Source of the DNA: a virus
DNA: 64,000 bases
Virus record (IMG/VR): IMGVR_UViG_3300033512_000452
Span: 1 to 64,000 of that record
Direction: 5' to 3' (one strand)
Part shown: positions 1 to 64,000 of the stretch, in pieces
Position numbering within the stretch: position 1 is the first letter of the stretch
How the letters are laid out: each line of letters opens with the position of its first letter
The notes under the pieces: model-generated
Seen by the model: only the letters and a program-made list of their open reading frames with translations
The model's database searches: none
What the model was told of the DNA's origin: nothing
Position numbers and translations under genes: made by a program

Positions 1-350
1 CGGATAAACGGAGAGCCTACGCCGTCCCCTTCCCACCAGTTATCACCTTTGACTACGTGGGAGCATTTGATAATATACTCATACCCACCTTTGGCTTTTA
101 TTGCCTCTTCCAAGTGCGGGTGCTGCAATAACTTTGCCTTCAGGATTTTACTCATCAGCATAATTCTATGAGTACCTAAAGGTATTCTGACTTTCAACGA
201 TTGGTATGCAGCCTCGGCATCAACGTATTTCACGCCGTTGATTACAACCGGATACGGTCGTTCAATGTTCCCTTTATGGCGTGCTAATTCAGTTGGATTA
301 GTCAAGGCGCCGTTCAAGCCCTTCTCATTGCTGCTAATATTCAATTTCAT
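1..350 (-). CDS. partial CDS (C-terminus beyond window); NADAR/YbiA-like (DUF1768-like) candidate
   Basis: ATG at 350-348 with GGAGGAGG RBS 6 nt upstream (rc of 357-364). Own translation: MKLNISSNEKGLNGALTNPTELARHKGNIERPYPVVINGVKYVDAEAAYQSLK...ILKAKLLQHPHLEEAI...GDNWWEGDGVG. This resembles the NADAR pattern (DG-x-Y-x-x-x-E-x-x-[FY]-Q ... W-G-D-G-x-G). Confidence 0.5.
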   Translation of the reverse strand, partial: MKLNISSNEKGLNGALTNPTELARHKGNIERPYPVVINGVKYVDAEAAYQSLKVRIPLGTHRIMLMSKILKAKLLQHPHLEEAIKAKGGYEYIIKCSHVVKGDNWWEGDGVGSPFI

Positions 351-404
351 GTCAAACCTCCTCCTTATTTATTATTCAACTGAGGGAAAAGAAATAAAAA
401 CCAA

Positions 405-510
405 ACTCCCTCAAAAACAATCCCCCGACAGGGATCAATAAACAAAACTCCTTATCTGTGTCGACGACGGTAACACGGATTCGCTTACGGTATTTCCGGC
501 GCCGGAAACG
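405..510 (-). repeat. conserved leader repeat, copy A (homologous to 3950-4060)
   Basis: Shares the blocks CTCCCT, CCCCCGAYAGGGATCAAYAAACAA and CACGGATTYGCTTACGG with copy B. Lies 5' of the minus-strand gene that starts at 350. Confidence 0.7.
493..508. repeat. exact copy of 16-bp palindrome TTTCCGGCGCCGGAAA
   Basis: Read directly from the sequence. Intergenic, in the leader of the gene starting at 350. Confidence 0.95.
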
Positions 511-558
511 CAAAACACGGCACTTTTATCTGTACCTGAGTCGATACACCTAAAGCGC

Positions 559-599
559 AAAAAAGCCCGCCAGAATCAATCGTGGAGTCACTGGCGGGC
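559..599 (-). terminator. rho-independent terminator-like hairpin in the leader (minus strand)
   Basis: Stem GCCCGCCAG (565-573) pairs with CTGGCGGGC (591-599). A6 on plus (559-564) gives a U-run after the hairpin on the minus strand. Confidence 0.6.
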
Positions 600-961
600 A
601 ATGGTGCGCCGTTATCAAAATCGCCGCTAAGCATATTCTTCTGTATGTACGAATGCATATAAAACTATGGTTTTCCTCCCTTTCAAGTTAGTTTTGTTTG
701 TGGCAATATCTTTTCTTTTGTGCTAAATAAAACTCCATGCAATATCTATTTTACGACTGTAACGGAAATTTTACAAGAAAATGCAATACTACTTATAGGA
801 TTATTGATCGGGTTGGATAGAGAAAAGAAATCTTTGATTTTCATACAATGTAACTGGGTTATTGCCTGGAGATTTAGAATATCAGTGTCTGTAAGAGGTC
901 TTGTGATGTGGAAGCAACAGTAAAAGAGGTTTTGTGGGTGAAAACATGGAGATATTAGTAC

Positions 962-1176
962 GGATGAGTGATTATGCGAGGAGAATTAAGTTTAGATCGG
1001 ATATCCTGTGGTACAAGAATCTTGATTGGGAAGACTTTATAACGAATGATAGATGATATGATGGATGAGAGATAATGCCTGGAGAGATTGTAGGGGATGA
1101 GAGATAGTGATAGAATGAGTGCTGGTGAGTGGATGAGAGATTGTGATTGGATGAGTACCAGATAGTGGATGAGAGA
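962..1176. repeat. iteron-like array of direct repeats, GGATGAGAGATWRTG
   Basis: Copies start at 962 (GGATGAGTGATTATG), 1063, 1095 and 1131. Partial copies at 1149 and 1167. All in the same orientation in a region with no credible ORF. Confidence 0.75.
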
Positions 1177-1308
1177 GTACCGGTGGATATTAGACGCATT
1201 CGCAATCAAACGTGCACGAAAGCGAATAAATGAGAACGAATGTGAATAAACACGAAAGAAAATGATGTAATAAACATAGTACTTTAGTACCGAAAGTGCG
1301 AAAAAGAC

Positions 1309-1337
1309 TTGACTTTCGTATTTTTATTTGTTACACT
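1309..1337 (+). promoter_or_regulatory. sigma70/sigmaA-like promoter (TTGACT-17 bp-TACACT with TGn)
   Basis: -35 at 1309-1314, -10 at 1332-1337, TG at 1329-1330. No ORF of 60 aa or more downstream until 1955. Confidence 0.45.
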
Positions 1338-1901
1338 TGGTGGAGGGTGGGTGAATACGGAAAGAATATTGTAAACGTTTTGCTCCGAGTGGCTTTGGTA
1401 TGAGAATGAAAGATTCTAAGTTTGATAGAGAAACACTGAGCAACCCGGTTTGAATGTAAGTAAATGTATGTACAAAGCGTGAGTTATTCAATCCATCCTA
1501 TAGAGATAACTTAGTTAGATACAAAGCAACCGTTTCATTTTTATTTGTTGATGGGGGGATTTCTATCTTTTTTTTCCCTCCTAGCTATAACCCCCGCGCC
1601 GAACAGATCTCTCTTTTTTTTATAGACACTCCCTATTTCTTTTGTATATCTTCCGCAAACAAGACTATTCAGACCTGAATTGACTTATACGCCGGACTTT
1701 CCTGAATCCGCGGAGCGTTTATCTGGTTGGCTTTAGTCGTCTGGACTGGACTGGACGCCGTTCGGGTAGTCTTGGGTAAGCGCGTTTGGAGTAGCCGATG
1801 CGCGCGGAGCGTAGCGGAGTGCGCGGTAAATCAAGCAACAACGAACGAGGGAGCGTAGCGACCATCGTGAGTTGTTGCGTTCCATCCTGTAAGCGTGAAA
1901 C

Positions 1902-1942
1902 AAAAAAAAGACCCTATCCTGTATTTCTACAAGATAGAGTCT
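1902..1942 (-). terminator. rho-independent terminator ending the small-ORF operon
   Basis: Stem GACCCTATC (1910-1918) pairs with GATAGAGTC (1933-1941) with one mismatch. A8 on plus gives U8 after the hairpin on minus. Lies just after the stop at 1955. Confidence 0.75.
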
Positions 1943-1954
1943 TTCGGTATTAGG

Positions 1955-2230
1955 TTAGAAACGACAACAATCCTCAACAACAGCGTCTAAGTCCAGGGAC
2001 TTGACACCCAAATTACCACATACCGCCTTGGCTTTGGCCGATAAGTAAGAGGGATCCATGTAAATAGCAATCGCTTTCCGCATGGCGTTGTAGTGAGCGC
2101 GATCCAATGCGTCGGCGAACGTGAGATCACATTCACCGTGGACCGCGGTCCATTGGTTCAGTTCGTCCACCGCGGTTGCGATGTCGAAATACTCCTCGTA
2201 GAGGGATTCAAGTGATTTGTCTGTTACCAT
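1955..2230 (-). CDS. small hypothetical protein (paralog of 2676-2858)
   Basis: ORF track entry; RBS AAUAAGGAG upstream. SLESLYEEYFDIATAVDELNQWTAVHG aligns with SETLYKEHFNISAAMDQLEQWTTVYG in 2676-2858. Confidence 0.7.
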   Translation of the reverse strand: MVTDKSLESLYEEYFDIATAVDELNQWTAVHGECDLTFADALDRAHYNAMRKAIAIYMDPSYLSAKAKAVCGNLGVKSLDLDAVVEDCCRF

Positions 2231-2281
2231 TGTATTGCTCCTTATTGGCGGTCTAACCTCCTACCGCCAGGGCTTTGGGAT
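2231..2281 (-). promoter_or_regulatory. inter-ORF hairpin element B1 (SD-like loop AGGAGGUUAG)
   Basis: Stem GGCGGT (2247-2252) pairs with ACCGCC (2263-2268). Flanks are conserved with B2: CTTATTG...CTAACCNCCT...AGGGCTT. Confidence 0.6.
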
Positions 2282-2479
2282 TTAGAAGCCGTTTGCTTCC
2301 TGTTCTATGTCGAGATACTCTATGTCGTAGGCGTATGATTCCGCCTTGTATTCTGCGTAGCCTGGGTTTGCTAACGCAAAGGCTTTTTCCTGTTCCGCAT
2401 CCACGTCGACTTCCATGTCTACTGTTGCGTCGTACACAAAGCGAATGCGGTCTTCCTCGCCGTAGTTCTCGTAGTACAT
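2282..2479 (-). CDS. small, very acidic hypothetical protein
   Basis: ORF track entry, 65 aa, rich in D/E (MYYENYGEEDRIRFVYDATVDMEVDVDAEQE...). Confidence 0.6.
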   Translation of the reverse strand: MYYENYGEEDRIRFVYDATVDMEVDVDAEQEKAFALANPGYAEYKAESYAYDIEYLDIEQEANGF

Positions 2480-2500
2480 TTGGGTTTCAATGAAGCTGTA

Positions 2501-2578
2501 CTACGCTTCGTCGATGCCGTCAAAGGACTTGATTACGGACACTTCGCCGGTCGGATGCACATAGATTATTGTGAACAT
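2501..2578 (-). CDS. possible 25-aa micro-ORF
   Basis: ATG at 2578 preceded by AAUAAGGAGAAUC. Translation MFTIIYVHPTGEVSVIKSFDGIDEA. The longer track ORF 2501-2761 would read through repeat R1. Confidence 0.35.
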   Translation of the reverse strand: MFTIIYVHPTGEVSVIKSFDGIDEA

Positions 2579-2596
2579 GATTCTCCTTATTCGAAT

Positions 2597-2679
2597 GATT
2601 AGTTGATTGCCGATAGTTCCCTGCCGTGGATTCGGACCACGCCAGCACCCGTCTGTGTGCAGGGAAGTTAGTTGATTAG
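2597..2679 (-). ncRNA. tRNA-like structured repeat R1 (acceptor-like stem + small hairpin + T-arm-like hairpin)
   Basis: Minus-strand RNA: UCCCUGC / ACAC-AGACGG-GUGC / CGUGG-UCCGAAU-CCACG / GCAGGGA. Homologous to R2 and R3. Confidence 0.65.
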
Positions 2680-2858
2680 AAAGAGGGATTCCAGGTAGTG
2701 ATCGACTCCCGTTCAGCGATGCGGTGAGCCAGTTCCACGACATCGGAGTACGTGTAGTCACCGCCGTAGACTGTGGTCCACTGCTCCAGCTGGTCCATTG
2801 CAGCGGAGATATTGAAGTGTTCTTTGTAGAGGGTTTCTGATGAGTATTTGATTTCCAT
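2676..2858 (-). CDS. small hypothetical protein (paralog of 1955-2230)
   Basis: ORF track entry; RBS AAUAAGGAAAC upstream; paralogy as noted for 1955-2230. Confidence 0.7.
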   Translation of the reverse strand: MEIKYSSETLYKEHFNISAAMDQLEQWTTVYGGDYTYSDVVELAHRIAERESITTWNPSF

Positions 2859-2908
2859 GATAGTTTCCTTATTGACAGTCTAACCGCCTACTGACAGGGC
2901 TTATTTGA
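2859..2908 (-). promoter_or_regulatory. inter-ORF hairpin element B2
   Basis: Stem GACAGT (2874-2879) pairs with ACTGAC (2890-2895), 5 of 6 pairs. Loop is AGGCGGUUAG on the RNA. Flanks conserved with B1. Confidence 0.5.
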
Positions 2909-3073
2909 TTAGAAATCGAGTTTTAGTCCGGTGTCGGCGTGCTGAACGACAATTCGAGTTTCTGTGTAAAGAACCACGTTCCAATCGTAGTTGTCGATCA
3001 GGTCGTCGAGGTAGGCGTATTCGCCAAGCAATTCAAGAGACGCATCGTTGCGGACGTAATACATGTTGTACAT
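2909..3073 (-). CDS. small hypothetical protein (54 aa)
   Basis: Start moved to the ATG at 3073 (MYNMYYVRND...), after RBS AAUAAGGAAGGUG. The track start at 3145 lies inside repeat R2. Confidence 0.6.
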   Translation of the reverse strand: MYNMYYVRNDASLELLGEYAYLDDLIDNYDWNVVLYTETRIVVQHADTGLKLDF

Positions 3074-3095
3074 TTCACCTTCCTTATTCAAATGA

Positions 3096-3174
3096 GTGTT
3101 TGATTGTCGGTAGTTCCCTGTCATGGAGTCGAACCATGCTAGCACCCGCCCGTGCCAGGGAAGTTAGTTGTTAG
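3096..3174 (-). ncRNA. tRNA-like structured repeat R2
   Basis: Minus-strand RNA: UCCCUG / GCAC-GGGCGG-GUGC / CAUGG-UUCGACU-CCAUG / CAGGGA. The T-stem covaries with R1 and R3. Confidence 0.65.
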
Positions 3175-3401
3175 TACGCCCGGATCCGCTTGAGATCCTC
3201 GGCTAGTAGCGCCTCTACTCGCTCGAGGTCCGGCGTTTCGTCCAGGAAGCTCTCGGAGCAAACCTTCACGAATCCACCTGGATACTCTACGGTCACTACT
3301 GCGTCCTTGCCGTAGTATTGGAGGTCCCAAGACATGAGACCGTTGAACGGCACTGTGATTGGATCACCGCCGACGGAATACACTAAGTTGTAGTTGAACA
3401 T
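3171..3401 (-). CDS. small hypothetical protein (76 aa)
   Basis: ORF track entry; RBS AAUAAGGAGAGUC upstream of the ATG at 3401. Confidence 0.7.
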   Translation of the reverse strand: MFNYNLVYSVGGDPITVPFNGLMSWDLQYYGKDAVVTVEYPGGFVKVCSESFLDETPDLERVEALLAEDLKRIRAY

Positions 3402-3420
3402 GACTCTCCTTATTGACCTG

Positions 3421-3502
3421 AATGTTTGATTGCCGATAGTCCCCTGCTGCGGAGTCGAACCGCAAGAGCACCCGTCTGTGCACAGGGGAGTTAGTTGATT
3501 AG
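3421..3502 (-). ncRNA. tRNA-like structured repeat R3
   Basis: Minus-strand RNA: CCCCUGU / GCAC-AGACGG-GUGC / UGCGG-UUCGACU-CCGCA / GCAGGGG. This gives a 7-bp acceptor-like stem and a canonical T-loop. Confidence 0.7.
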
Positions 3503-3909
3503 GACCCGTCTACTGCGCTGTCCTGGAGCCATTCCACCATGCACGCATCCAATGGCTCTTGCCACGACTCAGTGCATACAGCATCCCAGATGTCGTCCCA
3601 GGGATTGTCCTCAGTGTTCACTTCCACTGCTGGAGTAACTTCCTTCACCGGAGCGCCCTTCCCGTCCGCTTTGAGCACCACACGCAAGCGAGCCTTTGCT
3701 TCCACACGGCGTGCTGTTTCCTGAGCCTGCGCCAGCGTGACGCCGTGGATCACGATAGACTTGCGGCCTACGGTCCCCGTGGCGGTCTGGGGAATGACAC
3801 CAAGAGACTTCAATTCCGCCACATACGCTACCATCTGGCAGGTGAAGAACGAACGAGTGCCTTTCACAGGAATGAGCACATAGGATCCGACGTTATTATT
3901 TGTTGTCAC
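3499..3909 (-). CDS. hypothetical protein (136 aa), first gene of the small-ORF operon
   Basis: GTG start at 3909 with AAGGAGGAAUAUACC upstream; ORF track entry. Confidence 0.7.
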   Translation of the reverse strand: MTTNNNVGSYVLIPVKGTRSFFTCQMVAYVAELKSLGVIPQTATGTVGRKSIVIHGVTLAQAQETARRVEAKARLRVVLKADGKGAPVKEVTPAVEVNTEDNPWDDIWDAVCTESWQEPLDACMVEWLQDSAVDGS

Positions 3910-3949
3910 GGTATATTCCTCCTTGGAATGAGTATGAGTTAGGAAGAGA

Positions 3950-4060
3950 AAATACCCCTCCCTTCACAAGTCACCCCCCGATAGGGATCAACAAACAACG
4001 CTCAAGTTCCCGCCCACCAGCTAGCCACGGATTTGCTTACGGCGCCACTCGTCCAGACAC
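3950..4060 (-). repeat. conserved leader repeat, copy B (homologous to 405-510)
   Basis: Same conserved blocks as copy A. Lies 5' of the operon that starts at 3909. Confidence 0.7.
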
Positions 4061-4072
4061 CCCTGCCTACCA

Positions 4073-4082
4073 GCCCCCCCCC
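4073..4082. repeat. C10 homopolymer tract
   Basis: Ten consecutive C read in the divergent intergenic region. Confidence 0.9.
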
Positions 4083-4272
4083 GGTATCACCGGAGTTTGT
4101 GCTGTACATCTTTGCTCACCCACCCTGGGGTGCTCACCGCCTGACGTTACACAATAGTGTTAATAGTCCATTACAGAACTAAAGCCCAAATCACGTGGAA
4201 CACCCCTTTATTGTTCCACGAACTACCAAAGATTTTTTGACAGTTCCAACCTATCGATATATTCGATAGGTT

Positions 4273-4288
4273 AAAAAAAGGGGGGGGG
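4273..4288. repeat. A7G9 homopolymer tract
   Basis: AAAAAAAGGGGGGGGG read directly. It follows the 10-bp inverted repeat AACCTATCGA/TCGATAGGTT (about 4243-4272). Confidence 0.9.
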
Positions 4289-4319
4289 AGTCAAATCTCC
4301 TTGATCGGTTATGCGCAGT

Positions 4320-4348
4320 ATGCAAGAAAGTATCACTTGTGGTACAAT
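4320..4348 (+). promoter_or_regulatory. extended -10 promoter candidate (TGG-TACAAT)
   Basis: TACAAT at 4343-4348 with TGG immediately upstream; weak -35 ATGCAA at 4320-4325. The GTGGTACAATA motif recurs at 6873-6883. Confidence 0.5.
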
Positions 4349-4389
4349 ACACACAGGAAAGTTACAAGTAAGTTCCCAAAGGAGGTAAT

Positions 4390-5190
4390 TTGACTGTTAC
4401 TTTACTGGCTTACGGGGATGCGCACAGCGGATCATCGGTAGGGTTGTGTCCCCCGAATATCAAAGAAGATGATGGGCAAAAAATTAAATACTCGATTTCA
4501 CAGAGATGGATCTGGGATAACTGGCTCCGAATGATCGAGAAAGCAAAGTCATTTAACAATGACCTCATATCGTTATCGAATGGTGACTCCCTGGAAGGAA
4601 ACACCAACAACAAATCGTATCAGGTCGTTACGTCAAATCCGGTGACTTTGATCAAGATTGGCGTGGAAAGCCATGGTCTTGTTCGAAGGATATCCAAGCG
4701 GATGTATATGACTCGCGGGACCGGCTTTCATTCCGGGAAGAGCGGGAATCTAGAAGAGCTCCTCGCAACATCCCTGGCGTGTGAAAAGACGGACGAGGGG
4801 ATGTTCTCTGCTTATCAGTGGAATTTGATGGTGGAGGGGGTTACGATTGAAGCCACCCACCACACAACGATGAGTGGAATCCCATGGATGAAAGAAGAAG
4901 CGGCGGATAAGTTGGCGGCAAAGATTATGTTTGCGAATGCAAAAGCAGGAGAAACCCCGCCTGATATCGTAATTCGCAGCCACGTCCACCGTTGGAGTGA
5001 TTCGTATGATAAGTACAAGACCAGGGTGATCATCCTTCCCTGTTGGTGTTTACCTACTGAGCATATCCATAAAGTGGCGCCAAGTTCAATCGCTGAAATT
5101 GGCGCTGTTTTTATTCACATTGACGGAAAGAAATTCGAGGTAGAGAAATTTAAAGTAATCCCAAAGAGGAAGATATGGCGAAAGATATAA
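4390..5190 (+). CDS. calcineurin-like metallophosphoesterase
   Basis: TTG start after AAGGAGGT. Motifs seen: GDAHSG (DxH), NGDSLEG (GD), RGTGFH, and RSHVHRW (GHxH-like). Confidence 0.75.
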   Translation: MTVTLLAYGDAHSGSSVGLCPPNIKEDDGQKIKYSISQRWIWDNWLRMIEKAKSFNNDLISLSNGDSLEGNTNNKSYQVVTSNPVTLIKIGVESHGLVRRISKRMYMTRGTGFHSGKSGNLEELLATSLACEKTDEGMFSAYQWNLMVEGVTIEATHHTTMSGIPWMKEEAADKLAAKIMFANAKAGETPPDIVIRSHVHRWSDSYDKYKTRVIILPCWCLPTEHIHKVAPSSIAEIGAVFIHIDGKKFEVEKFKVIPKRKIWRKI

Positions 5191-5426
5191 CAACAGAACA
5201 GATCCTTTTGGATCTTGAACGGTACATTAAACCTGTGGACAACATCCTTCCCGGCGATATTACTGTAGAAGATATCATGGTTCATTTTAACGTTAGGAAT
5301 AGGGACACCGCCTATAATTACATGAAACAAATTGCTGACAGTGGGTCGTACGATCTCGTTAAGGTTTACCAAAACAGCAGGGTGAAAAACGCCCTCCGAA
5401 AAAACATGAAGGACACCCATGTTTAA
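5175..5426 (+). CDS. small hypothetical protein (83 aa), possibly DNA-binding
   Basis: ORF track entry; overlaps both neighbours, which suggests translational coupling. Confidence 0.6.
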   Translation: MAKDITTEQILLDLERYIKPVDNILPGDITVEDIMVHFNVRNRDTAYNYMKQIADSGSYDLVKVYQNSRVKNALRKNMKDTHV

Positions 5427-6135
5427 ATTGGGCAGACTGGAACCAGAAAACAGAGAATACGAGCAGAAATATGCCCTGCGGAGCATTCTTACCGCAACAG
5501 CCACGACCGTAGAGAAACAGCTTATTTATCCCTACTCTTTGAGATGGTATTACGATCAAGGTGGTCTTGGGGCATGTACGGGGTTTTCAGCAAGTATTAT
5601 GATGAGCATTTACAATCACACACCGCTTCAGAAATACGATGCGGTATGGTTGTACCGCAGAGCCCAAGAACTCGATAACAATCCGTACACAGACCCAAGT
5701 AAAGACACTGGCTCTTACGTCTGGGCTGCTTTTAAAGCCTTACAAACACTTGGGCATAAAAAGGAATCAGAGACAGCGCCAGACATCAAAGATGGCATTG
5801 AGAGTTATTATTGGGGAACTTGCGCCGATGACGCACGCATGGCTATCCGTATTAATCGACCGGTTGTTTTAGGGATTAACTGGTACGAAAGTTTCTTTTA
5901 CCCAAAAACAATCAAAGGGGAGTATTGGATTGGAAACGAGAATAATTGGGGCGCACACGTTGGCGGCCATGCAATTGTGTGTTATCAGGCCAGCGACAAG
6001 CGCCAAGCTGTACGCTTAAACAGTTCATGGGGAGTTACTTACCCGGCTGTGTGGCTGCCGTATAAATCCCTGGACCGGCTGATGAAGGAGAATGGCGAGA
6101 TGTGTGTTGCTGTAGATTTAAGAACAAATACGTAA
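5419..6135 (+). CDS. papain-like (C1 family-like) cysteine peptidase
   Basis: QGGLGACTGFSAS (Gln-x-x-x-x-Cys), GGHAIVCY (His) and NSSWG (Asn-Ser-Trp-Gly-like) occur in the canonical order. Confidence 0.7.
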   Translation: MFKLGRLEPENREYEQKYALRSILTATATTVEKQLIYPYSLRWYYDQGGLGACTGFSASIMMSIYNHTPLQKYDAVWLYRRAQELDNNPYTDPSKDTGSYVWAAFKALQTLGHKKESETAPDIKDGIESYYWGTCADDARMAIRINRPVVLGINWYESFFYPKTIKGEYWIGNENNWGAHVGGHAIVCYQASDKRQAVRLNSSWGVTYPAVWLPYKSLDRLMKENGEMCVAVDLRTNT

Positions 6136-6149
6136 TTTTGTAAAAACAC

Positions 6150-6178
6150 TTGACAAAGTAAAATGCTTGTTGTATTAT
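6150..6178 (+). promoter_or_regulatory. near-consensus promoter TTGACA-17 bp-TATTAT
   Basis: -35 at 6150-6155 and -10 at 6173-6178. Confidence 0.65.
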
Positions 6179-6184
6179 TAATAG

Positions 6185-6278
6185 CAACAAGGATAACAAC
6201 ATGCTCCCAGGAGTATGATCCGTTAGCGGATTACCGAAGCCCATCCTTGCAGTAAAAAGCCCCTAGTGGGGCTTTTTT
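6185..6278 (+). ncRNA. candidate small RNA bounded by its own promoter and terminator
   Basis: No ORF longer than 5 codons. Long-range stem CAAGGAT (6190-6196) pairs with ATCCTTG (6242-6248). Inner hairpin ATCCG-TTAG-CGGAT. Terminator at 6255-6277. Confidence 0.5.
6255..6277. terminator. bidirectional rho-independent terminator
   Basis: AAAAAGCCCC-TAGT-GGGGCTTTTTT. Confidence 0.85.
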
Positions 6279-6302
6279 GTTTTACTTTTGCTAAACCGAG
6301 AC

Positions 6303-6640
6303 TCAGCTAACATCGCGCCTTTTATCAAGAATGAATTGGAGTTCATTGGCTACAATAAGTTGTAATTTGGTTGTAAGAGGCGCATGACGCAGGACTTTAA
6401 TAATCTCCTCGATAATAAGTCTTTCGCTTTCCTGCTCGATGAGATGTTGCTTTAAATAGACCGTTCTATCCAGGTCCTCTTGATACATATCCTTTAAAGC
6501 ATTCCGGCCATTAAAAGGTTGTAAGGGTGTCCCGTACTCTTTGACTCCCCGATCGTTCCGTTCTTGCATGTCCATCATCACTTGGGCCCACACTGGTTTT
6601 TCTTCGTTAACTATTGGGTTGGGTTCTTTGTCGATATCCA
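6303..6640 (-). CDS. hypothetical protein; possibly an all-alpha NTP pyrophosphohydrolase-like fold
   Basis: Start moved to the ATG at 6640 (MDIDKEP...), after AGAGGAGAAAUA. The segment KEYGTPLQPFNGRNALKDMYQEDLDRTVYL is vaguely MazG/dimeric-dUTPase-like; the functional call is weak. Confidence 0.6.
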
Positions 6641-6659
6641 TTATTTCTCCTCTATTGCG

Positions 6660-6675
6660 TTTCCGGCGCCGGAAA
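6660..6675. repeat. exact copy of the 16-bp palindrome
   Basis: 20 nt upstream of the ATG at 6640, abutting its RBS. Confidence 0.95.
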
Positions 6676-6676
6676 T

Positions 6677-6707
6677 AAAAAACACTCACAATAAGTGAGT
6701 GTTTTTT
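6677..6707. terminator. bidirectional terminator-like hairpin
   Basis: AAAAAACACTCAC-AATAA-GTGAGTGTTTTTT. Confidence 0.7.
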
Positions 6708-6766
6708 ACTGGAAGGAACTTAACTTGTTACAATTGTACCACAATTATAGTTTTTGTCAACAAAAG

Positions 6767-6792
6767 AAAAAGTCACCAGAAGGTGACTTTTT
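6767..6792. terminator. bidirectional terminator-like hairpin
   Basis: AAAAAGTCACC-AGAA-GGTGACTTTTT. Confidence 0.75.
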
Positions 6793-6853
6793 CCCAAAGA
6801 GGAAATCCAACAAATAGATCCGATTACTGAAGCAAATTAATTGTATCATATTC

Positions 6854-6882
6854 GGGACAAATATGCAATAGTGTGGTACAAT
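6854..6882 (+). promoter_or_regulatory. extended -10 promoter candidate (GGGACA-17 bp-TGG-TACAAT)
   Basis: TACAAT at 6877-6882 and -35-like GGGACA at 6854-6859. Confidence 0.55.
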
Positions 6883-6917
6883 ATTATCTATCAACTAATT
6901 CATACTGGAGGTATAAC

Positions 6918-7298
6918 ATGATTACTACAACCGGATCTTTGGAAGAGATTATGAGCCAGTTACTCTTGCTGGTTCTGGCTGCTTTGGCCGCTGGGCTTTT
7001 GCGCCTGTTTAAAATCGGCCTAGACAAAGGGATCGCCTATATGGAAGCCAACATGGGCAAATCTCAATTGGATATGGTTTACACTTACGCCGGTGCTGTC
7101 GTGAATGCTCTTGAGCAGACTGATACACTGACTAAGTTGGATGCCAAAGGAAAGAAAGAGCAGGCGATTGCGCAGATCGCTTCGTATGCGCTCAAGCTCG
7201 GGATCGTATTAGATAAAAAAGAAATGGACAACATTATCGAATCTGCTGTATTGAAAATGAAAACAGCGATCTCCGAGAAACTCCCGGCAAAGAAATGA
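6918..7298 (+). CDS. holin, LL-H (Holin_LLH)-like
   Basis: ATG at 6918 after GGAGGT. One N-terminal transmembrane segment (LLLLVLAALAAGLL) followed by a long charged helical tail, as in LL-H type holins. Confidence 0.6.
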   Translation: MITTTGSLEEIMSQLLLLVLAALAAGLLRLFKIGLDKGIAYMEANMGKSQLDMVYTYAGAVVNALEQTDTLTKLDAKGKKEQAIAQIASYALKLGIVLDKKEMDNIIESAVLKMKTAISEKLPAKK

Positions 7299-7534
7299 GC
7301 GACGAAATCGACCCGAATGTTCAACGAAACTTCGAGCAGGCTTTTCAGCACATGAAAAATGGCGGGCTTGCGCGGCTTCCTTATTGGTCGCCTGAGGTTA
7401 ATATCAAGATCCAAGTCCCGGATCGTAACTCAAAAATGACTCATCCATATTTGTATGTCAACTCCAAATACGGGCTTGTACCGTGGACGCCAACGCAAGT
7501 TGAGTTATTCAGTGAACAGTGGGTCTTGATTTAA
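7295..7534 (+). CDS. DUF2829 family protein (Tad2-like fold candidate)
   Basis: FEQAFQHMKNGGLARLPYW...PYLYVNSKYGLVPWTPTQVELFSEQWVLI fits the DUF2829 pattern (A..G....R..W ... P.l......G...PW.....dL.a.DW.i). Confidence 0.65.
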   Translation: MSDEIDPNVQRNFEQAFQHMKNGGLARLPYWSPEVNIKIQVPDRNSKMTHPYLYVNSKYGLVPWTPTQVELFSEQWVLI

Positions 7535-7538
7535 GTAA

Positions 7539-7610
7539 GCCAGGCTAGTTTAGTTGGGAAAACAACAGTCCTGTAAATTGTGGTCGCCGGTTCGAGTCCG
7601 GCGCTTGGCT
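7539..7610 (+). tRNA. tRNA, anticodon TGT (Thr) with unusual C at position 33
   Basis: Manual fold. Acceptor GCCAGGC/GCTTGGC (one G-U pair); D-arm GTTT-AGTTGGGA-AAAC; anticodon arm ACAGT-CCTGTAA-ATTGT; T-arm GCCGG-TTCGAGT-CCGGC; discriminator T. No encoded CCA. Confidence 0.65.
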
Positions 7611-7627
7611 TTTAAAAAGAGGGAAAT

Positions 7628-7939
7628 ATGAAACTTGGAATAAAAGATAAAAACATTATTGATTATGTCCGAGAGGACAGGGATGGATTTATCTGTCTCT
7701 ATGGCCTGGTTCACAAAGACGGATGTAATGGCGGATCAGAAGTGCATCATATTATCAAACGGAGCGCTTTACGCCTCGATGTAGAAATGAACCTGATAAA
7801 CCTGTGTACAAAACATCATCAAATGGCAGAGAATCAAAAAATTAGCCAGGAAGAACTTTTTGAGATTTTAGAGGATTTCTATAAATATGACTACGCTGAA
7901 TTCAGAACCCAATATTCCGCCTTTATTCTCAATCGATAA
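7628..7939 (+). CDS. HNH endonuclease (terminase-associated type)
   Basis: CNGGSEVHHIIKRS ... NLINLCTKHH fits the HNH motif. Located upstream of the terminase. Confidence 0.75.
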   Translation: MKLGIKDKNIIDYVREDRDGFICLYGLVHKDGCNGGSEVHHIIKRSALRLDVEMNLINLCTKHHQMAENQKISQEELFEILEDFYKYDYAEFRTQYSAFILNR

Positions 7940-8306
7940 AGTGCATATCGGGCCTTATGAATACGAACTTCAGTTCGTGCTAGATCTCGTCAAGGACGGA
8001 CATACGCTTTATGGGCACTACGATACTGGTGAAACGCCAGGAATTCAGGTCGACCCAAAGTATCCTCCACGACGAATTGTCGCCGCTCTTGTACATGAAA
8101 TACTTCACTGCGTATCAAACGAGTTTGCAATTAACTTGAACGAGCGCCAGGTTACGGTTATGGCAACTGCTTTAGTAGATACCTATGTGCGAAACCAAAA
8201 CCTATTCGATGAAATGAGAAGTTTCTTGCTCAACCCCCCTGTTAATCTTAAGGAAATTGTATATAATAATTTCACTCAAAATTTACGGGAGGCTGAAAAT
8301 GACTGA
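7887..8306 (+). CDS. putative zinc metallopeptidase (HExxH)
   Basis: ALVHEILHC motif. Start uncertain because the ORF overlaps the HNH gene by 53 nt. Confidence 0.5.
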   Translation: MTTLNSEPNIPPLFSIDKVHIGPYEYELQFVLDLVKDGHTLYGHYDTGETPGIQVDPKYPPRRIVAALVHEILHCVSNEFAINLNERQVTVMATALVDTYVRNQNLFDEMRSFLLNPPVNLKEIVYNNFTQNLREAEND

Positions 8307-9333
8307 TGTTGATTTATCAAAAACGACCCACGGAGAAGAGGAAGCGTTTCTCTTATTTAAACACAAATTCGAACTACTCTCGCCTCCTCCTAAAATACCG
8401 GTTGTCTCTGGCGGCTTGGGTACTCAGTTCTGGATTTACTTTATTGTATCTATGGCGCAGGTTGTTTTGGCAGCGCTGCGCACGGCGGATCAGTTTTATA
8501 AAGCTGCGTTTCTTTCTGGTAATGGAGATATGTTCGCAAAATTTGAAGCAATTATTTCTTTGGTCGCTATCGAAGGCGGCTTGGTCGTTCTTGCTACGCT
8601 TCGCGCTGCAAACAAAAAGCATTACTCAGAGAGATCCAGTGTTATCGGTATGGTTATGATGGCTGCCATCTCAACCCTTGCTGGGTTAGGGCAAAGCATT
8701 AACCTTGTTGAGAATGTTAATCCAGACATCCTGCTTTACCTCCAGTATGTCTTAGCGATCGTGTTAGGTGTCGGCGTGACGATCATAGCGCTGATTGGCG
8801 GAGATGTTTTGGGTGGATTGATTGTAAAGACATCTGAGCGAATCGAAGGCGCAGAAGATAAATACACAGATGACCTTCGTAAATATAACGACGGATTACT
8901 TTCAGCTTGGAATAAATCGGCGGAGCGAAAAATATCCCGCGGAGAGATTACTGGCGCCAGTAGTTCGTTCTCCCGAACGAACGAGCGAACGTCGAATTTG
9001 ATTAACGCCGGGCAATCCGAAAAAAAGGACCGCGTATTAAAGTACGTCGATGAAGTATCAGCCAAAGAAGGTAGAGTTCCTGGCCCAAGCGAAATTTCAA
9101 GGGAAGTCGGTGTAGCGAAATCTTACGCTCACTCGATAATTAGCCATGTTAACAATAACGGCCGCAACAAGGTGACTGTGCCTGATGTTAGAGATATGAC
9201 CCACGAGGAGCGCATGGATATTGCTAAATTGTCTGTGGAGGAAACGATGTCTACGTTTCATGTAACTCAAATCACTGCTGAGAATTGGCGCAAATGGCTT
9301 TACGATAATGGGTATTCAATAAAGTTTTTATAG
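8299..9333 (+). CDS. polytopic membrane protein with C-terminal helix-turn-helix-like region
   Basis: ATG at 8299 after GGGAGG. About four hydrophobic segments, then a charged linker and the HTH-like stretch GPSEISREVGVAKSYAHSIISHV. Confidence 0.6.
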   Translation: MTDVDLSKTTHGEEEAFLLFKHKFELLSPPPKIPVVSGGLGTQFWIYFIVSMAQVVLAALRTADQFYKAAFLSGNGDMFAKFEAIISLVAIEGGLVVLATLRAANKKHYSERSSVIGMVMMAAISTLAGLGQSINLVENVNPDILLYLQYVLAIVLGVGVTIIALIGGDVLGGLIVKTSERIEGAEDKYTDDLRKYNDGLLSAWNKSAERKISRGEITGASSSFSRTNERTSNLINAGQSEKKDRVLKYVDEVSAKEGRVPGPSEISREVGVAKSYAHSIISHVNNNGRNKVTVPDVRDMTHEERMDIAKLSVEETMSTFHVTQITAENWRKWLYDNGYSIKFL

Positions 9334-9344
9334 GAGATTTCTTT

Positions 9345-9620
9345 ATGAAAAAGGTTTACTATGACGTTTCGAATTTATCTGTAGATACAAGCAAGTTTAA
9401 ATTGTTTGCTCCAACTGATACAGTGACAAGCGATTACATCGAATACAATCTAGATGATCTGTGGATCGACCCTGCGACTGATCTTGTAAATGCAAAAGTA
9501 AGCAATGTCGGCGGGGAAGTTTCTGAAAAGATTCCCACAGCGCCAACAGCTGGAGATAAAGTTGCCTTGTTTAACCTCACCAGATATGATGATGCTTGGT
9601 GGGGAGCGTTTGGTGGGTGA
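9345..9620 (+). CDS. hypothetical protein
   Basis: ORF track entry; AGGAG upstream. Confidence 0.6.
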   Translation: MKKVYYDVSNLSVDTSKFKLFAPTDTVTSDYIEYNLDDLWIDPATDLVNAKVSNVGGEVSEKIPTAPTAGDKVALFNLTRYDDAWWGAFGG

Positions 9621-9683
9621 GTTTATTGTTGATCTTACGGTATCTATAGGTAATCTTGATTTAAGCCGAGACTTGGAGTAATT

Positions 9684-9887
9684 ATGGTCTATACATATAC
9701 GACCCGCAAAGAAGTAACTGATGTTTACGACCACGTAATATCTGATCTGGCTAATCGCGCAGAAGGGAATATTTGCTCCAGGATGGTTGGGGTTAATAAA
9801 CTATGGGACGCGTATGAAGCAGCTCTGGATATCGCCGTGTGGTTGCGTAAAACAATCCTAGAGGGGGATCATGGGAATTCTGAATGA
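9684..9887 (+). CDS. hypothetical protein (small terminase role not demonstrable)
   Basis: ORF track entry, immediately upstream of and overlapping terL. Confidence 0.55.
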   Translation: MVYTYTTRKEVTDVYDHVISDLANRAEGNICSRMVGVNKLWDAYEAALDIAVWLRKTILEGDHGNSE

Positions 9888-11406
9888 AGCAGACATGTCT
9901 ATTCTACCTATGATTAATAAGGGAAGATTAGATATTGCGACCTCTTGGTATCTTCAGGGATTTGAACCGCTTTGGTATCAGTTCGCCTGGCATTACGCTC
10001 CTCAAAAAGCGACCTCATTCATCGCCGGAATCGCGGCAGGGAAAACAGCAACCTCAGCGGCGTCAGTGCTGATGCAGTGTTTAGCTATCCCTTATTACCG
10101 CGCCCTCCACACGAGCGTTACAGCAAAACAAGCAGAGTTGGCGTTTGATATGGCAAATGGCTGGATTGAAGATAATCCAAGACTTGTTCATTTGATTAAA
10201 AATATCTCTCTTCGCCCTTACCCTGTTATAGAGTTTCAGAATTATGCGCAGTGGGATTTTCGTACAGCTGGAATTGACGCCAGGTACATCAGGGGGTCCG
10301 AATACGATCGGATCGTTATGGATGAAGCGGGGCTTGACCCTCACGGAGAAGTGATTAAAGTCCTCCGTGGTCGTTTGCGTGGAACTCGTCCATACTCCCC
10401 CACCGGATCCGCCAGAGTCCCGAGGGAAGCGCGGTTGGATGTTATTACGTCCCCAACAGATGCTCCATGGCTGAGTGAGCGGTTTTACAAGGGATGGAAA
10501 GATAATTCCCAAGCCGAATTAGATAAATACTTCTCTATTAGAGCAACGACTTACGACAACACCTACCTTCTACCAGAACAAATCGCCATGATGGAATCTG
10601 AATTAACAGAGGAAGACGTGGCTGTTGAAATGATGGGGGAATTCCCTGATTACGGCATGTCTTTCTTTCCGAAACGTCACTTGGATGCTATCACAGATAC
10701 TGGCAGATACCTTTACGACGAGGTTTATAATGCTGTCAATCCCGAGTCTGGCGCGTCAAAACCAAACTACGATATCACAGAACACCCGCGACATGGGATC
10801 ACTCGTTACGAAAAACCATTCGACCCGAACGCCTATTACATTATGGCTGGCGATCCTGGGCAAGATGATCCACCAAAACGTAATGCTGGTGTGATTTTTG
10901 TGGCCGACATAGCCAAAAAACCATTTGAGATCGTATTCTTCCATTGGGTTTCCGGGCACGGCAAGTACGACCCTTTCCTCACGTCTTATAAATATGCCAT
11001 TGAGAAATATAACCCGAAGTACCGCGGGATTGACTCCACTGCCGGACAAAAAGGTATCCAAGAGCTTGCTTTTGAAAGAAATGACATCGAGACGGACGGA
11101 ATTAGTTTTGGTGGAAAGAAAGACGCCATGCTTAACAGTCTGTCTTTGCTTGTCTCGAATCAAGAAATTGTTTGGCCGCCAATTAAAGGCTTAATAAAAC
11201 AGATGTCTGTGTACACCAAACAAGACGACAGTAAACTAGCTCAAGATATCGTTATGACACTGGCTATGCTTGCATCATTTTGCAGGTATTCTCCAGTAGC
11301 TAACTTCAACAAAGAGCGAGAAGAAATATCTTTTGCTATAGCCCAGAGAATCAGCAGGCGCAATAGGACGTCAAGATTGTCATCGAATAGGAGATTTAAA
11401 CGTTGA
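9871..11406 (+). CDS. terL: terminase large subunit
   Basis: Walker A AGIAAGKT, Walker B RIVMDEAG, C-terminal acidic nuclease-like motifs (GDPGQDD, IDSTAGQKG). Size and position fit. Confidence 0.85.
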   Translation: MGILNEADMSILPMINKGRLDIATSWYLQGFEPLWYQFAWHYAPQKATSFIAGIAAGKTATSAASVLMQCLAIPYYRALHTSVTAKQAELAFDMANGWIEDNPRLVHLIKNISLRPYPVIEFQNYAQWDFRTAGIDARYIRGSEYDRIVMDEAGLDPHGEVIKVLRGRLRGTRPYSPTGSARVPREARLDVITSPTDAPWLSERFYKGWKDNSQAELDKYFSIRATTYDNTYLLPEQIAMMESELTEEDVAVEMMGEFPDYGMSFFPKRHLDAITDTGRYLYDEVYNAVNPESGASKPNYDITEHPRHGITRYEKPFDPNAYYIMAGDPGQDDPPKRNAGVIFVADIAKKPFEIVFFHWVSGHGKYDPFLTSYKYAIEKYNPKYRGIDSTAGQKGIQELAFERNDIETDGISFGGKKDAMLNSLSLLVSNQEIVWPPIKGLIKQMSVYTKQDDSKLAQDIVMTLAMLASFCRYSPVANFNKEREEISFAIAQRISRRNRTSRLSSNRRFKR

Positions 11407-12110
11407 AACTTTTTCACCCAATACAAAAACCCAACATTACCCAATTATTTGGCGAGAACAGAGAATATTACAGTGATCTTTCTCAACACCCCGGGTGGAG
11501 TTTTCCGGGGCATAATGGGTTGGATTACGCCGCTTTTGTCGGCCAGCCTGTTTTTGCCGCAGCAGATGGTATCGCTCACGCCGCGTTTGAGAATGATGGA
11601 TTTGGTAATTATGTTTGGATTCAACACACTGGAACACTCCAAACGTTTTACGGACATCTAATTTACGCAGACATATACAACAATGGGCGTGTTGCTGCTG
11701 GTGATTTAATTGGTTACGCCGGATCAACTGGATGCTCAACTGGACCGCACCTTCATTTCGGATTAAAAGATACATCAAAAAGGAATAATGCGATGAAGGG
11801 CTGGGTTGACCCTATACAATTCTTGCCGAATACCGAAGTGAACAATGATGTTACCGCTCCTATTGTATTGGATCCAATCAGCTACACTTCGAAGGCGGTT
11901 CTTACGGCGTCAATCTTAACACTCAGGTTAGGCAGCAACGTTGAAGCGAAAGAAGTCGGCAAGATTTACGCTGGGATTAAATTGAACATAACAAGCCACA
12001 TCGATATCAGCGACAGAGAATCCTGGGTAAAAACAGACATTGAACACGTCAACGGGAGCGTCTGGTGCGCAGCAAGACATGACGGGTTCGATTACCTCTC
12101 TTTTATTTAA
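11403..12110 (+). CDS. M23 (LytM-type) peptidase with C-terminal SH3-like domain; lysin candidate
   Basis: HNGLDY (HxxxD), GSTGCSTGPHLHF (HxH), and a C-terminal beta-rich segment. TTG start. Confidence 0.8.
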   Translation: MKLFHPIQKPNITQLFGENREYYSDLSQHPGWSFPGHNGLDYAAFVGQPVFAAADGIAHAAFENDGFGNYVWIQHTGTLQTFYGHLIYADIYNNGRVAAGDLIGYAGSTGCSTGPHLHFGLKDTSKRNNAMKGWVDPIQFLPNTEVNNDVTAPIVLDPISYTSKAVLTASILTLRLGSNVEAKEVGKIYAGIKLNITSHIDISDRESWVKTDIEHVNGSVWCAARHDGFDYLSFI

Positions 12111-12175
12111 ACACAGTGTAACAACGTTAAAACAAAAGTAACATTTCATTGACATTTTCAGGAAATTATGTTAGT

Positions 12176-12442
12176 ATGATTAAAATAAGCAAATCCGAAC
12201 ACGAAATACTGGAAACGATTAAGCAGTCGAGGTTTGGCGTATTAAAGGATATCGAACTTCTTGAAGAGGAGGCGGTCATTTCAATCGCATCCTCACTGGT
12301 AGTTGAAAAATTTATAACTCTTCTGCGGGAATACTCTTTCGTTGATGCAATTCGTTACCATGACGGAAATCCGAAAACGATAGAGGTGAGGGAGTCTAAA
12401 GCTCACTTCACAAATATTATTTATGTTCGTGTGGATGTTTAA
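12176..12442 (+). CDS. hypothetical protein
   Basis: In-frame ATG at 12176. The track start, TTG at 12149, coincides with a TTGACA box. Confidence 0.5.
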   Translation: MIKISKSEHEILETIKQSRFGVLKDIELLEEEAVISIASSLVVEKFITLLREYSFVDAIRYHDGNPKTIEVRESKAHFTNIIYVRVDV

Positions 12443-12461
12443 CAATCTTTTTCTACCGTAC

Positions 12462-12495
12462 AAGACGATGAAAGGCATTCATCGTCTTTTTTTTT
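12462..12495 (+). terminator. rho-independent terminator
   Basis: AAGACGATGA-AAGGCAT-TCATCGTCTT followed by a T-run. Confidence 0.85.
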
Positions 12496-12504
12496 AAAGA
12501 GTTT

Positions 12505-14052
12505 ATGGACACTTTTAACTGGACAACACCTTCGATTAACGAACTCCCTGATTGGGCGTCTGATATCAGCCAGGTTAGCGCAGAGATGCGCAATGCTTGG
12601 TTAGCTGAAACGGCAGCCCGCACTCGGTATAACAAGTATTTTACCGGCAAGGTCTTCGAAGAGAAGGTGAATTCAAATGACCCAGAAAACGACACGCTAC
12701 TTTATCCGGTCGGGATGAATTTAGCTAAGATGATCTGTATCACCCTGGCCGATTCGATGTTTGGCGAATGGACGGAAGATATCGTAACTTTTGAGCCCAA
12801 CCAGGACCTTGAAGACATTAACACTGATGATAAAAAAGCATCAAAGTTACTGCAAAACATTATTCGATACAGCAATATCAATTCAAAGTTATGGGAAATT
12901 GAATTAGAAAGAAATATCTACGGTGGCGGGGTGCTCCAGGTATCTCCGTCATTTACAACGCCGGGACATGTCATCTGGTCGCGTGTTGATACTGGATCTT
13001 TCTTCCCCATCTGGTCCCCTGATGATCAAGACGATCTCCTTGAGGTTTACGTTGTCATCCCGATGACACGAGACCAAGCAAGATTGAAGTGGCACATCGA
13101 AACAGACAAAGATGTCATTTATCGCATTGAACACTGGACAAAGGATATCTACGAGAATCACATTAACGGAATTCGCGTTGAGGCCTACTCTGGCGTAAAT
13201 CCGTGGAGAGTTGTTCCTTTTGTTTATATTCCTCGCTTTCGCGTGCATAAATGGTGGGGTGAGAGTGCAATTGATGACGTAATCGCCACTCAAGACGAAC
13301 TCAACATGAGATTAGCTGATGTTGGTGAAGCAGTAAACTACAATACCCACCCGGTTCGCTGGGGTGTGAATCTCCCAAAATCATTCAAGCCAGAAAACTT
13401 CCCGGTCGGTCCGAACGTTTTCTGGGATCTTGGACGCGTTATTGGCGACAGTCCAAAACCTGAATTAGGAATTTTGGAAGCGAAGAACCCCACCCCACAA
13501 GGGACTTTCGATTACATCGAATTCCTCTACAACTGGTCTAGGGTGAGTGCTTTCACTCCTGCTGTTTCTTTAGGGGATGATGATGGCGGCGGACAGAGAT
13601 CTGGAATTACTCTTGAGATTCGAATGGCTCCACTAATTCGGTCTATCCGTCGAAGCCGGTCTTATCTCTCTACTGGGCTGATGAAAGCCGCTCGAATTAC
13701 GGCGGCGATTTTAGAGCAGAAAGAGTTTTCGGATACTCCGAAGCGCGCTTTGCAATCAATTATTGATGGCCGTTTAGTTCCAAAATTCGCAAACATTCTG
13801 CCACGCGATCAGGCTGCGTTAGTTGATGAAGTTACAAAGCGATTCTCCACAACACCCCCGTCGATCAGTCTGGAGACGGCAGTTAATAAGTTGGGTGATG
13901 GGACAAATGAAGTGAATAGGATTGTTGCCATGGTCGGCAATGACAAACTGTACAGAAAGGTCGAACCCGTTTCCGACGCCGGAAATCCCCCTGGTTTAGA
14001 TGGTAAGAATGGTCCGACTATTAATCAAAAAACTGATGAAGGAGAAAAGTAG
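12505..14052 (+). CDS. portal protein (by position and size)
   Basis: 515 aa, the first large ORF after terL. No diagnostic motif recognised by eye. Confidence 0.65.
   Translation: MDTFNWTTPSINELPDWASDISQVSAEMRNAWLAETAARTRYNKYFTGKVFEEKVNSNDPENDTLLYPVGMNLAKMICITLADSMFGEWTEDIVTFEPNQDLEDINTDDKKASKLLQNIIRYSNINSKLWEIELERNIYGGGVLQVSPSFTTPGHVIWSRVDTGSFFPIWSPDDQDDLLEVYVVIPMTRDQARLKWHIETDKDVIYRIEHWTKDIYENHINGIRVEAYSGVNPWRVVPFVYIPRFRVHKWWGESAIDDVIATQDELNMRLADVGEAVNYNTHPVRWGVNLPKSFKPENFPVGPNVFWDLGRVIGDSPKPELGILEAKNPTPQGTFDYIEFLYNWSRVSAFTPAVSLGDDDGGGQRSGITLEIRMAPLIRSIRRSRSYLSTGLMKAARITAAILEQKEFSDTPKRALQSIIDGRLVPKFANILPRDQAALVDEVTKRFSTTPPSISLETAVNKLGDGTNEVNRIVAMVGNDKLYRKVEPVSDAGNPPGLDGKNGPTINQKTDEGEK
13970..13985. 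repeat. one-mismatch palindrome variant TTTCCGACGCCGGAAA
   Basis: Inside the portal ORF, read as SDAGN. Identical to the variant at 45431. Confidence 0.85.
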
Positions 14053-14054
14053 AA

Positions 14055-14633
14055 ATGGCTATCGCTGAATATAGCAAGTCTCGTACTCGACAGCGTATGC
14101 GAGGCAAATATCGTTTCGATGATTTCGATATGATGATGGTAAATCGCTACAAAGTGACCGCTCCGATTGCGATCACAAACACAGGCGTTATGGCTAGTCA
14201 CCTTGCAGACGGATCTCTCATGACAACCGGCTTAAGCAAACCTGACTTTCCGCGCGCTTTGCTTGTGAAAGGTTCCGCTGCTGGCACACTCGGAGATGTG
14301 GTTATCACCGGGACGGACATCAACCGTCATCGGATTACTGAGACAATCGCAGCGAACGGAACGTCCGCTGTAAGTGGTGATAAAGCCTTTGCTACCGTTA
14401 CAAGCGTCCAGCTTCCGACTGGCACTGGCTCCATCTCGATTGGACTTTCCGATAAATTCGGTCTTCCCGAATGTATGGAAGGAAGCGCTGTACTCCGGTC
14501 TCTGGTTGACGGCGCCGTTGATTCAAGTCCTACGGTCGCGTTCGACCCGGACAATGTCAGTAAAAACACAATCATCCCCGGCACCGCCTCGGATGCAACT
14601 CGCGACTTTATTTATTACTTCATCGCGAAGTAA
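14055..14633 (+). CDS. hypothetical head-module protein
   Basis: ORF track entry; lies between portal and scaffold. Confidence 0.6.
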   Translation: MAIAEYSKSRTRQRMRGKYRFDDFDMMMVNRYKVTAPIAITNTGVMASHLADGSLMTTGLSKPDFPRALLVKGSAAGTLGDVVITGTDINRHRITETIAANGTSAVSGDKAFATVTSVQLPTGTGSISIGLSDKFGLPECMEGSAVLRSLVDGAVDSSPTVAFDPDNVSKNTIIPGTASDATRDFIYYFIAK

Positions 14634-14647
14634 TAAGGAGCAATTTT

Positions 14648-15277
14648 ATGTCTGAAGAAAACACTACTCCTGTTGAGCCATCAACTTCTCAGCAGCAAAG
14701 TAGCCAACCCAATACGGATTGGGAAGCTCGATACAAAGGAACTGTACGAAAAATCGAAGAACTCACCCTTGGAAACCGATCGCTCCAAGAGCAGAACACC
14801 ATTCTTTCCTCTGAAAAAGAGCAACTGAATGTGAGACTGTCTCAATTGGAAACAGAAAAAACAGTCGGCAATCAATCGTGGGAACAAAAATATACGGAAA
14901 TTATTGAGAAGAGCACAAAAGCTGCTGAAGAATTGCGCGGACTGCAAACTTGGAAGGTCAAATACGACGTTGCAAGAGAAGTTGATCCTCGCTTACTCCC
15001 CGTTCTCGACACGCTCCCAAATATTGAGGATCGTGACACCCTTAAGAACATTATGTCTGGTCTTACTGGCTGGGCGGATGGTTTAGTTAAGGATCGTGAA
15101 AAGCAAATTCTTTCTGGGGTTACACCGCCTTTGGGTGGTTCTCCTGCAATTGACACAGGTCCAAAAACGAGAGATGACTGGAAAAAACACATCGACAGTC
15201 TCCCGCCCGGGTCTAAAGAACGAACTATAGCGATGAACAAAATGTGGGACTTCTTCAATGCTGGCGGCGCTCTCTAA
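14648..15277 (+). CDS. scaffolding protein candidate
   Basis: Q/E/K-rich coiled-coil-like sequence immediately upstream of the capsid gene. Confidence 0.6.
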   Translation: MSEENTTPVEPSTSQQQSSQPNTDWEARYKGTVRKIEELTLGNRSLQEQNTILSSEKEQLNVRLSQLETEKTVGNQSWEQKYTEIIEKSTKAAEELRGLQTWKVKYDVAREVDPRLLPVLDTLPNIEDRDTLKNIMSGLTGWADGLVKDREKQILSGVTPPLGGSPAIDTGPKTRDDWKKHIDSLPPGSKERTIAMNKMWDFFNAGGAL

Positions 15278-15287
15278 GGAGTAAAAC

Positions 15288-16592
15288 ATGGGTACTATTG
15301 AAGATTATGCTGGAAGAACAGTATACGGAACCGTAGACGGGACTCCCCCTACGTCCGCAACCGCACAGACGCTCCCTGATTGGAAGCGTGACTGGTATGA
15401 ATCCGCAATCCTTGAAACGATTCGGATGAAATCCATCCTCGTTCCGTTTTGCACGGTCAAAGAGGATTTCGCGTCTAAAGCCGCAGGGCGAATGACCTAC
15501 ACTGAGATCTTTGATCTGGAGTCCAACTGGAATCCCACGACTGAAGATGAAATTTGGTTTAAAGGTGGTTCTCTCGACTCTCGTTCCGTAACGATTGACC
15601 TTGAGATGTACCACAACGTTGTGAAATTCTCTCAGTACATGCCTCTCACGATGTACATCAACGGTGGTGACATGCGCGGTCTTGTGACTGAAAAGATCGG
15701 TGTTGACGTCGCAAACACCATGGACATCCTGGCGCGCAACGCTTTCCTCACGCATCCGAACCCAAAATATGCTGGAACAGCGACTTCCCGGGCAACACTT
15801 GACGCTGCTGACGTATTCGATCCCATGATTGGCGAATTGGTTCGGACTGAACTGGAAGAAGATGAAATCCCTGGTATCACTTCCGTTGAAGACGGCGGTG
15901 GCGCAACAGTGTTGTGTGTAACAACTCCTCGTGTCATCCATGATATTCGCACCACAGCTGGCAACGAATGGATTGACGCTCAGAACTACGCTGGCGCCGC
16001 GAAGCGGTTCACTAGTGAAGTTGGGACGTTCGGCGGGGTTCGCTATATTAAGACAAATCGCCTTCGCCTGCGTAACGCTGGCGCTACGATCGCCCAGACC
16101 ACATTGGACGGCGCGGTTGTTCCTGGGCAGGGCGCTGCCGCAACCGTGGACAGCGTTTATAAACCCGGCCAGACAGGTTCCACTCGCTACGTGACAGTTG
16201 CGGCTGTGACTGATTTCGCCGTTGGTCAGTACGTTACCGTTCATCACGCAAGTCTCGGTACCGCCGTTTTGGACACTGATGGTTCTCAGGAAGTTCGCCG
16301 CATCGTAAGCATCGACTCTGGAAATAAACGGTTGTCGTTTGACAAGCCGTTCTTGAAAGACCACGCCTCCGGCGCTTATGTGACCCACGGGCAGAACGTT
16401 CATGCGAGTCTGTTTGTTGGCGGACCTTCCATTGTGTGTGGTATCGCGGAACGTCCTACCATCCTGATCCCCCCTGTGATCGACGATGCCCAAATGATTA
16501 ACCGTATCTCCTGGCGCGCTTACATGAACTTCCAATTGTTCCGCCCTGAGTTCTACCAGTTGGTTTATTCGTCTGGCTCTGACAACGAATAA
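15288..16592 (+). CDS. major capsid protein (by position and size)
   Basis: 434 aa; follows the scaffold candidate; strong RBS. Confidence 0.7.
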   Translation: MGTIEDYAGRTVYGTVDGTPPTSATAQTLPDWKRDWYESAILETIRMKSILVPFCTVKEDFASKAAGRMTYTEIFDLESNWNPTTEDEIWFKGGSLDSRSVTIDLEMYHNVVKFSQYMPLTMYINGGDMRGLVTEKIGVDVANTMDILARNAFLTHPNPKYAGTATSRATLDAADVFDPMIGELVRTELEEDEIPGITSVEDGGGATVLCVTTPRVIHDIRTTAGNEWIDAQNYAGAAKRFTSEVGTFGGVRYIKTNRLRLRNAGATIAQTTLDGAVVPGQGAAATVDSVYKPGQTGSTRYVTVAAVTDFAVGQYVTVHHASLGTAVLDTDGSQEVRRIVSIDSGNKRLSFDKPFLKDHASGAYVTHGQNVHASLFVGGPSIVCGIAERPTILIPPVIDDAQMINRISWRAYMNFQLFRPEFYQLVYSSGSDNE

Positions 16593-16602
16593 GGAGTAAA
16601 AG

Positions 16603-16716
16603 ATGGCTTTCAAGAAAGCGGATCCTAAGGATGAAGAAAAAGGAAAGCCTTTCCCCAAAAAAGGGAAAGGCAAAGTGCCTCCAAAAAAAGGCAAGGTACC
16701 CCCGAAAGGGAAATAA
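16603..16716 (+). CDS. 37-aa lysine/proline-rich peptide
   Basis: ATG at 16603 after AAGGAG. Own translation MAFKKADPKDEEKGKPFPKKGKGKVPPKKGKVPPKGK. Below the ORF-track length cutoff. Confidence 0.45.
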   Translation: MAFKKADPKDEEKGKPFPKKGKGKVPPKKGKVPPKGK

Positions 16717-16719
16717 CTT

Positions 16720-17361
16720 ATGAACTGGAATGAATTCCTGGCGCACGTTCGGATTGATTTACAAGATGACAGCACAACGCCCCGATGGAGCGACAAGCTG
16801 CTCTGGATGTATACCTGTGACGCTATTCGTGATTACTCTGGGTGGTTTTCTAAACGTATCGACAGCGTTCCTCTTGTGGAAGTAGATGGGAGTTACAGAC
16901 TGCCCTCCGATTTTGTCGATGAAATTGCTGTTGAGAATCCGTTGGGTGTCTATTTAAAACGTCGCCAGGAGTTTCCAGGATTTAGATTGCTCCAGAGGAG
17001 CAAAACGTACCATATTGAAGGGGAAAGAATATCTCTCGATTACCCTTCTGATGGTCAGGTTTACTTGACCTACTATGCCGTACACGACCTTCCTGTGTCT
17101 GAGGAAGATGTAAATTTTGTTTTTACCGTCCCGATGAGGGACATGGAATTATTGCGGATTTATGTGAAAGCCCGCGTTCACGAACAAATGAGAGGGAAAA
17201 CGGCGCGACTAGACCGGTTTAAATCCGGTTCTGGTAATCGCGATGACAATCCTTTGACTCCCGAGTTTAAGGATTTAATGTTGGAATACCAAGAGAAACT
17301 AGCAGAGAGATGTGCCGGTAGAACGGTTAGTCTTTATAGGGTGGGACGTTATGGCAATTAA
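16720..17361 (+). CDS. head-tail connector/adaptor candidate
   Basis: Position after the capsid gene; 213 aa. Confidence 0.45.
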   Translation: MNWNEFLAHVRIDLQDDSTTPRWSDKLLWMYTCDAIRDYSGWFSKRIDSVPLVEVDGSYRLPSDFVDEIAVENPLGVYLKRRQEFPGFRLLQRSKTYHIEGERISLDYPSDGQVYLTYYAVHDLPVSEEDVNFVFTVPMRDMELLRIYVKARVHEQMRGKTARLDRFKSGSGNRDDNPLTPEFKDLMLEYQEKLAERCAGRTVSLYRVGRYGN

Positions 17362-19171
17362 GAAAATTTCACAGCTCGACGAAGCATTAACTGTAAACGA
17401 CGATGATTATTTGTTGATTAGTCGCGGTGGTACCTCGAATTACAAAGTTAAAACAGAAACAATTGCCGCGAAATTAGCAGAAAGTACAGATCTTGATGAA
17501 GTTAACGACGTTGTTATAACGACAGCGGAAGATAAAGATATTCTTTCTTGTTTCGTGTCTGGCGGTGTGACGACATGGATAAATAAGAAATTATCCGACA
17601 TTTCACTTGGCGATTTTGGCGGTAAAACAAATTTAAAACTAGACGATCTTGGTATCCCTGACGACAACACTGATCTCAATGCGACAACATCGCAGCATGG
17701 GTTGTTGTCGAAATTGCCAGGCGGGACAAATATCTCATTAAGGGGTGATGGTACATTTGGTGCGTCTAGTCAAAAGTTGGACGATTTTGGCGCCCCTGAC
17801 GATAACACAGACCTTAACGCAACGACGTTGCGGCATGGGTTATTGCCAAAGTTGTCCGGCGATGGTTCGAATGTATTCAGGGGGGATGGGTCTTTTTCTG
17901 ACTTGCAATTATCTGAATTATCTGGAGTTTCGTTGACCACGCCGGAAACAGATCAGGTGCTTGCTTATAATGGCGCCAATTGGATTAACAAGTATGCTGA
18001 GAGCGGCGTTGGTGGTGGGCATACTATTCAAAATTCCGGTACAAACCTTGAAACTAAAACAGTATTGAATTTCAAGAATGGTCTTGTAGCGGCGGTGAAT
18101 GGCCAATCTATTGATATCGAATGCAGTTTGCGTGAAAACGCCATCATCGGTGGTGGGTTTGACTTCTTCCAACGGACCGCTCCTGCAACGTGGACGTCTG
18201 TTTTCGAGCGCGTGTCGGGAGCGTACCCAGTAACACGAAAGTTCGGGCCCGATCGATGGGCAGTGCAGTGCAACGAGACGGCAACCGACGGGACGAAAGT
18301 TGAGGTACGACGATACAACGCTGCCCTGACCGGAGATACTGCAGGTACAAAGGTGGCTGCATTTCGACGATCAGCTGTCGGGAAGATTGCTGCGTACCAG
18401 ATTATCGAAGCGTCAACTTCGATGGCGTTGATTCCCAAAACGGTGTCGTTTCAAGTGTCCCTACGTGCCGGTGGAAATGCTCAGTCAGTCAGAGTTGGGA
18501 TCGCGAAGTGGACTGGAACAGCAAACGCTCCTTCAGTCCGCCCGATTGCGGCGTCGACTACATGGACAGCCGATCCTGCACTCGCGGCAAGCTTCACATG
18601 GTTGGCTAATTCTGCAAGTATCACCGTTCCTACAGCCTCTTTTGTGACCTCTAAAGTAAATGTCGATTTATCAACGCACACGACGCTTACAAATCTGATC
18701 GTGTTCATCTACAATGACGAAAACACGACAGCCGCTAATGATGTGCTGTATGTAAAGAACGCCGGTTTATACCCAGACAAAACACAGACTCAAGTGTGGC
18801 TACCTCGCCCATTGGAGTTAGAACTGGTTTTATGTCAGTCATATTTCTGGAAGAATTACCTAATCGATAGTGCACCTGGGTCAAGTGGCACGCCAGCTTA
18901 TGTATTTTTCGAAACATCAGTTGGGGCGGAGTGGTACTTAACTGTCGTGTTCGGTGTGACAATGAGAGTTAATCCTACAATAACATTCTTATCGAAAAAT
19001 GGATTAACTGCACGTGCGAGTAATTTTGGAGGCACAGATTATGGTCTAGACTCTGCAAAATTTGCGGTGGGCAACACTAAACAAGTAAGTGTCTATAATA
19101 ATTCAGGTTCATTAATGACTATTGGTGGTAACTTTGTTTACTTGGGTATAACGGCTGACTCTGAAATATAA
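17351..19171 (+). CDS. fiber / receptor-binding-type protein
   Basis: N-terminus MAIKKISQLDEA... is typical of fibers. Internal duplication KLDD(L/F)G(I/A)PDDNTDLNATT..HGLL.KL.G......RGDG(T/S)F. Confidence 0.6.
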   Translation: MAIKKISQLDEALTVNDDDYLLISRGGTSNYKVKTETIAAKLAESTDLDEVNDVVITTAEDKDILSCFVSGGVTTWINKKLSDISLGDFGGKTNLKLDDLGIPDDNTDLNATTSQHGLLSKLPGGTNISLRGDGTFGASSQKLDDFGAPDDNTDLNATTLRHGLLPKLSGDGSNVFRGDGSFSDLQLSELSGVSLTTPETDQVLAYNGANWINKYAESGVGGGHTIQNSGTNLETKTVLNFKNGLVAAVNGQSIDIECSLRENAIIGGGFDFFQRTAPATWTSVFERVSGAYPVTRKFGPDRWAVQCNETATDGTKVEVRRYNAALTGDTAGTKVAAFRRSAVGKIAAYQIIEASTSMALIPKTVSFQVSLRAGGNAQSVRVGIAKWTGTANAPSVRPIAASTTWTADPALAASFTWLANSASITVPTASFVTSKVNVDLSTHTTLTNLIVFIYNDENTTAANDVLYVKNAGLYPDKTQTQVWLPRPLELELVLCQSYFWKNYLIDSAPGSSGTPAYVFFETSVGAEWYLTVVFGVTMRVNPTITFLSKNGLTARASNFGGTDYGLDSAKFAVGNTKQVSVYNNSGSLMTIGGNFVYLGITADSEI

Positions 19172-19180
19172 AAGGAAACA

Positions 19181-19432
19181 ATGATGTATAAAATTGCTTA
19201 CGACTTATTTTCCGGCAATGTTATCGGAGTTGTTGATGAACAAGGTACAACGATTCCGATTGATATCCAAAACAGAGATTTTAGAGTATTTCTGGAGTGG
19301 AACCTTTCACAAGCCACTCCGCTCGATTACACAACGCCTGCCTCTGTAACACCACCCGTAGATGCAATTGGCATAGATCAACGATTAGTGGCTCTTGAAG
19401 ATGCTGTTTTGGCAATTTTAATTGGGAGTTAG
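19181..19432 (+). CDS. hypothetical protein
   Basis: ORF track entry. Confidence 0.55.
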   Translation: MMYKIAYDLFSGNVIGVVDEQGTTIPIDIQNRDFRVFLEWNLSQATPLDYTTPASVTPPVDAIGIDQRLVALEDAVLAILIGS

Positions 19433-19434
19433 TT

Positions 19435-19587
19435 ATGATTGAAATTTGGAGACGACTTATGTTTTACGCTTTTTTACTTAACATGTGGAAGTTGAATCGC
19501 TTAACCGAAGCTCAAGTTGATATAGCTGTGGTATCTAATAAAATCACAGCAAACGAAGGTGTCGCTATCAAGGCTACTGAACGATAA
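19435..19587 (+). CDS. XkdX-like small protein
   Basis: Own translation MIEIWRRLMFYAFLLNMWKLNRLTEAQVDIAVVSNKITANEGVAIKATER. The L-T-x-x-Q-V...ITxxE pattern resembles the XkdX family. Confidence 0.5.
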   Translation: MIEIWRRLMFYAFLLNMWKLNRLTEAQVDIAVVSNKITANEGVAIKATER

Positions 19588-19700
19588 TGAAAAAGTACAA
19601 CCAAGATTGGGAATTATTATCCATCGTCATCGCTTTTGCGCTCATCTTTGCGATGCAACTCGGATTATGGTGGCAGATGCTGATTGGAGAATCGAAATGA
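19587..19700 (+). CDS. 37-aa single-transmembrane peptide
   Basis: Own translation MKKYNQDWELLSIVIAFALIFAMQLGLWWQMLIGESK. ATGA overlaps with both neighbours. Confidence 0.45.
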   Translation: MKKYNQDWELLSIVIAFALIFAMQLGLWWQMLIGESK

Positions 19701-19999
19701 ATTTCATTGGACCAGTTGAACAGATTATGCTCGTTTCTCTCTGTCTGTCTGTAGTCACAATTTTGGCTACGTTGATCTACACCTTTTGCTGCGGGATGAT
19801 GCGGAATAAACTCGAGGTAAATGCTCATCGCTTTATTTGGCTGAGTCATGTTGTCTTGTTTTATTCGTACATTTTATGGCTGGATGATTTATTTCCGGCG
19901 CCGGAAATGGTAGTTATGACGTGGGGCGCTTCCTTGGTTTTGCATGGCGTATTAACAATGGCTGCGACACAAGTTATAAGGATTTTTAGATTTGAGTAG
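19697..19999 (+). CDS. multi-pass membrane protein (holin-like)
   Basis: Start at the internal ATG at 19697 (MNFIGPVEQIMLVSLCL...). About three hydrophobic segments. Confidence 0.5.
   Translation: MNFIGPVEQIMLVSLCLSVVTILATLIYTFCCGMMRNKLEVNAHRFIWLSHVVLFYSYILWLDDLFPAPEMVVMTWGASLVLHGVLTMAATQVIRIFRFE
19892..19907. repeat. exact copy of the 16-bp palindrome
   Basis: Inside the membrane-protein ORF, read as FPAPE. Confidence 0.95.
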
Positions 20000-20390
20000 T
20001 GAAGCCGTTCTCGCGATTATTATAGCCTGTATTGGCGCTGGTGCTGGTATATTACCTTTACTCAAGCCTCGGCCTGACACAAGTGGAGAGATCGTAAAAG
20101 CTGCCGAGTCTCTGATAAAACCACTACGAGAAGAGCTTGAATGCGTTCGAAAAGAGAATGCTGATTTATCAAAACAGGTGGAAATATTGATGCAAAAAAA
20201 TATTTACACAGCCGATCTCGAAGGTGTGCGCGATGAATTACAAGAGAAAGTAACCTCTATGCAAGGTCGAATTGAAACATTGGAGCGCATGAATAAACAC
20301 TTAATTGAGGCTTTTAGGGAATATATATCTAACCCTGTAGATAAAACCAAGTTTTCATCTATGTTAGATGATATGGAACGTCAGATATAA
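19992..20390 (+). CDS. N-terminal transmembrane + coiled-coil protein
   Basis: AVLAIIIACIGAGAGILPLL followed by a heptad-like charged region. TTG start. Confidence 0.5.
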   Translation: MSSEAVLAIIIACIGAGAGILPLLKPRPDTSGEIVKAAESLIKPLREELECVRKENADLSKQVEILMQKNIYTADLEGVRDELQEKVTSMQGRIETLERMNKHLIEAFREYISNPVDKTKFSSMLDDMERQI

Positions 20391-20400
20391 CGGTGTAGTA

Positions 20401-20949
20401 ATGACAGGAATACACGAAGAAATCATTAACAGACTTCGAGATCGGATGCAAGTAGTGATGATAGACAACTTGGACGAGAAAGATGACACGCGTGCAGGTG
20501 TTGTTGTGATTGGCCCTCTGCAAGGAGATCCAGATCCAGACGAAGCTCGGATAAGCATATCAATTCACGAAAACGACCCCGATGCGTTTATTTCTGGTGC
20601 GCCAACAACTCAAGATCGCCGTTGGTGGGACGACGATGTAATAGATTTAGAAATAGGCGGCGTTATAACTAAAACGCGTCGCTTTGTAATTAAGGCGAGA
20701 TGCTTACTGGAGAGGACGAGAGAAAACCTCGTAGACGCCAGGAGGATTGCATCGACGGTAAGAACTAGAATAGAACACTCACTAGCCAGTGTTGATTTTT
20801 CAGGAATTGACGCTGATGGTGAATATGTATCCAGAGGCATTGCGTCAAAGGATATATATAGTGAAATGCTTCAAGGCGGCGGACCCCCGGACAGCTTTGA
20901 ATTTATAATTAAAGTACAGATATCTGTGCTTACGACGACAAAACCATAA
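20401..20949 (+). CDS. tail-module hypothetical protein
   Basis: ATG at 20401 (MTGIHEEI...); lies upstream of the major tail gene. Confidence 0.55.
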   Translation: MTGIHEEIINRLRDRMQVVMIDNLDEKDDTRAGVVVIGPLQGDPDPDEARISISIHENDPDAFISGAPTTQDRRWWDDDVIDLEIGGVITKTRRFVIKARCLLERTRENLVDARRIASTVRTRIEHSLASVDFSGIDADGEYVSRGIASKDIYSEMLQGGGPPDSFEFIIKVQISVLTTTKP

Positions 20950-20961
20950 AGGAGATAAATT

Positions 20962-22374
20962 ATGACTGCTGCTGAAGGATCATTCCTCGGTATTGCGAAA
21001 CAGAGCGCATTCAAAACACCTGTCACTACAGATGCGGATTTTACGTATCTTTTGTTCCGGCAGGGTTCTATTGCTGCGAATAATATTATTTTACCGCTCG
21101 ACCCCGAAGTCGGCGGAGGCGCGCTTAATCCGCGTGCTGTTGTTAAGGCTGGCGTCAACTCTGGCGGTATGTTGGATATCGTTTTCCGCCCTGAAACACT
21201 CGGTTGGTTCCTGCTTGGAATGACCGGGTCTGTAACATCGAAAGCGAACCATGCCCCAGAAGGTGTTGTTGCATACGACGATACGACTCCAATTTTGTCG
21301 TCAAGCGGCACCGACGACGTAACATTGTCTGGCGAAGTTCAGCTTTTCGTATACGCCAACGCTGCTGCAACGTTTTCTGATGCGACGCCAAATGTCGTTA
21401 CCGTTACTGGAAAGGACGCTGCGGTCGCCACTGTCACTGAGACTTTCACGCTTGATACAACGTCCACTGGAACAGACCAGGATGGCATTCGGTATTGGGT
21501 TGGCGATGCTGGTGTCTCCAAGAAATTCAAGGTTATCGAGGAGATCACCTTCACTGAAGGTCCGATCTCCGGATCTGGCGGAAAAATCGCCGTTGGGTTT
21601 AAAGACGGATCTTATTCCCACGTGTTCAAACTCGGGTCTGATCATTTCGACGCGCCCTACTACACTCTGCGCTATGCGCCGGGAAACATGTGGGGCGAGC
21701 AGTTTCAGGACTGCCGTGTGTCTGCTTTGGCGATTAACTTCGCTGGCGCTCGGTTCGTCGATGGCGCACTTCAATTTGTTGGTCGAACGCCGAGTCGCAT
21801 TTCCACAACAGGTTGGGATGCAATCAACCACCTTGATGTTGGTCCTCAGTTCTTGGCTTCTACGCCTGACTGCGCAATGGAGCTTCCGCTCGGGGACAGC
21901 GCCGCTGTTCTTTCTGGGTCTTTTGTGGCATCTTCGCAGATCCCCCTGGACGAGCAGTTTGTGGTTGGTTCTTACGAACCCGAAGGTGTTGATATCGTAT
22001 CGCGGTCGTTCGCTGTACAGATGAATATCAAAGTGACCGACGCCGACCTGTACGCAAAAATGCAGTACGACGCCGAAGGCGGTAACGCTTGGGTTGCCAA
22101 TATTTACAAAGAAGGCAACTTTAAACTCAAACTCGCATCCGGCGAGGAAGCGGCTCTGGTGAAAAAGGCAAATACGTATGGACGTAAGTATCACATTCAG
22201 ATCGCCGGTAACGGTCAGTCTAATGAGAATGCAAACGTATCCTGGACAGCGCAACCTATCGCTCTGCGCGCAGGTCGCCAGATCGTTATGCAGGTAAGCG
22301 GGACGTTCCACCCGGCGCCTGGGTTCGATCCGATCTCGATCACATTGGTCAATCGGGTAGAATCTTACGCCTAG
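20962..22374 (+). CDS. major tail protein candidate
   Basis: 470 aa, directly upstream of the chaperone/frameshift/tape-measure arrangement. Confidence 0.6.
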   Translation: MTAAEGSFLGIAKQSAFKTPVTTDADFTYLLFRQGSIAANNIILPLDPEVGGGALNPRAVVKAGVNSGGMLDIVFRPETLGWFLLGMTGSVTSKANHAPEGVVAYDDTTPILSSSGTDDVTLSGEVQLFVYANAAATFSDATPNVVTVTGKDAAVATVTETFTLDTTSTGTDQDGIRYWVGDAGVSKKFKVIEEITFTEGPISGSGGKIAVGFKDGSYSHVFKLGSDHFDAPYYTLRYAPGNMWGEQFQDCRVSALAINFAGARFVDGALQFVGRTPSRISTTGWDAINHLDVGPQFLASTPDCAMELPLGDSAAVLSGSFVASSQIPLDEQFVVGSYEPEGVDIVSRSFAVQMNIKVTDADLYAKMQYDAEGGNAWVANIYKEGNFKLKLASGEEAALVKKANTYGRKYHIQIAGNGQSNENANVSWTAQPIALRAGRQIVMQVSGTFHPAPGFDPISITLVNRVESYA

Positions 22375-22436
22375 TAAGTAACATTAGTGTGGCAGTCGTA
22401 ATGCGACTGCCACTTAAATAATTTCATGGAGGCAAA

Positions 22437-22877
22437 ATGGTAAAAAGTGAAATCGAAAAAACAGAGGATAAAAGTAAACTAAACGGAAAGATGGCGTTTG
22501 GTAAATACGCAATTCTTTCGTCGGTTACTTATCAACTCAAAAAAGAGCCTGATTGGTATTGGGTAATCAAACCTTTGACAGTTGATACAGACATTAGAAT
22601 CCAGCAGTTGCTGATTGCGAATCAGCGATTTGTTACGGGCGCGGATGGCGATCCTATTCGGGTGCCTGCTGCGGAGTTGGAAGTTGGCGTGTATCAGGTC
22701 GCGGCAACTTTCGAAGAAACGAACATTCCAGATCCGGAAAATCCAGAAAAACCAATCATTGAAAAAGGAGCGAGTATGACTTCTGCTATCGCGAAGTTAA
22801 AAACTTTCCCCTACGAACTCTTAATGGAGCTCTGGAATGCTGTTATTGAGGCAAACCCTCCTTCGGATCTGGAATAA
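22437..22877 (+). CDS. tail assembly chaperone (G-like)
   Basis: 146 aa, immediately before the tape-measure-position ORF. An open -1 frame follows its end. Confidence 0.7.
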   Translation: MVKSEIEKTEDKSKLNGKMAFGKYAILSSVTYQLKKEPDWYWVIKPLTVDTDIRIQQLLIANQRFVTGADGDPIRVPAAELEVGVYQVAATFEETNIPDPENPEKPIIEKGASMTSAIAKLKTFPYELLMELWNAVIEANPPSDLE

Positions 22878-23107
22878 TTAGTGACCTGAACGAGCTCGAG
22901 GATTATGTACGAGATTACTGCCTTGAGGAAAAAGCAGATGACATGATCTTAAATATGTACATCGGGTTAGCGAGTAAAGAAAGAAACGGCCATCATTTGT
23001 TTTCGCCCCTTGAAGAACCGTGGTTCTGGGCAAACTTTGTCAAAACATGGATACAAATGGGGATCGATGAGCGAGATCGCATGAAGGTCGGTGCGTTAAA
23101 GATATAA
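22437..23107 (+). CDS. chaperone -1 frameshift extension product (GT-like)
   Basis: The -1 frame is open from 22850 to the TAA at 23105-23107. It encodes ...SDLNELEDYVRDYCLEEKADDMILNMYIGLASKERNGHHLFSPLEEPWFWANFVKTWIQMGIDERDRMKVGALKI. Confidence 0.6.
22853..22859 (+). promoter_or_regulatory. candidate slippery heptamer A_AAC_CCT
   Basis: The only X_XXY_YYZ-type site inside the 22850-22877 overlap window. Codons are GCA AAC CCT in the zero frame. Confidence 0.45.
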
Positions 23108-23130
23108 AAAGGTCGCGCGACTGGCCTCCA

Positions 23131-23163
23131 AGCCCCCAGGTTTTCCTCTACCTGGGGGCTTTT
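23131..23163 (+). terminator. strong hairpin with short T-tract upstream of the giant ORF
   Basis: AGCCCCCAGG-10 nt-CCTGGGGGCT followed by TTT. Confidence 0.5.
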
Positions 23164-23176
23164 CGAAGGAGAATGT

Positions 23177-26100
23177 ATGAGTAAAGCAACAAGGGCTATT
23201 TTAAGAAGATACGAAGAACGCAAAAACCTTGCCGGATTACGTCCGAACGCTAAAGGGTACGAAATGCCAAACATCGAAAGCGACGATGACTTTGAGCAAT
23301 ACAACCTAGAGCAACGAGCGAAAGAGTTTTGGTCTAGTCTTCACCCTGAGTTATCTTCTCCTATCCCTTTAACAAATCCAGCGGCTGGATATGAAGATAT
23401 TCGAACCTTATACGCAAACCTTCCGCCAGCGCAGCCTACAACAAGAATGTCAACCAAAGAGGATTGGAATGCAAGTCTTTTATCCAGCGCCAGCAGAGAT
23501 CTTGATGAATACGAGGTTATGTCTGGTTTTAGCCAACCTAAGAGAAAACCTCAAACTCCTACGCCGTTAGGTTTGCCTACATCTAGATCCTTTAGGTCTA
23601 TGATGGCATCGACGATAGCCAAAGAGATAACAATTCAACCTACTGAGTCTGAAAATGCCTTAATTTACGCAAGAGAAAATCCGACAGTTAACACGTTAAT
23701 GCGGGCTTACGATCCATCTCTAGCAAGAAATACAGTTAATCTTGGTCAATATGATTCAAGAAGCAATGAAACTATCTTCGAAATGAGCAACAGGCAACGA
23801 GCGCGAGAAACGAAAGGCGGATCATCTTTCGTAATTAACACGCTTGGTGTTGCATTTAACCGGCAGGTACATTCATCTCTTAAGAATCAACTTGGATTCG
23901 TTCCATTAATGGAAAATCTTACTCTTGCGCAAGAAAAAGATATCATGCTGATTCCAGGATACTCGCCGGAAGTTGACGAAATCAGGAATTCCGACTCCTT
24001 TAAGCAAGCTATGTTAGAAAGAGGGGGATCAGAGAGAGAAGCTCTCCTTGAAGCTATCGGCGGGTTGAATGTTCCTTTTGTGAAATTATCCCCAGACGCT
24101 AAACCTACCAGATATCAACGCGGAGGGAAAGATAACAACAAATTCCTTCCTACTGAAACTGGCGGGTATGTGTTTGATTCCAGCACAGATAGATTTGTTC
24201 CATATAATCCTAAGAACGCGTACTCATTAAGCGACGATATGCTTGAGAAGATCAAGGGCGTGCTTGGTGGAACACACGTTGATTTTATGCGCAAAGAACA
24301 GCGCGACGCTATGACAGGAATTGTTCGCGACACAAGAAACGCCGCGCCTGAAGTTGATTTCTCAACAATTGCTATTGAATACTTCCAGGGAATGCTTCAA
24401 TATGCCGTTGGTAATGTTGATAAAAGAATTGAGATTGAAACAAAAAAGGCTGGTGGAGCCTTGCATAACCCGGATGGCTTAAGGGACAATATTAAAACTC
24501 AGATTGCAAGGATGTTTTCTGCTTCTACTGAAATTTATAATTTCTTTAACGCCCAATATGCCCACGGTGTAGACCCCGACGCGAATAAAGAACCGGATCA
24601 CGAATCTGCTAAAAGATCCCTTAGTGACTTCAATAACGCATATGCTCTTGCTGCATATCCAAAAATGAAAGACACTAGCTTCTTGTCTTTTTCTGATATC
24701 TCTACGTTTTTTAATTTAGGAAAGACAGTCCCTTCCGTCAATGAAAATGGTAATGTATTTCTAAAAAATAAAAGAAAAAAAATAGAGATAAAAAACGAGT
24801 TAGTAGAGGTCAACAACTTCCCGAGAAATCTTCAAGTAACTCAAACAGTATCGAGGTCAATGTTGTCTTTCGGGACACTTACTGGCGCACACTTGGAGCT
24901 TGACGGGCGAGATTCAATAGAGACGATGCAGGCCGCTGATGCTGATGTCTTTGAAAGTTTGATCGCATTTAAGGGTGGGTACAAACAAGATAATTTGTTC
25001 GCGTATCTATTCGGTAAAGTTATATTCAATACATTTAAAAAGACAGATCAAAAGCAAAGTCAAGCGCTCGCACAGTATACCCTCGCTAATAGTAATCCTC
25101 AATTCGGGGAGAGAGTTGCTCTTCAAAACTCTGCCGTAACCGATTACGACAAAAGAAGATATCAAATCGGAAGTTTTATGAAAAGACTGGGCGTGCAGAG
25201 CATTCCAGTTCCAGGCTTCTTTTCGAAAAACGGAGAGCTAAATGATGGTCAAGGCTTAATTAACCTTGATGATATTCGCGTTACAGACCCCAAAAAGGTT
25301 AAAGAGTATTGGCGTCAAAAACTTATTAACCAAGAGAACGCCAGACACGAATCAAGTATGGCGGCTTATAAATCTGCGTATACAACTGAAACCAACTTTA
25401 ACGCAGAAGAAAGAATATCCAAACTTAGAGAGCAACAAGAAATTGTAGATCAATATGCTTTTCGCAGAATCGATATAGACGATGTTTTTGAAACTTACGC
25501 GGATTTTGACCGTCGGATAAAGGAAACAAAAAACTTACCAATGCCGATAGGTAATCGGGTAAATAATCTCTCTGTGCTTTCAGAGATCCACGCAAAAAAC
25601 ATATCAGAAATCGATAAATTTAAAGCCGCTAATGCCGCTAAAAAATTTGGTTATTTTTATGATTACAAAAGAGTCCCAGAAGGTTACGCCCCTTTAGTTC
25701 TCAATAGTGACGATTCTGGGATTGTCCGAGATATGGTATTGCCAAATCCAGGACTAAAACAAGGGGACTACCCTGCATCAATCAAGAAAATGATGAATGC
25801 CATCGTAATGATGTACTCTGCTGAAGGCATTGGGGTAATGGGAGAGACAAAACAAGAAGCAGATATGTCTGAATTGGGTGATGCTCTTGATCGCAGTGAG
25901 ATGGTTGTGTTTGGCGGTCGCTTGATTAATAGAGTTTCCATGGACAAAGAGTTCCCTGGTGGTGCATCGGAGTTGTGGGGCGTTAATTCAAATGAAACAG
26001 AAGAGGATTCTGATTTCGCTAATACAGCGCCTGGGTACAGCAAGGATGGGACATCGGAATTTAATACAGCATTGTCTCGTGAGAGAAGTGCGTTAATTCT

Positions 26101-29100
26101 TATGGCTAAAGATGCCGCAAAACGTCTTGGTAAATCAGTGAAAATAACAAAAGATACAACCATTGAGAAATTACGAGAGATTGTTTACAGCGAATCTAAT
26201 TGGATGAAGACGATGGTCGACGACGCGATAACAAATGGCGGAAAAGGTGGTTTTAATCCATACAATTTTGATCCTAGTTATAAAACAGCCAGCATAGCGA
26301 TAAGTAAAGCGACAAGATTAAACACTAGCACTATGGAACGCGTTGGCGATGGATGGAAGGTTCCGGCGCAACCAATTAATGCTTTATTGGCCGCTGTTGA
26401 CAATGCGTTCTCGAGATTTACTAGAAATAGTCCGGTTTCCGGCGCCGGAAATAATCCCTTGACTGTTCCAGAAAAACAAGGTCCAGTAAAAGCTAATGTA
26501 CCTTACACGTTGAAAGGTCAGACTGGCGAGAGATTACCTACACCTGATGAACTCAATGAATTAGGCGTTGATTTAGAGGAGTACAAAAAAATAATGAATA
26601 AAAAAGGCGGATCCGGTGCTTATATACATCTTGAGGCGAGGATAGGTGAATCTCTTAATAATCAGAGCGATCGAATGGAATCTATTCGATATGGTTTAAG
26701 TAAAATTGGCGTACCAATAGGTCGCAAAAAAGCAGAGGCTCCAGAAAATCGCCCAGCACTTCCTGCTGGAAACTTTGCCAGTAACGTGTGGGGAAGATTT
26801 AGAGCAGAGGCTCCAGAGAAATATGGACCAGAGAGCGAGGTTTTGGCTCCCTACTTCAGCGAGATGAATGGTATTTCAAGAAAAGAGTTAGATAATCGTG
26901 CAATGACGGCATCTAAGATTATTCAAGATCGCCGGTCTGGACTTGAAAATCCGATAACTTCTTACGGTAATATCTTGGATGATTATCTTGACAATTATTA
27001 CGGTCGAGGGATAGAAAACAAAGAGGCTTTTGAGACTTGGGTTAGTGATCGTGGAAGTTCAGATCCTGTTGAGTTTGGTAAATTTATGTCTCAAGTCTTT
27101 GTGCCCCTTATTGGACAGCATACGTATATCAAACAAAGCAACCGCGGGGAATACGATCATGCCGGAACTGTTTACAATGAATTAAGTCGTATCATCCCCA
27201 AAGCGTCAGAGATGCTCCCGAAGATGTCAGAGGTACTCGCTGCAGGGGAGCCCAACGATGTTGTTGGCGATCAAACGAATGTCTCAAGTACCTTGAATGA
27301 CGTTCTTTACCCTCGATATTCAGATAAAATTAATGGAATTTTATCAAGGGTAAACGATTCTATATCATCTGGGCGCAACTTCCTTTTGGGCAGCCCTCCA
27401 GGATCGCAGAAGACTTCTGCCATTTATCAGGCTGTAAGTGCACGCCCGGGGTTGGGGATTATTACTACGCCGTTGAGCAGCTTGAGTCGTGGGCACGAAT
27501 CAAGATTTAGAAAAGGCTTGGCCGAAAACGGTATTTACGACGTCCCTAGCACTTTCTTTTTAGGTGGGCATCCCGGGGAATTTGATCCTGACAGAATGGA
27601 CCAGGCAGAGTACGACAAAGACGTTGCTGAGTACAATAATTCGCATTACGAATTCCTAAGAGCCGTAATGGAGAAATCAGGCGTGGATGCGGTCTTTCGC
27701 GGTGTTGACGAGTCTGGCGAGTATACGACACGAAAATACTCTATTGATGAAGCAAGAGGGCCTAATTTTAGGAATTTCATTGGACGAGGAACTCATCCAT
27801 GGAGCGCTTTTGTCGATTTATATGGAACGCCGAAATTCAAAAGAAGTGTCATTAATGAGAATACGTCGGAAGACAATCGTGTTGTTGCGATTATGTCGCC
27901 GGAAAAGCTCTCTCATCTACAGGGAGAGAATGGCGAAAATCCAAGTAAACTTGGCAGGATAATAAACTATTTAAAGAATGAAGACCAGATTGGAGCAATT
28001 GCGATTGATGAGGTCCAGAAGGGATTTACAGACGCAAACGTTTCCAGGCCTGATTTACTTGATCAAATCAGAGTTGCGAGAGATGAATATCCTCGCGTTC
28101 CAGTGATGATGGCAGGTGGTTCGTTGGATCCTGATGATGTTGACATGATCAAAGATTTCTTCTCCGAGCAAGGGATTGATTCCCATTACGAAAGAACGAA
28201 CATGAGTAAATATATTGACCCTGATGTTATTCTTGCAAAAAGAGATCAGTGGGGGAAGATTGCAGCCGAAAGAATGAATCAAGATCCAAATTTGCTTACA
28301 TACGTTGATTCAACATCAAGGGCAAACGAGATTTACGGTATTGTTTCAGCAGGTGGTCAAGACGCTCATATCCAGCACAAAGGAACTGGTGACAAAAGAT
28401 TTCCTGGCGCGGTTTCAAGGGAAATGAACGAGGATGTCTCTAGGCATATCTCAGACAGAACCAACATGCCGAGAACAGTCGCAACCGGCGCAATGGGGGA
28501 AGGTATTGATATGCCTTGGGTTAAAAACACCCAACTTATTGGTATCCCGAATAATACTGACGAAATAATGCAAAGAGCTATGCGAGCACGCGAATCGAAT
28601 ATGGGCCCAGGAGAACGTTCTACTGTAACAATGATCACAGACCTCGATGAAATCCAAAAACGAGCAAATGGAATCAAGGAAACGGCAGCGAGTGTTACTC
28701 CAAATTCGATTCTTGCCGCTTTCAGAAGAGTTCAGGGTTTCTTGACCAATGGTGACGCTTCTCCGAATTGGAAGATAAGCGGAAAGCAAATAGAAGACGT
28801 AATCGGTGATACGCTTTATGCTTCGACAAATAATCACACGTCTCGTCTTCACGCTGGAATGGTTAAAGGAATCATGGCAACATCTGGTCTTCTCGCTATG
28901 GATGGCGATGATGGGTTTAATTACACAATTCACAATGATGTCTCTGAATTGAGTGACGACGATATCAAAAAGAAATTAAACGATGGCGTATACAAAGACC
29001 CAGAGACACTCGTTGATAACCCATTAACTATGCAGGAGTATGTCAATAAGTCAGCGAACTACAGAAAAACATTAATGATGAGTGCTTATCATAGTATCCG

Positions 29101-32100
29101 CCACCAACATATTCGCCAAAGTTTAGCAAAAATTACAGCAGAGGCGCCAGACAATAAGCCAAACTTTATGGTTCCTGGCCAAGAAAACCTATTCTTGAAA
29201 ATTAAAACAGAAAACGGAATGGAATATCAGAAAGCAACTGGCGGTAGTGGCCCTGATTTTTCAGAGATCAGCGAGTTAGATATTGTCACAGCTCAACAAC
29301 GCGGAGAGATTGTTGGTACGATCCATGATCATATTTCTGCTCATGGTCGATCTGGTTTTTCGAGTTCTGATAAAGAATTATCCGCTCTTGGGAGCGTTGA
29401 AGTTGTCGAGTCAACAGGTTTGAAGAGATTTGAAGCTAACGCTAAAGGAGACAATTTCGTCAGCGATAGTTCTCCTAGTTTTGACCTCAAAGCAATAGAA
29501 AGTGCATTTGCCAAAGTTGTTAAATCCTTGAATAACTTTGGTGGGCGCATGGAAGAAATAAACGAAGCCATGGCTGATGGTACATCTAGCCTTAGCAAAA
29601 ACATGGTTGCGTTTAATTCTGTGATAAAAGATTTAACACCAGACGAAAGATCTGGCGTGTCAAATATCGCAAAACAACAGCAAGGGCTTTATTCGGCGGC
29701 GGGAAATGATCTCCTGGCTGGTTTCGTTGCCCAAAAATTAGATCCTTTATATCAACCACGCTCTAATTCCCAATCATTTGACTTCTATCAACCTTCTACC
29801 GGAAAAACATTTGATCCCATTCAAGCAGCGAGAGCTGCGCAAGCGGAGCAAAGAAGTGCTTTAGTTGAATCTAGTAGGAAGGACTTCTTCGCCAGAAGTG
29901 GTGTTTCCTCAAACGAAATCGCCAAAAGATATGGTGTTAGTAAAGAAACGCTCGTAGGCAGAATGAGGCAGGACGCTTTTCGTGGTTTTTCTGATACAGA
30001 TGGTTCCCCGAGAGGCGTTGGAGAAAGAGCCAAAATTGACGGAGTTTCAGTATCTGAGCAGATTGGAAATATCCTTATTGAGAGAGAAGAAGGCAGAAAG
30101 AAAACACTGTCAATCTATGGGAGTGATATATCTCGCGGCACAGTCAATAAAGCTCTCGCAAAAAGAGGTATGCTTTTTGATGAAGCAAGTATCGGCGATG
30201 TAAATGACATTATTTCCGAAAGCGAAGCTCAAAATGCGACATCCGTTGAACGCAAAAGATCTATTCGCAGATTTGAGATATCTACTGGCGGACAATCTTC
30301 TAAGGCGCTTACTCATTTCTCTGGTGGAATGACAGATACTGAAATATCAGAAATGCCTGAGCAGGAGTATCAACAGTTAACCGAAAGAGTTACGGAAACA
30401 ATAGAGTCAGTCAGGGGTCGCGTTGAAGGAATTAAGCAACTTGGCAACATGGCCGGAAAAGTCCTCAAACAGGCAGCCGATATCCAAGGAAGAGATTTAT
30501 TATCTAGAGATGAAGACACATTAGTTACGCGCGGAAAACAAGGATTATCTCCTGTAAGTGATGACGAGTTATCCGGGATGATAGGGAGAGCCAATTCTTG
30601 GGAGGATATGTTCTCGGGTCTTGCTGGCGGTAGGTACGGAAGAAAGCTAGGCATATTTAGAGGGAAGCAAATTAATGAACGTAAAGCCAACCGCTCATTA
30701 AGTGAACTGATTGGGTCAGATGAGATCGATGAAGATATCTTTTCAATGGATCCTGATGAGTTAGTTGATCGTCCTGGTATGTTTGGTGGATTAAAAGACA
30801 GACTTCGCGGAAGGCAAACGAGAAAGGATCACGTTGCTGAACAGATTCACGAACAACAGGATATCCAGGATAATCAATCTGTTTTCAAACGACCAATGAT
30901 CCAAGCAGCATTCGCTGGATACATTGTCGGTAACGCCTTTTCTCAAATAGCTGGCAGCTCTCTTCAAAATGCTTATCAATATACAGCGCAGAATCCATAT
31001 ATGCAATCTTCTGGGTTCTCACCGTTCTCAGGGACTGGTTCTGGGTTTGCTTTACGCCAAAAAGTAAACGAAGAGGAGTTGGGCAAGAGTTTCCAGGAAT
31101 CTCACGGTATATCTATGAGCTTGGGGTATATGAATCTTGGATTCGGGAAAGCTTTACAGAGCGCTCAATACGGAGTTGGGATCATGGCCGCAGGCGTATC
31201 TGCGGCGGAGTCTGTTTCAAGTATTGCATTTCAGCAGTCCATGATGGGCACAACCCCTAAAGCAATGAAGGCGTTAGGTAAAGCTGCTGGGATTGGTGGG
31301 GCAATTGCCGCTACAGTCGGTACACTTACTTCAGTTTTTGATGTCGCAAACGAGCCATTAGCTGATTATATTTTTGACAAAGAGAAACTTGGCGAAAGAA
31401 GCTACACAATTGGAACAGGACCAGATTCCTTCATTGCTAATAACGCGTTATTGGATACGTTGTCAAAAGAAACAAAACTTGATTTTTGGGATGATCCTAT
31501 AACGCGAATCGGTACGAATATCAATTCTTTTATCCCTGGTATGGGTACCGCTGTATTTGAAGCCAACAAACAATACGCAAATTCATTAGGATTATCTAAC
31601 GAAGAAATCCTCAAAGCGATGCCTAAGAGAGTCGCTGACGTATTAGCTCCGCTTGTTGAGTCGGAAGAACACAAAAAAGCGTCTGATTTAAACGATCGGG
31701 CTATTGAAAATCTCCAGAGAGCAGGTCTTGGCGTTACTAGAGAGCAGGCTTCGCCAATAACCGACGGCGCTATGGACGTTTTTGGTAACAACGCCTCTGT
31801 CACCTACTCTGAAATAATGGGTGACTACTATGAGCAATATGGAATCAAAGCAAGCGTAACCGATTCTATGTTAAAAAACACAGCGACCGCAAGTGGTTAC
31901 AGAAGAGACAGCAGGGAGATGTATGACTTGTTGGCGGATTTCTCTTCTGCTGGTTCAGAGAGTGGAGCTTATAACACCTTCGAGAGAAAGAGTCAGACGT
32001 TTTCTGCGACAGCTAATACGACTGGATTAATTTCTGCTTTAAATCCAGGAATCGACACGAGTGTTGATAGGGCACGTGTGCATGATTGGTATGAATCGTC

Positions 32101-33970
32101 TACATCAAACGCTATTACAAAAAGCACAGTCATGGACCTATACAACCAAGTGGCGCCGACAGTTAAAGGCTACGGTCAAAATACTGGAATTGATTTGCTA
32201 AGCCTGATGGATAAAGCTTTCGCTGGATACAACGAAGACACTGTGAATTTAATGAGTCAGTCCATCCAGGGGGATGTTAATGCTCAGTCATGGCTTGCGA
32301 ATACAAACCCAGAAGCGCTGAAGGCTGCTGGCGGCGATCCGGATTCAATGCGTTGGTTTGATACAAAAGGAGATAATTTATTCCAATCAAACCCGATTGA
32401 AGCTTCACGTCAATTCTTAAATCTGTCCAGAACTAACACCGCTGGCGGAATCGAAGCTCGGAGACAAATTAGTAAATACGGGATTAGTCGCTCAGAATCT
32501 AACGCAATGTCTGGCTCTCAATTATTAACAAAGATGGGTGTGGACTCCGGCATTGTTAATACGTTAGAAAAAACTGGTTGGGGTTTTGAAGATCTTGGCA
32601 ATCCGAGTTTAACAAAAACAGTTGACGGTGTTACGTACAGCACGCCAGCTTACAATATAAATAAACTTCAAGATCAATCTTTTGGGCTTCAATATGCTGG
32701 CGTTGCAGCTCAGCAAGAATACAACGCGGCATCTCGTCCGATTCAAGATGAAATAAATAGGATACAACATAAATCACAACTGAGGTCATTCAAGCAACAA
32801 AGGTCTAATATCGAAACCAATAGATCTTTTGAGTTACAACAAAACGCAATATCATATGACCGCATGACAACGGGTCACGAGTACCAGCGTTGGCAGACCG
32901 AGTTTAACCGAGAGGCTCAATTACAAGAAAGGGGTTGGACCAGGGAAGATTGGGGTTATCAGGATTGGCAGAGTGGTTTCCAGCGCGAGACAAGTTTGCT
33001 TCAGCGCGATTGGAGTAGATCTGATAATAAATACTCAGCGACACAACGCGCATCCTCTCGCTCTCTTGATTTAAGCCAAAGACAGTGGGCCGTTGAAGAT
33101 CAACAATTTAACCGCCAAGTATCCGGTTTGCAGTTTAGTTGGTCAATGGAAGATTTCGATGAAAATATTAGATTCTCATCTGGCAGGGAAAGGAAAAATT
33201 TAATCAAGCAGCGTGACCGCGCTGTAACCACCCAGAACCTCGAAGAAGGTCAGACTGAAAAACAAAACTCTCGTCAAGCTAAAGTGTGGGCGAAACAAGA
33301 TGAAATGTGGACGAAAGAGTCTGATCATATTTCGGAGATCAATAAAAGACAAGAAGATCTTTGGGCACGCGAAGATGAAATGTGGACGAAAGAGAAATCC
33401 CACATTGAAACTATTCGCAATCGGCAGGAAGAGGTCTGGAAAAAAGAAGATAAGCAATATACCAAACAAAAAGAGTATTCCGAAAAACTTATGGCTCTCG
33501 ATTTGTTGCAGTACAACTTAACAGTTGCTCAGCAAACAGCATCTTACAATATGCAAAAAGAAAATCTTATAAATCAAGAAAAAGATTATAAGAAGTTATA
33601 CAAACTCCAAAAGGACCAAATTGATCTGCAAAGGAGTTACGAAGACAAGCAGATTGCCCTCCAACTCGCAAGTATCGCCAACTCTCAAGCACAGTTAGCT
33701 GAGCAAAGAAAAATGACTGTTGGAATTAAGGATTTCGGCCAAGCCGCAAGTGCCGCTTTGGACGCTTCAACCTTGAGGGCTAAAATGGCACCGTTGGCAA
33801 CTGCCATTGAATACATAAGCAATATGGTGGATAACATAAACAATCTTGATACGAATAAAACAAATGCACTTGAGTGGACTATTGATACGTTGGATGGTCT
33901 TGACACTTACAGACTTCAACAACTTCGTAATTTTATTTACGATATCAACAACTCAAACCCACCGGACTAA
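23177..33970 (+). CDS. giant 3597-aa tail protein: tape-measure-like C-terminal third fused to a long N-terminal region with an SF2 helicase-like core (polyvalent-protein type)
   Basis: Uninterrupted ORF in the tape-measure position. The C-terminal part has hydrophobic Gly/Ala-rich segments (GVGIMAAGVSAAE, AAGIGGAIAATVGTL) and periodic Trp repeats (RWQTEF, EDWGYQDWQ, RDWSRSD, KVWAKQDEMWTKE, DLWAREDEMWTKE, EVWKKED). Confidence 0.8.
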   Translation: MSKATRAILRRYEERKNLAGLRPNAKGYEMPNIESDDDFEQYNLEQRAKEFWSSLHPELSSPIPLTNPAAGYEDIRTLYANLPPAQPTTRMSTKEDWNASLLSSASRDLDEYEVMSGFSQPKRKPQTPTPLGLPTSRSFRSMMASTIAKEITIQPTESENALIYARENPTVNTLMRAYDPSLARNTVNLGQYDSRSNETIFEMSNRQRARETKGGSSFVINTLGVAFNRQVHSSLKNQLGFVPLMENLTLAQEKDIMLIPGYSPEVDEIRNSDSFKQAMLERGGSEREALLEAIGGLNVPFVKLSPDAKPTRYQRGGKDNNKFLPTETGGYVFDSSTDRFVPYNPKNAYSLSDDMLEKIKGVLGGTHVDFMRKEQRDAMTGIVRDTRNAAPEVDFSTIAIEYFQGMLQYAVGNVDKRIEIETKKAGGALHNPDGLRDNIKTQIARMFSASTEIYNFFNAQYAHGVDPDANKEPDHESAKRSLSDFNNAYALAAYPKMKDTSFLSFSDISTFFNLGKTVPSVNENGNVFLKNKRKKIEIKNELVEVNNFPRNLQVTQTVSRSMLSFGTLTGAHLELDGRDSIETMQAADADVFESLIAFKGGYKQDNLFAYLFGKVIFNTFKKTDQKQSQALAQYTLANSNPQFGERVALQNSAVTDYDKRRYQIGSFMKRLGVQSIPVPGFFSKNGELNDGQGLINLDDIRVTDPKKVKEYWRQKLINQENARHESSMAAYKSAYTTETNFNAEERISKLREQQEIVDQYAFRRIDIDDVFETYADFDRRIKETKNLPMPIGNRVNNLSVLSEIHAKNISEIDKFKAANAAKKFGYFYDYKRVPEGYAPLVLNSDDSGIVRDMVLPNPGLKQGDYPASIKKMMNAIVMMYSAEGIGVMGETKQEADMSELGDALDRSEMVVFGGRLINRVSMDKEFPGGASELWGVNSNETEEDSDFANTAPGYSKDGTSEFNTALSRERSALILMAKDAAKRLGKSVKITKDTTIEKLREIVYSESNWMKTMVDDAITNGGKGGFNPYNFDPSYKTASIAISKATRLNTSTMERVGDGWKVPAQPINALLAAVDNAFSRFTRNSPVSGAGNNPLTVPEKQGPVKANVPYTLKGQTGERLPTPDELNELGVDLEEYKKIMNKKGGSGAYIHLEARIGESLNNQSDRMESIRYGLSKIGVPIGRKKAEAPENRPALPAGNFASNVWGRFRAEAPEKYGPESEVLAPYFSEMNGISRKELDNRAMTASKIIQDRRSGLENPITSYGNILDDYLDNYYGRGIENKEAFETWVSDRGSSDPVEFGKFMSQVFVPLIGQHTYIKQSNRGEYDHAGTVYNELSRIIPKASEMLPKMSEVLAAGEPNDVVGDQTNVSSTLNDVLYPRYSDKINGILSRVNDSISSGRNFLLGSPPGSQKTSAIYQAVSARPGLGIITTPLSSLSRGHESRFRKGLAENGIYDVPSTFFLGGHPGEFDPDRMDQAEYDKDVAEYNNSHYEFLRAVMEKSGVDAVFRGVDESGEYTTRKYSIDEARGPNFRNFIGRGTHPWSAFVDLYGTPKFKRSVINENTSEDNRVVAIMSPEKLSHLQGENGENPSKLGRIINYLKNEDQIGAIAIDEVQKGFTDANVSRPDLLDQIRVARDEYPRVPVMMAGGSLDPDDVDMIKDFFSEQGIDSHYERTNMSKYIDPDVILAKRDQWGKIAAERMNQDPNLLTYVDSTSRANEIYGIVSAGGQDAHIQHKGTGDKRFPGAVSREMNEDVSRHISDRTNMPRTVATGAMGEGIDMPWVKNTQLIGIPNNTDEIMQRAMRARESNMGPGERSTVTMITDLDEIQKRANGIKETAASVTPNSILAAFRRVQGFLTNGDASPNWKISGKQIEDVIGDTLYASTNNHTSRLHAGMVKGIMATSGLLAMDGDDGFNYTIHNDVSELSDDDIKKKLNDGVYKDPETLVDNPLTMQEYVNKSANYRKTLMMSAYHSIRHQHIRQSLAKITAEAPDNKPNFMVPGQENLFLKIKTENGMEYQKATGGSGPDFSEISELDIVTAQQRGEIVGTIHDHISAHGRSGFSSSDKELSALGSVEVVESTGLKRFEANAKGDNFVSDSSPSFDLKAIESAFAKVVKSLNNFGGRMEEINEAMADGTSSLSKNMVAFNSVIKDLTPDERSGVSNIAKQQQGLYSAAGNDLLAGFVAQKLDPLYQPRSNSQSFDFYQPSTGKTFDPIQAARAAQAEQRSALVESSRKDFFARSGVSSNEIAKRYGVSKETLVGRMRQDAFRGFSDTDGSPRGVGERAKIDGVSVSEQIGNILIEREEGRKKTLSIYGSDISRGTVNKALAKRGMLFDEASIGDVNDIISESEAQNATSVERKRSIRRFEISTGGQSSKALTHFSGGMTDTEISEMPEQEYQQLTERVTETIESVRGRVEGIKQLGNMAGKVLKQAADIQGRDLLSRDEDTLVTRGKQGLSPVSDDELSGMIGRANSWEDMFSGLAGGRYGRKLGIFRGKQINERKANRSLSELIGSDEIDEDIFSMDPDELVDRPGMFGGLKDRLRGRQTRKDHVAEQIHEQQDIQDNQSVFKRPMIQAAFAGYIVGNAFSQIAGSSLQNAYQYTAQNPYMQSSGFSPFSGTGSGFALRQKVNEEELGKSFQESHGISMSLGYMNLGFGKALQSAQYGVGIMAAGVSAAESVSSIAFQQSMMGTTPKAMKALGKAAGIGGAIAATVGTLTSVFDVANEPLADYIFDKEKLGERSYTIGTGPDSFIANNALLDTLSKETKLDFWDDPITRIGTNINSFIPGMGTAVFEANKQYANSLGLSNEEILKAMPKRVADVLAPLVESEEHKKASDLNDRAIENLQRAGLGVTREQASPITDGAMDVFGNNASVTYSEIMGDYYEQYGIKASVTDSMLKNTATASGYRRDSREMYDLLADFSSAGSESGAYNTFERKSQTFSATANTTGLISALNPGIDTSVDRARVHDWYESSTSNAITKSTVMDLYNQVAPTVKGYGQNTGIDLLSLMDKAFAGYNEDTVNLMSQSIQGDVNAQSWLANTNPEALKAAGGDPDSMRWFDTKGDNLFQSNPIEASRQFLNLSRTNTAGGIEARRQISKYGISRSESNAMSGSQLLTKMGVDSGIVNTLEKTGWGFEDLGNPSLTKTVDGVTYSTPAYNINKLQDQSFGLQYAGVAAQQEYNAASRPIQDEINRIQHKSQLRSFKQQRSNIETNRSFELQQNAISYDRMTTGHEYQRWQTEFNREAQLQERGWTREDWGYQDWQSGFQRETSLLQRDWSRSDNKYSATQRASSRSLDLSQRQWAVEDQQFNRQVSGLQFSWSMEDFDENIRFSSGRERKNLIKQRDRAVTTQNLEEGQTEKQNSRQAKVWAKQDEMWTKESDHISEINKRQEDLWAREDEMWTKEKSHIETIRNRQEEVWKKEDKQYTKQKEYSEKLMALDLLQYNLTVAQQTASYNMQKENLINQEKDYKKLYKLQKDQIDLQRSYEDKQIALQLASIANSQAQLAEQRKMTVGIKDFGQAASAALDASTLRAKMAPLATAIEYISNMVDNINNLDTNKTNALEWTIDTLDGLDTYRLQQLRNFIYDINNSNPPD
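26436..26451. repeat. exact copy of the 16-bp palindrome
   Basis: Inside the giant ORF, read as SGAGN. Confidence 0.95.
27360..28610 (+). other. SF2 helicase/ATPase-like core inside the giant ORF
   Basis: Motif I-like LGSPPGSQKTS (about 27388), motif II AIDEVQ (about 28006), motif V-like TVATGAMGEGIDMP (about 28474), motif VI-like MQRAMRAR (about 28566). Gln replaces the usual Gly in motif I and the usual His in motif II. Confidence 0.6.
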
Positions 33971-34049
33971 ATCTAACGTTTTATTTTTTTGCAGAATTCG
34001 TTTTGCGTACTTACTTACGTGGAACAATTGCGTTACAATTGAGGTTAAC

Positions 34050-34505
34050 ATGAACAGTTATATTTCGCTTGATCACGGAGCTGGTTATATAGGAATGGAA
34101 GATGATAGTATTGTTTCTTTAGAAGATGAAACAATGCTTGTTTCGCAGGATTATTCTCTTGGCTTTTTTTCAACGCCAATGAAAAATTGGGATCCAATAA
34201 TTGTGCGCCCTGCGTCAGTTAAATACACACTCAATGGAGAAGCCTATTCTGTGTATGGGTATGGAAGCAATAAGGAATGGGATGGCTTTATTATTGCTGG
34301 TGTAGCTGAAACAGACGAGCTTTCAAGTGTGGACACTTTACGCGAATTACTTTCCGTTAATGATAATATTCGTTTTACTGACCATTACGGAAACGAGTAT
34401 ACCGTTGTTTCTATTGGGCCATTTCAAGAAAAGCATCTACTGTCTGATTGGGAAAATAAAAATAATCGCGTCTTTATCAAAACAAGACTTGTTGAGGTTA
34501 AATAA
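34050..34505 (+). CDS. distal tail protein candidate
   Basis: ATG at 34050 after GAGGT. 151 aa directly after the tape-measure-position ORF. Confidence 0.5.
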   Translation: MNSYISLDHGAGYIGMEDDSIVSLEDETMLVSQDYSLGFFSTPMKNWDPIIVRPASVKYTLNGEAYSVYGYGSNKEWDGFIIAGVAETDELSSVDTLRELLSVNDNIRFTDHYGNEYTVVSIGPFQEKHLLSDWENKNNRVFIKTRLVEVK

Positions 34506-37500
34506 TGAGGAACTCTTCGTATAAATTCAGTAAAAGTCAGAAGACGAAAAGCAAGATAACAATCGACGATCCACTTCTTCGGTTTTCTGGGTTTTCAATA
34601 AATGACTATGTCGTTTCAAATGACGGGTATTATGGATATGACTCGTCGAGTTTTGATGATACCTTATTGAGGATAGCTACGGTCAATTCTTGTACAACAA
34701 GGCAATTGTTTTATTCGTATTGCGACAATTTGCCAGGCTTGAGTCCGTGGGTAAATTCGGATATTACCGTTTCTTTTAATTCAATCCCTGGATTATTTGG
34801 GAATAGAATTTTCTGGCAAACAGCAGACGGGAAAGTTCACTCCGCAATTATCACAGAAAGTGGGATTACGGATCAGGTAGAGATTTTTACGCAATCTCAA
34901 GAATTAGCCATTGCCCCAATATCTGAAACGGAATTTTATGCGCAATACGTAACCGGCGTATCTAAGCGTGTTTTTTATTACAATACAGCGACAGACGTTA
35001 AACATGAATGGTGCGGTTCTCTTTTTGCGGAAAAACACAGTATTAAATCTTTCGACGCTGAGCGCGTAAATGATATTGATTATGTCTTCACGACAGACGC
35101 TAATGGAAACAGGGCTGTTTGTTTGGAAGTGGACGTTGCTGGTTTTTCTACACCTGAATGGGCTGAGCAGTATTACGTTATTCCAATCGACGTTGTTGAT
35201 GTCGACTCTTTTTTCAATCCGCATTTTGCGAGCGTTCTAAACGGTAACTTATTTCTAACTGGACATCTTGCTCGTCCAGCATCAAAAGGCATGTTGATTT
35301 ACACCAAGGGACCAACATGGTCCCTTGGAAAAGAAATGTTTATTGGCTTCCCTGCAAATACTTATCAAACAGGAAAGTTACATATAATTGGGGATGAGGT
35401 TTGGTATCTTGGTGTTGATTTGCTTTACAAAGCGACTGCTACGTCTTATGTTGGTGTAGATAAATCGTTTGAGATTGATGATTTTTATGATGTTAGAATA
35501 TCAAAATCAGCAAACACAGCGGATACGATTTCTCTTATTGTGAAAAACGCTGATAATATTCGCCCTGGAATGACGTTGAAGTTTGATGGAGTTATAAACG
35601 ACAAAGAGTACAATTACGGCATTTTTGACATAGACAGTATAAATAAGCAAACAAACAGAGATGGACAAGAAATTGTTTTATACGGAAGATCCTTTCCACA
35701 CAAACGGCTCTCGCAGTGGGTGAGTGACAGTAGCCTTGATTACTGGTCACAAACAAAACACAACGCTATGGCTACCGACATCTCTAAAAGCATTAGAAAA
35801 GCAGGTGAATGGGTAACATATGACTCTGGTACAGACAACGAAAATTTGCGCTTAAGATCTATTGGCGATTCAATTATGTATGTCTCAGCAAAATCAAGCA
35901 AAAATTCAACGATGGCTGCTAAATTCAAAAAGCTATCTACTACCGCGACTGATTACGATGGAGTCAGTTATGGTGTTGGTGTAAATTATTACGAAGAAAC
36001 TGTTCTTGACGCAGCGGAACGTCTCGATCGTGAAATTGAAGACGTAGACGAAGATGATCAAAAGTATTACGGGATACTTGCGCTTTGGGGCGTGAAAGAG
36101 CACAATGGATCTGAAGGGATTTCTGTCTATCTTGTAAAAAAAGATGCCCAAACATATATAACATCAGTAGCTTTAAGTGTACCAAATCAAACAGATCACT
36201 GGATTAGTATAAAATGGATCGACGGGCACATTTTCGTTTACTATCGGTTAGATAGCTCAGAAGAGTGGTTGTCTATAATTGATTATCTTTACGATTTAGA
36301 GGAATCGCCATATATAACAGACACAGATCAGTCAGGGCGAGGTTTTGTGTTCGGACGTGTGTCTGAACAATCTGTCTCGACTACATTGTTTCAAGACATT
36401 ACATTTGACGCATCTACAATCCCGGTTACATCACATCAAAACTTCCCAGATACAGGTACGATTAAGATTGATGACGAATCGATTCCTTACACATCCAAAG
36501 GAACACTAACGGAAACAACAACAAAGTACCTGAGCCCGGCGATTATTTACAGGCCAGACTTGGCTCCAACGACAACTCAATGGATTTGGAATAAAAGCGA
36601 TACTGCCAATGTCACTTATACAACACACCGTGTAACACCGGACTTAACAGCTAACAACAGTGTTCTTTATGGTGGAATAAATTACTATAAAACAAAAATC
36701 ACATACCCATTTGATTACTCTGGAAAAAATCTCAACGTATCTATCTATCTCTCTAAACTAAGCAACGTTGGTAGCAACTTACTATTTAGCGCTCAAGATG
36801 ATTCTGGAAACATATTAGCTAATGGGTCCGCGAAGTATGTAATAACAACAAGTATAATCTCTGCTATTCATCCGTCATACAGTTGGGTTAATTTTAAAAT
36901 CCCAGGGTTTACATCCGATAGTGCATGGTTTTCTGTCTCCAACACTGAAATAAGTATACCTTACGTTGCTGGTTCTCCAACTATATATTACTTTATTTCT
37001 ACCGTTAATTTATCAGGAAATGCGCCATACACTTATGGCGGACCTACGTACTATCGGTATTATGCCGACACCCCAGGCACGAATAGAGTATTATCAAATA
37101 CTGCTATCAATTTTAAGATAGAGCTTCCCACACCAGGCACTCAGTATTATCGTCTGTACCTAGGAAATGGCTATACTAGCGTTAATTATATGAATGATAA
37201 CTTAGTCGTAACGTCTGGGACTGGAATTGGTAGAGTTTTCACAAACGTTGGTTCTGGGTATAATTACGTCCTTGTTTTAGAGGATACATCAACAATTGAC
37301 AACACTTCCAGTTTGAAATTCTTTTCGCAAACAACTCGAAGTTTAAATGTTTTTTATGTTAATCGTCAAAGTAATTCGTCAATTCATTTAGCTGGGGCGA
37401 GCGTTTCTTTGGTAGAGAATTTAACTGTTGAATCTTGCCCATTCTCTGTAACGGACACCAGGTATTACTCAAGTGAAAAAGATATAACTGTATCAGATAT

Positions 37501-39040
37501 GATAATAGAGCTTTGTGCCAAAGCTGGCGTTTCGTGCAGTTCGAAGAAATTAATAAACAAATCCGTATTGATAGGGACGCCGTGGGATATTTACATTCCA
37601 GAAAGCTCTGTTTTTTGCAATTACGAATCATTCAACGCTGACGATAATATTATTGTCGTTGATGATTACTCTGATCTCCCTTCGTCTGGGGTTGCGGAGA
37701 TAGATGACGAGAATATTTATTACGGACAAAAATCAACACAAGAAAGGACTTTGTTCGAATCTTTTTTTGTTGAAAGTATTGGTGATATAGCATCTGGCAA
37801 TTTATCCTTAACAGGCCGACGTGTTTACTTAAAAGATTTTGACGCTGCGTCCGTAACTGTTTCACTGAAAGTTATTGTTGTGTCTGGAAAGGGATCTGGG
37901 CGCTCGTTTAATGTGTCTAATATTCCAGACACGTCAACTGATTCGTTTATTGAATTTAACGAAAACACGTCAAGTATACTCGATACAACCTCTAAAATAT
38001 CATTCGTGGTCACTGATAACACATTGGTAAATATCATTAGAGGCTACCAGGGCACTCGCCCAGCCACACACGAGAGTGGTACTATGTATATTCAGGTGAG
38101 CGAAAGTGGTCTTGTTAATGATGTTACAATTCGCAACAAGCGTAATTTTATAGTTGATTTAGAATACTTATTTGTTGGAGAGGAGGAGGTTGGTGTCTAT
38201 GGTTTGTCTTATGGAGATCAAGCTGTCATACTCACAGTGAACAGCAGTGGGGTTAGGTATTATAGCTACATTAACGGCGAAAAAACACTTATCGAACAAT
38301 TTCCATATCCATCTTCTGGCGGAAAAATAAAGATATCTTTATTTGAGGATACAATATCTATTTGGGTGAATAAGAAATTCGTTCATTCGTTTTATGTATC
38401 AGATAATCACTACACAGAGGTAAAGGAAAACGAATACTGCATGGGTCTAATTTCATCAGAGTCTGTTTCTGTTTTTTACTCTATTGACGAAATCAGCAAC
38501 AGGGTCGATAACTGCATTCTTGATATTGGACAGACCGGGGATCAAATTCTTACGTCTATTATTGGAGAGAAAAAAGTTTACACAAAAACAGCAGAAAATG
38601 GAGCTCTTGAAGTGTTTTTATCCAGAGACGAGATTGCTGAGGAGATAGAGGGATCTTTTGAGTTTGCTGAATCGTGGTCTGACGCTAACAGTTTCTCTCG
38701 TTTACGCGTTGAAGGGATTTCCTTTTGCGAGCGTTATGATGAATTTTTAATGCGTAATTACGGGAACACTTTTAGATTATTAAACTCCAACGAATCAAAC
38801 GAAGAGTACGAGATAATTAGTTTTGCTGATTTAGAGTTAAATGATATTGGTTCGAATGTTAAACTTGTGCGAATGCTTGGGTTTGCCGATCCAAGAGTTG
38901 AAGTGCACGATAAAATAAACACAACTAAAGGCCAAATACTTGTTGATTCAATTTCTTACTCATTTAACACAACGGAGCAAGATGTAACATTTGAATTTGA
39001 TATATCCGGCAGGGTTCCGAGAGAAAACATAGGTGAATAA
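34505..39040 (+). CDS. large tail tip / host-recognition protein (1511 aa)
   Basis: Position after the Dit-like gene; size fits. No motif recognised. Confidence 0.6.
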   Translation: MRNSSYKFSKSQKTKSKITIDDPLLRFSGFSINDYVVSNDGYYGYDSSSFDDTLLRIATVNSCTTRQLFYSYCDNLPGLSPWVNSDITVSFNSIPGLFGNRIFWQTADGKVHSAIITESGITDQVEIFTQSQELAIAPISETEFYAQYVTGVSKRVFYYNTATDVKHEWCGSLFAEKHSIKSFDAERVNDIDYVFTTDANGNRAVCLEVDVAGFSTPEWAEQYYVIPIDVVDVDSFFNPHFASVLNGNLFLTGHLARPASKGMLIYTKGPTWSLGKEMFIGFPANTYQTGKLHIIGDEVWYLGVDLLYKATATSYVGVDKSFEIDDFYDVRISKSANTADTISLIVKNADNIRPGMTLKFDGVINDKEYNYGIFDIDSINKQTNRDGQEIVLYGRSFPHKRLSQWVSDSSLDYWSQTKHNAMATDISKSIRKAGEWVTYDSGTDNENLRLRSIGDSIMYVSAKSSKNSTMAAKFKKLSTTATDYDGVSYGVGVNYYEETVLDAAERLDREIEDVDEDDQKYYGILALWGVKEHNGSEGISVYLVKKDAQTYITSVALSVPNQTDHWISIKWIDGHIFVYYRLDSSEEWLSIIDYLYDLEESPYITDTDQSGRGFVFGRVSEQSVSTTLFQDITFDASTIPVTSHQNFPDTGTIKIDDESIPYTSKGTLTETTTKYLSPAIIYRPDLAPTTTQWIWNKSDTANVTYTTHRVTPDLTANNSVLYGGINYYKTKITYPFDYSGKNLNVSIYLSKLSNVGSNLLFSAQDDSGNILANGSAKYVITTSIISAIHPSYSWVNFKIPGFTSDSAWFSVSNTEISIPYVAGSPTIYYFISTVNLSGNAPYTYGGPTYYRYYADTPGTNRVLSNTAINFKIELPTPGTQYYRLYLGNGYTSVNYMNDNLVVTSGTGIGRVFTNVGSGYNYVLVLEDTSTIDNTSSLKFFSQTTRSLNVFYVNRQSNSSIHLAGASVSLVENLTVESCPFSVTDTRYYSSEKDITVSDMIIELCAKAGVSCSSKKLINKSVLIGTPWDIYIPESSVFCNYESFNADDNIIVVDDYSDLPSSGVAEIDDENIYYGQKSTQERTLFESFFVESIGDIASGNLSLTGRRVYLKDFDAASVTVSLKVIVVSGKGSGRSFNVSNIPDTSTDSFIEFNENTSSILDTTSKISFVVTDNTLVNIIRGYQGTRPATHESGTMYIQVSESGLVNDVTIRNKRNFIVDLEYLFVGEEEVGVYGLSYGDQAVILTVNSSGVRYYSYINGEKTLIEQFPYPSSGGKIKISLFEDTISIWVNKKFVHSFYVSDNHYTEVKENEYCMGLISSESVSVFYSIDEISNRVDNCILDIGQTGDQILTSIIGEKKVYTKTAENGALEVFLSRDEIAEEIEGSFEFAESWSDANSFSRLRVEGISFCERYDEFLMRNYGNTFRLLNSNESNEEYEIISFADLELNDIGSNVKLVRMLGFADPRVEVHDKINTTKGQILVDSISYSFNTTEQDVTFEFDISGRVPRENIGE

Positions 39041-39261
39041 TGAAAGTTAGGCGCGGAAAAACATTAAAAAATTCCAGGACGAGATCAAACATTGTTGCTA
39101 GTGTTTACAAAATAAATGGTAACACACTTGATATTCGTGTTTCTGGATCCCCCTCAACACTTAAGCATGTCTTCTTAAGCGGCGACATGTCTAGTGTGTC
39201 CGTTGGTGATTCTGTTTTAATTACTTGGGTAAACAGCAGACCTGTCGCTCTGCTCATGTAA
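39040..39261 (+). CDS. hypothetical protein
   Basis: TAATG overlap with the upstream gene. Last gene of the plus-strand module. Confidence 0.55.
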   Translation: MKVRRGKTLKNSRTRSNIVASVYKINGNTLDIRVSGSPSTLKHVFLSGDMSSVSVGDSVLITWVNSRPVALLM

Positions 39262-39264
39262 TAA

Positions 39265-39298
39265 TACAAAAGGGATGCCTTCAAGCACCCCTTTTGTA
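39265..39298. terminator. bidirectional terminator between the convergent modules
   Basis: TACAAAAGGG-14 nt-CCCTTTTGTA. Confidence 0.75.
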
Positions 39299-39323
39299 TT
39301 ACTCTAATCATAGTACCTGATGA

Positions 39324-39530
39324 TCAAAGGGAGTATTGGCACATCCCGCTATCGTTGTGACCAATCAATTTAATCGTTCCGTTTCGATAAAGATTATCGA
39401 GTTGATTTGAGTATTTATGCCAATCTTCCGGCGTGTCTCCAATCTCACGTTTGAACCAACTTGCTTTAATTGCGTCTGTTGGACCGGCGTCTAACGCTGC
39501 TTTTGTTCGTTCCTCAACTGTCATTGTCAT
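39324..39530 (-). CDS. hypothetical protein
   Basis: ORF track entry. Confidence 0.6.
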   Translation of the reverse strand: MTMTVEERTKAALDAGPTDAIKASWFKREIGDTPEDWHKYSNQLDNLYRNGTIKLIGHNDSGMCQYSL

Positions 39531-39532
39531 CC

Positions 39533-39775
39533 TTACACCCCATATTGCTCGGCGATATCTTCTTCGTTTAATTTTTTAACCCATCGCTGAACCAGTGTAT
39601 AAAACCTCTGTGTTCCGACAAATATCTGTTTACCATTCTCTACAAACCAATCCACACCATCACCCAGGCAGACTTCTGCCTGGGTTTCTGTGTTGGCGAG
39701 ATAGAAGGCGGAAGATCCTTCGTAGACAATAAATCTTCCGTTTTTAGCAAGTACCTTTGAGGCTGTTGCTTCCAT
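39533..39775 (-). CDS. hypothetical protein
   Basis: ORF track entry. Confidence 0.6.
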   Translation of the reverse strand: MEATASKVLAKNGRFIVYEGSSAFYLANTETQAEVCLGDGVDWFVENGKQIFVGTQRFYTLVQRWVKKLNEEDIAEQYGV

Positions 39776-39781
39776 GTTTCT

Positions 39782-41608
39782 TTACATTTCTCCTTCCAAT
39801 TTATGGAATTCGCAAATAATGTTTGCGATTTCATTCCCGGGATAACCTTCATCATCAACGCTCACCGTCATGGAGTTCTTCCCTCCAGTCGGCTTACTGA
39901 AGATGTGGTGGCGATCTTTCGCTTCATATCTGTATCCTCCGACAATCATTGGCTGGAAAAGCGCCGTTCGCTTCCCTTCCGTGCCGGATACAAGGTGAAT
40001 GATCTCGTCAAATCCTTTCGGGAAGGTGTCTTTAAACCCACCTTGCAACGAGAACGTTTTGTATCCAGGTTTTGTATCATCGCCTTCTGTCTGTTTGATG
40101 TGGGAGATGACAACGACATGCACTGGCAGCGCCATCCATTGCAGAACGATTGGATAGACGACATTAAAGAGATCTCCCCATTCCTGGACCGTCATGCGGG
40201 TTTTCCCTTTTAGGACCCCATAGAACTTCTCATTCTCTTGGAATTGGTCAATACTGTCGATGATGACAGTTTTTACGGGGATAACCTTCTTTTCACCCTT
40301 GTAGTCGATGTGGTACATCAAAGACCCGTTCTCGAGTTTGGAGTTGTTCAACTCGGCTAACTTTTGGCTGAGAACACTCTTGGTGTTTGCTGAAGGTTCG
40401 ATTGTGATCCGGTTTGCCCTAGCCGATCCCGATCCTTTTTCGAGATCTAAAAAGAGCGGATCTGGCATCGTAGCAGAGAGCCGAGTGTTGTGCGTTACGA
40501 TATAGTTGTCTGTAACATATAACTGGTTTTCAGAATCCAGCATGATGCACTGCGCCTCTTTTTGGCCTATCTTTTCTATTGATTTGATGTAACGATATGG
40601 AGGATATTTTGATCCAGGGTTGTATTTGTCAGCTTTTCTCTGGAGCCTGAACGGGCTCACATCTCTAGGCAAGGATACAGTGATTCTATAAGACTCCCTG
40701 CAAGGAATTCTTATGCTATTTTTTATATAACTAGAAGATCTTTTTACAACCTTTGCCACTCCTCCAATTGACTGAATCAACTCAATAACATCTTCGGAAA
40801 GCAACCTAGACGAAGTTGAAAATTCAACGTTTGCTTTTGATGGATACCCATCTGTGTCAAATAAGCCCTGTAGAATCGCCACTCGGTTGTTAAATGTTGA
40901 GTATTTATATTTATGAGGAATGAATTTTTCGTGACTGTATAATCCCCACAAACTCAAATCCTCCAGCATCACCTTGACTGGATTTGGATGCGATGTTCTG
41001 TTCTCTTTTCTAATCGAAAAGTTGCAACCTTGAATATTTTTAACAATTATTCCATCTGGGACGTTACGTCGCAAATGATCGATTAATTCAGTATCCGATT
41101 TACTAAACATTGGCGTATTACGTGTAAATCCACCATCCCCAAGCAAAAGACCGAGTGTGTACGGATCAATATCCAATGTTTCTTGTTGGTCGAAGTCGAA
41201 TTTTTTTATCATCGGGACGAATTGAAATCTATTCCTAGATAAAGTATCCATTTTTGAAAGAATCTCCGACGTGCTCCTTACAGACCATCCTCTCTTATTT
41301 TGTCGTTGGTCGTGATGTTGAACAGTCCATAAGTGTTCTGCGCAAGCCTCTGTGCTAAACCGATCATTGAAGTTGATCTTATAAATTTCCTTCTTCCCCT
41401 GCGGGAATACTCCAACAATAGTTGCTTTACCTCCGTCTGGATTAATTACTTTATCTCCTACTTTCGCATCTCCCATTCTCATCCAACCATCAGGGGTAAG
41501 AATTTTTGATTCAAGGCTTTGAGCCTTACCGGCGCCAGGTGCGCCAAGTATGCAAATTCTAGCCGGTCCATAATTCGGCTTTTCTGCGTCTGGAAAATAA
41601 AAAGTCAT
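39782..41608 (-). CDS. Sak4-like (AAA_24/RecA-fold) recombination ATPase interrupted by an intein
   Basis: Joining the exteins gives ICILGAPGAGK|TRLSATMPDPLFLDLEKG, which restores the Walker A GxxGxGKT. VIIDSIDQF is Walker B-like. Confidence 0.8.
   Translation of the reverse strand: MTFYFPDAEKPNYGPARICILGAPGAGKAQSLESKILTPDGWMRMGDAKVGDKVINPDGGKATIVGVFPQGKKEIYKINFNDRFSTEACAEHLWTVQHHDQRQNKRGWSVRSTSEILSKMDTLSRNRFQFVPMIKKFDFDQQETLDIDPYTLGLLLGDGGFTRNTPMFSKSDTELIDHLRRNVPDGIIVKNIQGCNFSIRKENRTSHPNPVKVMLEDLSLWGLYSHEKFIPHKYKYSTFNNRVAILQGLFDTDGYPSKANVEFSTSSRLLSEDVIELIQSIGGVAKVVKRSSSYIKNSIRIPCRESYRITVSLPRDVSPFRLQRKADKYNPGSKYPPYRYIKSIEKIGQKEAQCIMLDSENQLYVTDNYIVTHNTRLSATMPDPLFLDLEKGSGSARANRITIEPSANTKSVLSQKLAELNNSKLENGSLMYHIDYKGEKKVIPVKTVIIDSIDQFQENEKFYGVLKGKTRMTVQEWGDLFNVVYPIVLQWMALPVHVVVISHIKQTEGDDTKPGYKTFSLQGGFKDTFPKGFDEIIHLVSGTEGKRTALFQPMIVGGYRYEAKDRHHIFSKPTGGKNSMTVSVDDEGYPGNEIANIICEFHKLEGEM
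40487..41524 (-). mobile_element. intein (346 aa) with LAGLIDADG homing-endonuclease domain; class-3-like (WCT) features
   Basis: Starts AQSLESKILTPDGW and ends YIVTHN, followed by Thr as the +1 residue. Two LAGLIDADG motifs (LGLLLGDGGF, LQGLFDTDGY). Block B EHLW, block F Cys (AQCIMLD), and Thr before HN. Confidence 0.8.
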
Positions 41609-41949
41609 ATAGGTTCTCCTTCAAACACGAATTCAATTGGTGTTGGATCTTCGATCCAGTTTGCTGGGAGATTGTCTTCAACGAAGTAAGCGAACTTACT
41701 GGCTCCCAAAGCGCTTTCGTTGTAAGAAATAACAACTTCCATGTACGATCCGAATTCATGGCGAAATGTCCTGGTGCAGAAATAAACAAGACCCTTGATG
41801 GTTTCCGGCACCGGAAATGTTTTTTCGAGTTGATCCCTGTACCGATTGCACTCTGCTTGCATTTCGGAAAAGTAGTCCCTTTTGGAGATCACTTGCACAC
41901 AACTTTCGTCACATGGCGTACTTCCTAATTCCAAATAATCGTACATCAC
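41605..41949 (-). CDS. hypothetical protein
   Basis: ORF track entry. Confidence 0.6.
   Translation of the reverse strand: MMYDYLELGSTPCDESCVQVISKRDYFSEMQAECNRYRDQLEKTFPVPETIKGLVYFCTRTFRHEFGSYMEVVISYNESALGASKFAYFVEDNLPANWIEDPTPIEFVFEGEPI
41802..41817. repeat. one-mismatch palindrome variant TTTCCGGCACCGGAAA
   Basis: Inside the ORF at 41605-41949, read as FPVPE on the minus strand. Confidence 0.85.
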
Positions 41950-42722
41950 ACAGCCTCCTTGACTGTTGCAAACTCACAGTCTTGAACAGAACAATAACGG
42001 CAGAGCCAGCTATCTTCCGGCGCCGGTGGGCAATTCGTCTCAATCGCAGTTTTTAACGTGTGGCTTCTTTCGCTCAAATCGGCATCGATGTCAATATGAG
42101 GTACCTTCATCTGAACTGCTCCAAGATGTCCGTTTGGATATTGCCTAAAACAAGTAGGGCAAGTCGTAACACCGTCAATAATCCGAAGTGTGTTCTTGCA
42201 TTTTGAGCACTTGGTCGGGCCGCTCATGTCGATATATTGGATAAACATATCCTTTACGTTTCCGCCATCACCCTCGAGGAGCTTACGGTAATAATTAACC
42301 TGCCCTTCATGGGACCCATACGGCAAGTTATCCTTCGATAACCAGCGGGTTGTCTTCCAATCAATCAGAGTTTCGCCGTCAAAGTAATCCACCTTGCCGA
42401 CAATGTCTCCGTTTGATACGGGGATTTCAGAGGATTCGTTCGTGTCCTCGATGTATTTATGGACAGCGTTTCCGATAAATAACACCAGAAGATCGTGGAT
42501 ATAAGGCGGTTCTGGGTTGACCTTAGAAAAGTAAGATTTTCTTAAACAGGACGTGATATCCGTAACATGGATCTCACCGGTGCGATCCTCGCTGCCAGCA
42601 AGCATCGCTTTTAATAGGGGGTACGAATACCCACATGGGGGCGTTTTGCTCGTTACAGCGCATTCTAGGCACGTTTTAGAGTCAATTACACCGTACTTGT
42701 CGCCGCTACATTTGATATTCAT
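41946..42722 (-). CDS. PD-(D/E)xK nuclease, Cas4/RecB-like, with Cys cluster and inserted zinc ribbon
   Basis: GNAVHKYIE; VDYF...LIDWKTT (D...DxK); QVNYY (QxxxY). N-terminal Cys residues plus C-terminal CRYCSVQDC. Insert CSKCKN...CPTC. Confidence 0.7.
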   Translation of the reverse strand: MNIKCSGDKYGVIDSKTCLECAVTSKTPPCGYSYPLLKAMLAGSEDRTGEIHVTDITSCLRKSYFSKVNPEPPYIHDLLVLFIGNAVHKYIEDTNESSEIPVSNGDIVGKVDYFDGETLIDWKTTRWLSKDNLPYGSHEGQVNYYRKLLEGDGGNVKDMFIQYIDMSGPTKCSKCKNTLRIIDGVTTCPTCFRQYPNGHLGAVQMKVPHIDIDADLSERSHTLKTAIETNCPPAPEDSWLCRYCSVQDCEFATVKEAV

Positions 42723-42723
42723 T

Positions 42724-42993
42724 TTACTTATTCACTAATGCTGTTCCGCTTGGCGCTTCGATATGAACGAATGGATATCTCTCCATCAAGAGAAGCGCAA
42801 ACCAGGGCGTTTCGATTGCGAGGATCCCAGGGTGGGCGTTGAAGTTTACCAGCGATTGGTAGACCGGTTCAATGTTCAACTGCGCGCCGGGAACAATATT
42901 GATGCCTTTCAGTAAACTGAAATAGCGATTTTCCATCTTGAAGATGAAACCTTTAATTTCTCCAACCTGATCGTCTTTTAAATATATTTTCAA
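42724..42993 (-). CDS. hypothetical protein
   Basis: ORF track entry. Confidence 0.6.
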   Translation of the reverse strand: MKIYLKDDQVGEIKGFIFKMENRYFSLLKGINIVPGAQLNIEPVYQSLVNFNAHPGILAIETPWFALLLMERYPFVHIEAPSGTALVNK

Positions 42994-43002
42994 TGTGTTC
43001 TC

Positions 43003-44391
43003 CTAGAATTCGATTTCACGGTATGAGTTGATACGCCGCCATTCACGAGGTAGCGTTTTAAAATCATTAGTATGCTTGTGGTAAGCAACCTCTTCTGTAT
43101 CCCCTGTCTTTCCAATTGAGTTTTTAAGTACAGCAAACTTGATCACGTCTACGACGATCTTATCCATGCCCACAAAAGCGCCGCCTTTATCGACGTTTTC
43201 AGGGAACTTCATCAAGTCAGATTCCGTCGCTTCTTGGGAGTATGGCGCTACGATCTTCTTCGCTGCCTGCTCCCCGGCGTAGAGGATATCTGCCATCGTT
43301 GGACGCTTTCCTCTCGGGGCGCTTTGGTTGTACCCTTCCCGTTTTAATTGACTGGTCACAATGACCGGGATCCCCGTTTCCTGTGCGATTGAGCGTAACT
43401 GCTGAGCGGCCTGCAAGACCACTTCGTATTTGCCGCTGTCTGCGCCGCGGATAAGCTGGAGGTAATCCAGTTGGATTATTTTGATATCTTCGTGCCTTGC
43501 TAACTCCGAGCGAATGAACATGGTAACTTCGTCAATCGTTTCGATCCCCATGTCTTTGATGTAAAGAGGTAGGTTGATAATCTTCCCTCTCGCTTCCGCC
43601 ACGGCTTCCAGTTCCTGCTCGGAGAGATTTCTTGGGTCGCGGATCTTTGCGTTGTTAATCCCTGTAAGCATGGCGAGCGAGTTGATCATAAAATAGTCAT
43701 GCGGGTTTTCGAAATTAAGCACCAGTACGCCATTTCCGTCCATAGCTGTGTGCAGAGCTTCGTAGCGCAGGATGGTAGATTTGCCGCCGCCGGGACGAGA
43801 CGGGATAATCACAAAATCCCCCTGGTCCACAAAGTCAACAATTTTCTGGATGGCTTGGATTCGAAAATACCACGGCACCTTTGTCATGTTTCCCTGGCGC
43901 AGCCCTTCAAATCGCTCGTCGAACTCCGGCAGCATTTCTCCGATAGCCATTGCGTTCTCATGCTTGCGGCGCCGCAAAGAGATCAACTTCTGAGTGTACA
44001 GAGCTATGATCTCTTCTGGTTTCTTCCCGTTCTTCGTGTCAGCACTCATCAAAGCGGCGTAATGTCCGATCTGGCGTTTTAAAGAGAGCTCCTCTACTTT
44101 GTCAGCAGAAGTGATAATTGACAGCGGATCTGCACGTCCCTTTAGATATTCCAGGTACGCTTCTCCGCGGTTCTTGATACTTCCAATCGTATCTAGCGTT
44201 CCATTTTCTCGCATAGTTTCTGTAACAGTGCGCATGGTTACAATCCCTGATTTTTGCACCTCAAGGATTGTCTTCCATATTTCTTTGTTCGATTCGACAA
44301 CAAAGTCACCCGGCGATAGGTGACTTGTTTCTGGGATACAACCATGGTCGACCAATACTGATCCAATAACCGTCTCTTCCCATTCACTCAT
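43003..44391 (-). CDS. dnaB: replicative DNA helicase, DnaB family
   Basis: Walker A PSRPGGGKST, QLDYLQLI, and VTSQLKREG (SQLxR-like). 462 aa. Confidence 0.85.
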   Translation of the reverse strand: MSEWEETVIGSVLVDHGCIPETSHLSPGDFVVESNKEIWKTILEVQKSGIVTMRTVTETMRENGTLDTIGSIKNRGEAYLEYLKGRADPLSIITSADKVEELSLKRQIGHYAALMSADTKNGKKPEEIIALYTQKLISLRRRKHENAMAIGEMLPEFDERFEGLRQGNMTKVPWYFRIQAIQKIVDFVDQGDFVIIPSRPGGGKSTILRYEALHTAMDGNGVLVLNFENPHDYFMINSLAMLTGINNAKIRDPRNLSEQELEAVAEARGKIINLPLYIKDMGIETIDEVTMFIRSELARHEDIKIIQLDYLQLIRGADSGKYEVVLQAAQQLRSIAQETGIPVIVTSQLKREGYNQSAPRGKRPTMADILYAGEQAAKKIVAPYSQEATESDLMKFPENVDKGGAFVGMDKIVVDVIKFAVLKNSIGKTGDTEEVAYHKHTNDFKTLPREWRRINSYREIEF

Positions 44392-44407
44392 TGACTTCTC
44401 CTTATTT

Positions 44408-45214
44408 TTAAATAAATTCAGTTACTTCCTCGATAAATCCTGCCGGAATGTCGGATGGAGATATGTCGAAGTGTTTTCCAATAATTCGCTGAAACATAAT
44501 CCACTGGTCCTCGTCAAGTTTGGCGATAACGTAGTGATAATCATCGCTCACAAATGTAATTGCATCGATATTTGGCGTTCTCTCTGGATTGAGATGCTGT
44601 CGTACCATGCGATTTGTTCCTGTCGATGCGATCTCCATAATCCTTTCAACTGCGGACTTTACACGATCGTCGCCCCCAATCTCATCAACCTCTTCGAGGA
44701 TCTTGCTTACAGAATCCCGAACGGAGCTTGATTTGCTGTCCTCTCCGGAAATCAACATACGAAGGTGAGGAAGTACCTCACTCATGTTTGCTCTGCTGAT
44801 TTGCCAGATTTCATCAGCGCTCATGCTCAAAGACGATTGTAGATAAGGGAAGACGTATCCATATAATGCCGTAATGTTGGATAGCTGAGTTATAGATATC
44901 CCGACGTCCTGAGCCATCTCTTCCAACGTGCGATACTTATTTGGGTGCACAGAGTAGAGCCCGAGCCGGTCAATTCCCTCAATGATTTTTCCTCTCAGAA
45001 GTGTGTTTGAGAACTCTATCCTCGATGTTGCTTTGAGTTTTTCCACTTGAATAATGGCCTTCTGTTCAAGTTCTGAAAAACCATCCAAATCATCAAGGCG
45101 CCCCAACACCCAATTCTCAATTGCAATTTCTGATTTTGCGATATCCGCTAAAACTGACGAGTCACTAATTACCATGTCCAAGATGAGCCTCCATAATTCT
45201 TGAATATCCGTCAC
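44408..45214 (-). CDS. hypothetical protein (replication-module; start uncertain)
   Basis: ORF track entry. GTG at 45214 lacks an RBS; the alternative ATG at 45175 has GGAGG 12 nt upstream. Confidence 0.55.
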   Translation of the reverse strand: MTDIQELWRLILDMVISDSSVLADIAKSEIAIENWVLGRLDDLDGFSELEQKAIIQVEKLKATSRIEFSNTLLRGKIIEGIDRLGLYSVHPNKYRTLEEMAQDVGISITQLSNITALYGYVFPYLQSSLSMSADEIWQISRANMSEVLPHLRMLISGEDSKSSSVRDSVSKILEEVDEIGGDDRVKSAVERIMEIASTGTNRMVRQHLNPERTPNIDAITFVSDDYHYVIAKLDEDQWIMFQRIIGKHFDISPSDIPAGFIEEVTEFI

Positions 45215-45638
45215 GATCGACTACAAGTACCGAAGTGTCAACTTTAGTGCCTGGGCGATGAAGAACAATAGCTGTGATGCCGTCAGGCACATATATCTTC
45301 GTCCACTCTTCCATATGGTAGAAATAGTCGTCGACAATTACCGATGATTTCGTTGGCTTTATTCCATGCGGGAAATTGTTCTCTTTGAGAACCTGTAATT
45401 TGATCCCGAAGAGATGTTCGTTGGTGACGATTTCCGACGCCGGAAACAAATACCAACATTTTGGGATTTCCTTTCGAGACTTCACGTCAACGACGAGTTT
45501 AAATTCGTTTACGTCAATGTCAGGTCCAGCCCTACCGAGTATCGGAATACGTTTTACTTCCGGGTACCCTCTTTGTCCAAACCACAAAGACAGGTGCTCC
45601 GCTACCTTGCGTTCTATCGAGCGAGGTCTTGATAACAT
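45165..45638 (-). CDS. PD-(D/E)xK endonuclease, Hjc/resolvase-like candidate
   Basis: ERKVAEHL...GPDIDV...LVVDVKSRK fits the E...D...(D/E)xK arrangement. Confidence 0.5.
   Translation of the reverse strand: MLSRPRSIERKVAEHLSLWFGQRGYPEVKRIPILGRAGPDIDVNEFKLVVDVKSRKEIPKCWYLFPASEIVTNEHLFGIKLQVLKENNFPHGIKPTKSSVIVDDYFYHMEEWTKIYVPDGITAIVLHRPGTKVDTSVLVVDRDGYSRIMEAHLGHGN
45431..45446. repeat. one-mismatch palindrome variant TTTCCGACGCCGGAAA
   Basis: Inside the ORF at 45165-45638. Confidence 0.85.
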
Positions 45639-45717
45639 AACTTTTTCCTTATTTTATTGCAATAAAAATGAAATTTTGTTGCACATCGTTGCAATACTAG
45701 CGGAATTTCAAAACCCA

Positions 45718-45746
45718 TTGACATATTGTTATTAACACGATACAAT
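45718..45746 (+). promoter_or_regulatory. consensus promoter TTGACA-17 bp-TACAAT
   Basis: -35 at 45718-45723 and -10 at 45741-45746. Flanked by GTTGCAC (about 45686) and its inverse GTGCAAC (about 45774). Confidence 0.7.
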
Positions 45747-45902
45747 TGGCTCGTTAAGTTTAATTAGTAAGCTAGTGCAACATTGTTACTATTGTATCAC
45801 TATAATTACATTTCTGCATTAGCACGATATTAATAAAACGTTAACGTTACTTTCGCGTCGCGGGTGTTACTATACTACTATACAAAAGGAGGAAACAACA
45901 AC

Positions 45903-46268
45903 ATGGGAGATCTGTTACTTAACTTAACGAAAAGAAAAATGGACGAAGAACACCTATCACTTCGAAGAGCTTCTGATCAGATTGGAATCTCGCACATGGC
46001 ATTAAAGCGATTCGTCAGTAAAGATGGTGGTGTTGGGATCGACAAAATTATCTTGATTTCGAATTGGGTTGGCATAGAACCCGCTGTTGCACTTGAGTTG
46101 CGTCGAGATGAAATCGACTCTATATCTACGGTTTTGCGTAGGTACCCAGAACTGACAGAAGTGTTTAGTGATCTACTTAAGCAAGTAGAGTGCGGAGCGT
46201 TGGATCCCAGAATTATTGAGGACTTAGCATCTTACACTAAATTTAAAATTAATAATATGAAAAAATAG
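45903..46268 (+). CDS. HTH transcriptional regulator (Cro/CI-type)
   Basis: ATG at 45903 after GGAGG. LSLRRASDQIGISHMALKRFV is an HTH. Opposite strand to its neighbours. Confidence 0.65.
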   Translation: MGDLLLNLTKRKMDEEHLSLRRASDQIGISHMALKRFVSKDGGVGIDKIILISNWVGIEPAVALELRRDEIDSISTVLRRYPELTEVFSDLLKQVECGALDPRIIEDLASYTKFKINNMKK

Positions 46269-46275
46269 GAGTTTT

Positions 46276-46446
46276 ATGCAGGCACCAAACTTTATTACCG
46301 ACAATATCGAGTGGTACAGGAGGATCGATGATGTTTTTGATAAAGAATTGAAAAATAAATCTGAATCATTTGTTTTTAAAAATAACGAGCCGGACGGCGA
46401 AGGCGGAAATATCAGTGAAGGTGTGGAAAAAGATATCTCTATGTAA
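46276..46446 (+). CDS. possible 56-aa protein
   Basis: ATG at 46276 after TAGGAG. Own translation MQAPNFITDNIEWYRRIDDVFDKELKNK... Confidence 0.4.
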   Translation: MQAPNFITDNIEWYRRIDDVFDKELKNKSESFVFKNNEPDGEGGNISEGVEKDISM

Positions 46447-46463
46447 AATAAAAAATAATACCC

Positions 46464-46502
46464 AAAAAAAAGCAAATCCCTGGGGGCGGTTTGCTTTTTT
46501 TT
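46464..46502. terminator. bidirectional terminator
   Basis: AAAAAAAAGCAAA...TTTGCTTTTTTTT. Confidence 0.7.
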
Positions 46503-46509
46503 GTTTTGA

Positions 46510-46800
46510 TTACTTCAAAAGGCGTTTGTTGAATGGTGGTATGTTTGGCCGTTCTTGTGTGTAACTTTTTCCATCTAAGGCGTAAGTGATCCACTGTTCG
46601 CCTTCGAAATCACCACCAAGTTCGAATAACACTCCGGGATGTTTCGCGCTGAATGACGCCATGGATACTTCTTCGTCACTGAAATGCTCTTCGCAGCAGC
46701 CGATAAGCGCTCCAACTGAGATGTATTTTTCGACTTCTTCGTTTTCGTCAACCGTTCCGTTGTTTTCAAATTTTAAATAATAATAAGGTCTTGAGCTCAA
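46510..46800 (-). CDS. hypothetical protein
   Basis: ORF track entry. Confidence 0.6.
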   Translation of the reverse strand: MSSRPYYYLKFENNGTVDENEEVEKYISVGALIGCCEEHFSDEEVSMASFSAKHPGVLFELGGDFEGEQWITYALDGKSYTQERPNIPPFNKRLLK

Positions 46801-47381
46801 TTTATCCCTTCCTTTTCTTTGATTTTGTTGATTTTATCCTGGTAGCGCCAAAACCACTTCTCTCGAAATGCGCTTGGGATCATGTAGGCTGGGAAGTCGT
46901 CTTTGGTGTATTGTCCATTGTAGCGATCTTGAGCGTCCAGCATATCGGTTGCGTGAAACCCAAACTGAGCAAAAGTATTTCCGATCGTAAGGCTTGCCGC
47001 ATAACTCGTAAATGCGCTAAGTTCTCCAGTCCAGTGATTAACATACCCGACGTCCCCTAAACCGGCGCATTTACACACACCGATTCCCATTCGCCCAATC
47101 GTACTGCGGGCTTTCATTTCCGCAACGACGCCGTTCACGCAGCCGATAATTTCCTTCGTCACGCAAAGCATGGTTGAATTTGGCGAGATAGAAACATCCT
47201 CTCCGTCCTTGTAATACTCCGGCTCCGAGTAGGTTAACTTTCCATCATGCCAACAAACGCCGACAAACCAATTCCCCAGGCGAACATCGTAACTGTTCGG
47301 GTTGAGTTGTTCTTCATTGAATGGCTCAATAACGATCAATCCTTTTTTTATGTACTCTCTGATACTTGTTTTCCCTAACAT
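46797..47381 (-). CDS. dcd: dCTP deaminase family protein
   Basis: Start at the ATG at 47381 after AGGAGA. MLGKTSIREYIKKGLIVIEPFNEEQLNPNSYDVRLG is a classic Dcd N-terminus. AEMKARSTIGRMGI also present. Confidence 0.8.
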   Translation of the reverse strand: MLGKTSIREYIKKGLIVIEPFNEEQLNPNSYDVRLGNWFVGVCWHDGKLTYSEPEYYKDGEDVSISPNSTMLCVTKEIIGCVNGVVAEMKARSTIGRMGIGVCKCAGLGDVGYVNHWTGELSAFTSYAASLTIGNTFAQFGFHATDMLDAQDRYNGQYTKDDFPAYMIPSAFREKWFWRYQDKINKIKEKEGIN

Positions 47382-47481
47382 AGATCTCCTTGAAAATGTA
47401 ATAAAAATTGCCAGTAACAATCACCTTATTTATTGTATCACGTTAGTTACTTTTTAACGAACAGGCGAATCTTAAAACTTT

Positions 47482-47755
47482 TGAGTGTGATTTGAGTGTG
47501 AATTGGTATAAAACGTATGCGAAACGTGTGTTTTGTAGACGATTAAGCACAAGATATTGTGCTGTAACACGTTTGGGACACCATATATGGGGTACTAACG
47601 AATTTCCGTTAGACTGTGGATCAAGTGGTTGCGGGTTCGATCCCCGTCATCCACCCCAAATATGGGGGTATAATTGAAGAAAGTGACCTGTATATAGGAT
47701 TTTGGGGTAAAATAGAAAGGATGTTCTACGGTTTGAGTGTGAATTGAGTGTGAAT
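47482..47755 (+). other. candidate attP: arm-type 11-mer repeats flanking a tRNA-His 3' half
   Basis: TGAGTGTGATT and TGAGTGTGAAT at 47482-47503; TGAGTGTGAAT twice at 47734-47755, in the same orientation. The tRNA-like core lies between them. ATATGGGG(G)TA direct repeats at 47585 and 47660. Confidence 0.6.
47609..47658 (+). other. 3' half of a tRNA-His-like sequence (anticodon arm to CCA); not a complete tRNA
   Basis: TTAGA-CTGTGGA-TCAAG (anticodon GTG, G37); variable TGGTT; T-arm GCGGG-TTCGATC-CCCGT; acceptor 3' strand CATCCAC; discriminator C; encoded CCA. No matching 5' acceptor strand or D-arm upstream. Confidence 0.65.
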
Positions 47756-47799
47756 TGAAAAAACACCTTTCAAACTTCCCCCGCTTTCTTAAATGCCAT

Positions 47800-48063
47800 T
47801 TAAGGATCATTTCTAAAATACCCCAAAAATGCAAAGGTTATTGCGCCGATAAGTTGCCCATAGATGTTGACAGTCCTTTTAAAGTCCGGCGGTGTGCCAT
47901 CGGCGTGAACGTACTGGATTCTGTAACCCTGTTTAACCGCCTCCTTTTCAAGGCTCGCTAAATCCTCTTTGGTATCCCCTTCGCCGAGGAATTTTCCGTA
48001 GGGATCATCGTCCGTGTATCCATACAGCGCCCAGGACGGTTTAAATTGGTTATTCATATTCAC
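47800..48063 (-). CDS. hypothetical protein with C-terminal hydrophobic segment
   Basis: ORF track entry. Confidence 0.6.
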   Translation of the reverse strand: MNMNNQFKPSWALYGYTDDDPYGKFLGEGDTKEDLASLEKEAVKQGYRIQYVHADGTPPDFKRTVNIYGQLIGAITFAFLGYFRNDP

Positions 48064-48073
48064 TCCTCCTTTT

Positions 48074-48385
48074 TTATCTCATCGAAAGTTCTTCGACGAT
48101 ATACCCGTCTACGACTGCTCCGAAATCGTAGACGGGATTTTCGGTTAACTGGTCAACCCAGATCGTATCGTTGTCCAGACGCACTATGGCGCCGCCGTGG
48201 TCTTTGCAGATCCACATCTGTTTCCCGATCCATATTTTTGTTTCGAATGGAATGTCCTGCGGGCAGGCGATTGCTCTGTCAACCCATTCCTGCCAGCGCT
48301 CCCCGTTGCTCATCCTGGAGATACATTCTCCGTTCACAAAGTTGGAGCAATTCGTTCCACCGAGCCACGGTTCGTAGTGCGACAC
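48074..48385 (-). CDS. hypothetical protein; possible 3D/DPBB-like (cell-wall-active) fold
   Basis: The segment AIACPQDIPFETKIWIGKQMWICKDHGGAIV...IWVD is weakly reminiscent of 3D-domain proteins. Confidence 0.5.
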   Translation of the reverse strand: MSHYEPWLGGTNCSNFVNGECISRMSNGERWQEWVDRAIACPQDIPFETKIWIGKQMWICKDHGGAIVRLDNDTIWVDQLTENPVYDFGAVVDGYIVEELSMR

Positions 48386-48426
48386 TTTTACTTTGACGGT
48401 CTGGACAAGACGCAGTTTAGCCCTAT

Positions 48427-48660
48427 CTAGTTCTGGGTCAATTCCTGAGAGGGCGGCTGAGGGAAATTATTGGACCCATCATTCATTACAACAGTGGCGT
48501 TCAGAATGAGATCCACTGCCCCATCCCCGTTAATGTCGGCGAATACGTTCTGCACGCTTTCACGCTCCGGTGTGGCCACGTAGAAGATCGATGCGGTGAC
48601 GGTGACGATGAGGATGACAACTGCGATCATAACAATTAAACTCTTTTTTTCTTTAGACAT
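48427..48660 (-). CDS. signal-anchored small protein with DxNxDGxxD calcium-binding-like motif
   Basis: Start at the ATG at 48660 after AAGGAG. MSKEKKSLIVMIAVVILIVTVTASIF...ADINGDGAVDLI. Confidence 0.55.
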   Translation of the reverse strand: MSKEKKSLIVMIAVVILIVTVTASIFYVATPERESVQNVFADINGDGAVDLILNATVVMNDGSNNFPQPPSQELTQN

Positions 48661-48676
48661 TTTTTGCTCCTTTAAA

Positions 48677-48903
48677 TTATATGATTCCATCGAAGGGGAC
48701 GAGTCCGCACCCTTCGCCGTACATGTAGATCTGTGGGTCTGTTCCACCTCTACCGTTACTGAATTGGTAGAAGTCGGTTGTTCCATCGTTGTGGTGCCAG
48801 ACAGCGTCAGTGTCTATGCTGTGGTTGACGATGCCCCAAGAAACCGCCCCTGGGCTGTCCTCTTTGAAAGTGGCTGCGCTTGCCGCAGTTATTGGTATGA
48901 CCA
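48677..48903 (-). CDS. hypothetical protein (75 aa)
   Basis: Start at the ATG at 48903 after AAGGAGGAAUAAAAC. Confidence 0.55.
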
Positions 48904-48935
48904 TTGTTTTATTCCTCCTTGTTAATGTTTTATTT

Positions 48936-48980
48936 AAAAAGGCGCGGCGGGACTCGAACCCGCCTGCTGCCATCTCGCCT
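48936..48980 (-). terminator. tRNA-like minihelix (acceptor-like stem + T-arm) followed by a U-run
   Basis: Minus-strand RNA: AGGCGAG-AUGGCAGCAG-GCGGG-UUCGAGU-CCCGC-CGCGCCU-UUUUU. Confidence 0.55.
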
Positions 48981-48984
48981 ATTT

Positions 48985-49872
48985 TTATCCTGTACCTGAT
49001 CCAATCATTCCCTTGTTAACCAGACGTTCTTCCTGGCGTGAAACGTAGTCAGCAACGTAATCGTTAAACTCGTTGGATACTACCGCTGGATTCGTTGCGG
49101 GTTTGTAGTAGAACTTTTTAGGGAATTTATCCTTCTTGCCTTTCTTCCCGTAAGTGAGGTAGTTAAACGATAAATCCTCAATGACCCCAAGATCGTCCTG
49201 GAAATCGTAGCGTTCAGCGTTTTTCAAAGATAGGATCTTATCTACTTTCTCTATCGTCTTACTGAGTTCTTCTGTTTTGATGTATTCTTGGCAGGTGTGC
49301 TCATTGTAATAACCCACTGAGAGGTTCACGGAAGCAAGATCGAATGCTGGTGACAATATGGATATGTCTGAAAACGTTCCGTGATTTAATTTAAATCCGT
49401 TGCCGAGAATGAAGTCTTGAAACTCTTTATTTCCGCAATCGTAGAACACAGCGTCGTCTTTTCCGTGCCGGTCCAACTGGATCATATAGTTCACCGTTGG
49501 GCCTCCTGGGAAATCAGCGACAAACGCAGACGCTCCATAACCTCCGCTTTCTTCGTAGTCCGTGAAAAGAATGTGCGGTCGGTGTTTCTTGAGCAACTTC
49601 AGGATTGCGTAAACACCGCACCTGTCATCGCCGCCAATTCCCTCCGGGGACCAAAGCACGCCCTCTTCCTGGTCGTGATAGATCTTTTCCGGTTTGGTGT
49701 CGTGGACAGTATCCACGTGAGCCACCAGCATGACTGGCAGCGTTCCTGGGGCGTACACATAATCCTCGAAGTTGTATACGGTCTTGTATCCGTAGGTCAC
49801 TTCGAGTGTTTTCGCCAAAGTGTTTTTAAGATGAAACTCGTTCATCATCAGCATTTCTTTGAATACCTTCAT
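48985..49872 (-). CDS. zinc metallopeptidase, M20/M28/M42-like
   Basis: Start at the ATG at 49872. VAHVDTVH, GGDDRCGV, DYEESGG, TFSDIS and YNEHT occur in the order of co-catalytic zinc peptidases. Confidence 0.65.
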   Translation of the reverse strand: MKVFKEMLMMNEFHLKNTLAKTLEVTYGYKTVYNFEDYVYAPGTLPVMLVAHVDTVHDTKPEKIYHDQEEGVLWSPEGIGGDDRCGVYAILKLLKKHRPHILFTDYEESGGYGASAFVADFPGGPTVNYMIQLDRHGKDDAVFYDCGNKEFQDFILGNGFKLNHGTFSDISILSPAFDLASVNLSVGYYNEHTCQEYIKTEELSKTIEKVDKILSLKNAERYDFQDDLGVIEDLSFNYLTYGKKGKKDKFPKKFYYKPATNPAVVSNEFNDYVADYVSRQEERLVNKGMIGSGTG

Positions 49873-49873
49873 G

Positions 49874-51274
49874 TTAATAGTCACAATCATCACCCTCTTC
49901 CTCTTTCTCTCTGCAATACTTACACAGAAACGAATCATCATTCTCGTTGATATCATCACCGCATTTTAAGCAAGTGATGTCATCGCCGACCATGAATTTA
50001 TTGTCATCTGTTTTGAAATTCTTGTTCACAATTAAATGATGGTCGTAACCTTCATTGCAATCATGGTATAAACAAGTGGAATACGCCTCGTATCCATCGA
50101 CAGGGTCTGTACCACTCGACACTACCCATTTGTTTTGTACACCGGCGTACTCGGAAACCCTCTCTTCGAGCATCTCCCTGGCGACTCTTGATACGTTATC
50201 AATTTTAGTTGGATACTGCCGACTGAAAATCGCAGCCGATGTGTTTTTATCGAAGTAAACGCACTGCCGCCAGCTCTTGCTGTTCCCGCTGAACTTCACG
50301 TTTTTATCGTGATAATCAACGTCATTCGCACCGCTCTTGAAGGCGATTAAGGTAGCGTCGTCAACCATCGCAGATAACGCCCCCGTGGCGTAGCAGCCTT
50401 CTCCGATTTTGTGGCAGGATGACCAGTCGTAAGCGTTGTACGACATCGTCAGGTAATCGTAAGGGTCAATCGAGATGGAAACATTAGCGTTGACACTCCT
50501 GTTTGATAAAGTCAACGAAACAGCGTCATCAAAGGCTTTGTCGTTTAACAGGTTAGACAAGAACTTGCTCAACTTCATTTCTCTGTTGAACATCGCGCCG
50601 CAAAATTTCTCAAAATGAGAGTTCGAAAAGCACTGATTTAATTGCCAGCTTTCAGTAGTGAACGCTGTAATAATGGTGGAGTATTGCGGGAACAGATAGC
50701 ATAACTCGATAATTTTTGTTCGCATTGAGGTTCCGTCTATTGCAATATCAACGCCTTTTCTGATTGATAACTCTTTCCCGAACATGAGATAAAACTCGTA
50801 CTTCGAGCGCGCCCATCTCGTTAGGTATCTGTCAACTACGTTATTACTGAGATCCTTCATTCCGAAACCATCGTAATTAGCGCCGATAACCATGAGCTTT
50901 TTAAGTCGAGTTTTATCGACTCTGGAGATCATTTCATCTAAGAGGCCCTCGTTTGCTGACGCATTTATCGAAAGGTATTCCATGACACCGTCATCTTCTG
51001 GTGTAATTTCCGTTTGAGCGTTGGCAAATTCCAGCATATCCAACGAGATGTTGTAGTATTCTTTGTTGAATATACATTCATAGCCTACGTTAATTCTGTC
51101 CATCATGCTTTCGTCAACGACTACGGTATCGCCACAGAATTGCTCCATTGAATCAGACCATCCGCAGCGGACTGAACTGTGGCGCAGTACGTAAGGGTTG
51201 CGAAACCTGAGGACGTCTCCGATCTTAATGCCCTCAAGGCGATGTGGGATGCCAGTAGATGAATTATTTTCCAT
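49874..51274 (-). CDS. hypothetical 466-aa protein with C-terminal zinc ribbon
   Basis: Start at the ATG at 51274 after AGGAGGAAAC. CLKCGDD...CKYC. Its stop abuts the peptidase start (TAACATG). Confidence 0.65.
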   Translation of the reverse strand: MENNSSTGIPHRLEGIKIGDVLRFRNPYVLRHSSVRCGWSDSMEQFCGDTVVVDESMMDRINVGYECIFNKEYYNISLDMLEFANAQTEITPEDDGVMEYLSINASANEGLLDEMISRVDKTRLKKLMVIGANYDGFGMKDLSNNVVDRYLTRWARSKYEFYLMFGKELSIRKGVDIAIDGTSMRTKIIELCYLFPQYSTIITAFTTESWQLNQCFSNSHFEKFCGAMFNREMKLSKFLSNLLNDKAFDDAVSLTLSNRSVNANVSISIDPYDYLTMSYNAYDWSSCHKIGEGCYATGALSAMVDDATLIAFKSGANDVDYHDKNVKFSGNSKSWRQCVYFDKNTSAAIFSRQYPTKIDNVSRVAREMLEERVSEYAGVQNKWVVSSGTDPVDGYEAYSTCLYHDCNEGYDHHLIVNKNFKTDDNKFMVGDDITCLKCGDDINENDDSFLCKYCREKEEEGDDCDY

Positions 51275-51314
51275 ATTCGTTTCCTCCTGATTATTTTTAA
51301 TAATTACATTCTTG

Positions 51315-51330
51315 TTTCCGGCGCCGGAAA
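51315..51330. repeat. exact copy of the 16-bp palindrome
   Basis: Lies between the int terminator and the gene starting at 51274. Confidence 0.95.
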
Positions 51331-51354
51331 TCATTCCTCACGGCTCCTCAAATA

Positions 51355-51380
51355 AAAAGACCGCTTGGAAGCGGTCTTTT
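51355..51380 (-). terminator. rho-independent terminator after int
   Basis: AAAAGACCGC-TTGGAA-GCGGTCTTTT. Confidence 0.8.
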
Positions 51381-51385
51381 CCAGG

Positions 51386-52516
51386 TTACTCAACAGGTAT
51401 TCTTTTTAGGAATTCGAATTCAACAGGCGTGACCAATTCAGTCATCTTGCGAGTTAAATCGTCCTGTCCTGTGGCGATCAGATGACCATAGATGTCCATT
51501 GTGATACTTGGCTTTGAGTGTCCAAGCGTTCTGGAGATCGTGGTAATTGATGCGCCGGTATTGATCATGTGAGACGCTGCGGTATGGCGAAGATCATGGA
51601 AGCGGATCTTCTTAACCATCGCTGTTTTTAATTCTTCCTTGAATTCAGCAAGCAGAGCGGAGTGGTCCATTGGCGTTCCGATCGTTGTGCAGAACACCAA
51701 ACCAAAATCTTTCCACCTGTTTGCAAAGAAAGCCTTTTCGTAATTCTGGCGTTCTTTATGCTCCCTTAGGATTTGAATCGTCTGCTCCAGTATCCTTATG
51801 GTTCTGATTCCAGATTTTGTTTTCGGCGCCACGAAGGATTGCAATCCATGTTCTAATTGGCGCTGAATTAAAATCGTCCCTCTCTTGAAGTTGATATCAG
51901 TCCACATCAGACCTAACAACTCACCCTGCCTCATACCGGTTAATATCGCCAGGTGATAAAGCGCCTTGTTGCGAGATTCTTTGGTTGAGATAAGGAATTG
52001 CATAATCTCATCTTCTTCGAGGATGTTCATTTCGCCGTGCTCGTAAGAGGGCTTATCCACGTAATTTGTTGGATTAATAGGAATAAGCCCTCTTTTCGTG
52101 GCGTCCTCCAGGCAGATATGCAGAACTTGATGGATATACTTTCTCGTGCGAGCTCCGACTTCCAGTGAGTCGTAATAATCTGATATTGTGTCTATTTTCA
52201 ATTCAGACAGTTTGTAACCACCGATATCCGGCACGATATAATCATCGACGTAATGCTGGTATGATTTTGCTGTGCTTTCTCTGATCGCCTGCCTGTGGGC
52301 TTTCATCCATGACGCGGCGAATTCAGCTAAGGTAATCTTTGACGTATTAAAGGTTAATCCTCTGACCTGCTGCCCTTTAATTTCTTTGAGCCAATTGCGA
52401 GCGTCCGTTCTCGTCTCGAAAACCTTCGTTATCCTTGCGCCGTCAATGTATATCTGTGCCCTGAACATATCGCGCTGTTTGAAAATTGATCCTTCCCCTT
52501 CGTTCTTCTGTCTCAT
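51386..52516 (-). CDS. int: tyrosine recombinase / phage integrase
   Basis: C-terminal RFHDLRHTAASHMI...LGHSKPSITMDIYGHL gives R, HxxR, H and Y. N-terminal SAM-like domain. Confidence 0.9.
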   Translation of the reverse strand: MRQKNEGEGSIFKQRDMFRAQIYIDGARITKVFETRTDARNWLKEIKGQQVRGLTFNTSKITLAEFAASWMKAHRQAIRESTAKSYQHYVDDYIVPDIGGYKLSELKIDTISDYYDSLEVGARTRKYIHQVLHICLEDATKRGLIPINPTNYVDKPSYEHGEMNILEEDEIMQFLISTKESRNKALYHLAILTGMRQGELLGLMWTDINFKRGTILIQRQLEHGLQSFVAPKTKSGIRTIRILEQTIQILREHKERQNYEKAFFANRWKDFGLVFCTTIGTPMDHSALLAEFKEELKTAMVKKIRFHDLRHTAASHMINTGASITTISRTLGHSKPSITMDIYGHLIATGQDDLTRKMTELVTPVEFEFLKRIPVE

Positions 52517-52704
52517 TGGGCAAGCTGGTCTTCAAGATACTTCTTGAAAGTGTAATCCGGGACCCGGATTGCAACGCCCAACTTCACACAGGGAAGTTCT
52601 CCGCTTCTGATGATCTTGTAGATCATTGCTTCCGATGCGTTCAGTATCTTAGCGATCTCCTGGACGGTCAGGAATTTTGGATATTCGGTGGTTGCTTCAG
52701 TCAT
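52513..52704 (-). CDS. xis: excisionase-type HTH protein
   Basis: LTVQEIAKILNASEAMIYKIIRSGELPCVKLG fits the MerR/excisionase HTH_17 pattern. Overlaps int. Confidence 0.75.
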   Translation of the reverse strand: MTEATTEYPKFLTVQEIAKILNASEAMIYKIIRSGELPCVKLGVAIRVPDYTFKKYLEDQLAQ

Positions 52705-52985
52705 TTTTGCTCCTTCGGTTTGTACTTGAGTTTAATATTGAATTCTTCGCCGTTAAATTCAATTAATGTTTTATCCCATTTGTCGATATCATACAACATA
52801 TCTTTTGATTTTTCAAGCACAATTTGATACGCCGCCAAGATGACCATATTTCCTATTGCCTTCTTGGGGATCGTATAAACTCGTCCGTCTCTTCCAATCC
52901 TGATATTTATCTGTGCGGCAAGGATTTCTTGGGCGCTCAGTGTAACTACAATTTCCCCTGGCGCATCCTTTTTAATTCTTCCCAC
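52701..52985 (-). CDS. hypothetical protein
   Basis: GTG at 52985 after AAGGAG. The track start at 53063 would overlap ardA. Confidence 0.5.
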   Translation of the reverse strand: MGRIKKDAPGEIVVTLSAQEILAAQINIRIGRDGRVYTIPKKAIGNMVILAAYQIVLEKSKDMLYDIDKWDKTLIEFNGEEFNIKLKYKPKEQK

Positions 52986-52993
52986 GGCGCTCC

Positions 52994-53503
52994 TTAATTG
53001 TCGAACACAAAGACGGTATGCTCGGAGCTGTGAACAAAAGTGACATCGCCGTTGTATTCCCAATCACTCGCCATCTTATCGTAGTCGATGTAGTCTTCGA
53101 GGTGTTTTGGGATTTCATCGCCAGTCTCTTTGGTGAATTCTTCCGCGTAGTCCTCTTTTGAAGGATACTCTCCACGATAAGAATCGTCGAAACCATCCAG
53201 CGTGGCGTAATGATCACCAACAACTCCTACGTAAGTGGCGAAGGCTTCTTCGTGTTTATTTATTCCAGCCGTAAGCATAGCGAGATGCTCAATGTCGATG
53301 TACTGATCAATCTTGAGATCGTAGTATCCTTCCGTGTCGCCGACGTAATACTCTTCGTTTTCGGGGAGCAATACAGATTTGATTGCCTCTTGTATTTCAT
53401 CGATCAGATCATCTTCGGATTCGCCGTCGAACTCGAACCATTCTCCAGTGAGGTTGCCGGAATTGTATTCAGCAAGATCTCCGATCCAAACTTTTGTTGT
53501 CAT
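52994..53503 (-). CDS. ardA: antirestriction protein ArdA
   Basis: MTTKVWIGDLAEYNSGNLTGEWFEF and LEDYIDYDKMASDW...VFVF match the conserved N- and C-terminal ArdA signatures. Very acidic. Confidence 0.85.
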   Translation of the reverse strand: MTTKVWIGDLAEYNSGNLTGEWFEFDGESEDDLIDEIQEAIKSVLLPENEEYYVGDTEGYYDLKIDQYIDIEHLAMLTAGINKHEEAFATYVGVVGDHYATLDGFDDSYRGEYPSKEDYAEEFTKETGDEIPKHLEDYIDYDKMASDWEYNGDVTFVHSSEHTVFVFDN

Positions 53504-53805
53504 TGATCCTCTTCCTCCCAATAGAATTTGATATCGTCAAGAAGTTTTGGTTTCTCATTCTTGACTTTGTGGATATGGATTTTCACTAGAATCTCTCTGC
53601 AAGCCGCTTCCCCGATAGAGAGTCTCTTCGGGAGATAACCGTGTTTCTTTATAAGCCGGTTATTCATGTTCGTGATCAGCGCTTTTGTTTGACTGTCAAT
53701 TTGCTTCTTCTCATCATCTGGAAGGTTTTTGTACGTTTCCTCGATGGATTTATTGAGAAGTTTTGCTTGCTCAGGGTTGGACGGCTGGTAGATTTTTCTT
53801 CTCAT
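53500..53805 (-). CDS. hypothetical protein
   Basis: ORF track entry. Confidence 0.6.
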   Translation of the reverse strand: MRRKIYQPSNPEQAKLLNKSIEETYKNLPDDEKKQIDSQTKALITNMNNRLIKKHGYLPKRLSIGEAACREILVKIHIHKVKNEKPKLLDDIKFYWEEEDQ

Positions 53806-54122
53806 TCTATTCTTGAGTCCCCTTTCAGTGTGCCCTTTATTGCTCTGGCGTTGAGTTTATCGAGGTTCTGTGTGGCAACTTCGTTTAGGGTAATATTGAG
53901 GACAGTGGCGATTGCTGCTGCGTACCAGAGAACATCGCCGAGTTCGTCGACCATCTTGTTCCAGCGTTCTGTACGGACTTCATTATCATCGTCCCGTATG
54001 ACTTTCTTGGCTTGATTGCAAAGCTCCCCCGCTTCCCCGGCTAAACCGAGAAAGCAGTAGGAGAAATTATTGCCATAGATGGCGGTTGTGTGAGCGAGTT
54101 TTTGGTAGGCATTCATATCCAT
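53802..54122 (-). CDS. mazG: MazG-like nucleotide pyrophosphohydrolase
   Basis: GLAGEAGELCNQAKK...ELGDVLWYAAAIA...NLDKLNAR. Confidence 0.8.
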   Translation of the reverse strand: MDMNAYQKLAHTTAIYGNNFSYCFLGLAGEAGELCNQAKKVIRDDDNEVRTERWNKMVDELGDVLWYAAAIATVLNITLNEVATQNLDKLNARAIKGTLKGDSRIE

Positions 54123-54124
54123 AG

Positions 54125-54331
54125 TTAATCCCCCAAAAACACATTCATAAAATCGACAGCAGTTTGCTTCTCGAATTTAATCTCCGGGGTGTCAATTTTG
54201 GGTGTCAGCGCAACGTGAACGTCGCCTTCATGCGTGAGAACGCCATGGATCAGGTTCTCGTTGAGAACGATCTTGTCGTGGTTGTCTTCGTTTTCGATGA
54301 TGATAAAGTTTCTTTTCCGATATACAATCAT
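54125..54331 (-). CDS. hypothetical protein
   Basis: ORF track entry. Confidence 0.55.
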   Translation of the reverse strand: MIVYRKRNFIIIENEDNHDKIVLNENLIHGVLTHEGDVHVALTPKIDTPEIKFEKQTAVDFMNVFLGD

Positions 54332-54335
54332 AAAT

Positions 54336-54569
54336 TTACTCCTTACTTACAATGTTCCAATTAAATTTGATTTCACCCGGCGCTGTCCCGGTGAATACGG
54401 AAGTCATTTGCGGTGCTGCCATCTTCTCCAGAGATGAAGCAATTGAGATCAGCGCCTTTGCTGATGAGAGATCTACTAGGAATTTCGCATCCTCAAATAA
54501 CCCATCTTGATAACAGATCTTGGCGGTTTTTAAAATCGCATCCAGATCGCTGATTTTTTCTATTTCCAT
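54336..54569 (-). CDS. hypothetical protein
   Basis: ORF track entry. Confidence 0.55.
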   Translation of the reverse strand: MEIEKISDLDAILKTAKICYQDGLFEDAKFLVDLSSAKALISIASSLEKMAAPQMTSVFTGTAPGEIKFNWNIVSKE

Positions 54570-54645
54570 GTCCTCTTCTCTAATGATACGATTGTAACAG
54601 AGTTGTTACTCAATTAAGATTAAGATAAGATGAGAGTGCCGACAG

Positions 54646-54674
54646 GCAAAATAACTCACCGACTTGTGAGTTAT
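54646..54674 (-). terminator. rho-independent terminator within the early region
   Basis: ATAACTCAC-6 nt-GTGAGTTAT followed by UUUUG on the minus strand. Overlaps the stop of 54671-54940. Confidence 0.65.
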
Positions 54675-54940
54675 CTCACTTCTCCTGCGAAATCTTTACC
54701 TTCCTCCAGGTAGGCTTTGATCACCTCTTGATTTCCTTCGAGGTAAACGTCAATACTCCCTTTACCGGTTAAGATGACCGCGTCAGGCTCTCTCCAGTCT
54801 TCTTCAAGCGGGCAATCTGGATCGATCCCACTCCAACCGATACTTAGCGCTGTCAATGCGCATGATAAATCGTAGGTTGTTCCATTCTTGCGGCGCCAGG
54901 GACAGGCTTTACATTCATTAACGACAATCTTTTTGCTCAT
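54671..54940 (-). CDS. hypothetical Cys-rich protein
   Basis: ORF track entry. Confidence 0.55.
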   Translation of the reverse strand: MSKKIVVNECKACPWRRKNGTTYDLSCALTALSIGWSGIDPDCPLEEDWREPDAVILTGKGSIDVYLEGNQEVIKAYLEEGKDFAGEVR

Positions 54941-55578
54941 GGTTTGTCCTTGATAATAAATTCTGGGTGTTTAACGAATGTCTGGATAGCAGATACGAAC
55001 GCTTTCCACTCGTTCATCTTGTGGTGCTCTCGCTGTTTTACGATGTTTTGTAGGGCGAGATAAGAAAGTTTTAATACTCGAGTTTGCAGGAAGGATTCTG
55101 GAAGATCTTTTTTCAGCCGCTTTAGAATATCATCTCGATCTATTTGATCTTCTAATTGACTTGCTGCCGTAATCAGATCATTGAGGTATTCAAGGTATGA
55201 CTCCCGCACTGGAATTGCAAAGTCACTCTGGGTCAGTGTTGACTTGAGGATCGTGTGCATCGTGGATTCCGAGAGCATAGGGGCGTCATCTACGTCCACG
55301 ACGCCGACATGATAGGTATTGAACTGCTGCCATGCGTCTCGAGAGACGGTAATTTCCCACCAGGTGTCAATGAGTTTGAGGAACCCGTTGTGCCCCAGAC
55401 CGGCGTGAGCGAGTTTGCGCGCCCTGGCGACCATGGCTGCGTAATGCGGCTCCTCTCCAAACCTGCTCCAACTGAATCGATCTGTTATTGAAAAGGATTT
55501 GCTGATCCCGTAGAGCGCCTGATCATATCCTGCTTCTCCGATAAACTCGAAAACGTATTTTGGTTGATAACTAATCAT
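54937..55578 (-). CDS. ThyX-like (flavin-dependent thymidylate synthase fold) protein with non-canonical motifs
   Basis: GHNGFLKLIDTWWEITVSRDAWQQFNTYHVG...SESTMH parallels the ThyX segment GHE..FEH..F.F.......RQ..RHR....E.S.RY. The RHR and SxRY motifs are substituted. Confidence 0.5.
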   Translation of the reverse strand: MISYQPKYVFEFIGEAGYDQALYGISKSFSITDRFSWSRFGEEPHYAAMVARARKLAHAGLGHNGFLKLIDTWWEITVSRDAWQQFNTYHVGVVDVDDAPMLSESTMHTILKSTLTQSDFAIPVRESYLEYLNDLITAASQLEDQIDRDDILKRLKKDLPESFLQTRVLKLSYLALQNIVKQREHHKMNEWKAFVSAIQTFVKHPEFIIKDKP

Positions 55579-55762
55579 GTTTCTCCATCCTGTCTTCCCA
55601 CCAGCTAAAACTTGCGATAAATCCGCAATGAGGACAAATCAATCCTTCGCCCGTTTCATCATCCTGAAGGATCTTTCCGCCATCTGGGATATCCTTGCGG
55701 CAGACACATTTCTCATTATGGCAGGCGTAATAAACCTGATTATGGCATTTCGGGCAGTTCAT
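55571..55762 (-). CDS. zinc-ribbon protein
   Basis: Start at the ATG at 55762 after GAGGAG. CPKCH...C..C...CPHCG. Confidence 0.5.
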   Translation of the reverse strand: MNCPKCHNQVYYACHNEKCVCRKDIPDGGKILQDDETGEGLICPHCGFIASFSWWEDRMEKHD

Positions 55763-56006
55763 ATACTCCTCTGTTTTCTTCTTGTTTGACAAATTCATCC
55801 CAAGCTCTTTCCATGGACGGTTGGATGGATGCGTACTCTGTCCTTGCGTCCTCATCCTCTAATGGGCACTCTTCTGGAATGTCTTTGATCGTGAAGAGTT
55901 CTATGTCTTCATTGAGATCGCAACGCCCGGCGTATAAATGCGGACAGTCGTAACAACCATGAACGTTGTAGTGAAAGGCTGTCCCTGTTTGGTTAATTCG
56001 TTTCAT
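55740..56006 (-). CDS. hypothetical protein
   Basis: ORF track entry; GGAGGAGCAAGUAAAC upstream. Confidence 0.55.
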   Translation of the reverse strand: MKRINQTGTAFHYNVHGCYDCPHLYAGRCDLNEDIELFTIKDIPEECPLEDEDARTEYASIQPSMERAWDEFVKQEENRGVYELPEMP

Positions 56007-56009
56007 TGT

Positions 56010-56090
56010 TTACTTGCTCCTCCACATCAAGATTAAAGCTACGATGATTGCAATGTACTCGGCGATTTTTACGATTGATTGTTCACTCAT
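56010..56090 (-). CDS. 26-aa hydrophobic peptide
   Basis: Own translation MSEQSIVKIAEYIAIIVALILMWRSK. ATGA overlap with the upstream gene. Confidence 0.35.
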   Translation of the reverse strand: MSEQSIVKIAEYIAIIVALILMWRSK

Positions 56091-56401
56091 TCCGTGTCTG
56101 GGTCATCTAACCAATACTTCACTTGATAACGCGAGTCGTAATCGCTGCGATTAAAAAACATGCCATCATCATCCAGAAACCAGAATCCTTTCTCAAAGAG
56201 GTCTATGGCTTTTTTGTTATCTTCTGTGTAAATGTAATAAAAACCATCATTCACTGGCTTCCGTTCGCTTACTGGTATCCAATCGGGTTTGTGGTGCCCA
56301 ACGATATGCTTTTTTTCGTTGGGCAATTCACCACAACACAGCGAGCAGATATGCCTATTTCCTGGACCGGCAGAACCACAATCGGCGCAAGTGTCTGTCA
56401 T
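56087..56401 (-). CDS. zinc-ribbon + DUF551-like protein (paralog of 56398-56754)
   Basis: Start at the ATG at 56401 after AAGGAG. WIPVSERKPVNDGFYYI...VKYWLDDP. Confidence 0.55.
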   Translation of the reverse strand: MTDTCADCGSAGPGNRHICSLCCGELPNEKKHIVGHHKPDWIPVSERKPVNDGFYYIYTEDNKKAIDLFEKGFWFLDDDGMFFNRSDYDSRYQVKYWLDDPDTE

Positions 56402-56754
56402 ACTTGCTCCTTGTCTAACGTGAGATCTTCTAACCAATACTTAACTCTTTCAGAGTCGCAATCAACGCATTCGGCAAAGCGACCAAAGTCCCATATCCAC
56501 CACAATCTATTAGAGAATTGATTTACGCTTCTTGTATCGTCCGTTGAGAGGGTAAAATACAAGCCCTCTTTCTTTGGCTGTCGTTCGCTAACCGGAACCC
56601 AGCGCGGGCCGACGCGGCGGTTGATAAATTTGACGAGGATCATTGTTTCACAATTCCTGCATTCGTAATGATCTAATATGAATTCCTCAACCCCGTATTG
56701 TTCCTTCCAATCATTTGCCCCGCACACAGGGCAGCACGATTTCAGTTTGCTCAT
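56398..56754 (-). CDS. zinc-ribbon + DUF551-like protein
   Basis: CPVCG...CRNC; WVPVSERQPKKEGLYF...VKYWLEDL. Confidence 0.55.
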   Translation of the reverse strand: MSKLKSCCPVCGANDWKEQYGVEEFILDHYECRNCETMILVKFINRRVGPRWVPVSERQPKKEGLYFTLSTDDTRSVNQFSNRLWWIWDFGRFAECVDCDSERVKYWLEDLTLDKEQV

Positions 56755-56755
56755 C

Positions 56756-56950
56756 TCACACTTCCTCTCTTACAAACATTCCGAATAACTCGGCTAAATT
56801 GCGTTCGTTTTCTGTGACTGGCATGTTTCGGCTTTTTGAGGCGATATCCTTTGCCACTAAAAAAGCCAGATCGCGGGTGTCTTTCAGGAACTGAACGTCT
56901 CGCCCATCAACGGCGTCCTCTTTGAGAACGTGACTGTATGTACTCATCAT
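56756..56950 (-). CDS. hypothetical protein
   Basis: ORF track entry; RBS GGAGU upstream. Confidence 0.55.
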   Translation of the reverse strand: MMSTYSHVLKEDAVDGRDVQFLKDTRDLAFLVAKDIASKSRNMPVTENERNLAELFGMFVREEV

Positions 56951-56955
56951 TACTC

Positions 56956-56971
56956 CTTTCCGGCGCCGGAA
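56956..56971. repeat. exact copy of the 16-bp palindrome
   Basis: Abuts the RBS of the gene starting at 56950. Lies just after the stop of 56974-57231. Confidence 0.95.
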
Positions 56972-56973
56972 AT

Positions 56974-57231
56974 CTACCAGCTAATCCTTGTCGATCCACC
57001 AAGATATATCACTGTGAATTTCTTTCGGCGAAGATACTCTGCCGCCTCCAGGTCGATTTCTTTTTGAATGATTACGCACACCTTGGCTTCCTGGGATAAT
57101 TTTGTGATTTCTTTTTCAATGTCTTTGATAAAATCGGAGTTTTCTATTTTCGCATCTAACTCTTTTATTTTTTCGTAACTAGCGTCATTAACAATTGAAC
57201 GAGCCGTACCTGCATCAATCATATTTCCCAT
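56974..57231 (-). CDS. hypothetical protein
   Basis: ORF track entry. Confidence 0.55.
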   Translation of the reverse strand: MGNMIDAGTARSIVNDASYEKIKELDAKIENSDFIKDIEKEITKLSQEAKVCVIIQKEIDLEAAEYLRRKKFTVIYLGGSTRISW

Positions 57232-57234
57232 CCC

Positions 57235-57274
57235 TGCCGTACCCTCACTGTTAAACCTCAGTGAGGGTACGGCA
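57235..57274 (-). promoter_or_regulatory. 16-bp perfect hairpin immediately 5' of a start codon
   Basis: TGCCGTACCCTCACTG-8 nt-CAGTGAGGGTACGGCA. Ends 4 nt before the ATG at 57231. No U-tract. Confidence 0.7.
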
Positions 57275-57343
57275 ATACCCTAACGGATAATCACCCTGTG
57301 AGAACTGCCATTACAACAGGGCAATCATTTAATAACGTGTAAA

Positions 57344-57961
57344 TTAAACGGCGTAAAAGGCTTCTTTTACGGATTTAAATGCGTTACCAAGAATGATCTC
57401 CGGGTCGCCGGTTTTAAATTCATTCTTGAAAATCAAGGTAGTCGGGAGCCTTTCGACGTTAAAATCAACCGGCTCTTTCTCGACGTCAACATACTCAAAC
57501 GGAACGCCCTCTTTCTCCATGGCCGCCTTGAGCGTATTGCAGGGAGAACAGGCTTTTGTGCCATATACAATCACTTTCTTCATAAATTCTATTTCCTTTA
57601 AACTTTGATGTTTTGGATTTTTCGTAAACGGTGAAGGAGATTGCTCCCCAACAACGATGTAATTCCTTCCGTTGCCATTCAGGACAGTTCCCTCTGAAAA
57701 GGACGCATACTTGAGCATAAAAGTTATGTCTGATGAGTAGAACTCGCTGCAATCCCCCCAATCGTCCGAGGAAGAAACGATTCGATACGATTCCTCCGAC
57801 GAGTTTGGTGTGTCTTTCCATTCTGCGAACTCCTCTTTTCGAGTCTTGTTGTAAGCTCTGAGTTGGTTTTGTCTGTGAACAACAAAGCAATCTCCGTCGT
57901 GGGCAGATTGCCTTCTTCTTGGGTTTTCGATTTCTTTACCACAAATTACGCACAGCGTCAT
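57344..57961 (-). CDS. zinc-finger N-terminal region fused (or coupled) to an NrdH/glutaredoxin-like domain
   Basis: C-terminal MKKVIVYGTKACSPCNTLKAAMEKEGVPFEYVDV carries a CxxC. The internal ATG near 57583 has AAGGA upstream, so it could be a separate start. Confidence 0.6.
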   Translation of the reverse strand: MTLCVICGKEIENPRRRQSAHDGDCFVVHRQNQLRAYNKTRKEEFAEWKDTPNSSEESYRIVSSSDDWGDCSEFYSSDITFMLKYASFSEGTVLNGNGRNYIVVGEQSPSPFTKNPKHQSLKEIEFMKKVIVYGTKACSPCNTLKAAMEKEGVPFEYVDVEKEPVDFNVERLPTTLIFKNEFKTGDPEIILGNAFKSVKEAFYAV

Positions 57962-58862
57962 TTAACTCGTCCTTTGCTGATGGTCTGGCGAGCAGCCATT
58001 CATCAACGTCTTTGAATTCTTTTGGCGGAAAGATCACCTTTGCTCTTAAAATCTTCCCGCGCTGTATTGCTGATCTGGTTCCAACCTCATCGTTGTCGCC
58101 GATGACGACGTTCTTAGAGAACTCCAATGCGTTCGTGACAAGGTAATCCAAATTACCTGCTTCTCCGTTCGTTGGCGCACAGGTAAGCATCCCTGTAAAT
58201 CCCTCTACAACCATCGCGGCGATCTCACCTTTGCAGATGATGACCGTATCTGTGGTGTGATAAACCTCATCATGGTTGAATAAAGATGACCTGGAGCCCT
58301 GCACGGACCAGTATCGAAATCTCTTTCCGTTCGATTTCAGATTTCGCAACTTAATTGTCATAAGACTTCCGCAAGTGAAGGCTGGCAAACTCAATAAATA
58401 TTCATTCCCTTCTTTCTGTGGTTTGTTTTCCAGCATCCTCGAGCAGGATCCTAATTTGTATTTATCGATCAGACTGTCTGTGATTCCCCGTGAGTGGCAA
58501 TACTCTCGGATGTTGTCTGTCATTGGTGTAAAGTCTGACCATGCGTAATCAGATAATTTCGGAGTCTTCGGTATGTCGACAATCGGGTTGACTTCGATAC
58601 TGCTGTTCCAACTAAGATTCTCGGCGGCTTGCTTTCTGTGCCCTCTGCCGTTATACCCAGGTATGGTTTGATATCCAACTAAATCGATTACGTCCCCCTG
58701 AATATTGCAAACGTGGCAGCGCCACTTCTGAATACCATCTTTCATGTAAATTGACAGGGACGGATGACTGTCTTCGTGAAAAGGGCATCGTGCCATCTTC
58801 CCTTTTTCAAGGTGAAGCACATCCTCTATCCGGTATAGTCTGCGTATATCTTCGACGTCCAT
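57936..58862 (-). CDS. dnaG: DNA primase, DnaG-like
   Basis: Start at the ATG at 58862 after GGAG. CHC2 zinc finger CPFHEDSHPSLS...CHVC. TOPRIM-like VIICKGEIAA...VIGDNDEVG. Confidence 0.8.
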   Translation of the reverse strand: MDVEDIRRLYRIEDVLHLEKGKMARCPFHEDSHPSLSIYMKDGIQKWRCHVCNIQGDVIDLVGYQTIPGYNGRGHRKQAAENLSWNSSIEVNPIVDIPKTPKLSDYAWSDFTPMTDNIREYCHSRGITDSLIDKYKLGSCSRMLENKPQKEGNEYLLSLPAFTCGSLMTIKLRNLKSNGKRFRYWSVQGSRSSLFNHDEVYHTTDTVIICKGEIAAMVVEGFTGMLTCAPTNGEAGNLDYLVTNALEFSKNVVIGDNDEVGTRSAIQRGKILRAKVIFPPKEFKDVDEWLLARPSAKDELNDAVRNLW

Positions 58863-58931
58863 ATAACTCCGCGGGAGGGCAGTGAGAAGCTGCCCTCCCA
58901 AGCAAATAAGGAGAGAAATGAATAAGACCAA

Positions 58932-58960
58932 ATTGTAACATTGTTGATACCCTCTGTCAA
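58932..58960 (-). promoter_or_regulatory. consensus promoter TTGACA-17 bp-TACAAT (leftward)
   Basis: -35 is the reverse complement of 58955-58960; -10 is the reverse complement of 58932-58937, with TGn upstream. Confidence 0.7.
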
Positions 58961-58964
58961 TCGT

Positions 58965-58994
58965 TTGACACAAACGTATAAAGTGTGTTACAAT
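58965..58994 (+). promoter_or_regulatory. consensus promoter TTGACA-18 bp-TACAAT (rightward), probably giving a leaderless mRNA
   Basis: -35 at 58965-58970 and -10 at 58989-58994 with TGT upstream. The ATG at 59002 is 8 nt after the -10 and has no SD. Confidence 0.7.
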
Positions 58995-59001
58995 ACCCTC
59001 T

Positions 59002-59775
59002 ATGGGAAGAAAAGGAAACAGGATTAACCCCGACGCAAAAGTACAGCTCGATGGATTAGACAATCCATACGTTGAGCGTGTTGACTCCAGCGGTGGTCAC
59101 AGGCTTGAATTTAACAACCGAGAAAGGTATCTCGTAAAGGTTCAGAAAGCCCTCGGCTTATTCGTTGAACAGGCTCTATCACTCCCCGACGCCGTCAGGC
59201 AAACTGACCCCAACATGAAGTTGAGCGATGTGTTGAATTTCGTTGAACGTGAAGGGTTGACCGGTGAGATTTACGATCGAATCGTCTCGCTCATGCTGGA
59301 CGTTGATCATTCTCATCGTGTTGCGGATATCGCCAAAGAAGTCGGTATGAGTATCCCTGTACTTAAGCGGCTCATTGCCACGAAAGACTTTCAGGAGTCA
59401 TACAATCGTTTCTTCTTCTCGACCGTTTCCGACCCGCGCATCAAAGCCTTGCAGGAAGGGCTCTCCGATATGACCCCGGAGATCTGGAGAACGTACAAGG
59501 ATTGTCTGTCTCCTGATGCGCCTTACAGCGTGCGGGCTAAGATGGCGATGTATCTGGGTGAAATGATCGGCGTGCGCCCACAGAAAGCAACCGAGTCCAA
59601 CTCCGCTGAACTTGCTGAGTTCCTGGCGCGCAAAGGAATCTCCGCTGATAATCTTCAAATCATCCAGAACCAGAACATTGTTAATATCCCCGAAGGGTAT
59701 GCGAAAGCCCTTCAGGGATTTAAAGAAGAGATTGAGATTATCGAGGTGGTTGAGCCAAAGGCAGATCAAACCTAG
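59002..59775 (+). CDS. DNA-binding regulator candidate (possible lysogeny repressor)
   Basis: HTH-like VADIAKEVGMSIPVLKRLIA. Divergent from the primase operon. The leaderless arrangement resembles lambda cI/PRM. Confidence 0.5.
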   Translation: MGRKGNRINPDAKVQLDGLDNPYVERVDSSGGHRLEFNNRERYLVKVQKALGLFVEQALSLPDAVRQTDPNMKLSDVLNFVEREGLTGEIYDRIVSLMLDVDHSHRVADIAKEVGMSIPVLKRLIATKDFQESYNRFFFSTVSDPRIKALQEGLSDMTPEIWRTYKDCLSPDAPYSVRAKMAMYLGEMIGVRPQKATESNSAELAEFLARKGISADNLQIIQNQNIVNIPEGYAKALQGFKEEIEIIEVVEPKADQT

Positions 59776-60166
59776 CGCCGCACTTGTCGCATTCAAGATC
59801 CCCGCCACCATCTCTGACATGGTGGTTTTTGTTATTGCAGACCGGGCAGGTCCAATGCGCCATTAATTTGAATGACGGCGTGTTGATGATCTCCACCTTT
59901 ACCTTTAGGTTCTTTGGCTGAAGGTATTGCAGTTTTACACAGAAGGCGCCGTTGGAGAAATCCGTGATCTTGCCTTCCGGTTCCAGTTTTCCCTCTTTGA
60001 CGTAGCGATTGAAATCATCCGAAAACTCCGTGTAGGATTTGGCTTTATCGATGATAGATCGTTCGATCCCTGGGATTTCATTTGCGTCAATCATGGTTTC
60101 GAAGACGATCATGTTTTCACGCAGTGATGAATGCGCAGTTAAATTTACTGAGGGGTTTGAACTCAT
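59738..60166 (-). CDS. hypothetical protein with C-terminal zinc ribbon
   Basis: CPVCNN...CDKCG. RBS AAGGAGAG upstream. Confidence 0.6.
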   Translation of the reverse strand: MSSNPSVNLTAHSSLRENMIVFETMIDANEIPGIERSIIDKAKSYTEFSDDFNRYVKEGKLEPEGKITDFSNGAFCVKLQYLQPKNLKVKVEIINTPSFKLMAHWTCPVCNNKNHHVRDGGGDLECDKCGARFDLPLAQPPR

Positions 60167-60512
60167 GGTTGCACTCTCCTTTTACGATTAGTTCCAGGGC
60201 GATTTTAGCCGCCCGGACTGGCAGGTCGTTGATGTAAACCGGCGCTCCCAGCGACGAGTCGATGTAAGACCAGACATATTTTATATCGGGGTATTGCTTA
60301 CTGAACTCAACCGGTACAGCAAAGTCAATTTTTCCATTTGCATAACTGTCCCAAAGATCTCCTCCAACGAATTTCAGAAGATCAATCCATGTGAGACTGC
60401 CGGTGTAAAACCAAAGCCCGCCAACAACAACACACTGAGATTTGTAGTGATCCGGTGTTTCCGCTTCAGTCATTACGTCAATACAGACGTTGTTGTGTTT
60501 AACGGCTATCAT
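60117..60512 (-). CDS. hypothetical protein
   Basis: ORF track entry. Confidence 0.55.
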   Translation of the reverse strand: MIAVKHNNVCIDVMTEAETPDHYKSQCVVVGGLWFYTGSLTWIDLLKFVGGDLWDSYANGKIDFAVPVEFSKQYPDIKYVWSYIDSSLGAPVYINDLPVRAAKIALELIVKGECNHEFKPLSKFNCAFITA

Positions 60513-60932
60513 TTACCCTCCTGCGAGTGCCGGTTTCCGGTGTCGGAAATCGAATTTGTTGCGGGTTTTTCGTTTAACGATCTCGAGTTGCTCTGGCGTG
60601 AGCGTGATTTTCAACCCTGTTGCGTCAACATCAATCACGATTGATTGAATGAGTTCCTTGTGTAATGCCCGGCGTAATTCTGCGTTTCGTGTTCGATGAG
60701 CCATCAGGAAGAGATTTTCCATCTCCCCTTTATTTTCCCATCGCAAAGCGTGGCGCAACTCCGGCGTTATGTCGTAGAGGTTGCTGAGGTTAGACTCAAT
60801 GGCGTGTTCAGGATCAATACCCCACTCTTCCGCTTTATCAGCAGCGGCCAGCAGCCACTTTTTGTAAGAAAGGAACACGTCGTCCTTTCTAGTTACGTTT
60901 TCGATTTTTTCTCTGAATTTATCCCAAGTCAT
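60513..60932 (-). CDS. hypothetical protein
   Basis: Start at the ATG at 60932 after GGGAGGAAGC. Confidence 0.55.
   Translation of the reverse strand: MTWDKFREKIENVTRKDDVFLSYKKWLLAAADKAEEWGIDPEHAIESNLSNLYDITPELRHALRWENKGEMENLFLMAHRTRNAELRRALHKELIQSIVIDVDATGLKITLTPEQLEIVKRKTRNKFDFRHRKPALAGG
60534..60549. repeat. two-mismatch palindrome variant TTTCCGGTGTCGGAAA
   Basis: Near the 3' end of the ORF at 60513-60932. Confidence 0.6.
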
Positions 60933-61240
60933 GCTTCCTCCCATTTTTCATCCGGGGCAATTCCGCATTTCAAGCACTTGCCGCCGGAGATTTTTACGTA
61001 TCCGCTGTCGAAGTCGTCGCGCCAGTAACTTAACTCACTGTTTTTGATTTTCGGCGCGAATTTATTCAGCGTCTCAAACATATCGTCGGTACTACGGAAA
61101 TACCCATCGAAATAAACCTTATTCTCCTCGGTGTCGAGGTATCCAATCGCCATTTCGTCTTCAAGTTCAGCAGTGAAATCAATCGCATCCTGATTGTCAA
61201 TGAACATGAAATCCAGCTCAACAGAACAGTCATTTGTCAT
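60929..61240 (-). CDS. hypothetical acidic protein
   Basis: ORF track entry. Confidence 0.55.
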   Translation of the reverse strand: MTNDCSVELDFMFIDNQDAIDFTAELEDEMAIGYLDTEENKVYFDGYFRSTDDMFETLNKFAPKIKNSELSYWRDDFDSGYVKISGGKCLKCGIAPDEKWEEA

Positions 61241-61294
61241 GCGAATTCCTCCTTTTTAAAATGAAGAGAGAAGCCCTATTTCCAGGGCTCATCT

Positions 61295-61540
61295 TTACTT
61301 GAACAGCACGCTGAACCCTTCGGCGACCCCTAATGCGGTGTCCGCACTGTAGCGGTGGTCTTTCCCTTTTGCCCGTAGGAACATATAGAGGGAAACGATG
61401 ATTGCCTTCTCGGCGATCTTGCGGATCGAGTCCTCTGCGAACTTCACCTTTGCTGCGGACTCTGCCGCCGCTTTTTCGTAAGCGTCGCAGAGGTGGGGCG
61501 TCGGCATGGACAACAGATACAAAACTTCAATTACAGTCAT
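61295..61540 (-). CDS. hypothetical protein
   Basis: ORF track entry. Confidence 0.55.
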   Translation of the reverse strand: MTVIEVLYLLSMPTPHLCDAYEKAAAESAAKVKFAEDSIRKIAEKAIIVSLYMFLRAKGKDHRYSADTALGVAEGFSVLFK

Positions 61541-61575
61541 TTTTTAACTCCTATTTAAATAAGTTGATTTAATAA

Positions 61576-62007
61576 TTAAATGGACACATGCCCTCGCTCG
61601 TAATTGTTTAGCGTGGCCTTAACATCTTTTATAGAAAAGTTATAAGTGTAGACTTCAGAGTTCACATCGTCGAAGTAGGCGCCAACAGAGAAAGTTTTAT
61701 TTCTTGGATGAACCCTTAACCAGTCACATTCGGTTTTAAACTCATTATTATCGGGCCAGTCCTCGAGTTCGATTATGCCGAGAGTGCGAGTTTTATCCCA
61801 GGTGACATCATCCTCAACGAAATCACTTTCATCAACGACAGAAATACTCCATAGCCAGGATATGTATTCTGGTTTATCTTCCGGTATTGTAATCTCCATG
61901 CGCCGCCGAAGAGTCTCTATTGTATCCTCGTCCAGCAAGAACACAACCCACCGAGGGGCAAGGTATTCATCGTTTGTAACTGCGTCCGCAACAATAAATT
62001 TCACCAC
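61576..62007 (-). CDS. hypothetical protein
   Basis: ORF track entry; AGGAGGAG upstream; GTG start. Confidence 0.55.
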   Translation of the reverse strand: MVKFIVADAVTNDEYLAPRWVVFLLDEDTIETLRRRMEITIPEDKPEYISWLWSISVVDESDFVEDDVTWDKTRTLGIIELEDWPDNNEFKTECDWLRVHPRNKTFSVGAYFDDVNSEVYTYNFSIKDVKATLNNYERGHVSI

Positions 62008-62417
62008 TCCTCCTGTTTGTCGTACAATATTTTCATTACATCGACTTCCCCGAGATCGTCCGATGGATCTTGGGACACGAACAATTTATCCTGAATGATT
62101 CTCCAAAGGATATCTTTTAAGTAGGTATCCTGTTCTAGGTCGGCGCTGATATCCAGGCGGTTGAGCATGACGTTCTCGACGTAGTAACTCTCGTCCTGTT
62201 TGATAATTTTCGCCGTGAAGCTGATGTTCTTTGCGCACTTCCCATCTGACACACGGTAGTAATTTTCAGCGAACACAACGTCATCCCTGTAAGCGAAGGA
62301 CCAGTCGCCGTCAAAACCATTTTTGTGAGGCAACTTAGATACAAGATTGGCGATGATTGGGTCCATCTCTTGATAGGAACGCATTGTGTGATAAGTGCAC
62401 CACTGTTTACTGACCAT
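62001..62417 (-). CDS. hypothetical protein
   Basis: Start moved to the ATG at 62417 (MVSKQW...), after GGGAG. Confidence 0.5.
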   Translation of the reverse strand: MVSKQWCTYHTMRSYQEMDPIIANLVSKLPHKNGFDGDWSFAYRDDVVFAENYYRVSDGKCAKNISFTAKIIKQDESYYVENVMLNRLDISADLEQDTYLKDILWRIIQDKLFVSQDPSDDLGEVDVMKILYDKQEEW

Positions 62418-62459
62418 ATACACACTCCCTGCCGTTAGGCACATTAACTTCGGCGGCGA

Positions 62460-63059
62460 TCAACCGGCCATCGCCGCTTCGCACTCGCTGAACTTTTCCC
62501 ACTTCTCTTCGACTTCCTTTTTTTCGCGGTAATCAATAACTCTTTTTGCCTCATCGATTGTCTCATTTAAGCTGTAGTACCCGTAGCACGAATCGATATC
62601 TTCAGTGTCTTTTGATATCAAATAACCAAAAACCTCACCGCGAAGGTAAGCGTCGTAAATCTTCACCTCGGCTTTTAAGAGCCGTTCTGCTCTGACCATG
62701 ATATCCTCATCAGTCTTGGTGAAAGATTCTTGAATGTCTTTTTTCGTGGCGAAAGTGAAGCCAACCGGTCCAGAGTCCCACTTATCCATAAACGGTGTTG
62801 TGCTGATTGAAATACCGCTGTGGTCGATAAGATACAGCGGGAGAATAACTGCCGCTTTCTCGTTTTTCACAATTGCTTTTTTGAGTTCCGCCCACCCACT
62901 ATAATGATCGCTTTTGTAGTCATGCTTATCTCCGAGGCTGTAGTTCCCGTGAAAGCAGATCATCTTCCCGAAGTTGTCCCACTCACGCGGGTTTTCTGGA
63001 CATTCATCGTACTTAATGACGATTTTGTGATTCTTGTACTCAAGTTCTTCTACATTCAT
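62460..63059 (-). CDS. conserved-looking hypothetical protein (ENPREWDN...GD motif)
   Basis: Start at the ATG at 63059. I recognise the sequence style from phage/plasmid hypothetical proteins but cannot name a family. Confidence 0.55.
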   Translation of the reverse strand: MNVEELEYKNHKIVIKYDECPENPREWDNFGKMICFHGNYSLGDKHDYKSDHYSGWAELKKAIVKNEKAAVILPLYLIDHSGISISTTPFMDKWDSGPVGFTFATKKDIQESFTKTDEDIMVRAERLLKAEVKIYDAYLRGEVFGYLISKDTEDIDSCYGYYSLNETIDEAKRVIDYREKKEVEEKWEKFSECEAAMAG

Positions 63060-63241
63060 GGTCCAATCTCCCATCTTTCGTAAAGATAAACATTCACCCA
63101 TTGACAGTAAGCATAAGCAGTGTGCACCCACAACCAGTAGGAAAAATCGTTAGATTGGCCTTTAATAACCAACCTATCCAAAATCCAATGACTCATGTTG
63201 TTGTCGATCCAAACAAGGATGTTCCAGATCTTTCTCTTCAC
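63056..63241 (-). CDS. hypothetical Trp-rich small protein
   Basis: ORF track entry. Confidence 0.45.
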   Translation of the reverse strand: MKRKIWNILVWIDNNMSHWILDRLVIKGQSNDFSYWLWVHTAYAYCQWVNVYLYERWEIGP

Positions 63242-63253
63242 GATATATCTCCT

Positions 63254-64000
63254 TTAAATCACCATCCCGAGAATGTCTTTGTGGTAGGCGTTGATCTTGA
63301 CGTTGTTTTCGTTGCGCACTTCTTCGATTTTGTAACCTAACTTACGGGACAGGCTTGCACACGCTCGGCCAAGAATTTGCGCTTTTGCCGTGTCTATTTC
63401 TTTGTTGTTTACACTCGCATACATTGTGACGGTCATGTAATTTGATTTTTGTGCAGGTAAAGCTAAAGATACAGATCTGTTGATGAATTCAAAAAATCCA
63501 GATTCATCAAAAGATTCAACGGCTTTGATTTTGCCAATTGACGTGATAGCTTCGATTCGATTCAAACGGTGTTCGATTTGCTCGTATTTTGTTTCATTCT
63601 CGCCAACATAATCACGAATTGAGCTAACCAACGCTTCCGCTTGCGTAACTAAAGGGTTAGATGACGATTGGTTGATTGAATACTTGCCGGTTCTACTAAT
63701 GCTAGGTAGTACATCGTGCGTGATCCAGCGTTTGAACGTCTTTATCTTTTTAATTCGCTCGATGATAAGGGGCGCGTTTGGTGACACCCCATCGTACCGA
63801 GCCATTTCTGGTTCGAAAGCGAACAACAATGAATATAACCCGGACGTATTGATCGCTGTAGCTTGTTGCTTCCGGCCAAGAGAGTCGATAACCTCGACCA
63901 TTGTTTTTTCGTCATCATCTATCCGCGACAACGAACGTTTGTGGTTTGTGTCTCCAAAGTAAGAACACACATCTTTCCCCACCAACCAGGGTTCCTGCTT
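63254..64000 (-). CDS. Bro-N domain (antirepressor-type) protein; N-terminus beyond window
   Basis: ...PWLVGKDVCSYFG...INTSGLYSLLF...FKRWITHDVLPSISRTGKY matches the Bro-N pattern. The reading frame stays open to the window edge. Confidence 0.7.
   Translation of the reverse strand, partial: KQEPWLVGKDVCSYFGDTNHKRSLSRIDDDEKTMVEVIDSLGRKQQATAINTSGLYSLLFAFEPEMARYDGVSPNAPLIIERIKKIKTFKRWITHDVLPSISRTGKYSINQSSSNPLVTQAEALVSSIRDYVGENETKYEQIEHRLNRIEAITSIGKIKAVESFDESGFFEFINRSVSLALPAQKSNYMTVTMYASVNNKEIDTAKAQILGRACASLSRKLGYKIEEVRNENNVKINAYHKDILGMVI

Follow-up and report, generated by a model that had tools for sequence, protein, structure and literature searches.

The window, a stretch of 64 kb that forms part of a 75-kb metagenome contig and represents a temperate siphophage-like genome, contains a repeated palindrome which is real and which is common, in co-varying forms, to a large family of uncultured phages of roughly 65-80 kb. 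A cultured relative of the window phage was not found. Judged by sequence, the copies may be recognition sites in double-stranded DNA for a putative two-fold-symmetric protein that would be encoded by the phage, would have co-evolved with the motif and would likely control transcription through gene boundaries. We favour this reading, though tentatively and with somewhat less than even confidence.

Within the window, six exact copies of the 16-bp palindrome TTTCCGGCGCCGGAAA and four variants were detected. All ten sites fit TTTCCG-N4-CGGAAA with invariant arms, compared to an expectation of zero, and a regular-expression scan of the window returned exactly these ten and no copy with a mismatch in the arms. 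The first-pass annotation, which had pointed out the repeat, had suggested a shuffle control; in 100 dinucleotide shuffles of the window the exact 16-mer did not occur. Five of the six starts that it gave for exact copies (493, 6660, 19892, 26436 and 51315) were correct and the sixth, 56956, was off by one (56957). Its near copies at 13970, 45431, 41802 and 60534 were recovered as the four variants. The five substitutions in them are all transitions within the central four bases, namely G7>A at 13970 and 45431, G9>A at 41802, and C8>T together with C10>T at 60534. Since the flanks are purine...pyrimidine in 19 of the 20 half-sites, the site in the window can be described as an 18-bp sequence, RTTTCCGGCGCCGGAAAY.

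Four exact copies are intergenic and lie where they had been described, including the position at the int terminator and the adjacency to ribosome-binding sites at 6660 and 56957. The copy at 493-508 (flanks A...C) is located 144 nt 5' of a minus-strand ATG at 350. The one at 6660-6675 (flanks G...T) belongs to the 5' leader of the minus-strand gene 6303-6641, 9 nt from its Shine-Dalgarno (SD) sequence and 1 nt past a terminator-like hairpin (6681-6712), with a strong predicted promoter (6760-6733) upstream. The site at 51315-51330 follows the integrase stop codon and its terminator by 55 nt and precedes the ATG at 51274 by 40 nt; in the relative 3300002702_000060, a site is situated 48 nt from the 3' end of an integrase-like gene. 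The copy at 56957-56972 takes up the whole interval from the stop codon of gene 56974-57231 to the SD of gene 56756-56950. The remaining sites reside in genes. Variant TTTCCGACGCCGGAAA occurs at 13970-13985 in the part of the portal gene that encodes the C-terminal tail (aa 489 of 515), a position whose orthologue is occupied in four relatives, and again at 45431-45446 within the minus-strand gene 45165-45638. Exact copies are found at 19892-19907 (flanks A...T) within the plus-strand gene 19697-19999, with the start of the following gene about 85 nt downstream, and at 26436-26451 (flanks G...T), deep in a 3597-aa ORF at the tape-measure position (aa 1087). Variant TTTCCGGCACCGGAAA at 41802-41817 lies within the minus-strand gene 41605-41949, and variant TTTCCGGTGTCGGAAA at 60534-60549 lies among the final 12 codons of gene 60513-60944, with the SD of gene 60117-60512 following after 11 nt. 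A 12-bp core reported at about 42014 turned out to be a partial copy, TTCCGGCGCCGG, at 42015-42026 within a PD-(D/E)XK nuclease gene; its right arm is lost and it is probably a decayed site. As had been noted, the coding copies are read in different frames, and all three phases are represented (FPAPE/FPVPE/FPASE; VSDAGN/VSGAGN; DFRHRK).

The motif was followed through 62 non-redundant loci around portal homologues, comprising 947 kb with GC contents from 42 to 62%. In these loci TTCCG-N4-CGGAA occurs 106 times versus 1.4 expected (approximately 75-fold enrichment), and 142 unique copies yielded the family consensus tTTCCG-RYRY-CGGAAa. Sub-lineages possess symmetric arm variants, e.g. TTCCAGCGCTGGAA, TTCCTGTGCAGGAA and TTCCCCCGGGGGAA. 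At least eight lineage-specific variants were recognised, all of them dyad-symmetric and, except for two short TTCGA forms, all keeping the frame TTC-N8-GAA. That all sites of a lineage change together and symmetrically points to a trans-acting reader. Positions are conserved in related phages as well as the motif, a check that the first-pass annotation had proposed: the slots after TerL and before and after the portal gene are occupied even where the variants of the lineages differ, and orthologous sites within genes exist in the adaptor (aa ~125), the portal (aa 489-495) and the MCP (aa 83). The early modules of motif-sharing genomes are unlike one another, and for the DnaB of the window no homologue above 31% identity was found; the motif persists and tracks the conserved structural and packaging module. 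A largely recovered relative carries 26 sites over 54 kb. The earlier suggestion that the nucleic acid and not the encoded protein is under selection is borne out by the family-wide evidence: the coding sites of the family occupy all three codon phases, the sequence persists from 42 to 62% GC, arm changes between lineages are symmetric, and relatives share some orthologous sites.

Of 191 family sites, 37 are intergenic compared to 14.6 expected (2.5-fold, P=1.5e-7), as judged by crude ORF calls in the relatives, and about 80% are inside such calls. The intergenic sites are mostly found immediately 5' of start codons, and it is only upstream of starts that enrichment was seen; many separate a stop codon from the SD that follows it, at 0-12 nt from this SD. 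About a quarter of the sites are more than 300 nt away from any start, e.g. inside the tape-measure gene. The enrichment at gene boundaries could reflect mere tolerance of a 14-16 bp word there. Spacing is over-dispersed, i.e. regular, in all 14 loci with at least four sites and also along the 54 kb of the largely recovered relative, with distances of roughly 2-6 kb (about 6 kb in the window). Such regularity would equally fit a role in replication, packaging or genome marking. Flanks and centres of the sites, read in sense orientation, revealed no asymmetry, i.e. the sites are unoriented relative to transcription. No association with sigma70-like promoters was detected, the flanks are not AT-rich and contain no element at a fixed distance, and a general association with terminators was not observed either. 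Neither of the strong window promoters at 58932-58994 and 45718-45746 contains a site. Since most sites are away from promoters, they are not classical promoter operators. Among the three roles initially considered, an operator for a dimeric regulator still fits best, but the expected location at promoters holds only for a minority of sites. The putative binder would be sequence-specific and have two-fold symmetry, most simply as a homodimer. It would be encoded by the phage and have co-evolved with the motif across the family, and its sites would most likely act as a set of roadblocks or operators controlling transcription through gene boundaries, similar to stoperators but dyad-symmetric. 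A phage-encoded rather than a host reader is suggested by the finding that only single matches in unrelated taxa are listed and by the persistence of the motif without a shared early module.

The sequence data speak more for a symmetric phage protein that reads duplex DNA and co-evolves with its sites than for an RNA hairpin, for a host repeat or for a restriction site. The hairpin, the second role proposed initially, would be an intercistronic mRNA element (UUCCG-loop-CGGAA) 5' of the ribosome-binding site that affects transcript stability or processing or tunes translation initiation. The short distances to SD sequences, the confinement of the enrichment to regions upstream of starts and the joint change of the two arms between lineages would suit it. 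However, the predicted fold is weak (-6.7 kcal/mol, z -1.9), lacks a U-run and is missing in three of five native folds, and an Rfam search gave no match. One-arm transitions are wobble-compatible in 9 and incompatible in 11 cases and thus show no G-U bias, the bases next to the arms would oppose each other as A-C or A-G in four or five of the window transcripts, and the arm sequence itself, beyond pairing, is conserved from 42 to 62% GC. The sites far from any start and the lack of strand asymmetry in flanks and centre also speak against a hairpin, which we regard as quite improbable. Together, the missing orientation and wobble bias, the weak fold, the use of all three phases and the sites deep in genes argue for duplex DNA. 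Still less probable is that the motif serves a host factor, belongs to a generic host repeat or is a target of restriction or methylation. The window version does include GGCGCC, GCGC and CCGG, and the Noc site ATTTCCCGGGAAAT is a superficially similar example from the ParB family. Yet these restriction words are not conserved in the versions of the relatives and the motif is enriched, not avoided, so that the proposed nuclease or methylase site found no support. A scan of a genome collection gave at least 120 matches and, among the matches listed, all are isolated, single and in unrelated taxa, without a sign of the host-wide repeat that would have spoken against a phage element. Repetitive extragenic palindromes of the REP type or uptake sequences would occupy extragenic DNA of the host chromosome in high copy number; of the family sites, about 80% are within ORF calls. 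A ParB-like domain was not detected in about 68 window proteins searched against Pfam, many of them ORFans; another 17, including all late-operon proteins upstream of the portal, were scanned with PHROGs only, and the search covered the 64 kb of the window within the 75-kb contig and not every small ORF. Moreover, the inner arms vary between closely related phages, for which a conserved host factor would not account. It is also conceivable, if very doubtful, that the palindrome is a linker or selfish repeat kept by recombination between related phages at gene boundaries, without a dedicated binder. The sites do occur at module and gene boundaries, motif-sharing genomes have wholly different early modules, and recombination between dyad repeats explains insertions and deletions in Cluster O phages (PMC4351075). 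On the other hand, a linker could do without dyad symmetry and without a conserved RYRY centre, and no mobile-element structure or target duplication was found in the flanks of the window sites.

A role outside transcription, in which the motif is a genome-wide signal for a core replication or packaging protein (a T7-like primase or an HTH protein resembling a terminase small subunit) and not an operator, is rather unlikely. For the favoured reading, the leading candidate binder is a 257-aa HTH protein encoded at 59002-59775 on the plus strand. No other predicted DNA-binding protein encoded outside the structural module has a detected homologue in the largely recovered relative. The two other HTH proteins named by the first-pass annotation (45903 and 5175) have no detected homologue there. 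The relative's homologue matches PHROG small-terminase families (E=4e-7). The window protein itself has no significant family match, its structure model is unusable (pLDDT 39) and its own promoter region contains no motif site; it resembles a small terminase subunit more than a repressor. Such a protein might bind the dispersed sites and recruit or guide the terminase. This would agree with its being the only shared HTH protein, with the lack of any other TerS candidate beside TerL and the conserved HNH gene, and with a motif that follows the structural and packaging module across genomes of differing early modules. It is nevertheless hardly probable, since the sites are nowhere clustered as in a cos or pac region and the assignment of the window protein suffers from the missing family match and the poor model. 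Small terminases that have been characterised bind at a single pac or cos region and are not known to read 10-30 dispersed dyads. An alternative candidate reader is the T7-gp4-like primase (CHC2 zinc ribbon and Toprim) encoded at 57936-58862 on the minus strand, the best conserved non-structural protein common to the window and the largely recovered relative (42-44% identity). Here the motif would be a replication signal on single-stranded DNA for programmed lagging-strand priming; as it is palindromic, a single insertion puts the same word on both strands and serves either fork direction. The regular spacing across the genome, even in unrelated early modules and very long genes, the independence of transcription direction and a symmetry that survives changes of the word are in line with this. 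By contrast, priming would not lead one to expect more sites upstream of start codons, save via tolerance of the word there, the link between primase and motif rests on one relative, and the spacing of about 6 kb in the window is long for Okazaki fragments. The DnaG- and T7-type primases known to us read trinucleotides, not 14-16-mers, and we consider programmed priming improbable, if a shade less so than a packaging signal. Among the protein clusters encoded up to 10 kb from the portal, none shows a correlation with the presence of the motif.

Returning to the favoured symmetric DNA-binding protein, a dispersed motif of the protein-binding type is of a kind already known from other phages. 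KorB OB sites of plasmid RK2 and the parS/NBS sites of ParB-family proteins are short perfect palindromes with T-rich and A-rich outer arms that are read by a dimer and, like the present sites, are dispersed over a replicon of about 60 kb, partly far from promoters; the half-site spacing of parS/NBS differs from that of our motif. Among the closest analogues are the 17-bp dyad repeats (5'-TGTTCGGNNNCCGAACA) of Corndog and its relatives, the Cluster O mycobacteriophages (PMC4351075). They share with the present sites tens of copies over a siphophage genome of about 70 kb, invariant inverted arms around a variable centre, no meaningful orientation to transcription, and a location in short intergenic regions, near gene ends and deep in genes. 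The Cluster O repeats are absent from host genomes, and for the present motif the genome matches listed are isolated and in unrelated taxa. However, their geometry is 7-3-7 versus 5/6-4-5/6 here and the sequences are unlike. A tblastn search with the window portal gave no mycobacteriophage match and thus indicates that the phages are unrelated. In the present study, furthermore, the motif was traced through a deep family of diverse GC content in which several specificities co-vary, and the regularity of its spacing was quantified. A transcriptional role was judged unlikely by the Cluster O authors for their very similar repeats (PMC4351075). Stoperators of Cluster A phages (L5 gp71 and relatives; PMC6550527, PMC9283540) resemble our sites in being repressor-type sites distributed genome-wide in temperate phages, mostly away from promoters and at similar density (10 in the 64-kb window, 26 in the 54 kb of the relative). 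Their consensus shifts between sub-lineages with the binding protein, and lineage-specific variants were seen here too. Stoperators, though, are asymmetric, follow the direction of transcription and are each read by a protein monomer (PMC6550527), whereas the present sites are dyad-symmetric and unoriented. The immunity repressor that reads stoperators also occupies an operator in the early lytic promoter; none of the present sites lies in an identified early promoter. SPBRE, a repeated element at several places in the temperate phage SPbeta, had long been an in silico prediction when its binder was identified as the unconventional, tyrosine-recombinase-like master repressor MrpR (PMC10516654). 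SPBRE sites lie in the promoter regions of about ten genes, unlike the present sites, which are mostly outside promoters and often within genes. As a separate observation, to be compared with the recombinase-like nature of MrpR, a site lies about 50 nt beyond the integrase gene in the window and in one relative.

A few cultured phages are known to carry dispersed dyad repeats, of which only a part has been explained. The motif described here is ancient and co-evolves in a large group of phages so far seen only in metagenomes, in which it has been maintained through complete early-gene turnover and a 20-point range of GC content. If it were a replication or packaging signal, selection would retain a site every few kb, either for sequence-programmed lagging-strand priming or to mark phage DNA as self for packaging. 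As at least eight specificity variants share the TTC-N8-GAA frame, the family provides a natural experiment in which the reader may be found by covariation. This opens a route to testing what genome-wide sites do, be it silencing, priming or packaging, a question shared with the Cluster O repeats.

The dispersed palindrome TTTCCG-N4-CGGAAA was analyzed in the window and in its relatives. The exact 16-mer TTTCCGGCGCCGGAAA occurs six times in the window, at 493, 6660, 19892, 26436, 51315 and 56957, and not once across 100 dinucleotide-preserving shuffles of it. The repeat noticed in the first-pass annotation is thus real and five of the six start positions reported there were correct, while the last one, 56956, was off by one. 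A scan permitting up to three mismatches revealed four further true relatives (13970, 41802, 45431 and 60534) and a partial copy, TTCCGGCGCCGG, lies at 42015. The pattern scan of the window detected exactly ten sites and no copy with a mismatch in the arms. The four variants differ from the exact 16-mer by five substitutions in total, each of them a transition within the four central bases. Since a purine precedes and a pyrimidine follows the palindrome in 19 of 20 half-sites, the site is an 18-bp dyad, RTTTCCGGCGCCGGAAAY. The four intergenic sites are each located upstream of minus-strand genes, which bears out the placement originally described, and the six coding sites represent all three codon phases.

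The window is a phage genome with 44% GC and strong Shine-Dalgarno (SD) sequences. Its late module (~6.9 to 39.3 kb, plus strand) encodes a holin, tRNA-Thr, an HNH endonuclease, TerL, the portal, the major capsid protein, the tail tube protein and a 3597-aa ORF. Early genes occupy the remainder on the minus strand, among them an AAA_24 ATPase with an intein, a PD-(D/E)XK nuclease, DnaB, a dCTP deaminase, a tyrosine integrase, ArdA and a primase. Judging by the integrase, the phage is temperate. The giant ORF (23177-33970, +) has no Pfam or PHROG match; because it follows the genes for tube and chaperone, in the place of a tape measure, an N4-like hairpin promoter was ruled out, and if it is a tape measure, the tail would be very long. 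The Sak4-like AAA_24 gene (39782-41608, -) is split by a LAGLIDADG intein. Within the DnaB gene, at ~43963-43977, there is an unrelated-looking 14-bp perfect palindrome, TTGCGGCGCCGCAA, with a symmetric C/G swap in both arms compared to the motif; it may be due to chance, since one would expect about four palindromes of 14 bp in each window. Three copies of a 75-135 nt repeat with 76-80% identity (2545-2679, 3081-3155 and 3368-3502) contain on the minus strand a tRNA T-arm-like core, GGTCCGAATCC or GGTTCGACTCC, that was called by neither ARAGORN nor Rfam, and could be a tRNA-derived or small RNA family. At 48946-48964 (-), GGCGGGTTCGAGTCCCGCC resembles an isolated tRNA T-arm; no tRNA was called there, and a scan marked it as resembling a terminator.

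A 75,232-bp JGI metagenome contig encodes proteins with 100% identity to the portal and to DnaB. Among GenBank phages, no cultured relatives were detected by megablast or by tblastn with TerL, and the best portal matches reach only 22-31% identity. Homologues of the window's 466-aa protein belong to unrelated 32%-GC phages in which the motif is absent. One such AT-rich stretch (locus L138, 1530-6000) harbors five copies of a ~65-nt early-promoter cassette ending in TGGTATAATTATATTATA, a repeat of a different kind. A metagenome scan with a Bro-N protein yielded unrelated loci only. Portal homologues with 30-57% identity mark a large metagenomic phage family including several contigs of 60-80 kb. 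Around them, 68 loci of up to 21 kb each were gathered, of which 62 are non-redundant (947 kb, 42-62% GC). These 62 loci contain TTCCG-N4-CGGAA 106 times, whereas first-order Markov simulations average 1.4 and never exceed 6. From 142 unique copies of TCCG-N4-CGGA the consensus tTTCCG-RYRY-CGGAAa was derived, each central position showing an 86-90% purine or pyrimidine preference. Some lineages possess different dyad-symmetric words, most of them in a TTC-N8-GAA frame (TTTCCAGCGCTGGAAA, TTTCCTGCGCAGGAAA, TTCAGACGCCTGAA, TTTCAGGCGCCTGAAA, TTCTGACGTCAGAA and TTCCCCCGGGGGAA); shorter forms include TTCGACGTCGAA and TTTCGACGYCGAAA. The slots directly after TerL and directly before and after the portal gene are filled in lineages with different words. 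Some intragenic sites are orthologous between distant relatives: five or six loci have one at adaptor residue ~125, five (the window among them) at portal residues 489-495 and three at capsid residue 83. The walked relative, IMG/VR 3300002702_000060, of which 54 of 66 kb were recovered, has 26 sites, also in an early region without any protein common to that of the window. As, in addition, homologues of the window's DnaB nowhere exceed 31% identity, the motif outlasts complete replacement of the early module. Two relatives harbor paired sites, 22 and 43 bp apart from centre to centre (L160, 14869-14902; L190, 203-257), about two and four helical turns, which would suit cooperative binding on one DNA face. 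An unrelated viral contig, IMG/VR 3300036967_000647 (L004, 801-816; L009, 3380-3460; 55-59% GC), which has no protein in common with the window, carries three sites: two copies of ATTTCCGGCGCCGGAAAT, both with a partner word, ATTTCTTCCGCCGG, at a distance of 13-15 nt, and TTTCCGGCACCGGAAT.

The following figures on site positions derive from crude ORF calls. Of 191 sites, 37 are intergenic where 14.6 are expected (P=1.5e-7). Enrichment is restricted to the region upstream of start codons (37 vs. 14 within 50 nt, 38 vs. 24 at 50 to 150 nt), none being seen downstream of starts, and many sites take up the space from a stop codon to the following SD. This boundary enrichment may in part reflect where a word of 14-16 bp is tolerated. 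About one quarter of the sites are more than 300 nt away from any start, including a perfect window copy in the tape-measure gene. Neither a promoter element at a fixed distance nor an AT-rich flank was found beside the sites, and the lack of a fixed downstream element ruled out an ECF-sigma or -10-like promoter. A link to terminators was also discarded: three of the four intergenic window sites follow a terminator, but this is not general across the loci. At 6681-6760 (-), a strong terminator-like hairpin in the leader comes after a near-consensus promoter (TTGACA-16-TACAAT, with TG motif) and before the palindrome and the SD of gene 6303-6641; the leader may be of the attenuator type. In all 14 loci with at least four sites, spacing is more regular than random. 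Normalised gaps below 0.2 account for 2.5% (16% expected), and Fisher's method applied to the 14 per-locus P values gives roughly 1e-5 by our own arithmetic. The coefficient of variation is 0.49 in the window (P=0.025) and 0.65 in the walked relative (P=0.017).

Duplex DNA is favoured over an RNA hairpin by several lines of evidence. The 18-mer has a fold energy of only -6.7 kcal/mol (z -1.9), and the hairpin is missing from the predicted structure in three of five native contexts. When sites were oriented by the sense strand, no significant asymmetry emerged in flanks or centre. Near-sites with one transition in one arm retain sense-RNA pairing by G-U in nine cases and lose it in 11, which counts against RNA because a helix should favour changes that keep pairing. 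The arm sequence itself, beyond its complementarity, is kept from 42 to 62% GC, and the purine...pyrimidine flanks, read as RNA, would leave five window transcripts with an A-C or A-G mismatch. Though none of the tests amounts to proof, jointly they speak for a two-fold symmetric reader of duplex DNA. Of the roles initially envisaged, the operator-like one is partly supported, while RNA hairpin and restriction site became less likely.

Sequence searches of ~85 window proteins against Pfam, PHROG and PDB revealed no regulator family, and a phyletic-profile test of gene clusters up to 10 kb from the portal found none associated with the presence of the motif. Window and walked relative have only three non-structural, non-lysis proteins of regulatory or replicative type in common; a dGTP-pyrophosphohydrolase-like protein (6303-6641), holin and HNH are shared as well. 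The leading candidate binder, the HTH protein at 59002-59775 (+), is 30-32% identical to the relative's copy (blastp E=1e-16), which matches PHROG small-terminase families (E=4e-7). In both genomes its gene has late-gene orientation within the early region. An IMG/VR scan with the HTH alignment gave no match, and the single-sequence AlphaFold model (pLDDT 39) was unusable. This sole small-terminase-like gene is situated inside the early region with its own promoter, ~15 kb from TerL (9871-11406, +) across the window join and 49 kb within the window; beside the conserved HNH and TerL there is no TerS candidate. At 58932-58994, between it and the primase operon, lie two back-to-back near-consensus promoters whose -35 boxes form a palindrome, TGTCAATCGTTTGACA, along with two copies of a direct repeat, ATACCCTCT. 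The alternative candidate, a T7-gp4-like primase with CHC2 zinc ribbon and Toprim (57936-58862, -), is 42-44% identical to its counterpart; the integrase (51386-52516) matches weakly. For the Xre-like protein 45903 and for 5175-5426, no homologue was detected in the 54 kb recovered of the relative. The promoter region of gene 45903-46268 has repeats of its own, GTTGCA(A/C) and TTGCAAT at 45640-45900, which are probably operators of this regulator and distinct from the palindrome.

A host-wide repeat, which had been proposed as a refuting outcome, was not seen among the matches listed from a 596-Gb genome collection. The exact 16-mer hit at least 120 stretches there, and those listed are all single, in unrelated taxa and at about chance level for 596 Gb; IMG/VR likewise gave only chance-level single matches. 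That the motif is not a host repeat is supported rather than finally settled, because the counts rest on the matches listed. The nearest described phenomenon is found in Cluster O mycobacteriophages, which contain more than 30 unoriented copies of TGTTCGGNNNCCGAACA with invariant arms and a variable centre, in intergenic and coding positions and not in the host; no function is known for them, and a role in transcription seemed unlikely to the authors (PMC4351075). Stoperators (PMC6550527, PMC9283540) and SPBRE/MrpR (PMC10516654) are precedents, with known function, for repressor sites that are dispersed. The motif is similar to stoperators in site density and lineage-specific consensus but, unlike them, dyad-symmetric and unoriented. 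Comparable, too, are the conserved inverted repeats of phiC31 and the KorB operators on RK2. The motif is homologous to none of these and is a further case of the dispersed-site feature, in an uncultured phage family.

The best-supported reading is that the sites would be recognized on duplex DNA by a symmetric, phage-encoded and co-evolving protein. The original observation is confirmed and substantially extended, and for the mechanism we infer with limited confidence that genome-wide roadblock or operator sites would control transcription at gene boundaries, since in this temperate phage the sites agree with stoperators (PMC6550527) in density and in their lineage-specific consensus. The regular spacing, the independence of gene content and the fact that the common non-structural proteins are only the primase, the TerS-like HTH protein and the integrase speak for two other functions: programmed priming on both strands, which we regard as unlikely, and marking of phage DNA for packaging, which is slightly more doubtful again. 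An integrase core site was ruled out by the spacer of only 4 bp and the many copies. Less likely than transcription control are also an RNA hairpin, a host factor, a restriction site and a pure recombination linker. Dispersed sites as such have precedents; what makes the question of the protein that reads them directly testable is how broad the family is and that it offers a series of specificity variants.

Follow-up and report, generated by a model that had tools for sequence, protein, structure and literature searches.

What are the three related repeats, R1, R2 and R3, that stand between small genes in this viral DNA, and what could they do for the operon that contains them? The question was addressed over the whole stretch of 64,000 nt, referred to here as the window, and in collections of phage and metagenome sequences.

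Three elements in the spacers of a six-gene operon

A preliminary description had placed three homologous elements on the minus strand, and both their existence and their placement were borne out at the coordinates in Table 1. Each unit does start at the stop codon of the preceding gene (UAA at 2678-2676 for g4, 3173-3171 for g2 and 3501-3499 for g1), and ends before a AAUAAGGAG-type ribosome-binding site (RBS), which for R2 reads AAUAAGGAA. The core, which measures about 50 nt in R1, R2 and R3, begins 8-9 nt past the stop codon and ends 38-40 nt ahead of the next start. While the cores are mutually 78-90% identical and the repeat continues across the RBS to cover roughly the first 8 codons of g2, g3 and g5, these three genes have no detectable similarity to each other past their first codons. 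According to a covariance model built from R1-R3, they are the sole copies within the 64-kb window, the next match scoring 12.7 bits versus 93-99.

Table 1. Positions in the window of the R elements, the operon that carries them, and the phage tRNA gene.
Feature	Position	Strand	Description	Score (bits)
R3 unit	3421..3502	-	g1 stop codon, CUAAUCAACUAACU, tRNA-like core, CUAUCGGCAAUCAAAC leader	98.8
R3 core	3440..3489	-	acceptor UCCCCUG(U)/(G)CAGGGGA; stub GCAC-AGACGG-GUGC; T-arm UGCGG-UUCGACU-CCGCA	
R2 unit	3096..3174	-	g2-g3 spacer	92.7
R2 core	3114..3162	-	acceptor UUCCCUG/CAGGGAA with 1-nt A bulge; stub GCAC-GGGCGG-GUGC; T-arm CAUGG-UUCGACU-CCAUG	
R1 unit	2597..2679	-	g4-g5 spacer; exact 10-mer AAUCAACUAA at 2668-2677 and 2599-2608	95.8
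R1 core	2617..2666	-	acceptor UUCCCUG(C)/(G)CAGGGAA; stub (A)CAC-AGACGG-GUG(C); T-arm CGUGG-UCCGAAU-CCACG	
g1	3499..3909	-	136 aa, first operon gene; GTG start after AGGAGG; no relatives outside this phage	
g2	3171..3401	-	76 aa; R3 upstream; no family match	
g3	2909..3073	-	54 aa; R2 upstream; no family match	
g4	2676..2858	-	60 aa; S1 upstream; paralog of g6 (basis includes z = 20)	
g5	2282..2578	-	R1 upstream; frame with in-frame TAG at 2503-2501	
g6	1955..2230	-	91 aa; S2 upstream; paralog of g4	
S1	2866..2910	-	short intergenic element; R-unit ends UAAUCAAAUAA..CCCUG .. GUCAAUAAGGA; weak hairpin without T-arm	
S2	2238..2283	-	second short intergenic element; hairpin UGGCGGU-AGGAGGUUAG-ACCGCCA	
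Terminator-like hairpin	1906..1945	-	intrinsic type, 18 pairs and U-run; closes operon after g6	
tRNA-Thr(UGU)	7538..7611	+	phage tRNA; CCA not encoded	

The R elements fill three of the five intercistronic spacers of the operon, the other two being occupied by S1 and S2. We propose that the six genes form an accessory, moron-like operon or island of the phage; its G+C content is higher than that of the rest of the window. Relatives of g1 outside this phage could not be found among 5.8 billion proteins, nor could any be found for a g4/g6 profile among 1.8 billion representatives, and the operon proteins gave no family match in Pfam or PHROGs, so that gene context yields no functional clue. Since all three stop codons end long genes, recoding of stop codons was dismissed as an explanation for the TAG within the g5 frame. 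Elsewhere in the window there is an ArdA anti-restriction gene.

A three-helix fold supported by covariation

Single-sequence minimum free energy (MFE) folding and, independently, RNAalifold on ~120-nt units yielded the same three helices. The acceptor-like stem has 7-8 bp, the stub hairpin 3-4 bp, and the T-stem 5 bp closed by a T-loop of tRNA type; the RBS and the flanks are unpaired. The result is a compact module of -20 to -25 kcal/mol in G-poor flanking sequence. The acceptor-like stem described earlier is therefore present, but it is longer than the 6-7 bp first assigned to it, with 8 contiguous pairs in R1 and R3, and 7 pairs plus a bulged A in R2, where the bulge separates the T-stem from the acceptor stem. 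The small hairpin GCAC-RGRCGG-GUGC was likewise described correctly for R2 and R3, but R1 forms only three of its pairs (ACAC...GUGC, leaving an A.C mismatch); the stub loop of all three carries a conserved CGG. The T-loop is indeed UUCGACU in R2 and R3, and is UCCGAAU in R1, which puts a C at the U55 position.

The T-stems covary exactly as had been listed (CGUGG/CCACG, CAUGG/CCAUG and UGCGG/CCGCA). Among R1-R3, four pairs have changed on both sides, three in the T-stem and one in the acceptor, and all stem substitutions except one are compensated; 97.9% of the cells are paired, a share that falls to 33-60% on sliding the 3′ partners. Folding of the single sequences gave modest z-scores (-1.4 to -2.8), and the case for the structure is one of covariation, not of folding energy. 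Together the folds and the covariation uphold the earlier claim that the RNA structure is conserved and combines an acceptor-like stem with a canonical T-arm.

tRNA-like features and the classes considered

The distance from the acceptor 5′ strand to the T-stem is only 17-18 nt in R1-R3. The earlier statement that these are not tRNAs holds: there is no anticodon arm, and neither ARAGORN nor Rfam makes a call on them. Over the window ARAGORN reports only the tRNA-Thr, and relaxed settings gave nothing but noise; in Rfam, where a match to an annotated family was looked for, R1-R3 had none at the gathering score, none at E <= 10 (2 kb) and none in 76 nt. Elements of the R type are invisible to tRNA finders and to Rfam, and so are currently unannotated.

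R2 and R3 carry the T-arm motif GGTTCRANYCC without deviation, and R1 departs from it at one position (GGTCCGAATCC). All three have the 5-bp stem, the G53-C61 closure and the 7-nt loop UUCRANY (R1 with one mismatch), and retain the equivalents of G53-C61 and U54/A58. No CCA is encoded after R1-R3, where the acceptor is followed by C-UAU/UAC. As judged from its gene, the phage tRNA-Thr(UGU) shows that CCA-less tRNA processing is in use in this system. Position 1 of the elements is U or C, not the usual G. The -1 nucleotide across the family varies between C, U and A with the element and the register, and is not consistently U; the claim of a conserved U(-1) was abandoned once all members had been tabulated. 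In tRNAs, the elbow is formed with the D-loop and is contacted by the RNase P S-domain and the RNase Z arm; R1-R3 have no D-loop for a normal elbow.

The stub and T-arm match the variable arm and T-arm of phage tRNA-Ser(GCU), for example GCAC-CUACGG-GUGC in contig L114. R1-R3 thus look like tRNAs without D and anticodon arms, in which the stub would correspond to the variable arm of a class II tRNA-Ser. An origin from tRNA-Arg, which takes two deletions, was dropped for this tRNA-Ser-like origin, which takes one, and the latter is preferred because the stub is a real hairpin there; both ideas rest partly on matches picked by our own pattern. Contig L096 provides an intermediate, found in phage tRNA arrays, which keeps the D arm, lacks the anticodon arm, and scores as a tRNA in Rfam.

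Several other classes were considered and rejected. For the tRNA-like domain of tmRNA, there is no ARAGORN or Rfam call, pair 3-70 is C-G and not G3:U70, and there is no tag ORF. For bacterial Y RNA (YrlA), there is no Rfam match, and no Ro60/TROVE match among the proteins scanned, which were a subset of the ORFs. An intrinsic terminator is not indicated, as no U-run follows R1-R3 and the terminator scan lists none there. The reading as an att-site relic, i.e. a tRNA 3′ fragment, was discarded as well, as in R1-R3 the 5′ strand exists, pairs 7/7, and covaries. A candidate for a fourth element, the T-arm-like hairpin at 48947-48963, forms a terminator hairpin with an interruption, and its 6/7 “acceptor” is at chance level. 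The T-arm at 47631-47647 is the 3′ half of a tRNA-His (attP core) and not a minihelix; a true tRNA-His-type relic/attP core lies at 47613-47657. The phage-type integrase at 51386-52516, the only one in the window, adjoins this tRNA-His-type attP.

Related elements in other phages

Pattern scans of IMG/VR combined with a covariance model revealed homologous or analogous elements in other, unrelated phage contigs (L187, L161, L169/L221 and L144), and related forms in L195 and L200/L213. Covariance model R1 assigns 93-99 bits to R1-R3, 30.6 to L187, 27.7 to L161 and 23.1 to L169. The acceptor and T stems are wholly different between phages, yet still pair, and in L161, L187 and L169 there are exactly 7 contiguous acceptor pairs, contiguous with the T-stem. 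Compensatory changes in further homologs, which the preliminary description had made one test of its claim, were seen: in alignment A8, which is model-guided and carries the known bias of this approach but was used because MAFFT misplaced the homolog T-stems, 10 of 17 pairs have changed on both sides, and 98.1% of the cells are paired versus 36-59% in slid controls, a level reached in none of 500 shuffles.

The elements in L187, L169a, L195 (both), L232, L173b and L229 start 3-9 nt after a same-strand ORF stop and lie 1-45 nt ahead of the next start, and in L169b the upstream stop codon falls within the acceptor 5′ strand. There are two elements per operon in L169 and L195. The L161 element is not tightly intercistronic: 84 nt separate it from the upstream stop codon, and a terminator follows after 77 nt. 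The T-loop consensus is specific to one strand, which in all these contexts is the coding strand. In L187, L169, L144 and L200/L213 the acceptor is followed by C-UAA with no CCA; the tRNA-Arg of L213 is also CCA-less. We propose a new family, the phage anticodon-less mini-tRNA, defined by a 7-bp acceptor, 0-1 nt, a 3-5 bp stub, 1-5 nt, a canonical T-arm and the acceptor 3′ strand, with no CCA, on the coding strand and between ORFs, represented by covariance model R2; R1-R3 fit this definition. The covariance model built here provides a means of finding such elements.

Other searches yielded no further copies. Covariance model R2 had no matches in 855 kb of unselected related phage DNA, and 62 relatives identified by TerL (61 IMG/VR loci and one ENA contig, 43-58% identity) lacked the element by both models and a structural scan; it is thus dispensable for this phage lineage. 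Strict element patterns had no matches in IMG/VR, and the 13 matches of the same strict pattern in GTDB genomes were tRNA-Arg genes, tRNA 3′ fragments or chance, none fitting the model. A Python scan of 1.07 Mb for a T-arm with a 7/7 acceptor closer than in a real tRNA returned R1-R3, the identical contig L021 and one archaeal case; the sole result of a metagenome scan was L021, a 1.8-kb piece of the same phage with 100% identity, which ends inside R3. GenBank phages yielded nothing useful, either in DNA searches at close and remote range or in a search with the TerL protein.

The question arises of whether the repeats act as DNA, in the form of recombination sites, footprints of small mobile elements (cassette, MITE-like or integron-like) or leftovers of duplication, with the RNA fold being incidental. 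Near-alike repeats between unlike small ORFs are reminiscent of cassette arrays, the island has a G+C content above the rest of the window, and L021 stops inside R3, as assemblies do at repeats. The 10-mer reported on both sides of R1 was confirmed: AATCAACTAA occurs exactly three times in the window, the third time upstream of R3. However, the direct repeat is perfect only at R1 and does not adjoin the inverted repeat, no copies exist elsewhere in the window, and the integron attC class was rejected, as by inspection no RYYYAAC/GTTRRRY ends fit without mismatch and the sole integrase is 48 kb away beside its own attP. The mobile cassette boundary suggested earlier is thus weak. Moreover, three helices are preserved by compensatory changes, both in the window and across phages, which requires selection on a folded single strand, and the strand-specific T-loop also argues against a DNA-level role, making it highly improbable. 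Even less credible, to the point of being extremely unlikely, is that R1-R3 are decaying tRNA pseudogenes devoid of present function and kept only because they are recent. They do resemble internally deleted tRNAs, and truncated tRNAs of the L096 type occur in phage tRNA clusters, but decay would be hard to reconcile with the near-complete compensation of stem substitutions, with core identity maintained ahead of dissimilar genes, or with persistence of the architecture in four or more further phage lineages whose stems have diverged completely.

Proposed mechanism and its significance

RNase P, RNase Z and the CCA-adding enzyme recognise the acceptor/T-arm minihelix of a tRNA, and an encoded CCA blocks RNase Z. 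Because R1-R3 contain this recognised part and encode no CCA to block RNase Z, excision by these two enzymes appears the most likely outcome, and we tentatively interpret R1-R3 as tRNA-derived mini-tRNAs, the predicted excision of which would also split the mRNA. Most likely they recruit host tRNA-cutting enzymes to mRNA, as happens in mitochondria. The elements would be transcribed within the six-gene operon; RNase P would cut at the 5′ edge of each and RNase Z at the 3′ edge, releasing a ~50-nt tRNA-like RNA per element and splitting the polycistronic mRNA into separate cistrons, such that the downstream cistron would begin with an unstructured leader and a Shine-Dalgarno sequence. We infer the cleavage, the enzymes involved and the selected function, be it punctuation or the released RNA. 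The idea of punctuation is strengthened, if indirectly, by the location of elements in other phage contigs on the coding strand, closely behind a stop codon and 14-45 nt ahead of the next start, by contigs with two per operon, and by the CCA-less 3′ context. The C-UA(A/U) context of the family resembles that of CCA-less pre-tRNAs processed by RNase Z: in B. subtilis, the natural sequence at the CCA position of CCA-less RNase Z substrates is UAA, and precursors of this type are cleaved in vivo by RNase P (PMC1874595).

Several observations speak against this mechanism, namely the U/C at position 1, the variable nucleotide at -1, the bulged A of R2, the C at the U55 position in R1, the lack of a D-loop, the absence of the element from the 62 related phage loci, and the placement of the L161 element. 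In addition, the predicted RNase P cut would deprive upstream mRNAs of a protective structure at the 3′ end. Spacers with S1 and S2 contain no element, and therefore punctuation is not needed for every cistron.

Alternatively, the fold could remain uncleaved in the mRNA as an insulator or stabiliser between cistrons, blocking exonucleases, shielding the next RBS from pairing, or binding a phage or host protein that tunes translation. The stability and compactness of the fold between unpaired, G-poor flanks, with a free RBS, would suit such a role, as would the simpler hairpins S1 and S2 in the remaining spacers, and the extension of the repeat past the RBS suggests selection on a whole translation-initiation cassette. 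We nevertheless regard it as distinctly unlikely: a generic stabiliser needs neither a canonical T-loop, nor G53-C61, nor the 7+5 bp geometry, nor a 3′ context like that of CCA-less pre-tRNAs, all of which are kept across unrelated phages while the stems drift, and such folds are substrates for abundant cellular tRNA-processing enzymes unless protected.

A third role, which is unlikely although it would extend the excision model rather than replace it, since the same RNase P/Z excision would be needed, is that of a trans-acting product. The mini-tRNA, released or even unreleased, would serve as a decoy or sponge for tRNA-binding host factors, such as tRNA defence nucleases cutting the variable arm, seryl-tRNA synthetase, modification enzymes or the CCA-adding enzyme, with the three copies providing dosage. 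The likeness of the stub to a class II variable arm is consistent with this role, for which there is a precedent: Septu and retron-Eco7 cut the variable arm of tRNA-Tyr, and are countered by phage tRNA copies or amplified tRNA segments (PMC13096335). An accessory island of higher G+C with genes that have no relatives is typical of counter-defence loci, and the presence of ArdA indicates that the phage carries counter-defence functions. The distances separating the L161 element from the stop codon and the terminator would suit a small RNA gene or a 3′-UTR RNA, which hints that the released RNA, and not the cut alone, may matter. On the other hand, the target is only putative; acceptor sequences differ completely between phages, and any partner must therefore recognise shape rather than sequence. 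The elements do not have the G73 discriminator of tRNA-Ser, and a decoy needs no tight post-stop position, yet most members have one. It is quite improbable that R1-R3 represent unannotated anticodon-less phage mini-tRNAs which, freed by host RNase P/Z, act as a decoy or sponge against tRNA-directed immunity or SerRS-type enzymes, with punctuation as the delivery and not the purpose.

The principle of tRNA-style punctuation is known from mitochondria, plant t-elements and MALAT1, and in the literature searched we found no description of it in phage or bacterial mRNAs. If R1-R3 are cut as predicted, they would bring it to protein-coding operons of bacteriophages, in the form of a portable, compact module of ~50 nt that hands mRNA to RNase P and RNase Z. 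Cutting would then help to explain differential expression and decay within phage operons, and the module could become a tool, like the existing tRNA-flanked guide RNA arrays. If the released RNA is active, it would be a new kind of player in the phage-host conflict over tRNAs.

Comparison with known systems

Plant mitochondrial t-elements, which were found with the same T-arm motif, have ends coinciding with mapped mRNA ends, and were proposed, and in some cases demonstrated, to guide cleavage by RNase P and RNase Z, which yields mRNA ends and a small t-element RNA (Forner et al. 2007, PMC1920247). By the t-element definition given there (PMC1920247), R1-R3 have the corresponding structure, i.e. 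a non-canonical tRNA-like fold with an acceptor and a GGTTCRANYCC T-arm, in mRNA beside coding regions. The t-elements are organellar, occur singly at mRNA ends that have been mapped, and have no sequence relationship to the R elements; the latter are repeated operon spacers with a stub resembling a variable arm, and belong to a bacteriophage.

In mitochondria, tRNAs lie between cistrons, and their excision by tRNA-processing enzymes separates the mRNAs. The R elements are similar in being tRNA-shaped units between cistrons on the coding strand, but the mitochondrial units are functional decoding tRNAs, whereas the R elements cannot decode and leave two spacers unoccupied. In mascRNA/MALAT1 and MEN-beta, a tRNA-like module within a longer transcript is cut by RNase P and RNase Z to give an RNA of ~60 nt that receives CCA. 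R elements share the location of such a module within a longer transcript; mascRNA, in contrast, is eukaryotic and nuclear, retains the cloverleaf including an anticodon-like arm, and is present as a single copy per transcript, and Rfam models of the mascRNA/MALAT1 and MEN-beta type had no match to the R elements.

The PeSL elements of T4-type phages combine an early promoter with a simple stem-loop. They resemble the R units in being conserved intergenic repeats between unrelated small accessory ORFs, and the R repeat, like PeSL, extends as far as the RBS and the start region, an arrangement that could promote recombinational shuffling. Unlike PeSL, the R units contain no promoter-like hexamers on the coding strand and adopt the three-helix fold of tRNA type. 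Finally, phage tRNA-Ser(GCU) shares with them the stub and T-arm (GCAC-NNNACGG-GUGC, 1-3 nt, NNNGG-UUCGAMU-CCNNN). Truncated tRNAs of the L096 type lack only the anticodon arm, whereas the R elements are without a D arm as well, and they further differ from phage tRNA-Ser in having a non-Ser acceptor and discriminator and in residing in a protein-coding operon rather than in a tRNA array.

Structured spacers of a small-gene operon

The repeats R1, R2 and R3 lie in an operon of six small genes on the minus strand (3909 to 1955), which is closed by a strong terminator (1945-1906) and has the order g1, R3, g2, R2, g3, S1, g4, R1, g5, S2, g6, where S1 and S2 are shorter intergenic elements. The operon island has a G+C content of 51%, compared with about 43% around it. 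The three repeats are 78-81% identical over 74 nt, with a mean column identity of 90% over a 69-nt core, and each unit begins at the stop codon of one gene and extends to the RBS of the gene that follows, the similarity reaching about 33 nt into the downstream gene in R1 and R3. Proteins encoded downstream of the R units (g2, g3 and g5) have only their first ~8 residues in common, while g4 and g6, downstream of the S elements, are clear paralogs. No relatives of the g1-g6 proteins were found outside this phage in Pfam, PHROGs, a search of 5.8 billion proteins or an exhaustive profile search. The otherwise continuous 98-codon frame of g5 is split by an in-frame TAG; since TAA, TAG and TGA all terminate long genes elsewhere in the window, genome-wide recoding does not account for it, which leaves a pseudogene, a readthrough site or a pair of short ORFs.

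Single-sequence folds and RNAalifold (120-nt units) agree on one fold for R1-R3, consisting of an outer stem of 7-8 pairs, a small hairpin (hereafter the stub), and a 5-bp stem with a 7-nt loop (UUCGACU in R2 and R3, UCCGAAU in R1), with the flanks and the RBS left unpaired. The stub GCAC-RGRCGG-GUGC, attributed to each copy in the preliminary description, is present in R2 and R3, while R1 forms only 3 of its pairs. Folding-energy z-scores are unremarkable (-1.4 to -2.8), and the case for structure therefore rests on covariation: four pairs have changed on both sides with pairing kept, and 97.9% of cells are paired versus 33-60% after shifting the 3′ partners by 1-3 columns, in agreement with the conserved RNA structure originally proposed. 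In the T-arm, the tRNA hallmark GGTTCRANYCC is matched exactly by R2 and R3 and with one mismatch by R1; ARAGORN made no call on R1-R3, and Rfam gave no match at gathering score or at E <= 10, whether with 2 kb or 76 nt. The repeats are thus tRNA-like but not tRNAs, as first described. A covariance model of the three copies scored them at 93-99 bits, with the next match in the window at 12.7 bits, and only these three copies are present in the window genome.

S1 and S2 have the same ends as the R units (UAAUCAA..CCCUG and CAAUAAGGA) and a Shine-Dalgarno-like hairpin loop (AGGAGGUUAG and AGGCGGUUAG, respectively). Their hairpins showed no fold significance, and S1 matched the Rfam DUF2815 RNA weakly (19.8 bits, E = 1.6).

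Coordinates and properties of features in the window and in other screened contigs (L-numbers)
Feature	Position	Strand	Description
R1	2597-2679	-	tRNA-like repeat
R2	3096-3174	-	tRNA-like repeat
R3	3421-3502	-	tRNA-like repeat
S1	2866-2910	-	ahead of g4
S2	2238-2283	-	ahead of g6
g5 frame	2578-2282	-	
g5 TAG	2501-2503	-	
18-nt tandem repeats	1046-1163 (+ strand coordinates)		AGTGGATGAGAGATTGTG-like
TTGATCCCT(A/G)TCGGGGG	~3975-3995; 418-437	-	
Palindrome TTTCCGGCGCCGGAAA	493, 6660, 13970, 19892, 26436, 41802, 45431, 51315, 56957, 60534		
Large terminase	9871-11406		
3597-aa ORF	23177-33970	+	tail region
1511-aa ORF	34505-39040	+	tail region
608-aa protein	39782-41608	-	
35-nt direct repeats	47480-47514; 47732-47766		
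tRNA-His 3′ half	47613-47657	+	
T-arm hairpin	48930-48976	-	intergenic
Tyrosine integrase	51386-52516		
L187			AGCAUGA, GCAC-AUAGG-GUGC, AUU, AGGGG-UUCGACU-CCCCU, UCAUGCU; 30.6 bits, E = 6e-7
L161			UGCAACG, GCAC-AAACGG-GUGC, GA, GAGGG-UUCGACU-CCCUC, CGUUGCA; 27.7 bits
L169 (copy in L221)			23.1 bits
L169, second element			different stub
L144			D-loop remnant kept
L200, L213			two tiny arms
L195			two elements
L173	8967-9010; 4766-4808	-	minihelix
L185	2595-2635	+	minihelix
L215, L226, L229, L232, L190			minihelix
L096 (also L097, L107)	9529-9592	-	tRNA-like gene in phage tRNA arrays
L096	7111-7183		RAGATH-18 RNA
L187 leader	~4600-4632	-	
L200 leader	~12715-12745; 12130-12147	-	

Related elements in other viral contigs

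Strict patterns yielded no matches in IMG/VR, only true tRNAs, tRNA 3′ fragments and chance matches in GTDB genomes, and, in JGI metagenomes, nothing but a 1.8-kb piece of this phage, identical in sequence and ending inside R3. Relatives were found with two looser patterns that fixed only the stub 3′ strand and the T-loop, among the matches listed for the second of them, after removal of ARAGORN tRNAs followed by a structural filter and the models. Short tRNA-like elements were thereby picked out in other viral contigs among the matches listed, and their MFE folds, computed on their own, have the same architecture as R1-R3. The family comprises about ten lineages among the matches listed, as found with these biased patterns. 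Loci with related terminases (61 from IMG/VR and one ENA contig, 834-855 kb) were negative with both models and with a Python scan for a T-arm accompanied by a nearby 7/7 acceptor, so this phage group does not have the element as a lineage trait. We also observed simpler “minihelix” elements, in which the acceptor stem and T-arm are joined by 6-17 nt with no clear stub; several lie directly after stop codons or directly before an RBS, and, with G-U pairs allowed, some of them may have arisen by chance.

In a model-guided alignment of R1-R3, L187, L161, L169 and L144, 98.1% of cells pair (36-59% in slid controls), and 10 of the 17 pairs changed on both sides (acceptor, 7/8; T-stem, 3/5), a level of covariation reached by none of 500 shuffles, with the caveat that the alignment was fitted to the model and the homologs were chosen with a pattern in which the T-loop and the 3′ side of the stub were fixed. 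Within this set the three inner pairs of the stub (CAC/GUG) are invariant, so that covariation neither supports nor contradicts them; the stubs of L169b (the second L169 element) and L195 differ. Acceptor stems lay outside every search pattern, and at least 7 all-Watson-Crick 7/7 acceptors were seen in the right place in the screened set, versus ~0.6 expected by chance. The compensatory changes and strand specificity contradict DNA-level repeats or the mobile cassette boundaries once offered as an alternative, as does the lack of other copies, attC-type ends or an adjacent integrase. Inert pseudogenes are likewise contradicted, by covariation within the window and across contigs and by persistence in several lineages.

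Placement and 3′ context

In the window, 8-9 nt separate each core from the stop codon before it and 38-40 nt from the next start codon. Similarly, the elements L187, L169a, L195 (both), L232, L173b and L229 start 3-9 nt past the stop of a same-strand ORF, and in L169b the upstream stop falls within the 5′ strand of the acceptor; in all of these the next same-strand start is 1-45 nt downstream. The L185 element is 155 nt from the nearest upstream stop, with a start codon 14 nt after it. L195 repeats the design of the window (ORF, element, 58-aa ORF, element, ORF), and the two L169 elements are four genes apart. All elements examined are co-oriented with flanking genes. The exceptions in placement are L161, whose element stands 84 nt downstream of a stop codon with a terminator 77 nt further on, and L144, where the element is in the leader of a gene for a small membrane protein, preceded by a terminator and a promoter-like repeat region.

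None of the elements examined encodes CCA, which is also absent from the phage tRNA-Thr and the L213 tRNA-Arg. In R1-R3 the sequence directly 3′ of the acceptor is C-UAU/UAC (7-bp register UUCCCUG/CAGGGAA), and in L187, L169, L144 and L200/L213 it is C-UAA. In B. subtilis CCA-less precursors, which are processed by RNase P in vivo, UAA replaces CCA as the native context and RNase Z cuts after the discriminator, while an encoded CCA blocks RNase Z (PMC1874595). A leader, AAACCC(A)AUACAU(C/U)AUG, was seen 3′ of the L187 and L200 mini-tRNAs; it has no Shine-Dalgarno sequence, which suggests an SD-independent start region conserved in this phage group.

Probable origin from tRNA

Among the real tRNAs matching the pattern, five are phage tRNA-Ser genes, in which GCAC-NNNACGG-GUGC is the variable arm just 5′ of the T-arm, and a class II tRNA without positions 8-44 (D arm and anticodon arm) has exactly the layout of the R elements, L161 and L187. 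The L096-type genes keep the acceptor, D and T arms, with a tiny CAC-CCGG-GUG stub replacing the anticodon arm; they are missed by ARAGORN and scored as tRNA by Rfam (48 bits). L144 is an intermediate form. Because of the variable-arm match, the 8-44 layout and the L096-type and L144 intermediates, we regard the family as tRNA-derived, a reading that is partly circular, as the pattern selected the comparison set. A RAGATH-18 RNA lies near the L096 element.

Two other tRNA-related sequences were noticed in the window. One retains the 3′ half of a tRNA-His gene (anticodon loop CUGUGGA, variable loop, T-arm GCGGG-UUCGAUC-CCCGU, acceptor CAUCCAC, C73, CCA encoded). Flanked by direct repeats (TTTGAGTGTGA(A)TTGAGTGTGAATTG) and situated 3.7 kb from the integrase, it resembles an attP core of the phage together with arm-type sites, in which case the phage would integrate into a host tRNA-His gene with an encoded CCA. 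An interrupted hairpin with a T-arm at its tip (GCGGG-UUCGAGU-CCCGC, the T-loop being that of the phage tRNA-Thr) followed by a U-run probably acts as a terminator and may have arisen from the 3′ end of a tRNA.

The phage genome

The window is a tailed-phage genome that also encodes a portal, major head protein, DnaB-type helicase, primase, ArdA and one tRNA-Thr, as well as two very large ORFs. No near relative was found among GenBank phages; its terminase is 43-58% identical to those of many uncultured phage contigs, and a few relatives in the protein search are in bins labelled Anaerolineae or Chloroflexota. In the 608-aa protein, LAGLIDADG homing-endonuclease domains interrupt AAA_24/Sak4-like ATPase parts; this is probably a recombination or replication protein that contains an intein. 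The 16-bp palindrome occurs in 10 copies with <=2 mismatches (0.02 expected), scattered genome-wide with at least one within the 3597-aa ORF, and is possibly a DNA-level protein-binding or regulatory site. The TTGATCCCT motif, followed by a G-rich SD-like stretch, precedes g1 and the gene running off the left end of the window, and may be a leader or promoter-proximal element common to leftward transcripts. Degenerate tandem repeats occupy a long non-coding stretch left of the operon.

A processing model and its precedents

The elements retain exactly the acceptor/T-arm half of tRNA, with the right geometry and a CCA-less precursor-like context, and sit where cutting would part cistrons. Bacterial RNase P, RNase Z, the CCA-adding enzyme, TrmA and TruB can all recognise an acceptor/T-arm minihelix without the rest of the tRNA. 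Beside the observed structure, covariation, tRNA signatures, placement and recurrence, we infer cleavage, enzymes and purpose: in the best-supported model, RNase P and RNase Z would excise each R element, releasing a ~50-nt mini-tRNA and dividing the operon mRNA. Against excision are a U or C at position 1, a bulge in R2, C55 in R1, the lack of a D-loop to complete the elbow, and two spacers (S1 and S2) without an element; moreover, upstream mRNAs would be left without 3′ structure after the RNase P cut. An uncleaved insulator or stabiliser in the mRNA would leave unexplained why the T-loop and the tRNA geometry are conserved. It may also be that the released RNA is what matters, serving as a decoy or sponge for defence nucleases directed at tRNAs or for enzymes such as SerRS, in line with the stand-alone context of L161 and the accessory nature of the operon island, although the same RNase P/RNase Z excision would still be needed; Septu and retron-Eco7 cut the tRNA-Tyr variable arm (PMC13096335).

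Rfam 15 contains no family matching the elements, and full-text literature searches returned nothing on anticodon-less tRNA-like elements between phage cistrons, the related topics being t-elements, mascRNA, viral 3′ tRNA-like structures, Y RNAs, tRNA gene fragments and anti-defence phage tRNAs. The closest functional precedent for the putative phage cleavage is provided by plant mitochondrial t-elements, which were found with the same T-arm motif and whose ends match mapped mRNA ends (PMC1920247). While tRNA-like processing modules in mRNAs are known, the bacteriophage setting and the defined mini-tRNA architecture appear to be new.
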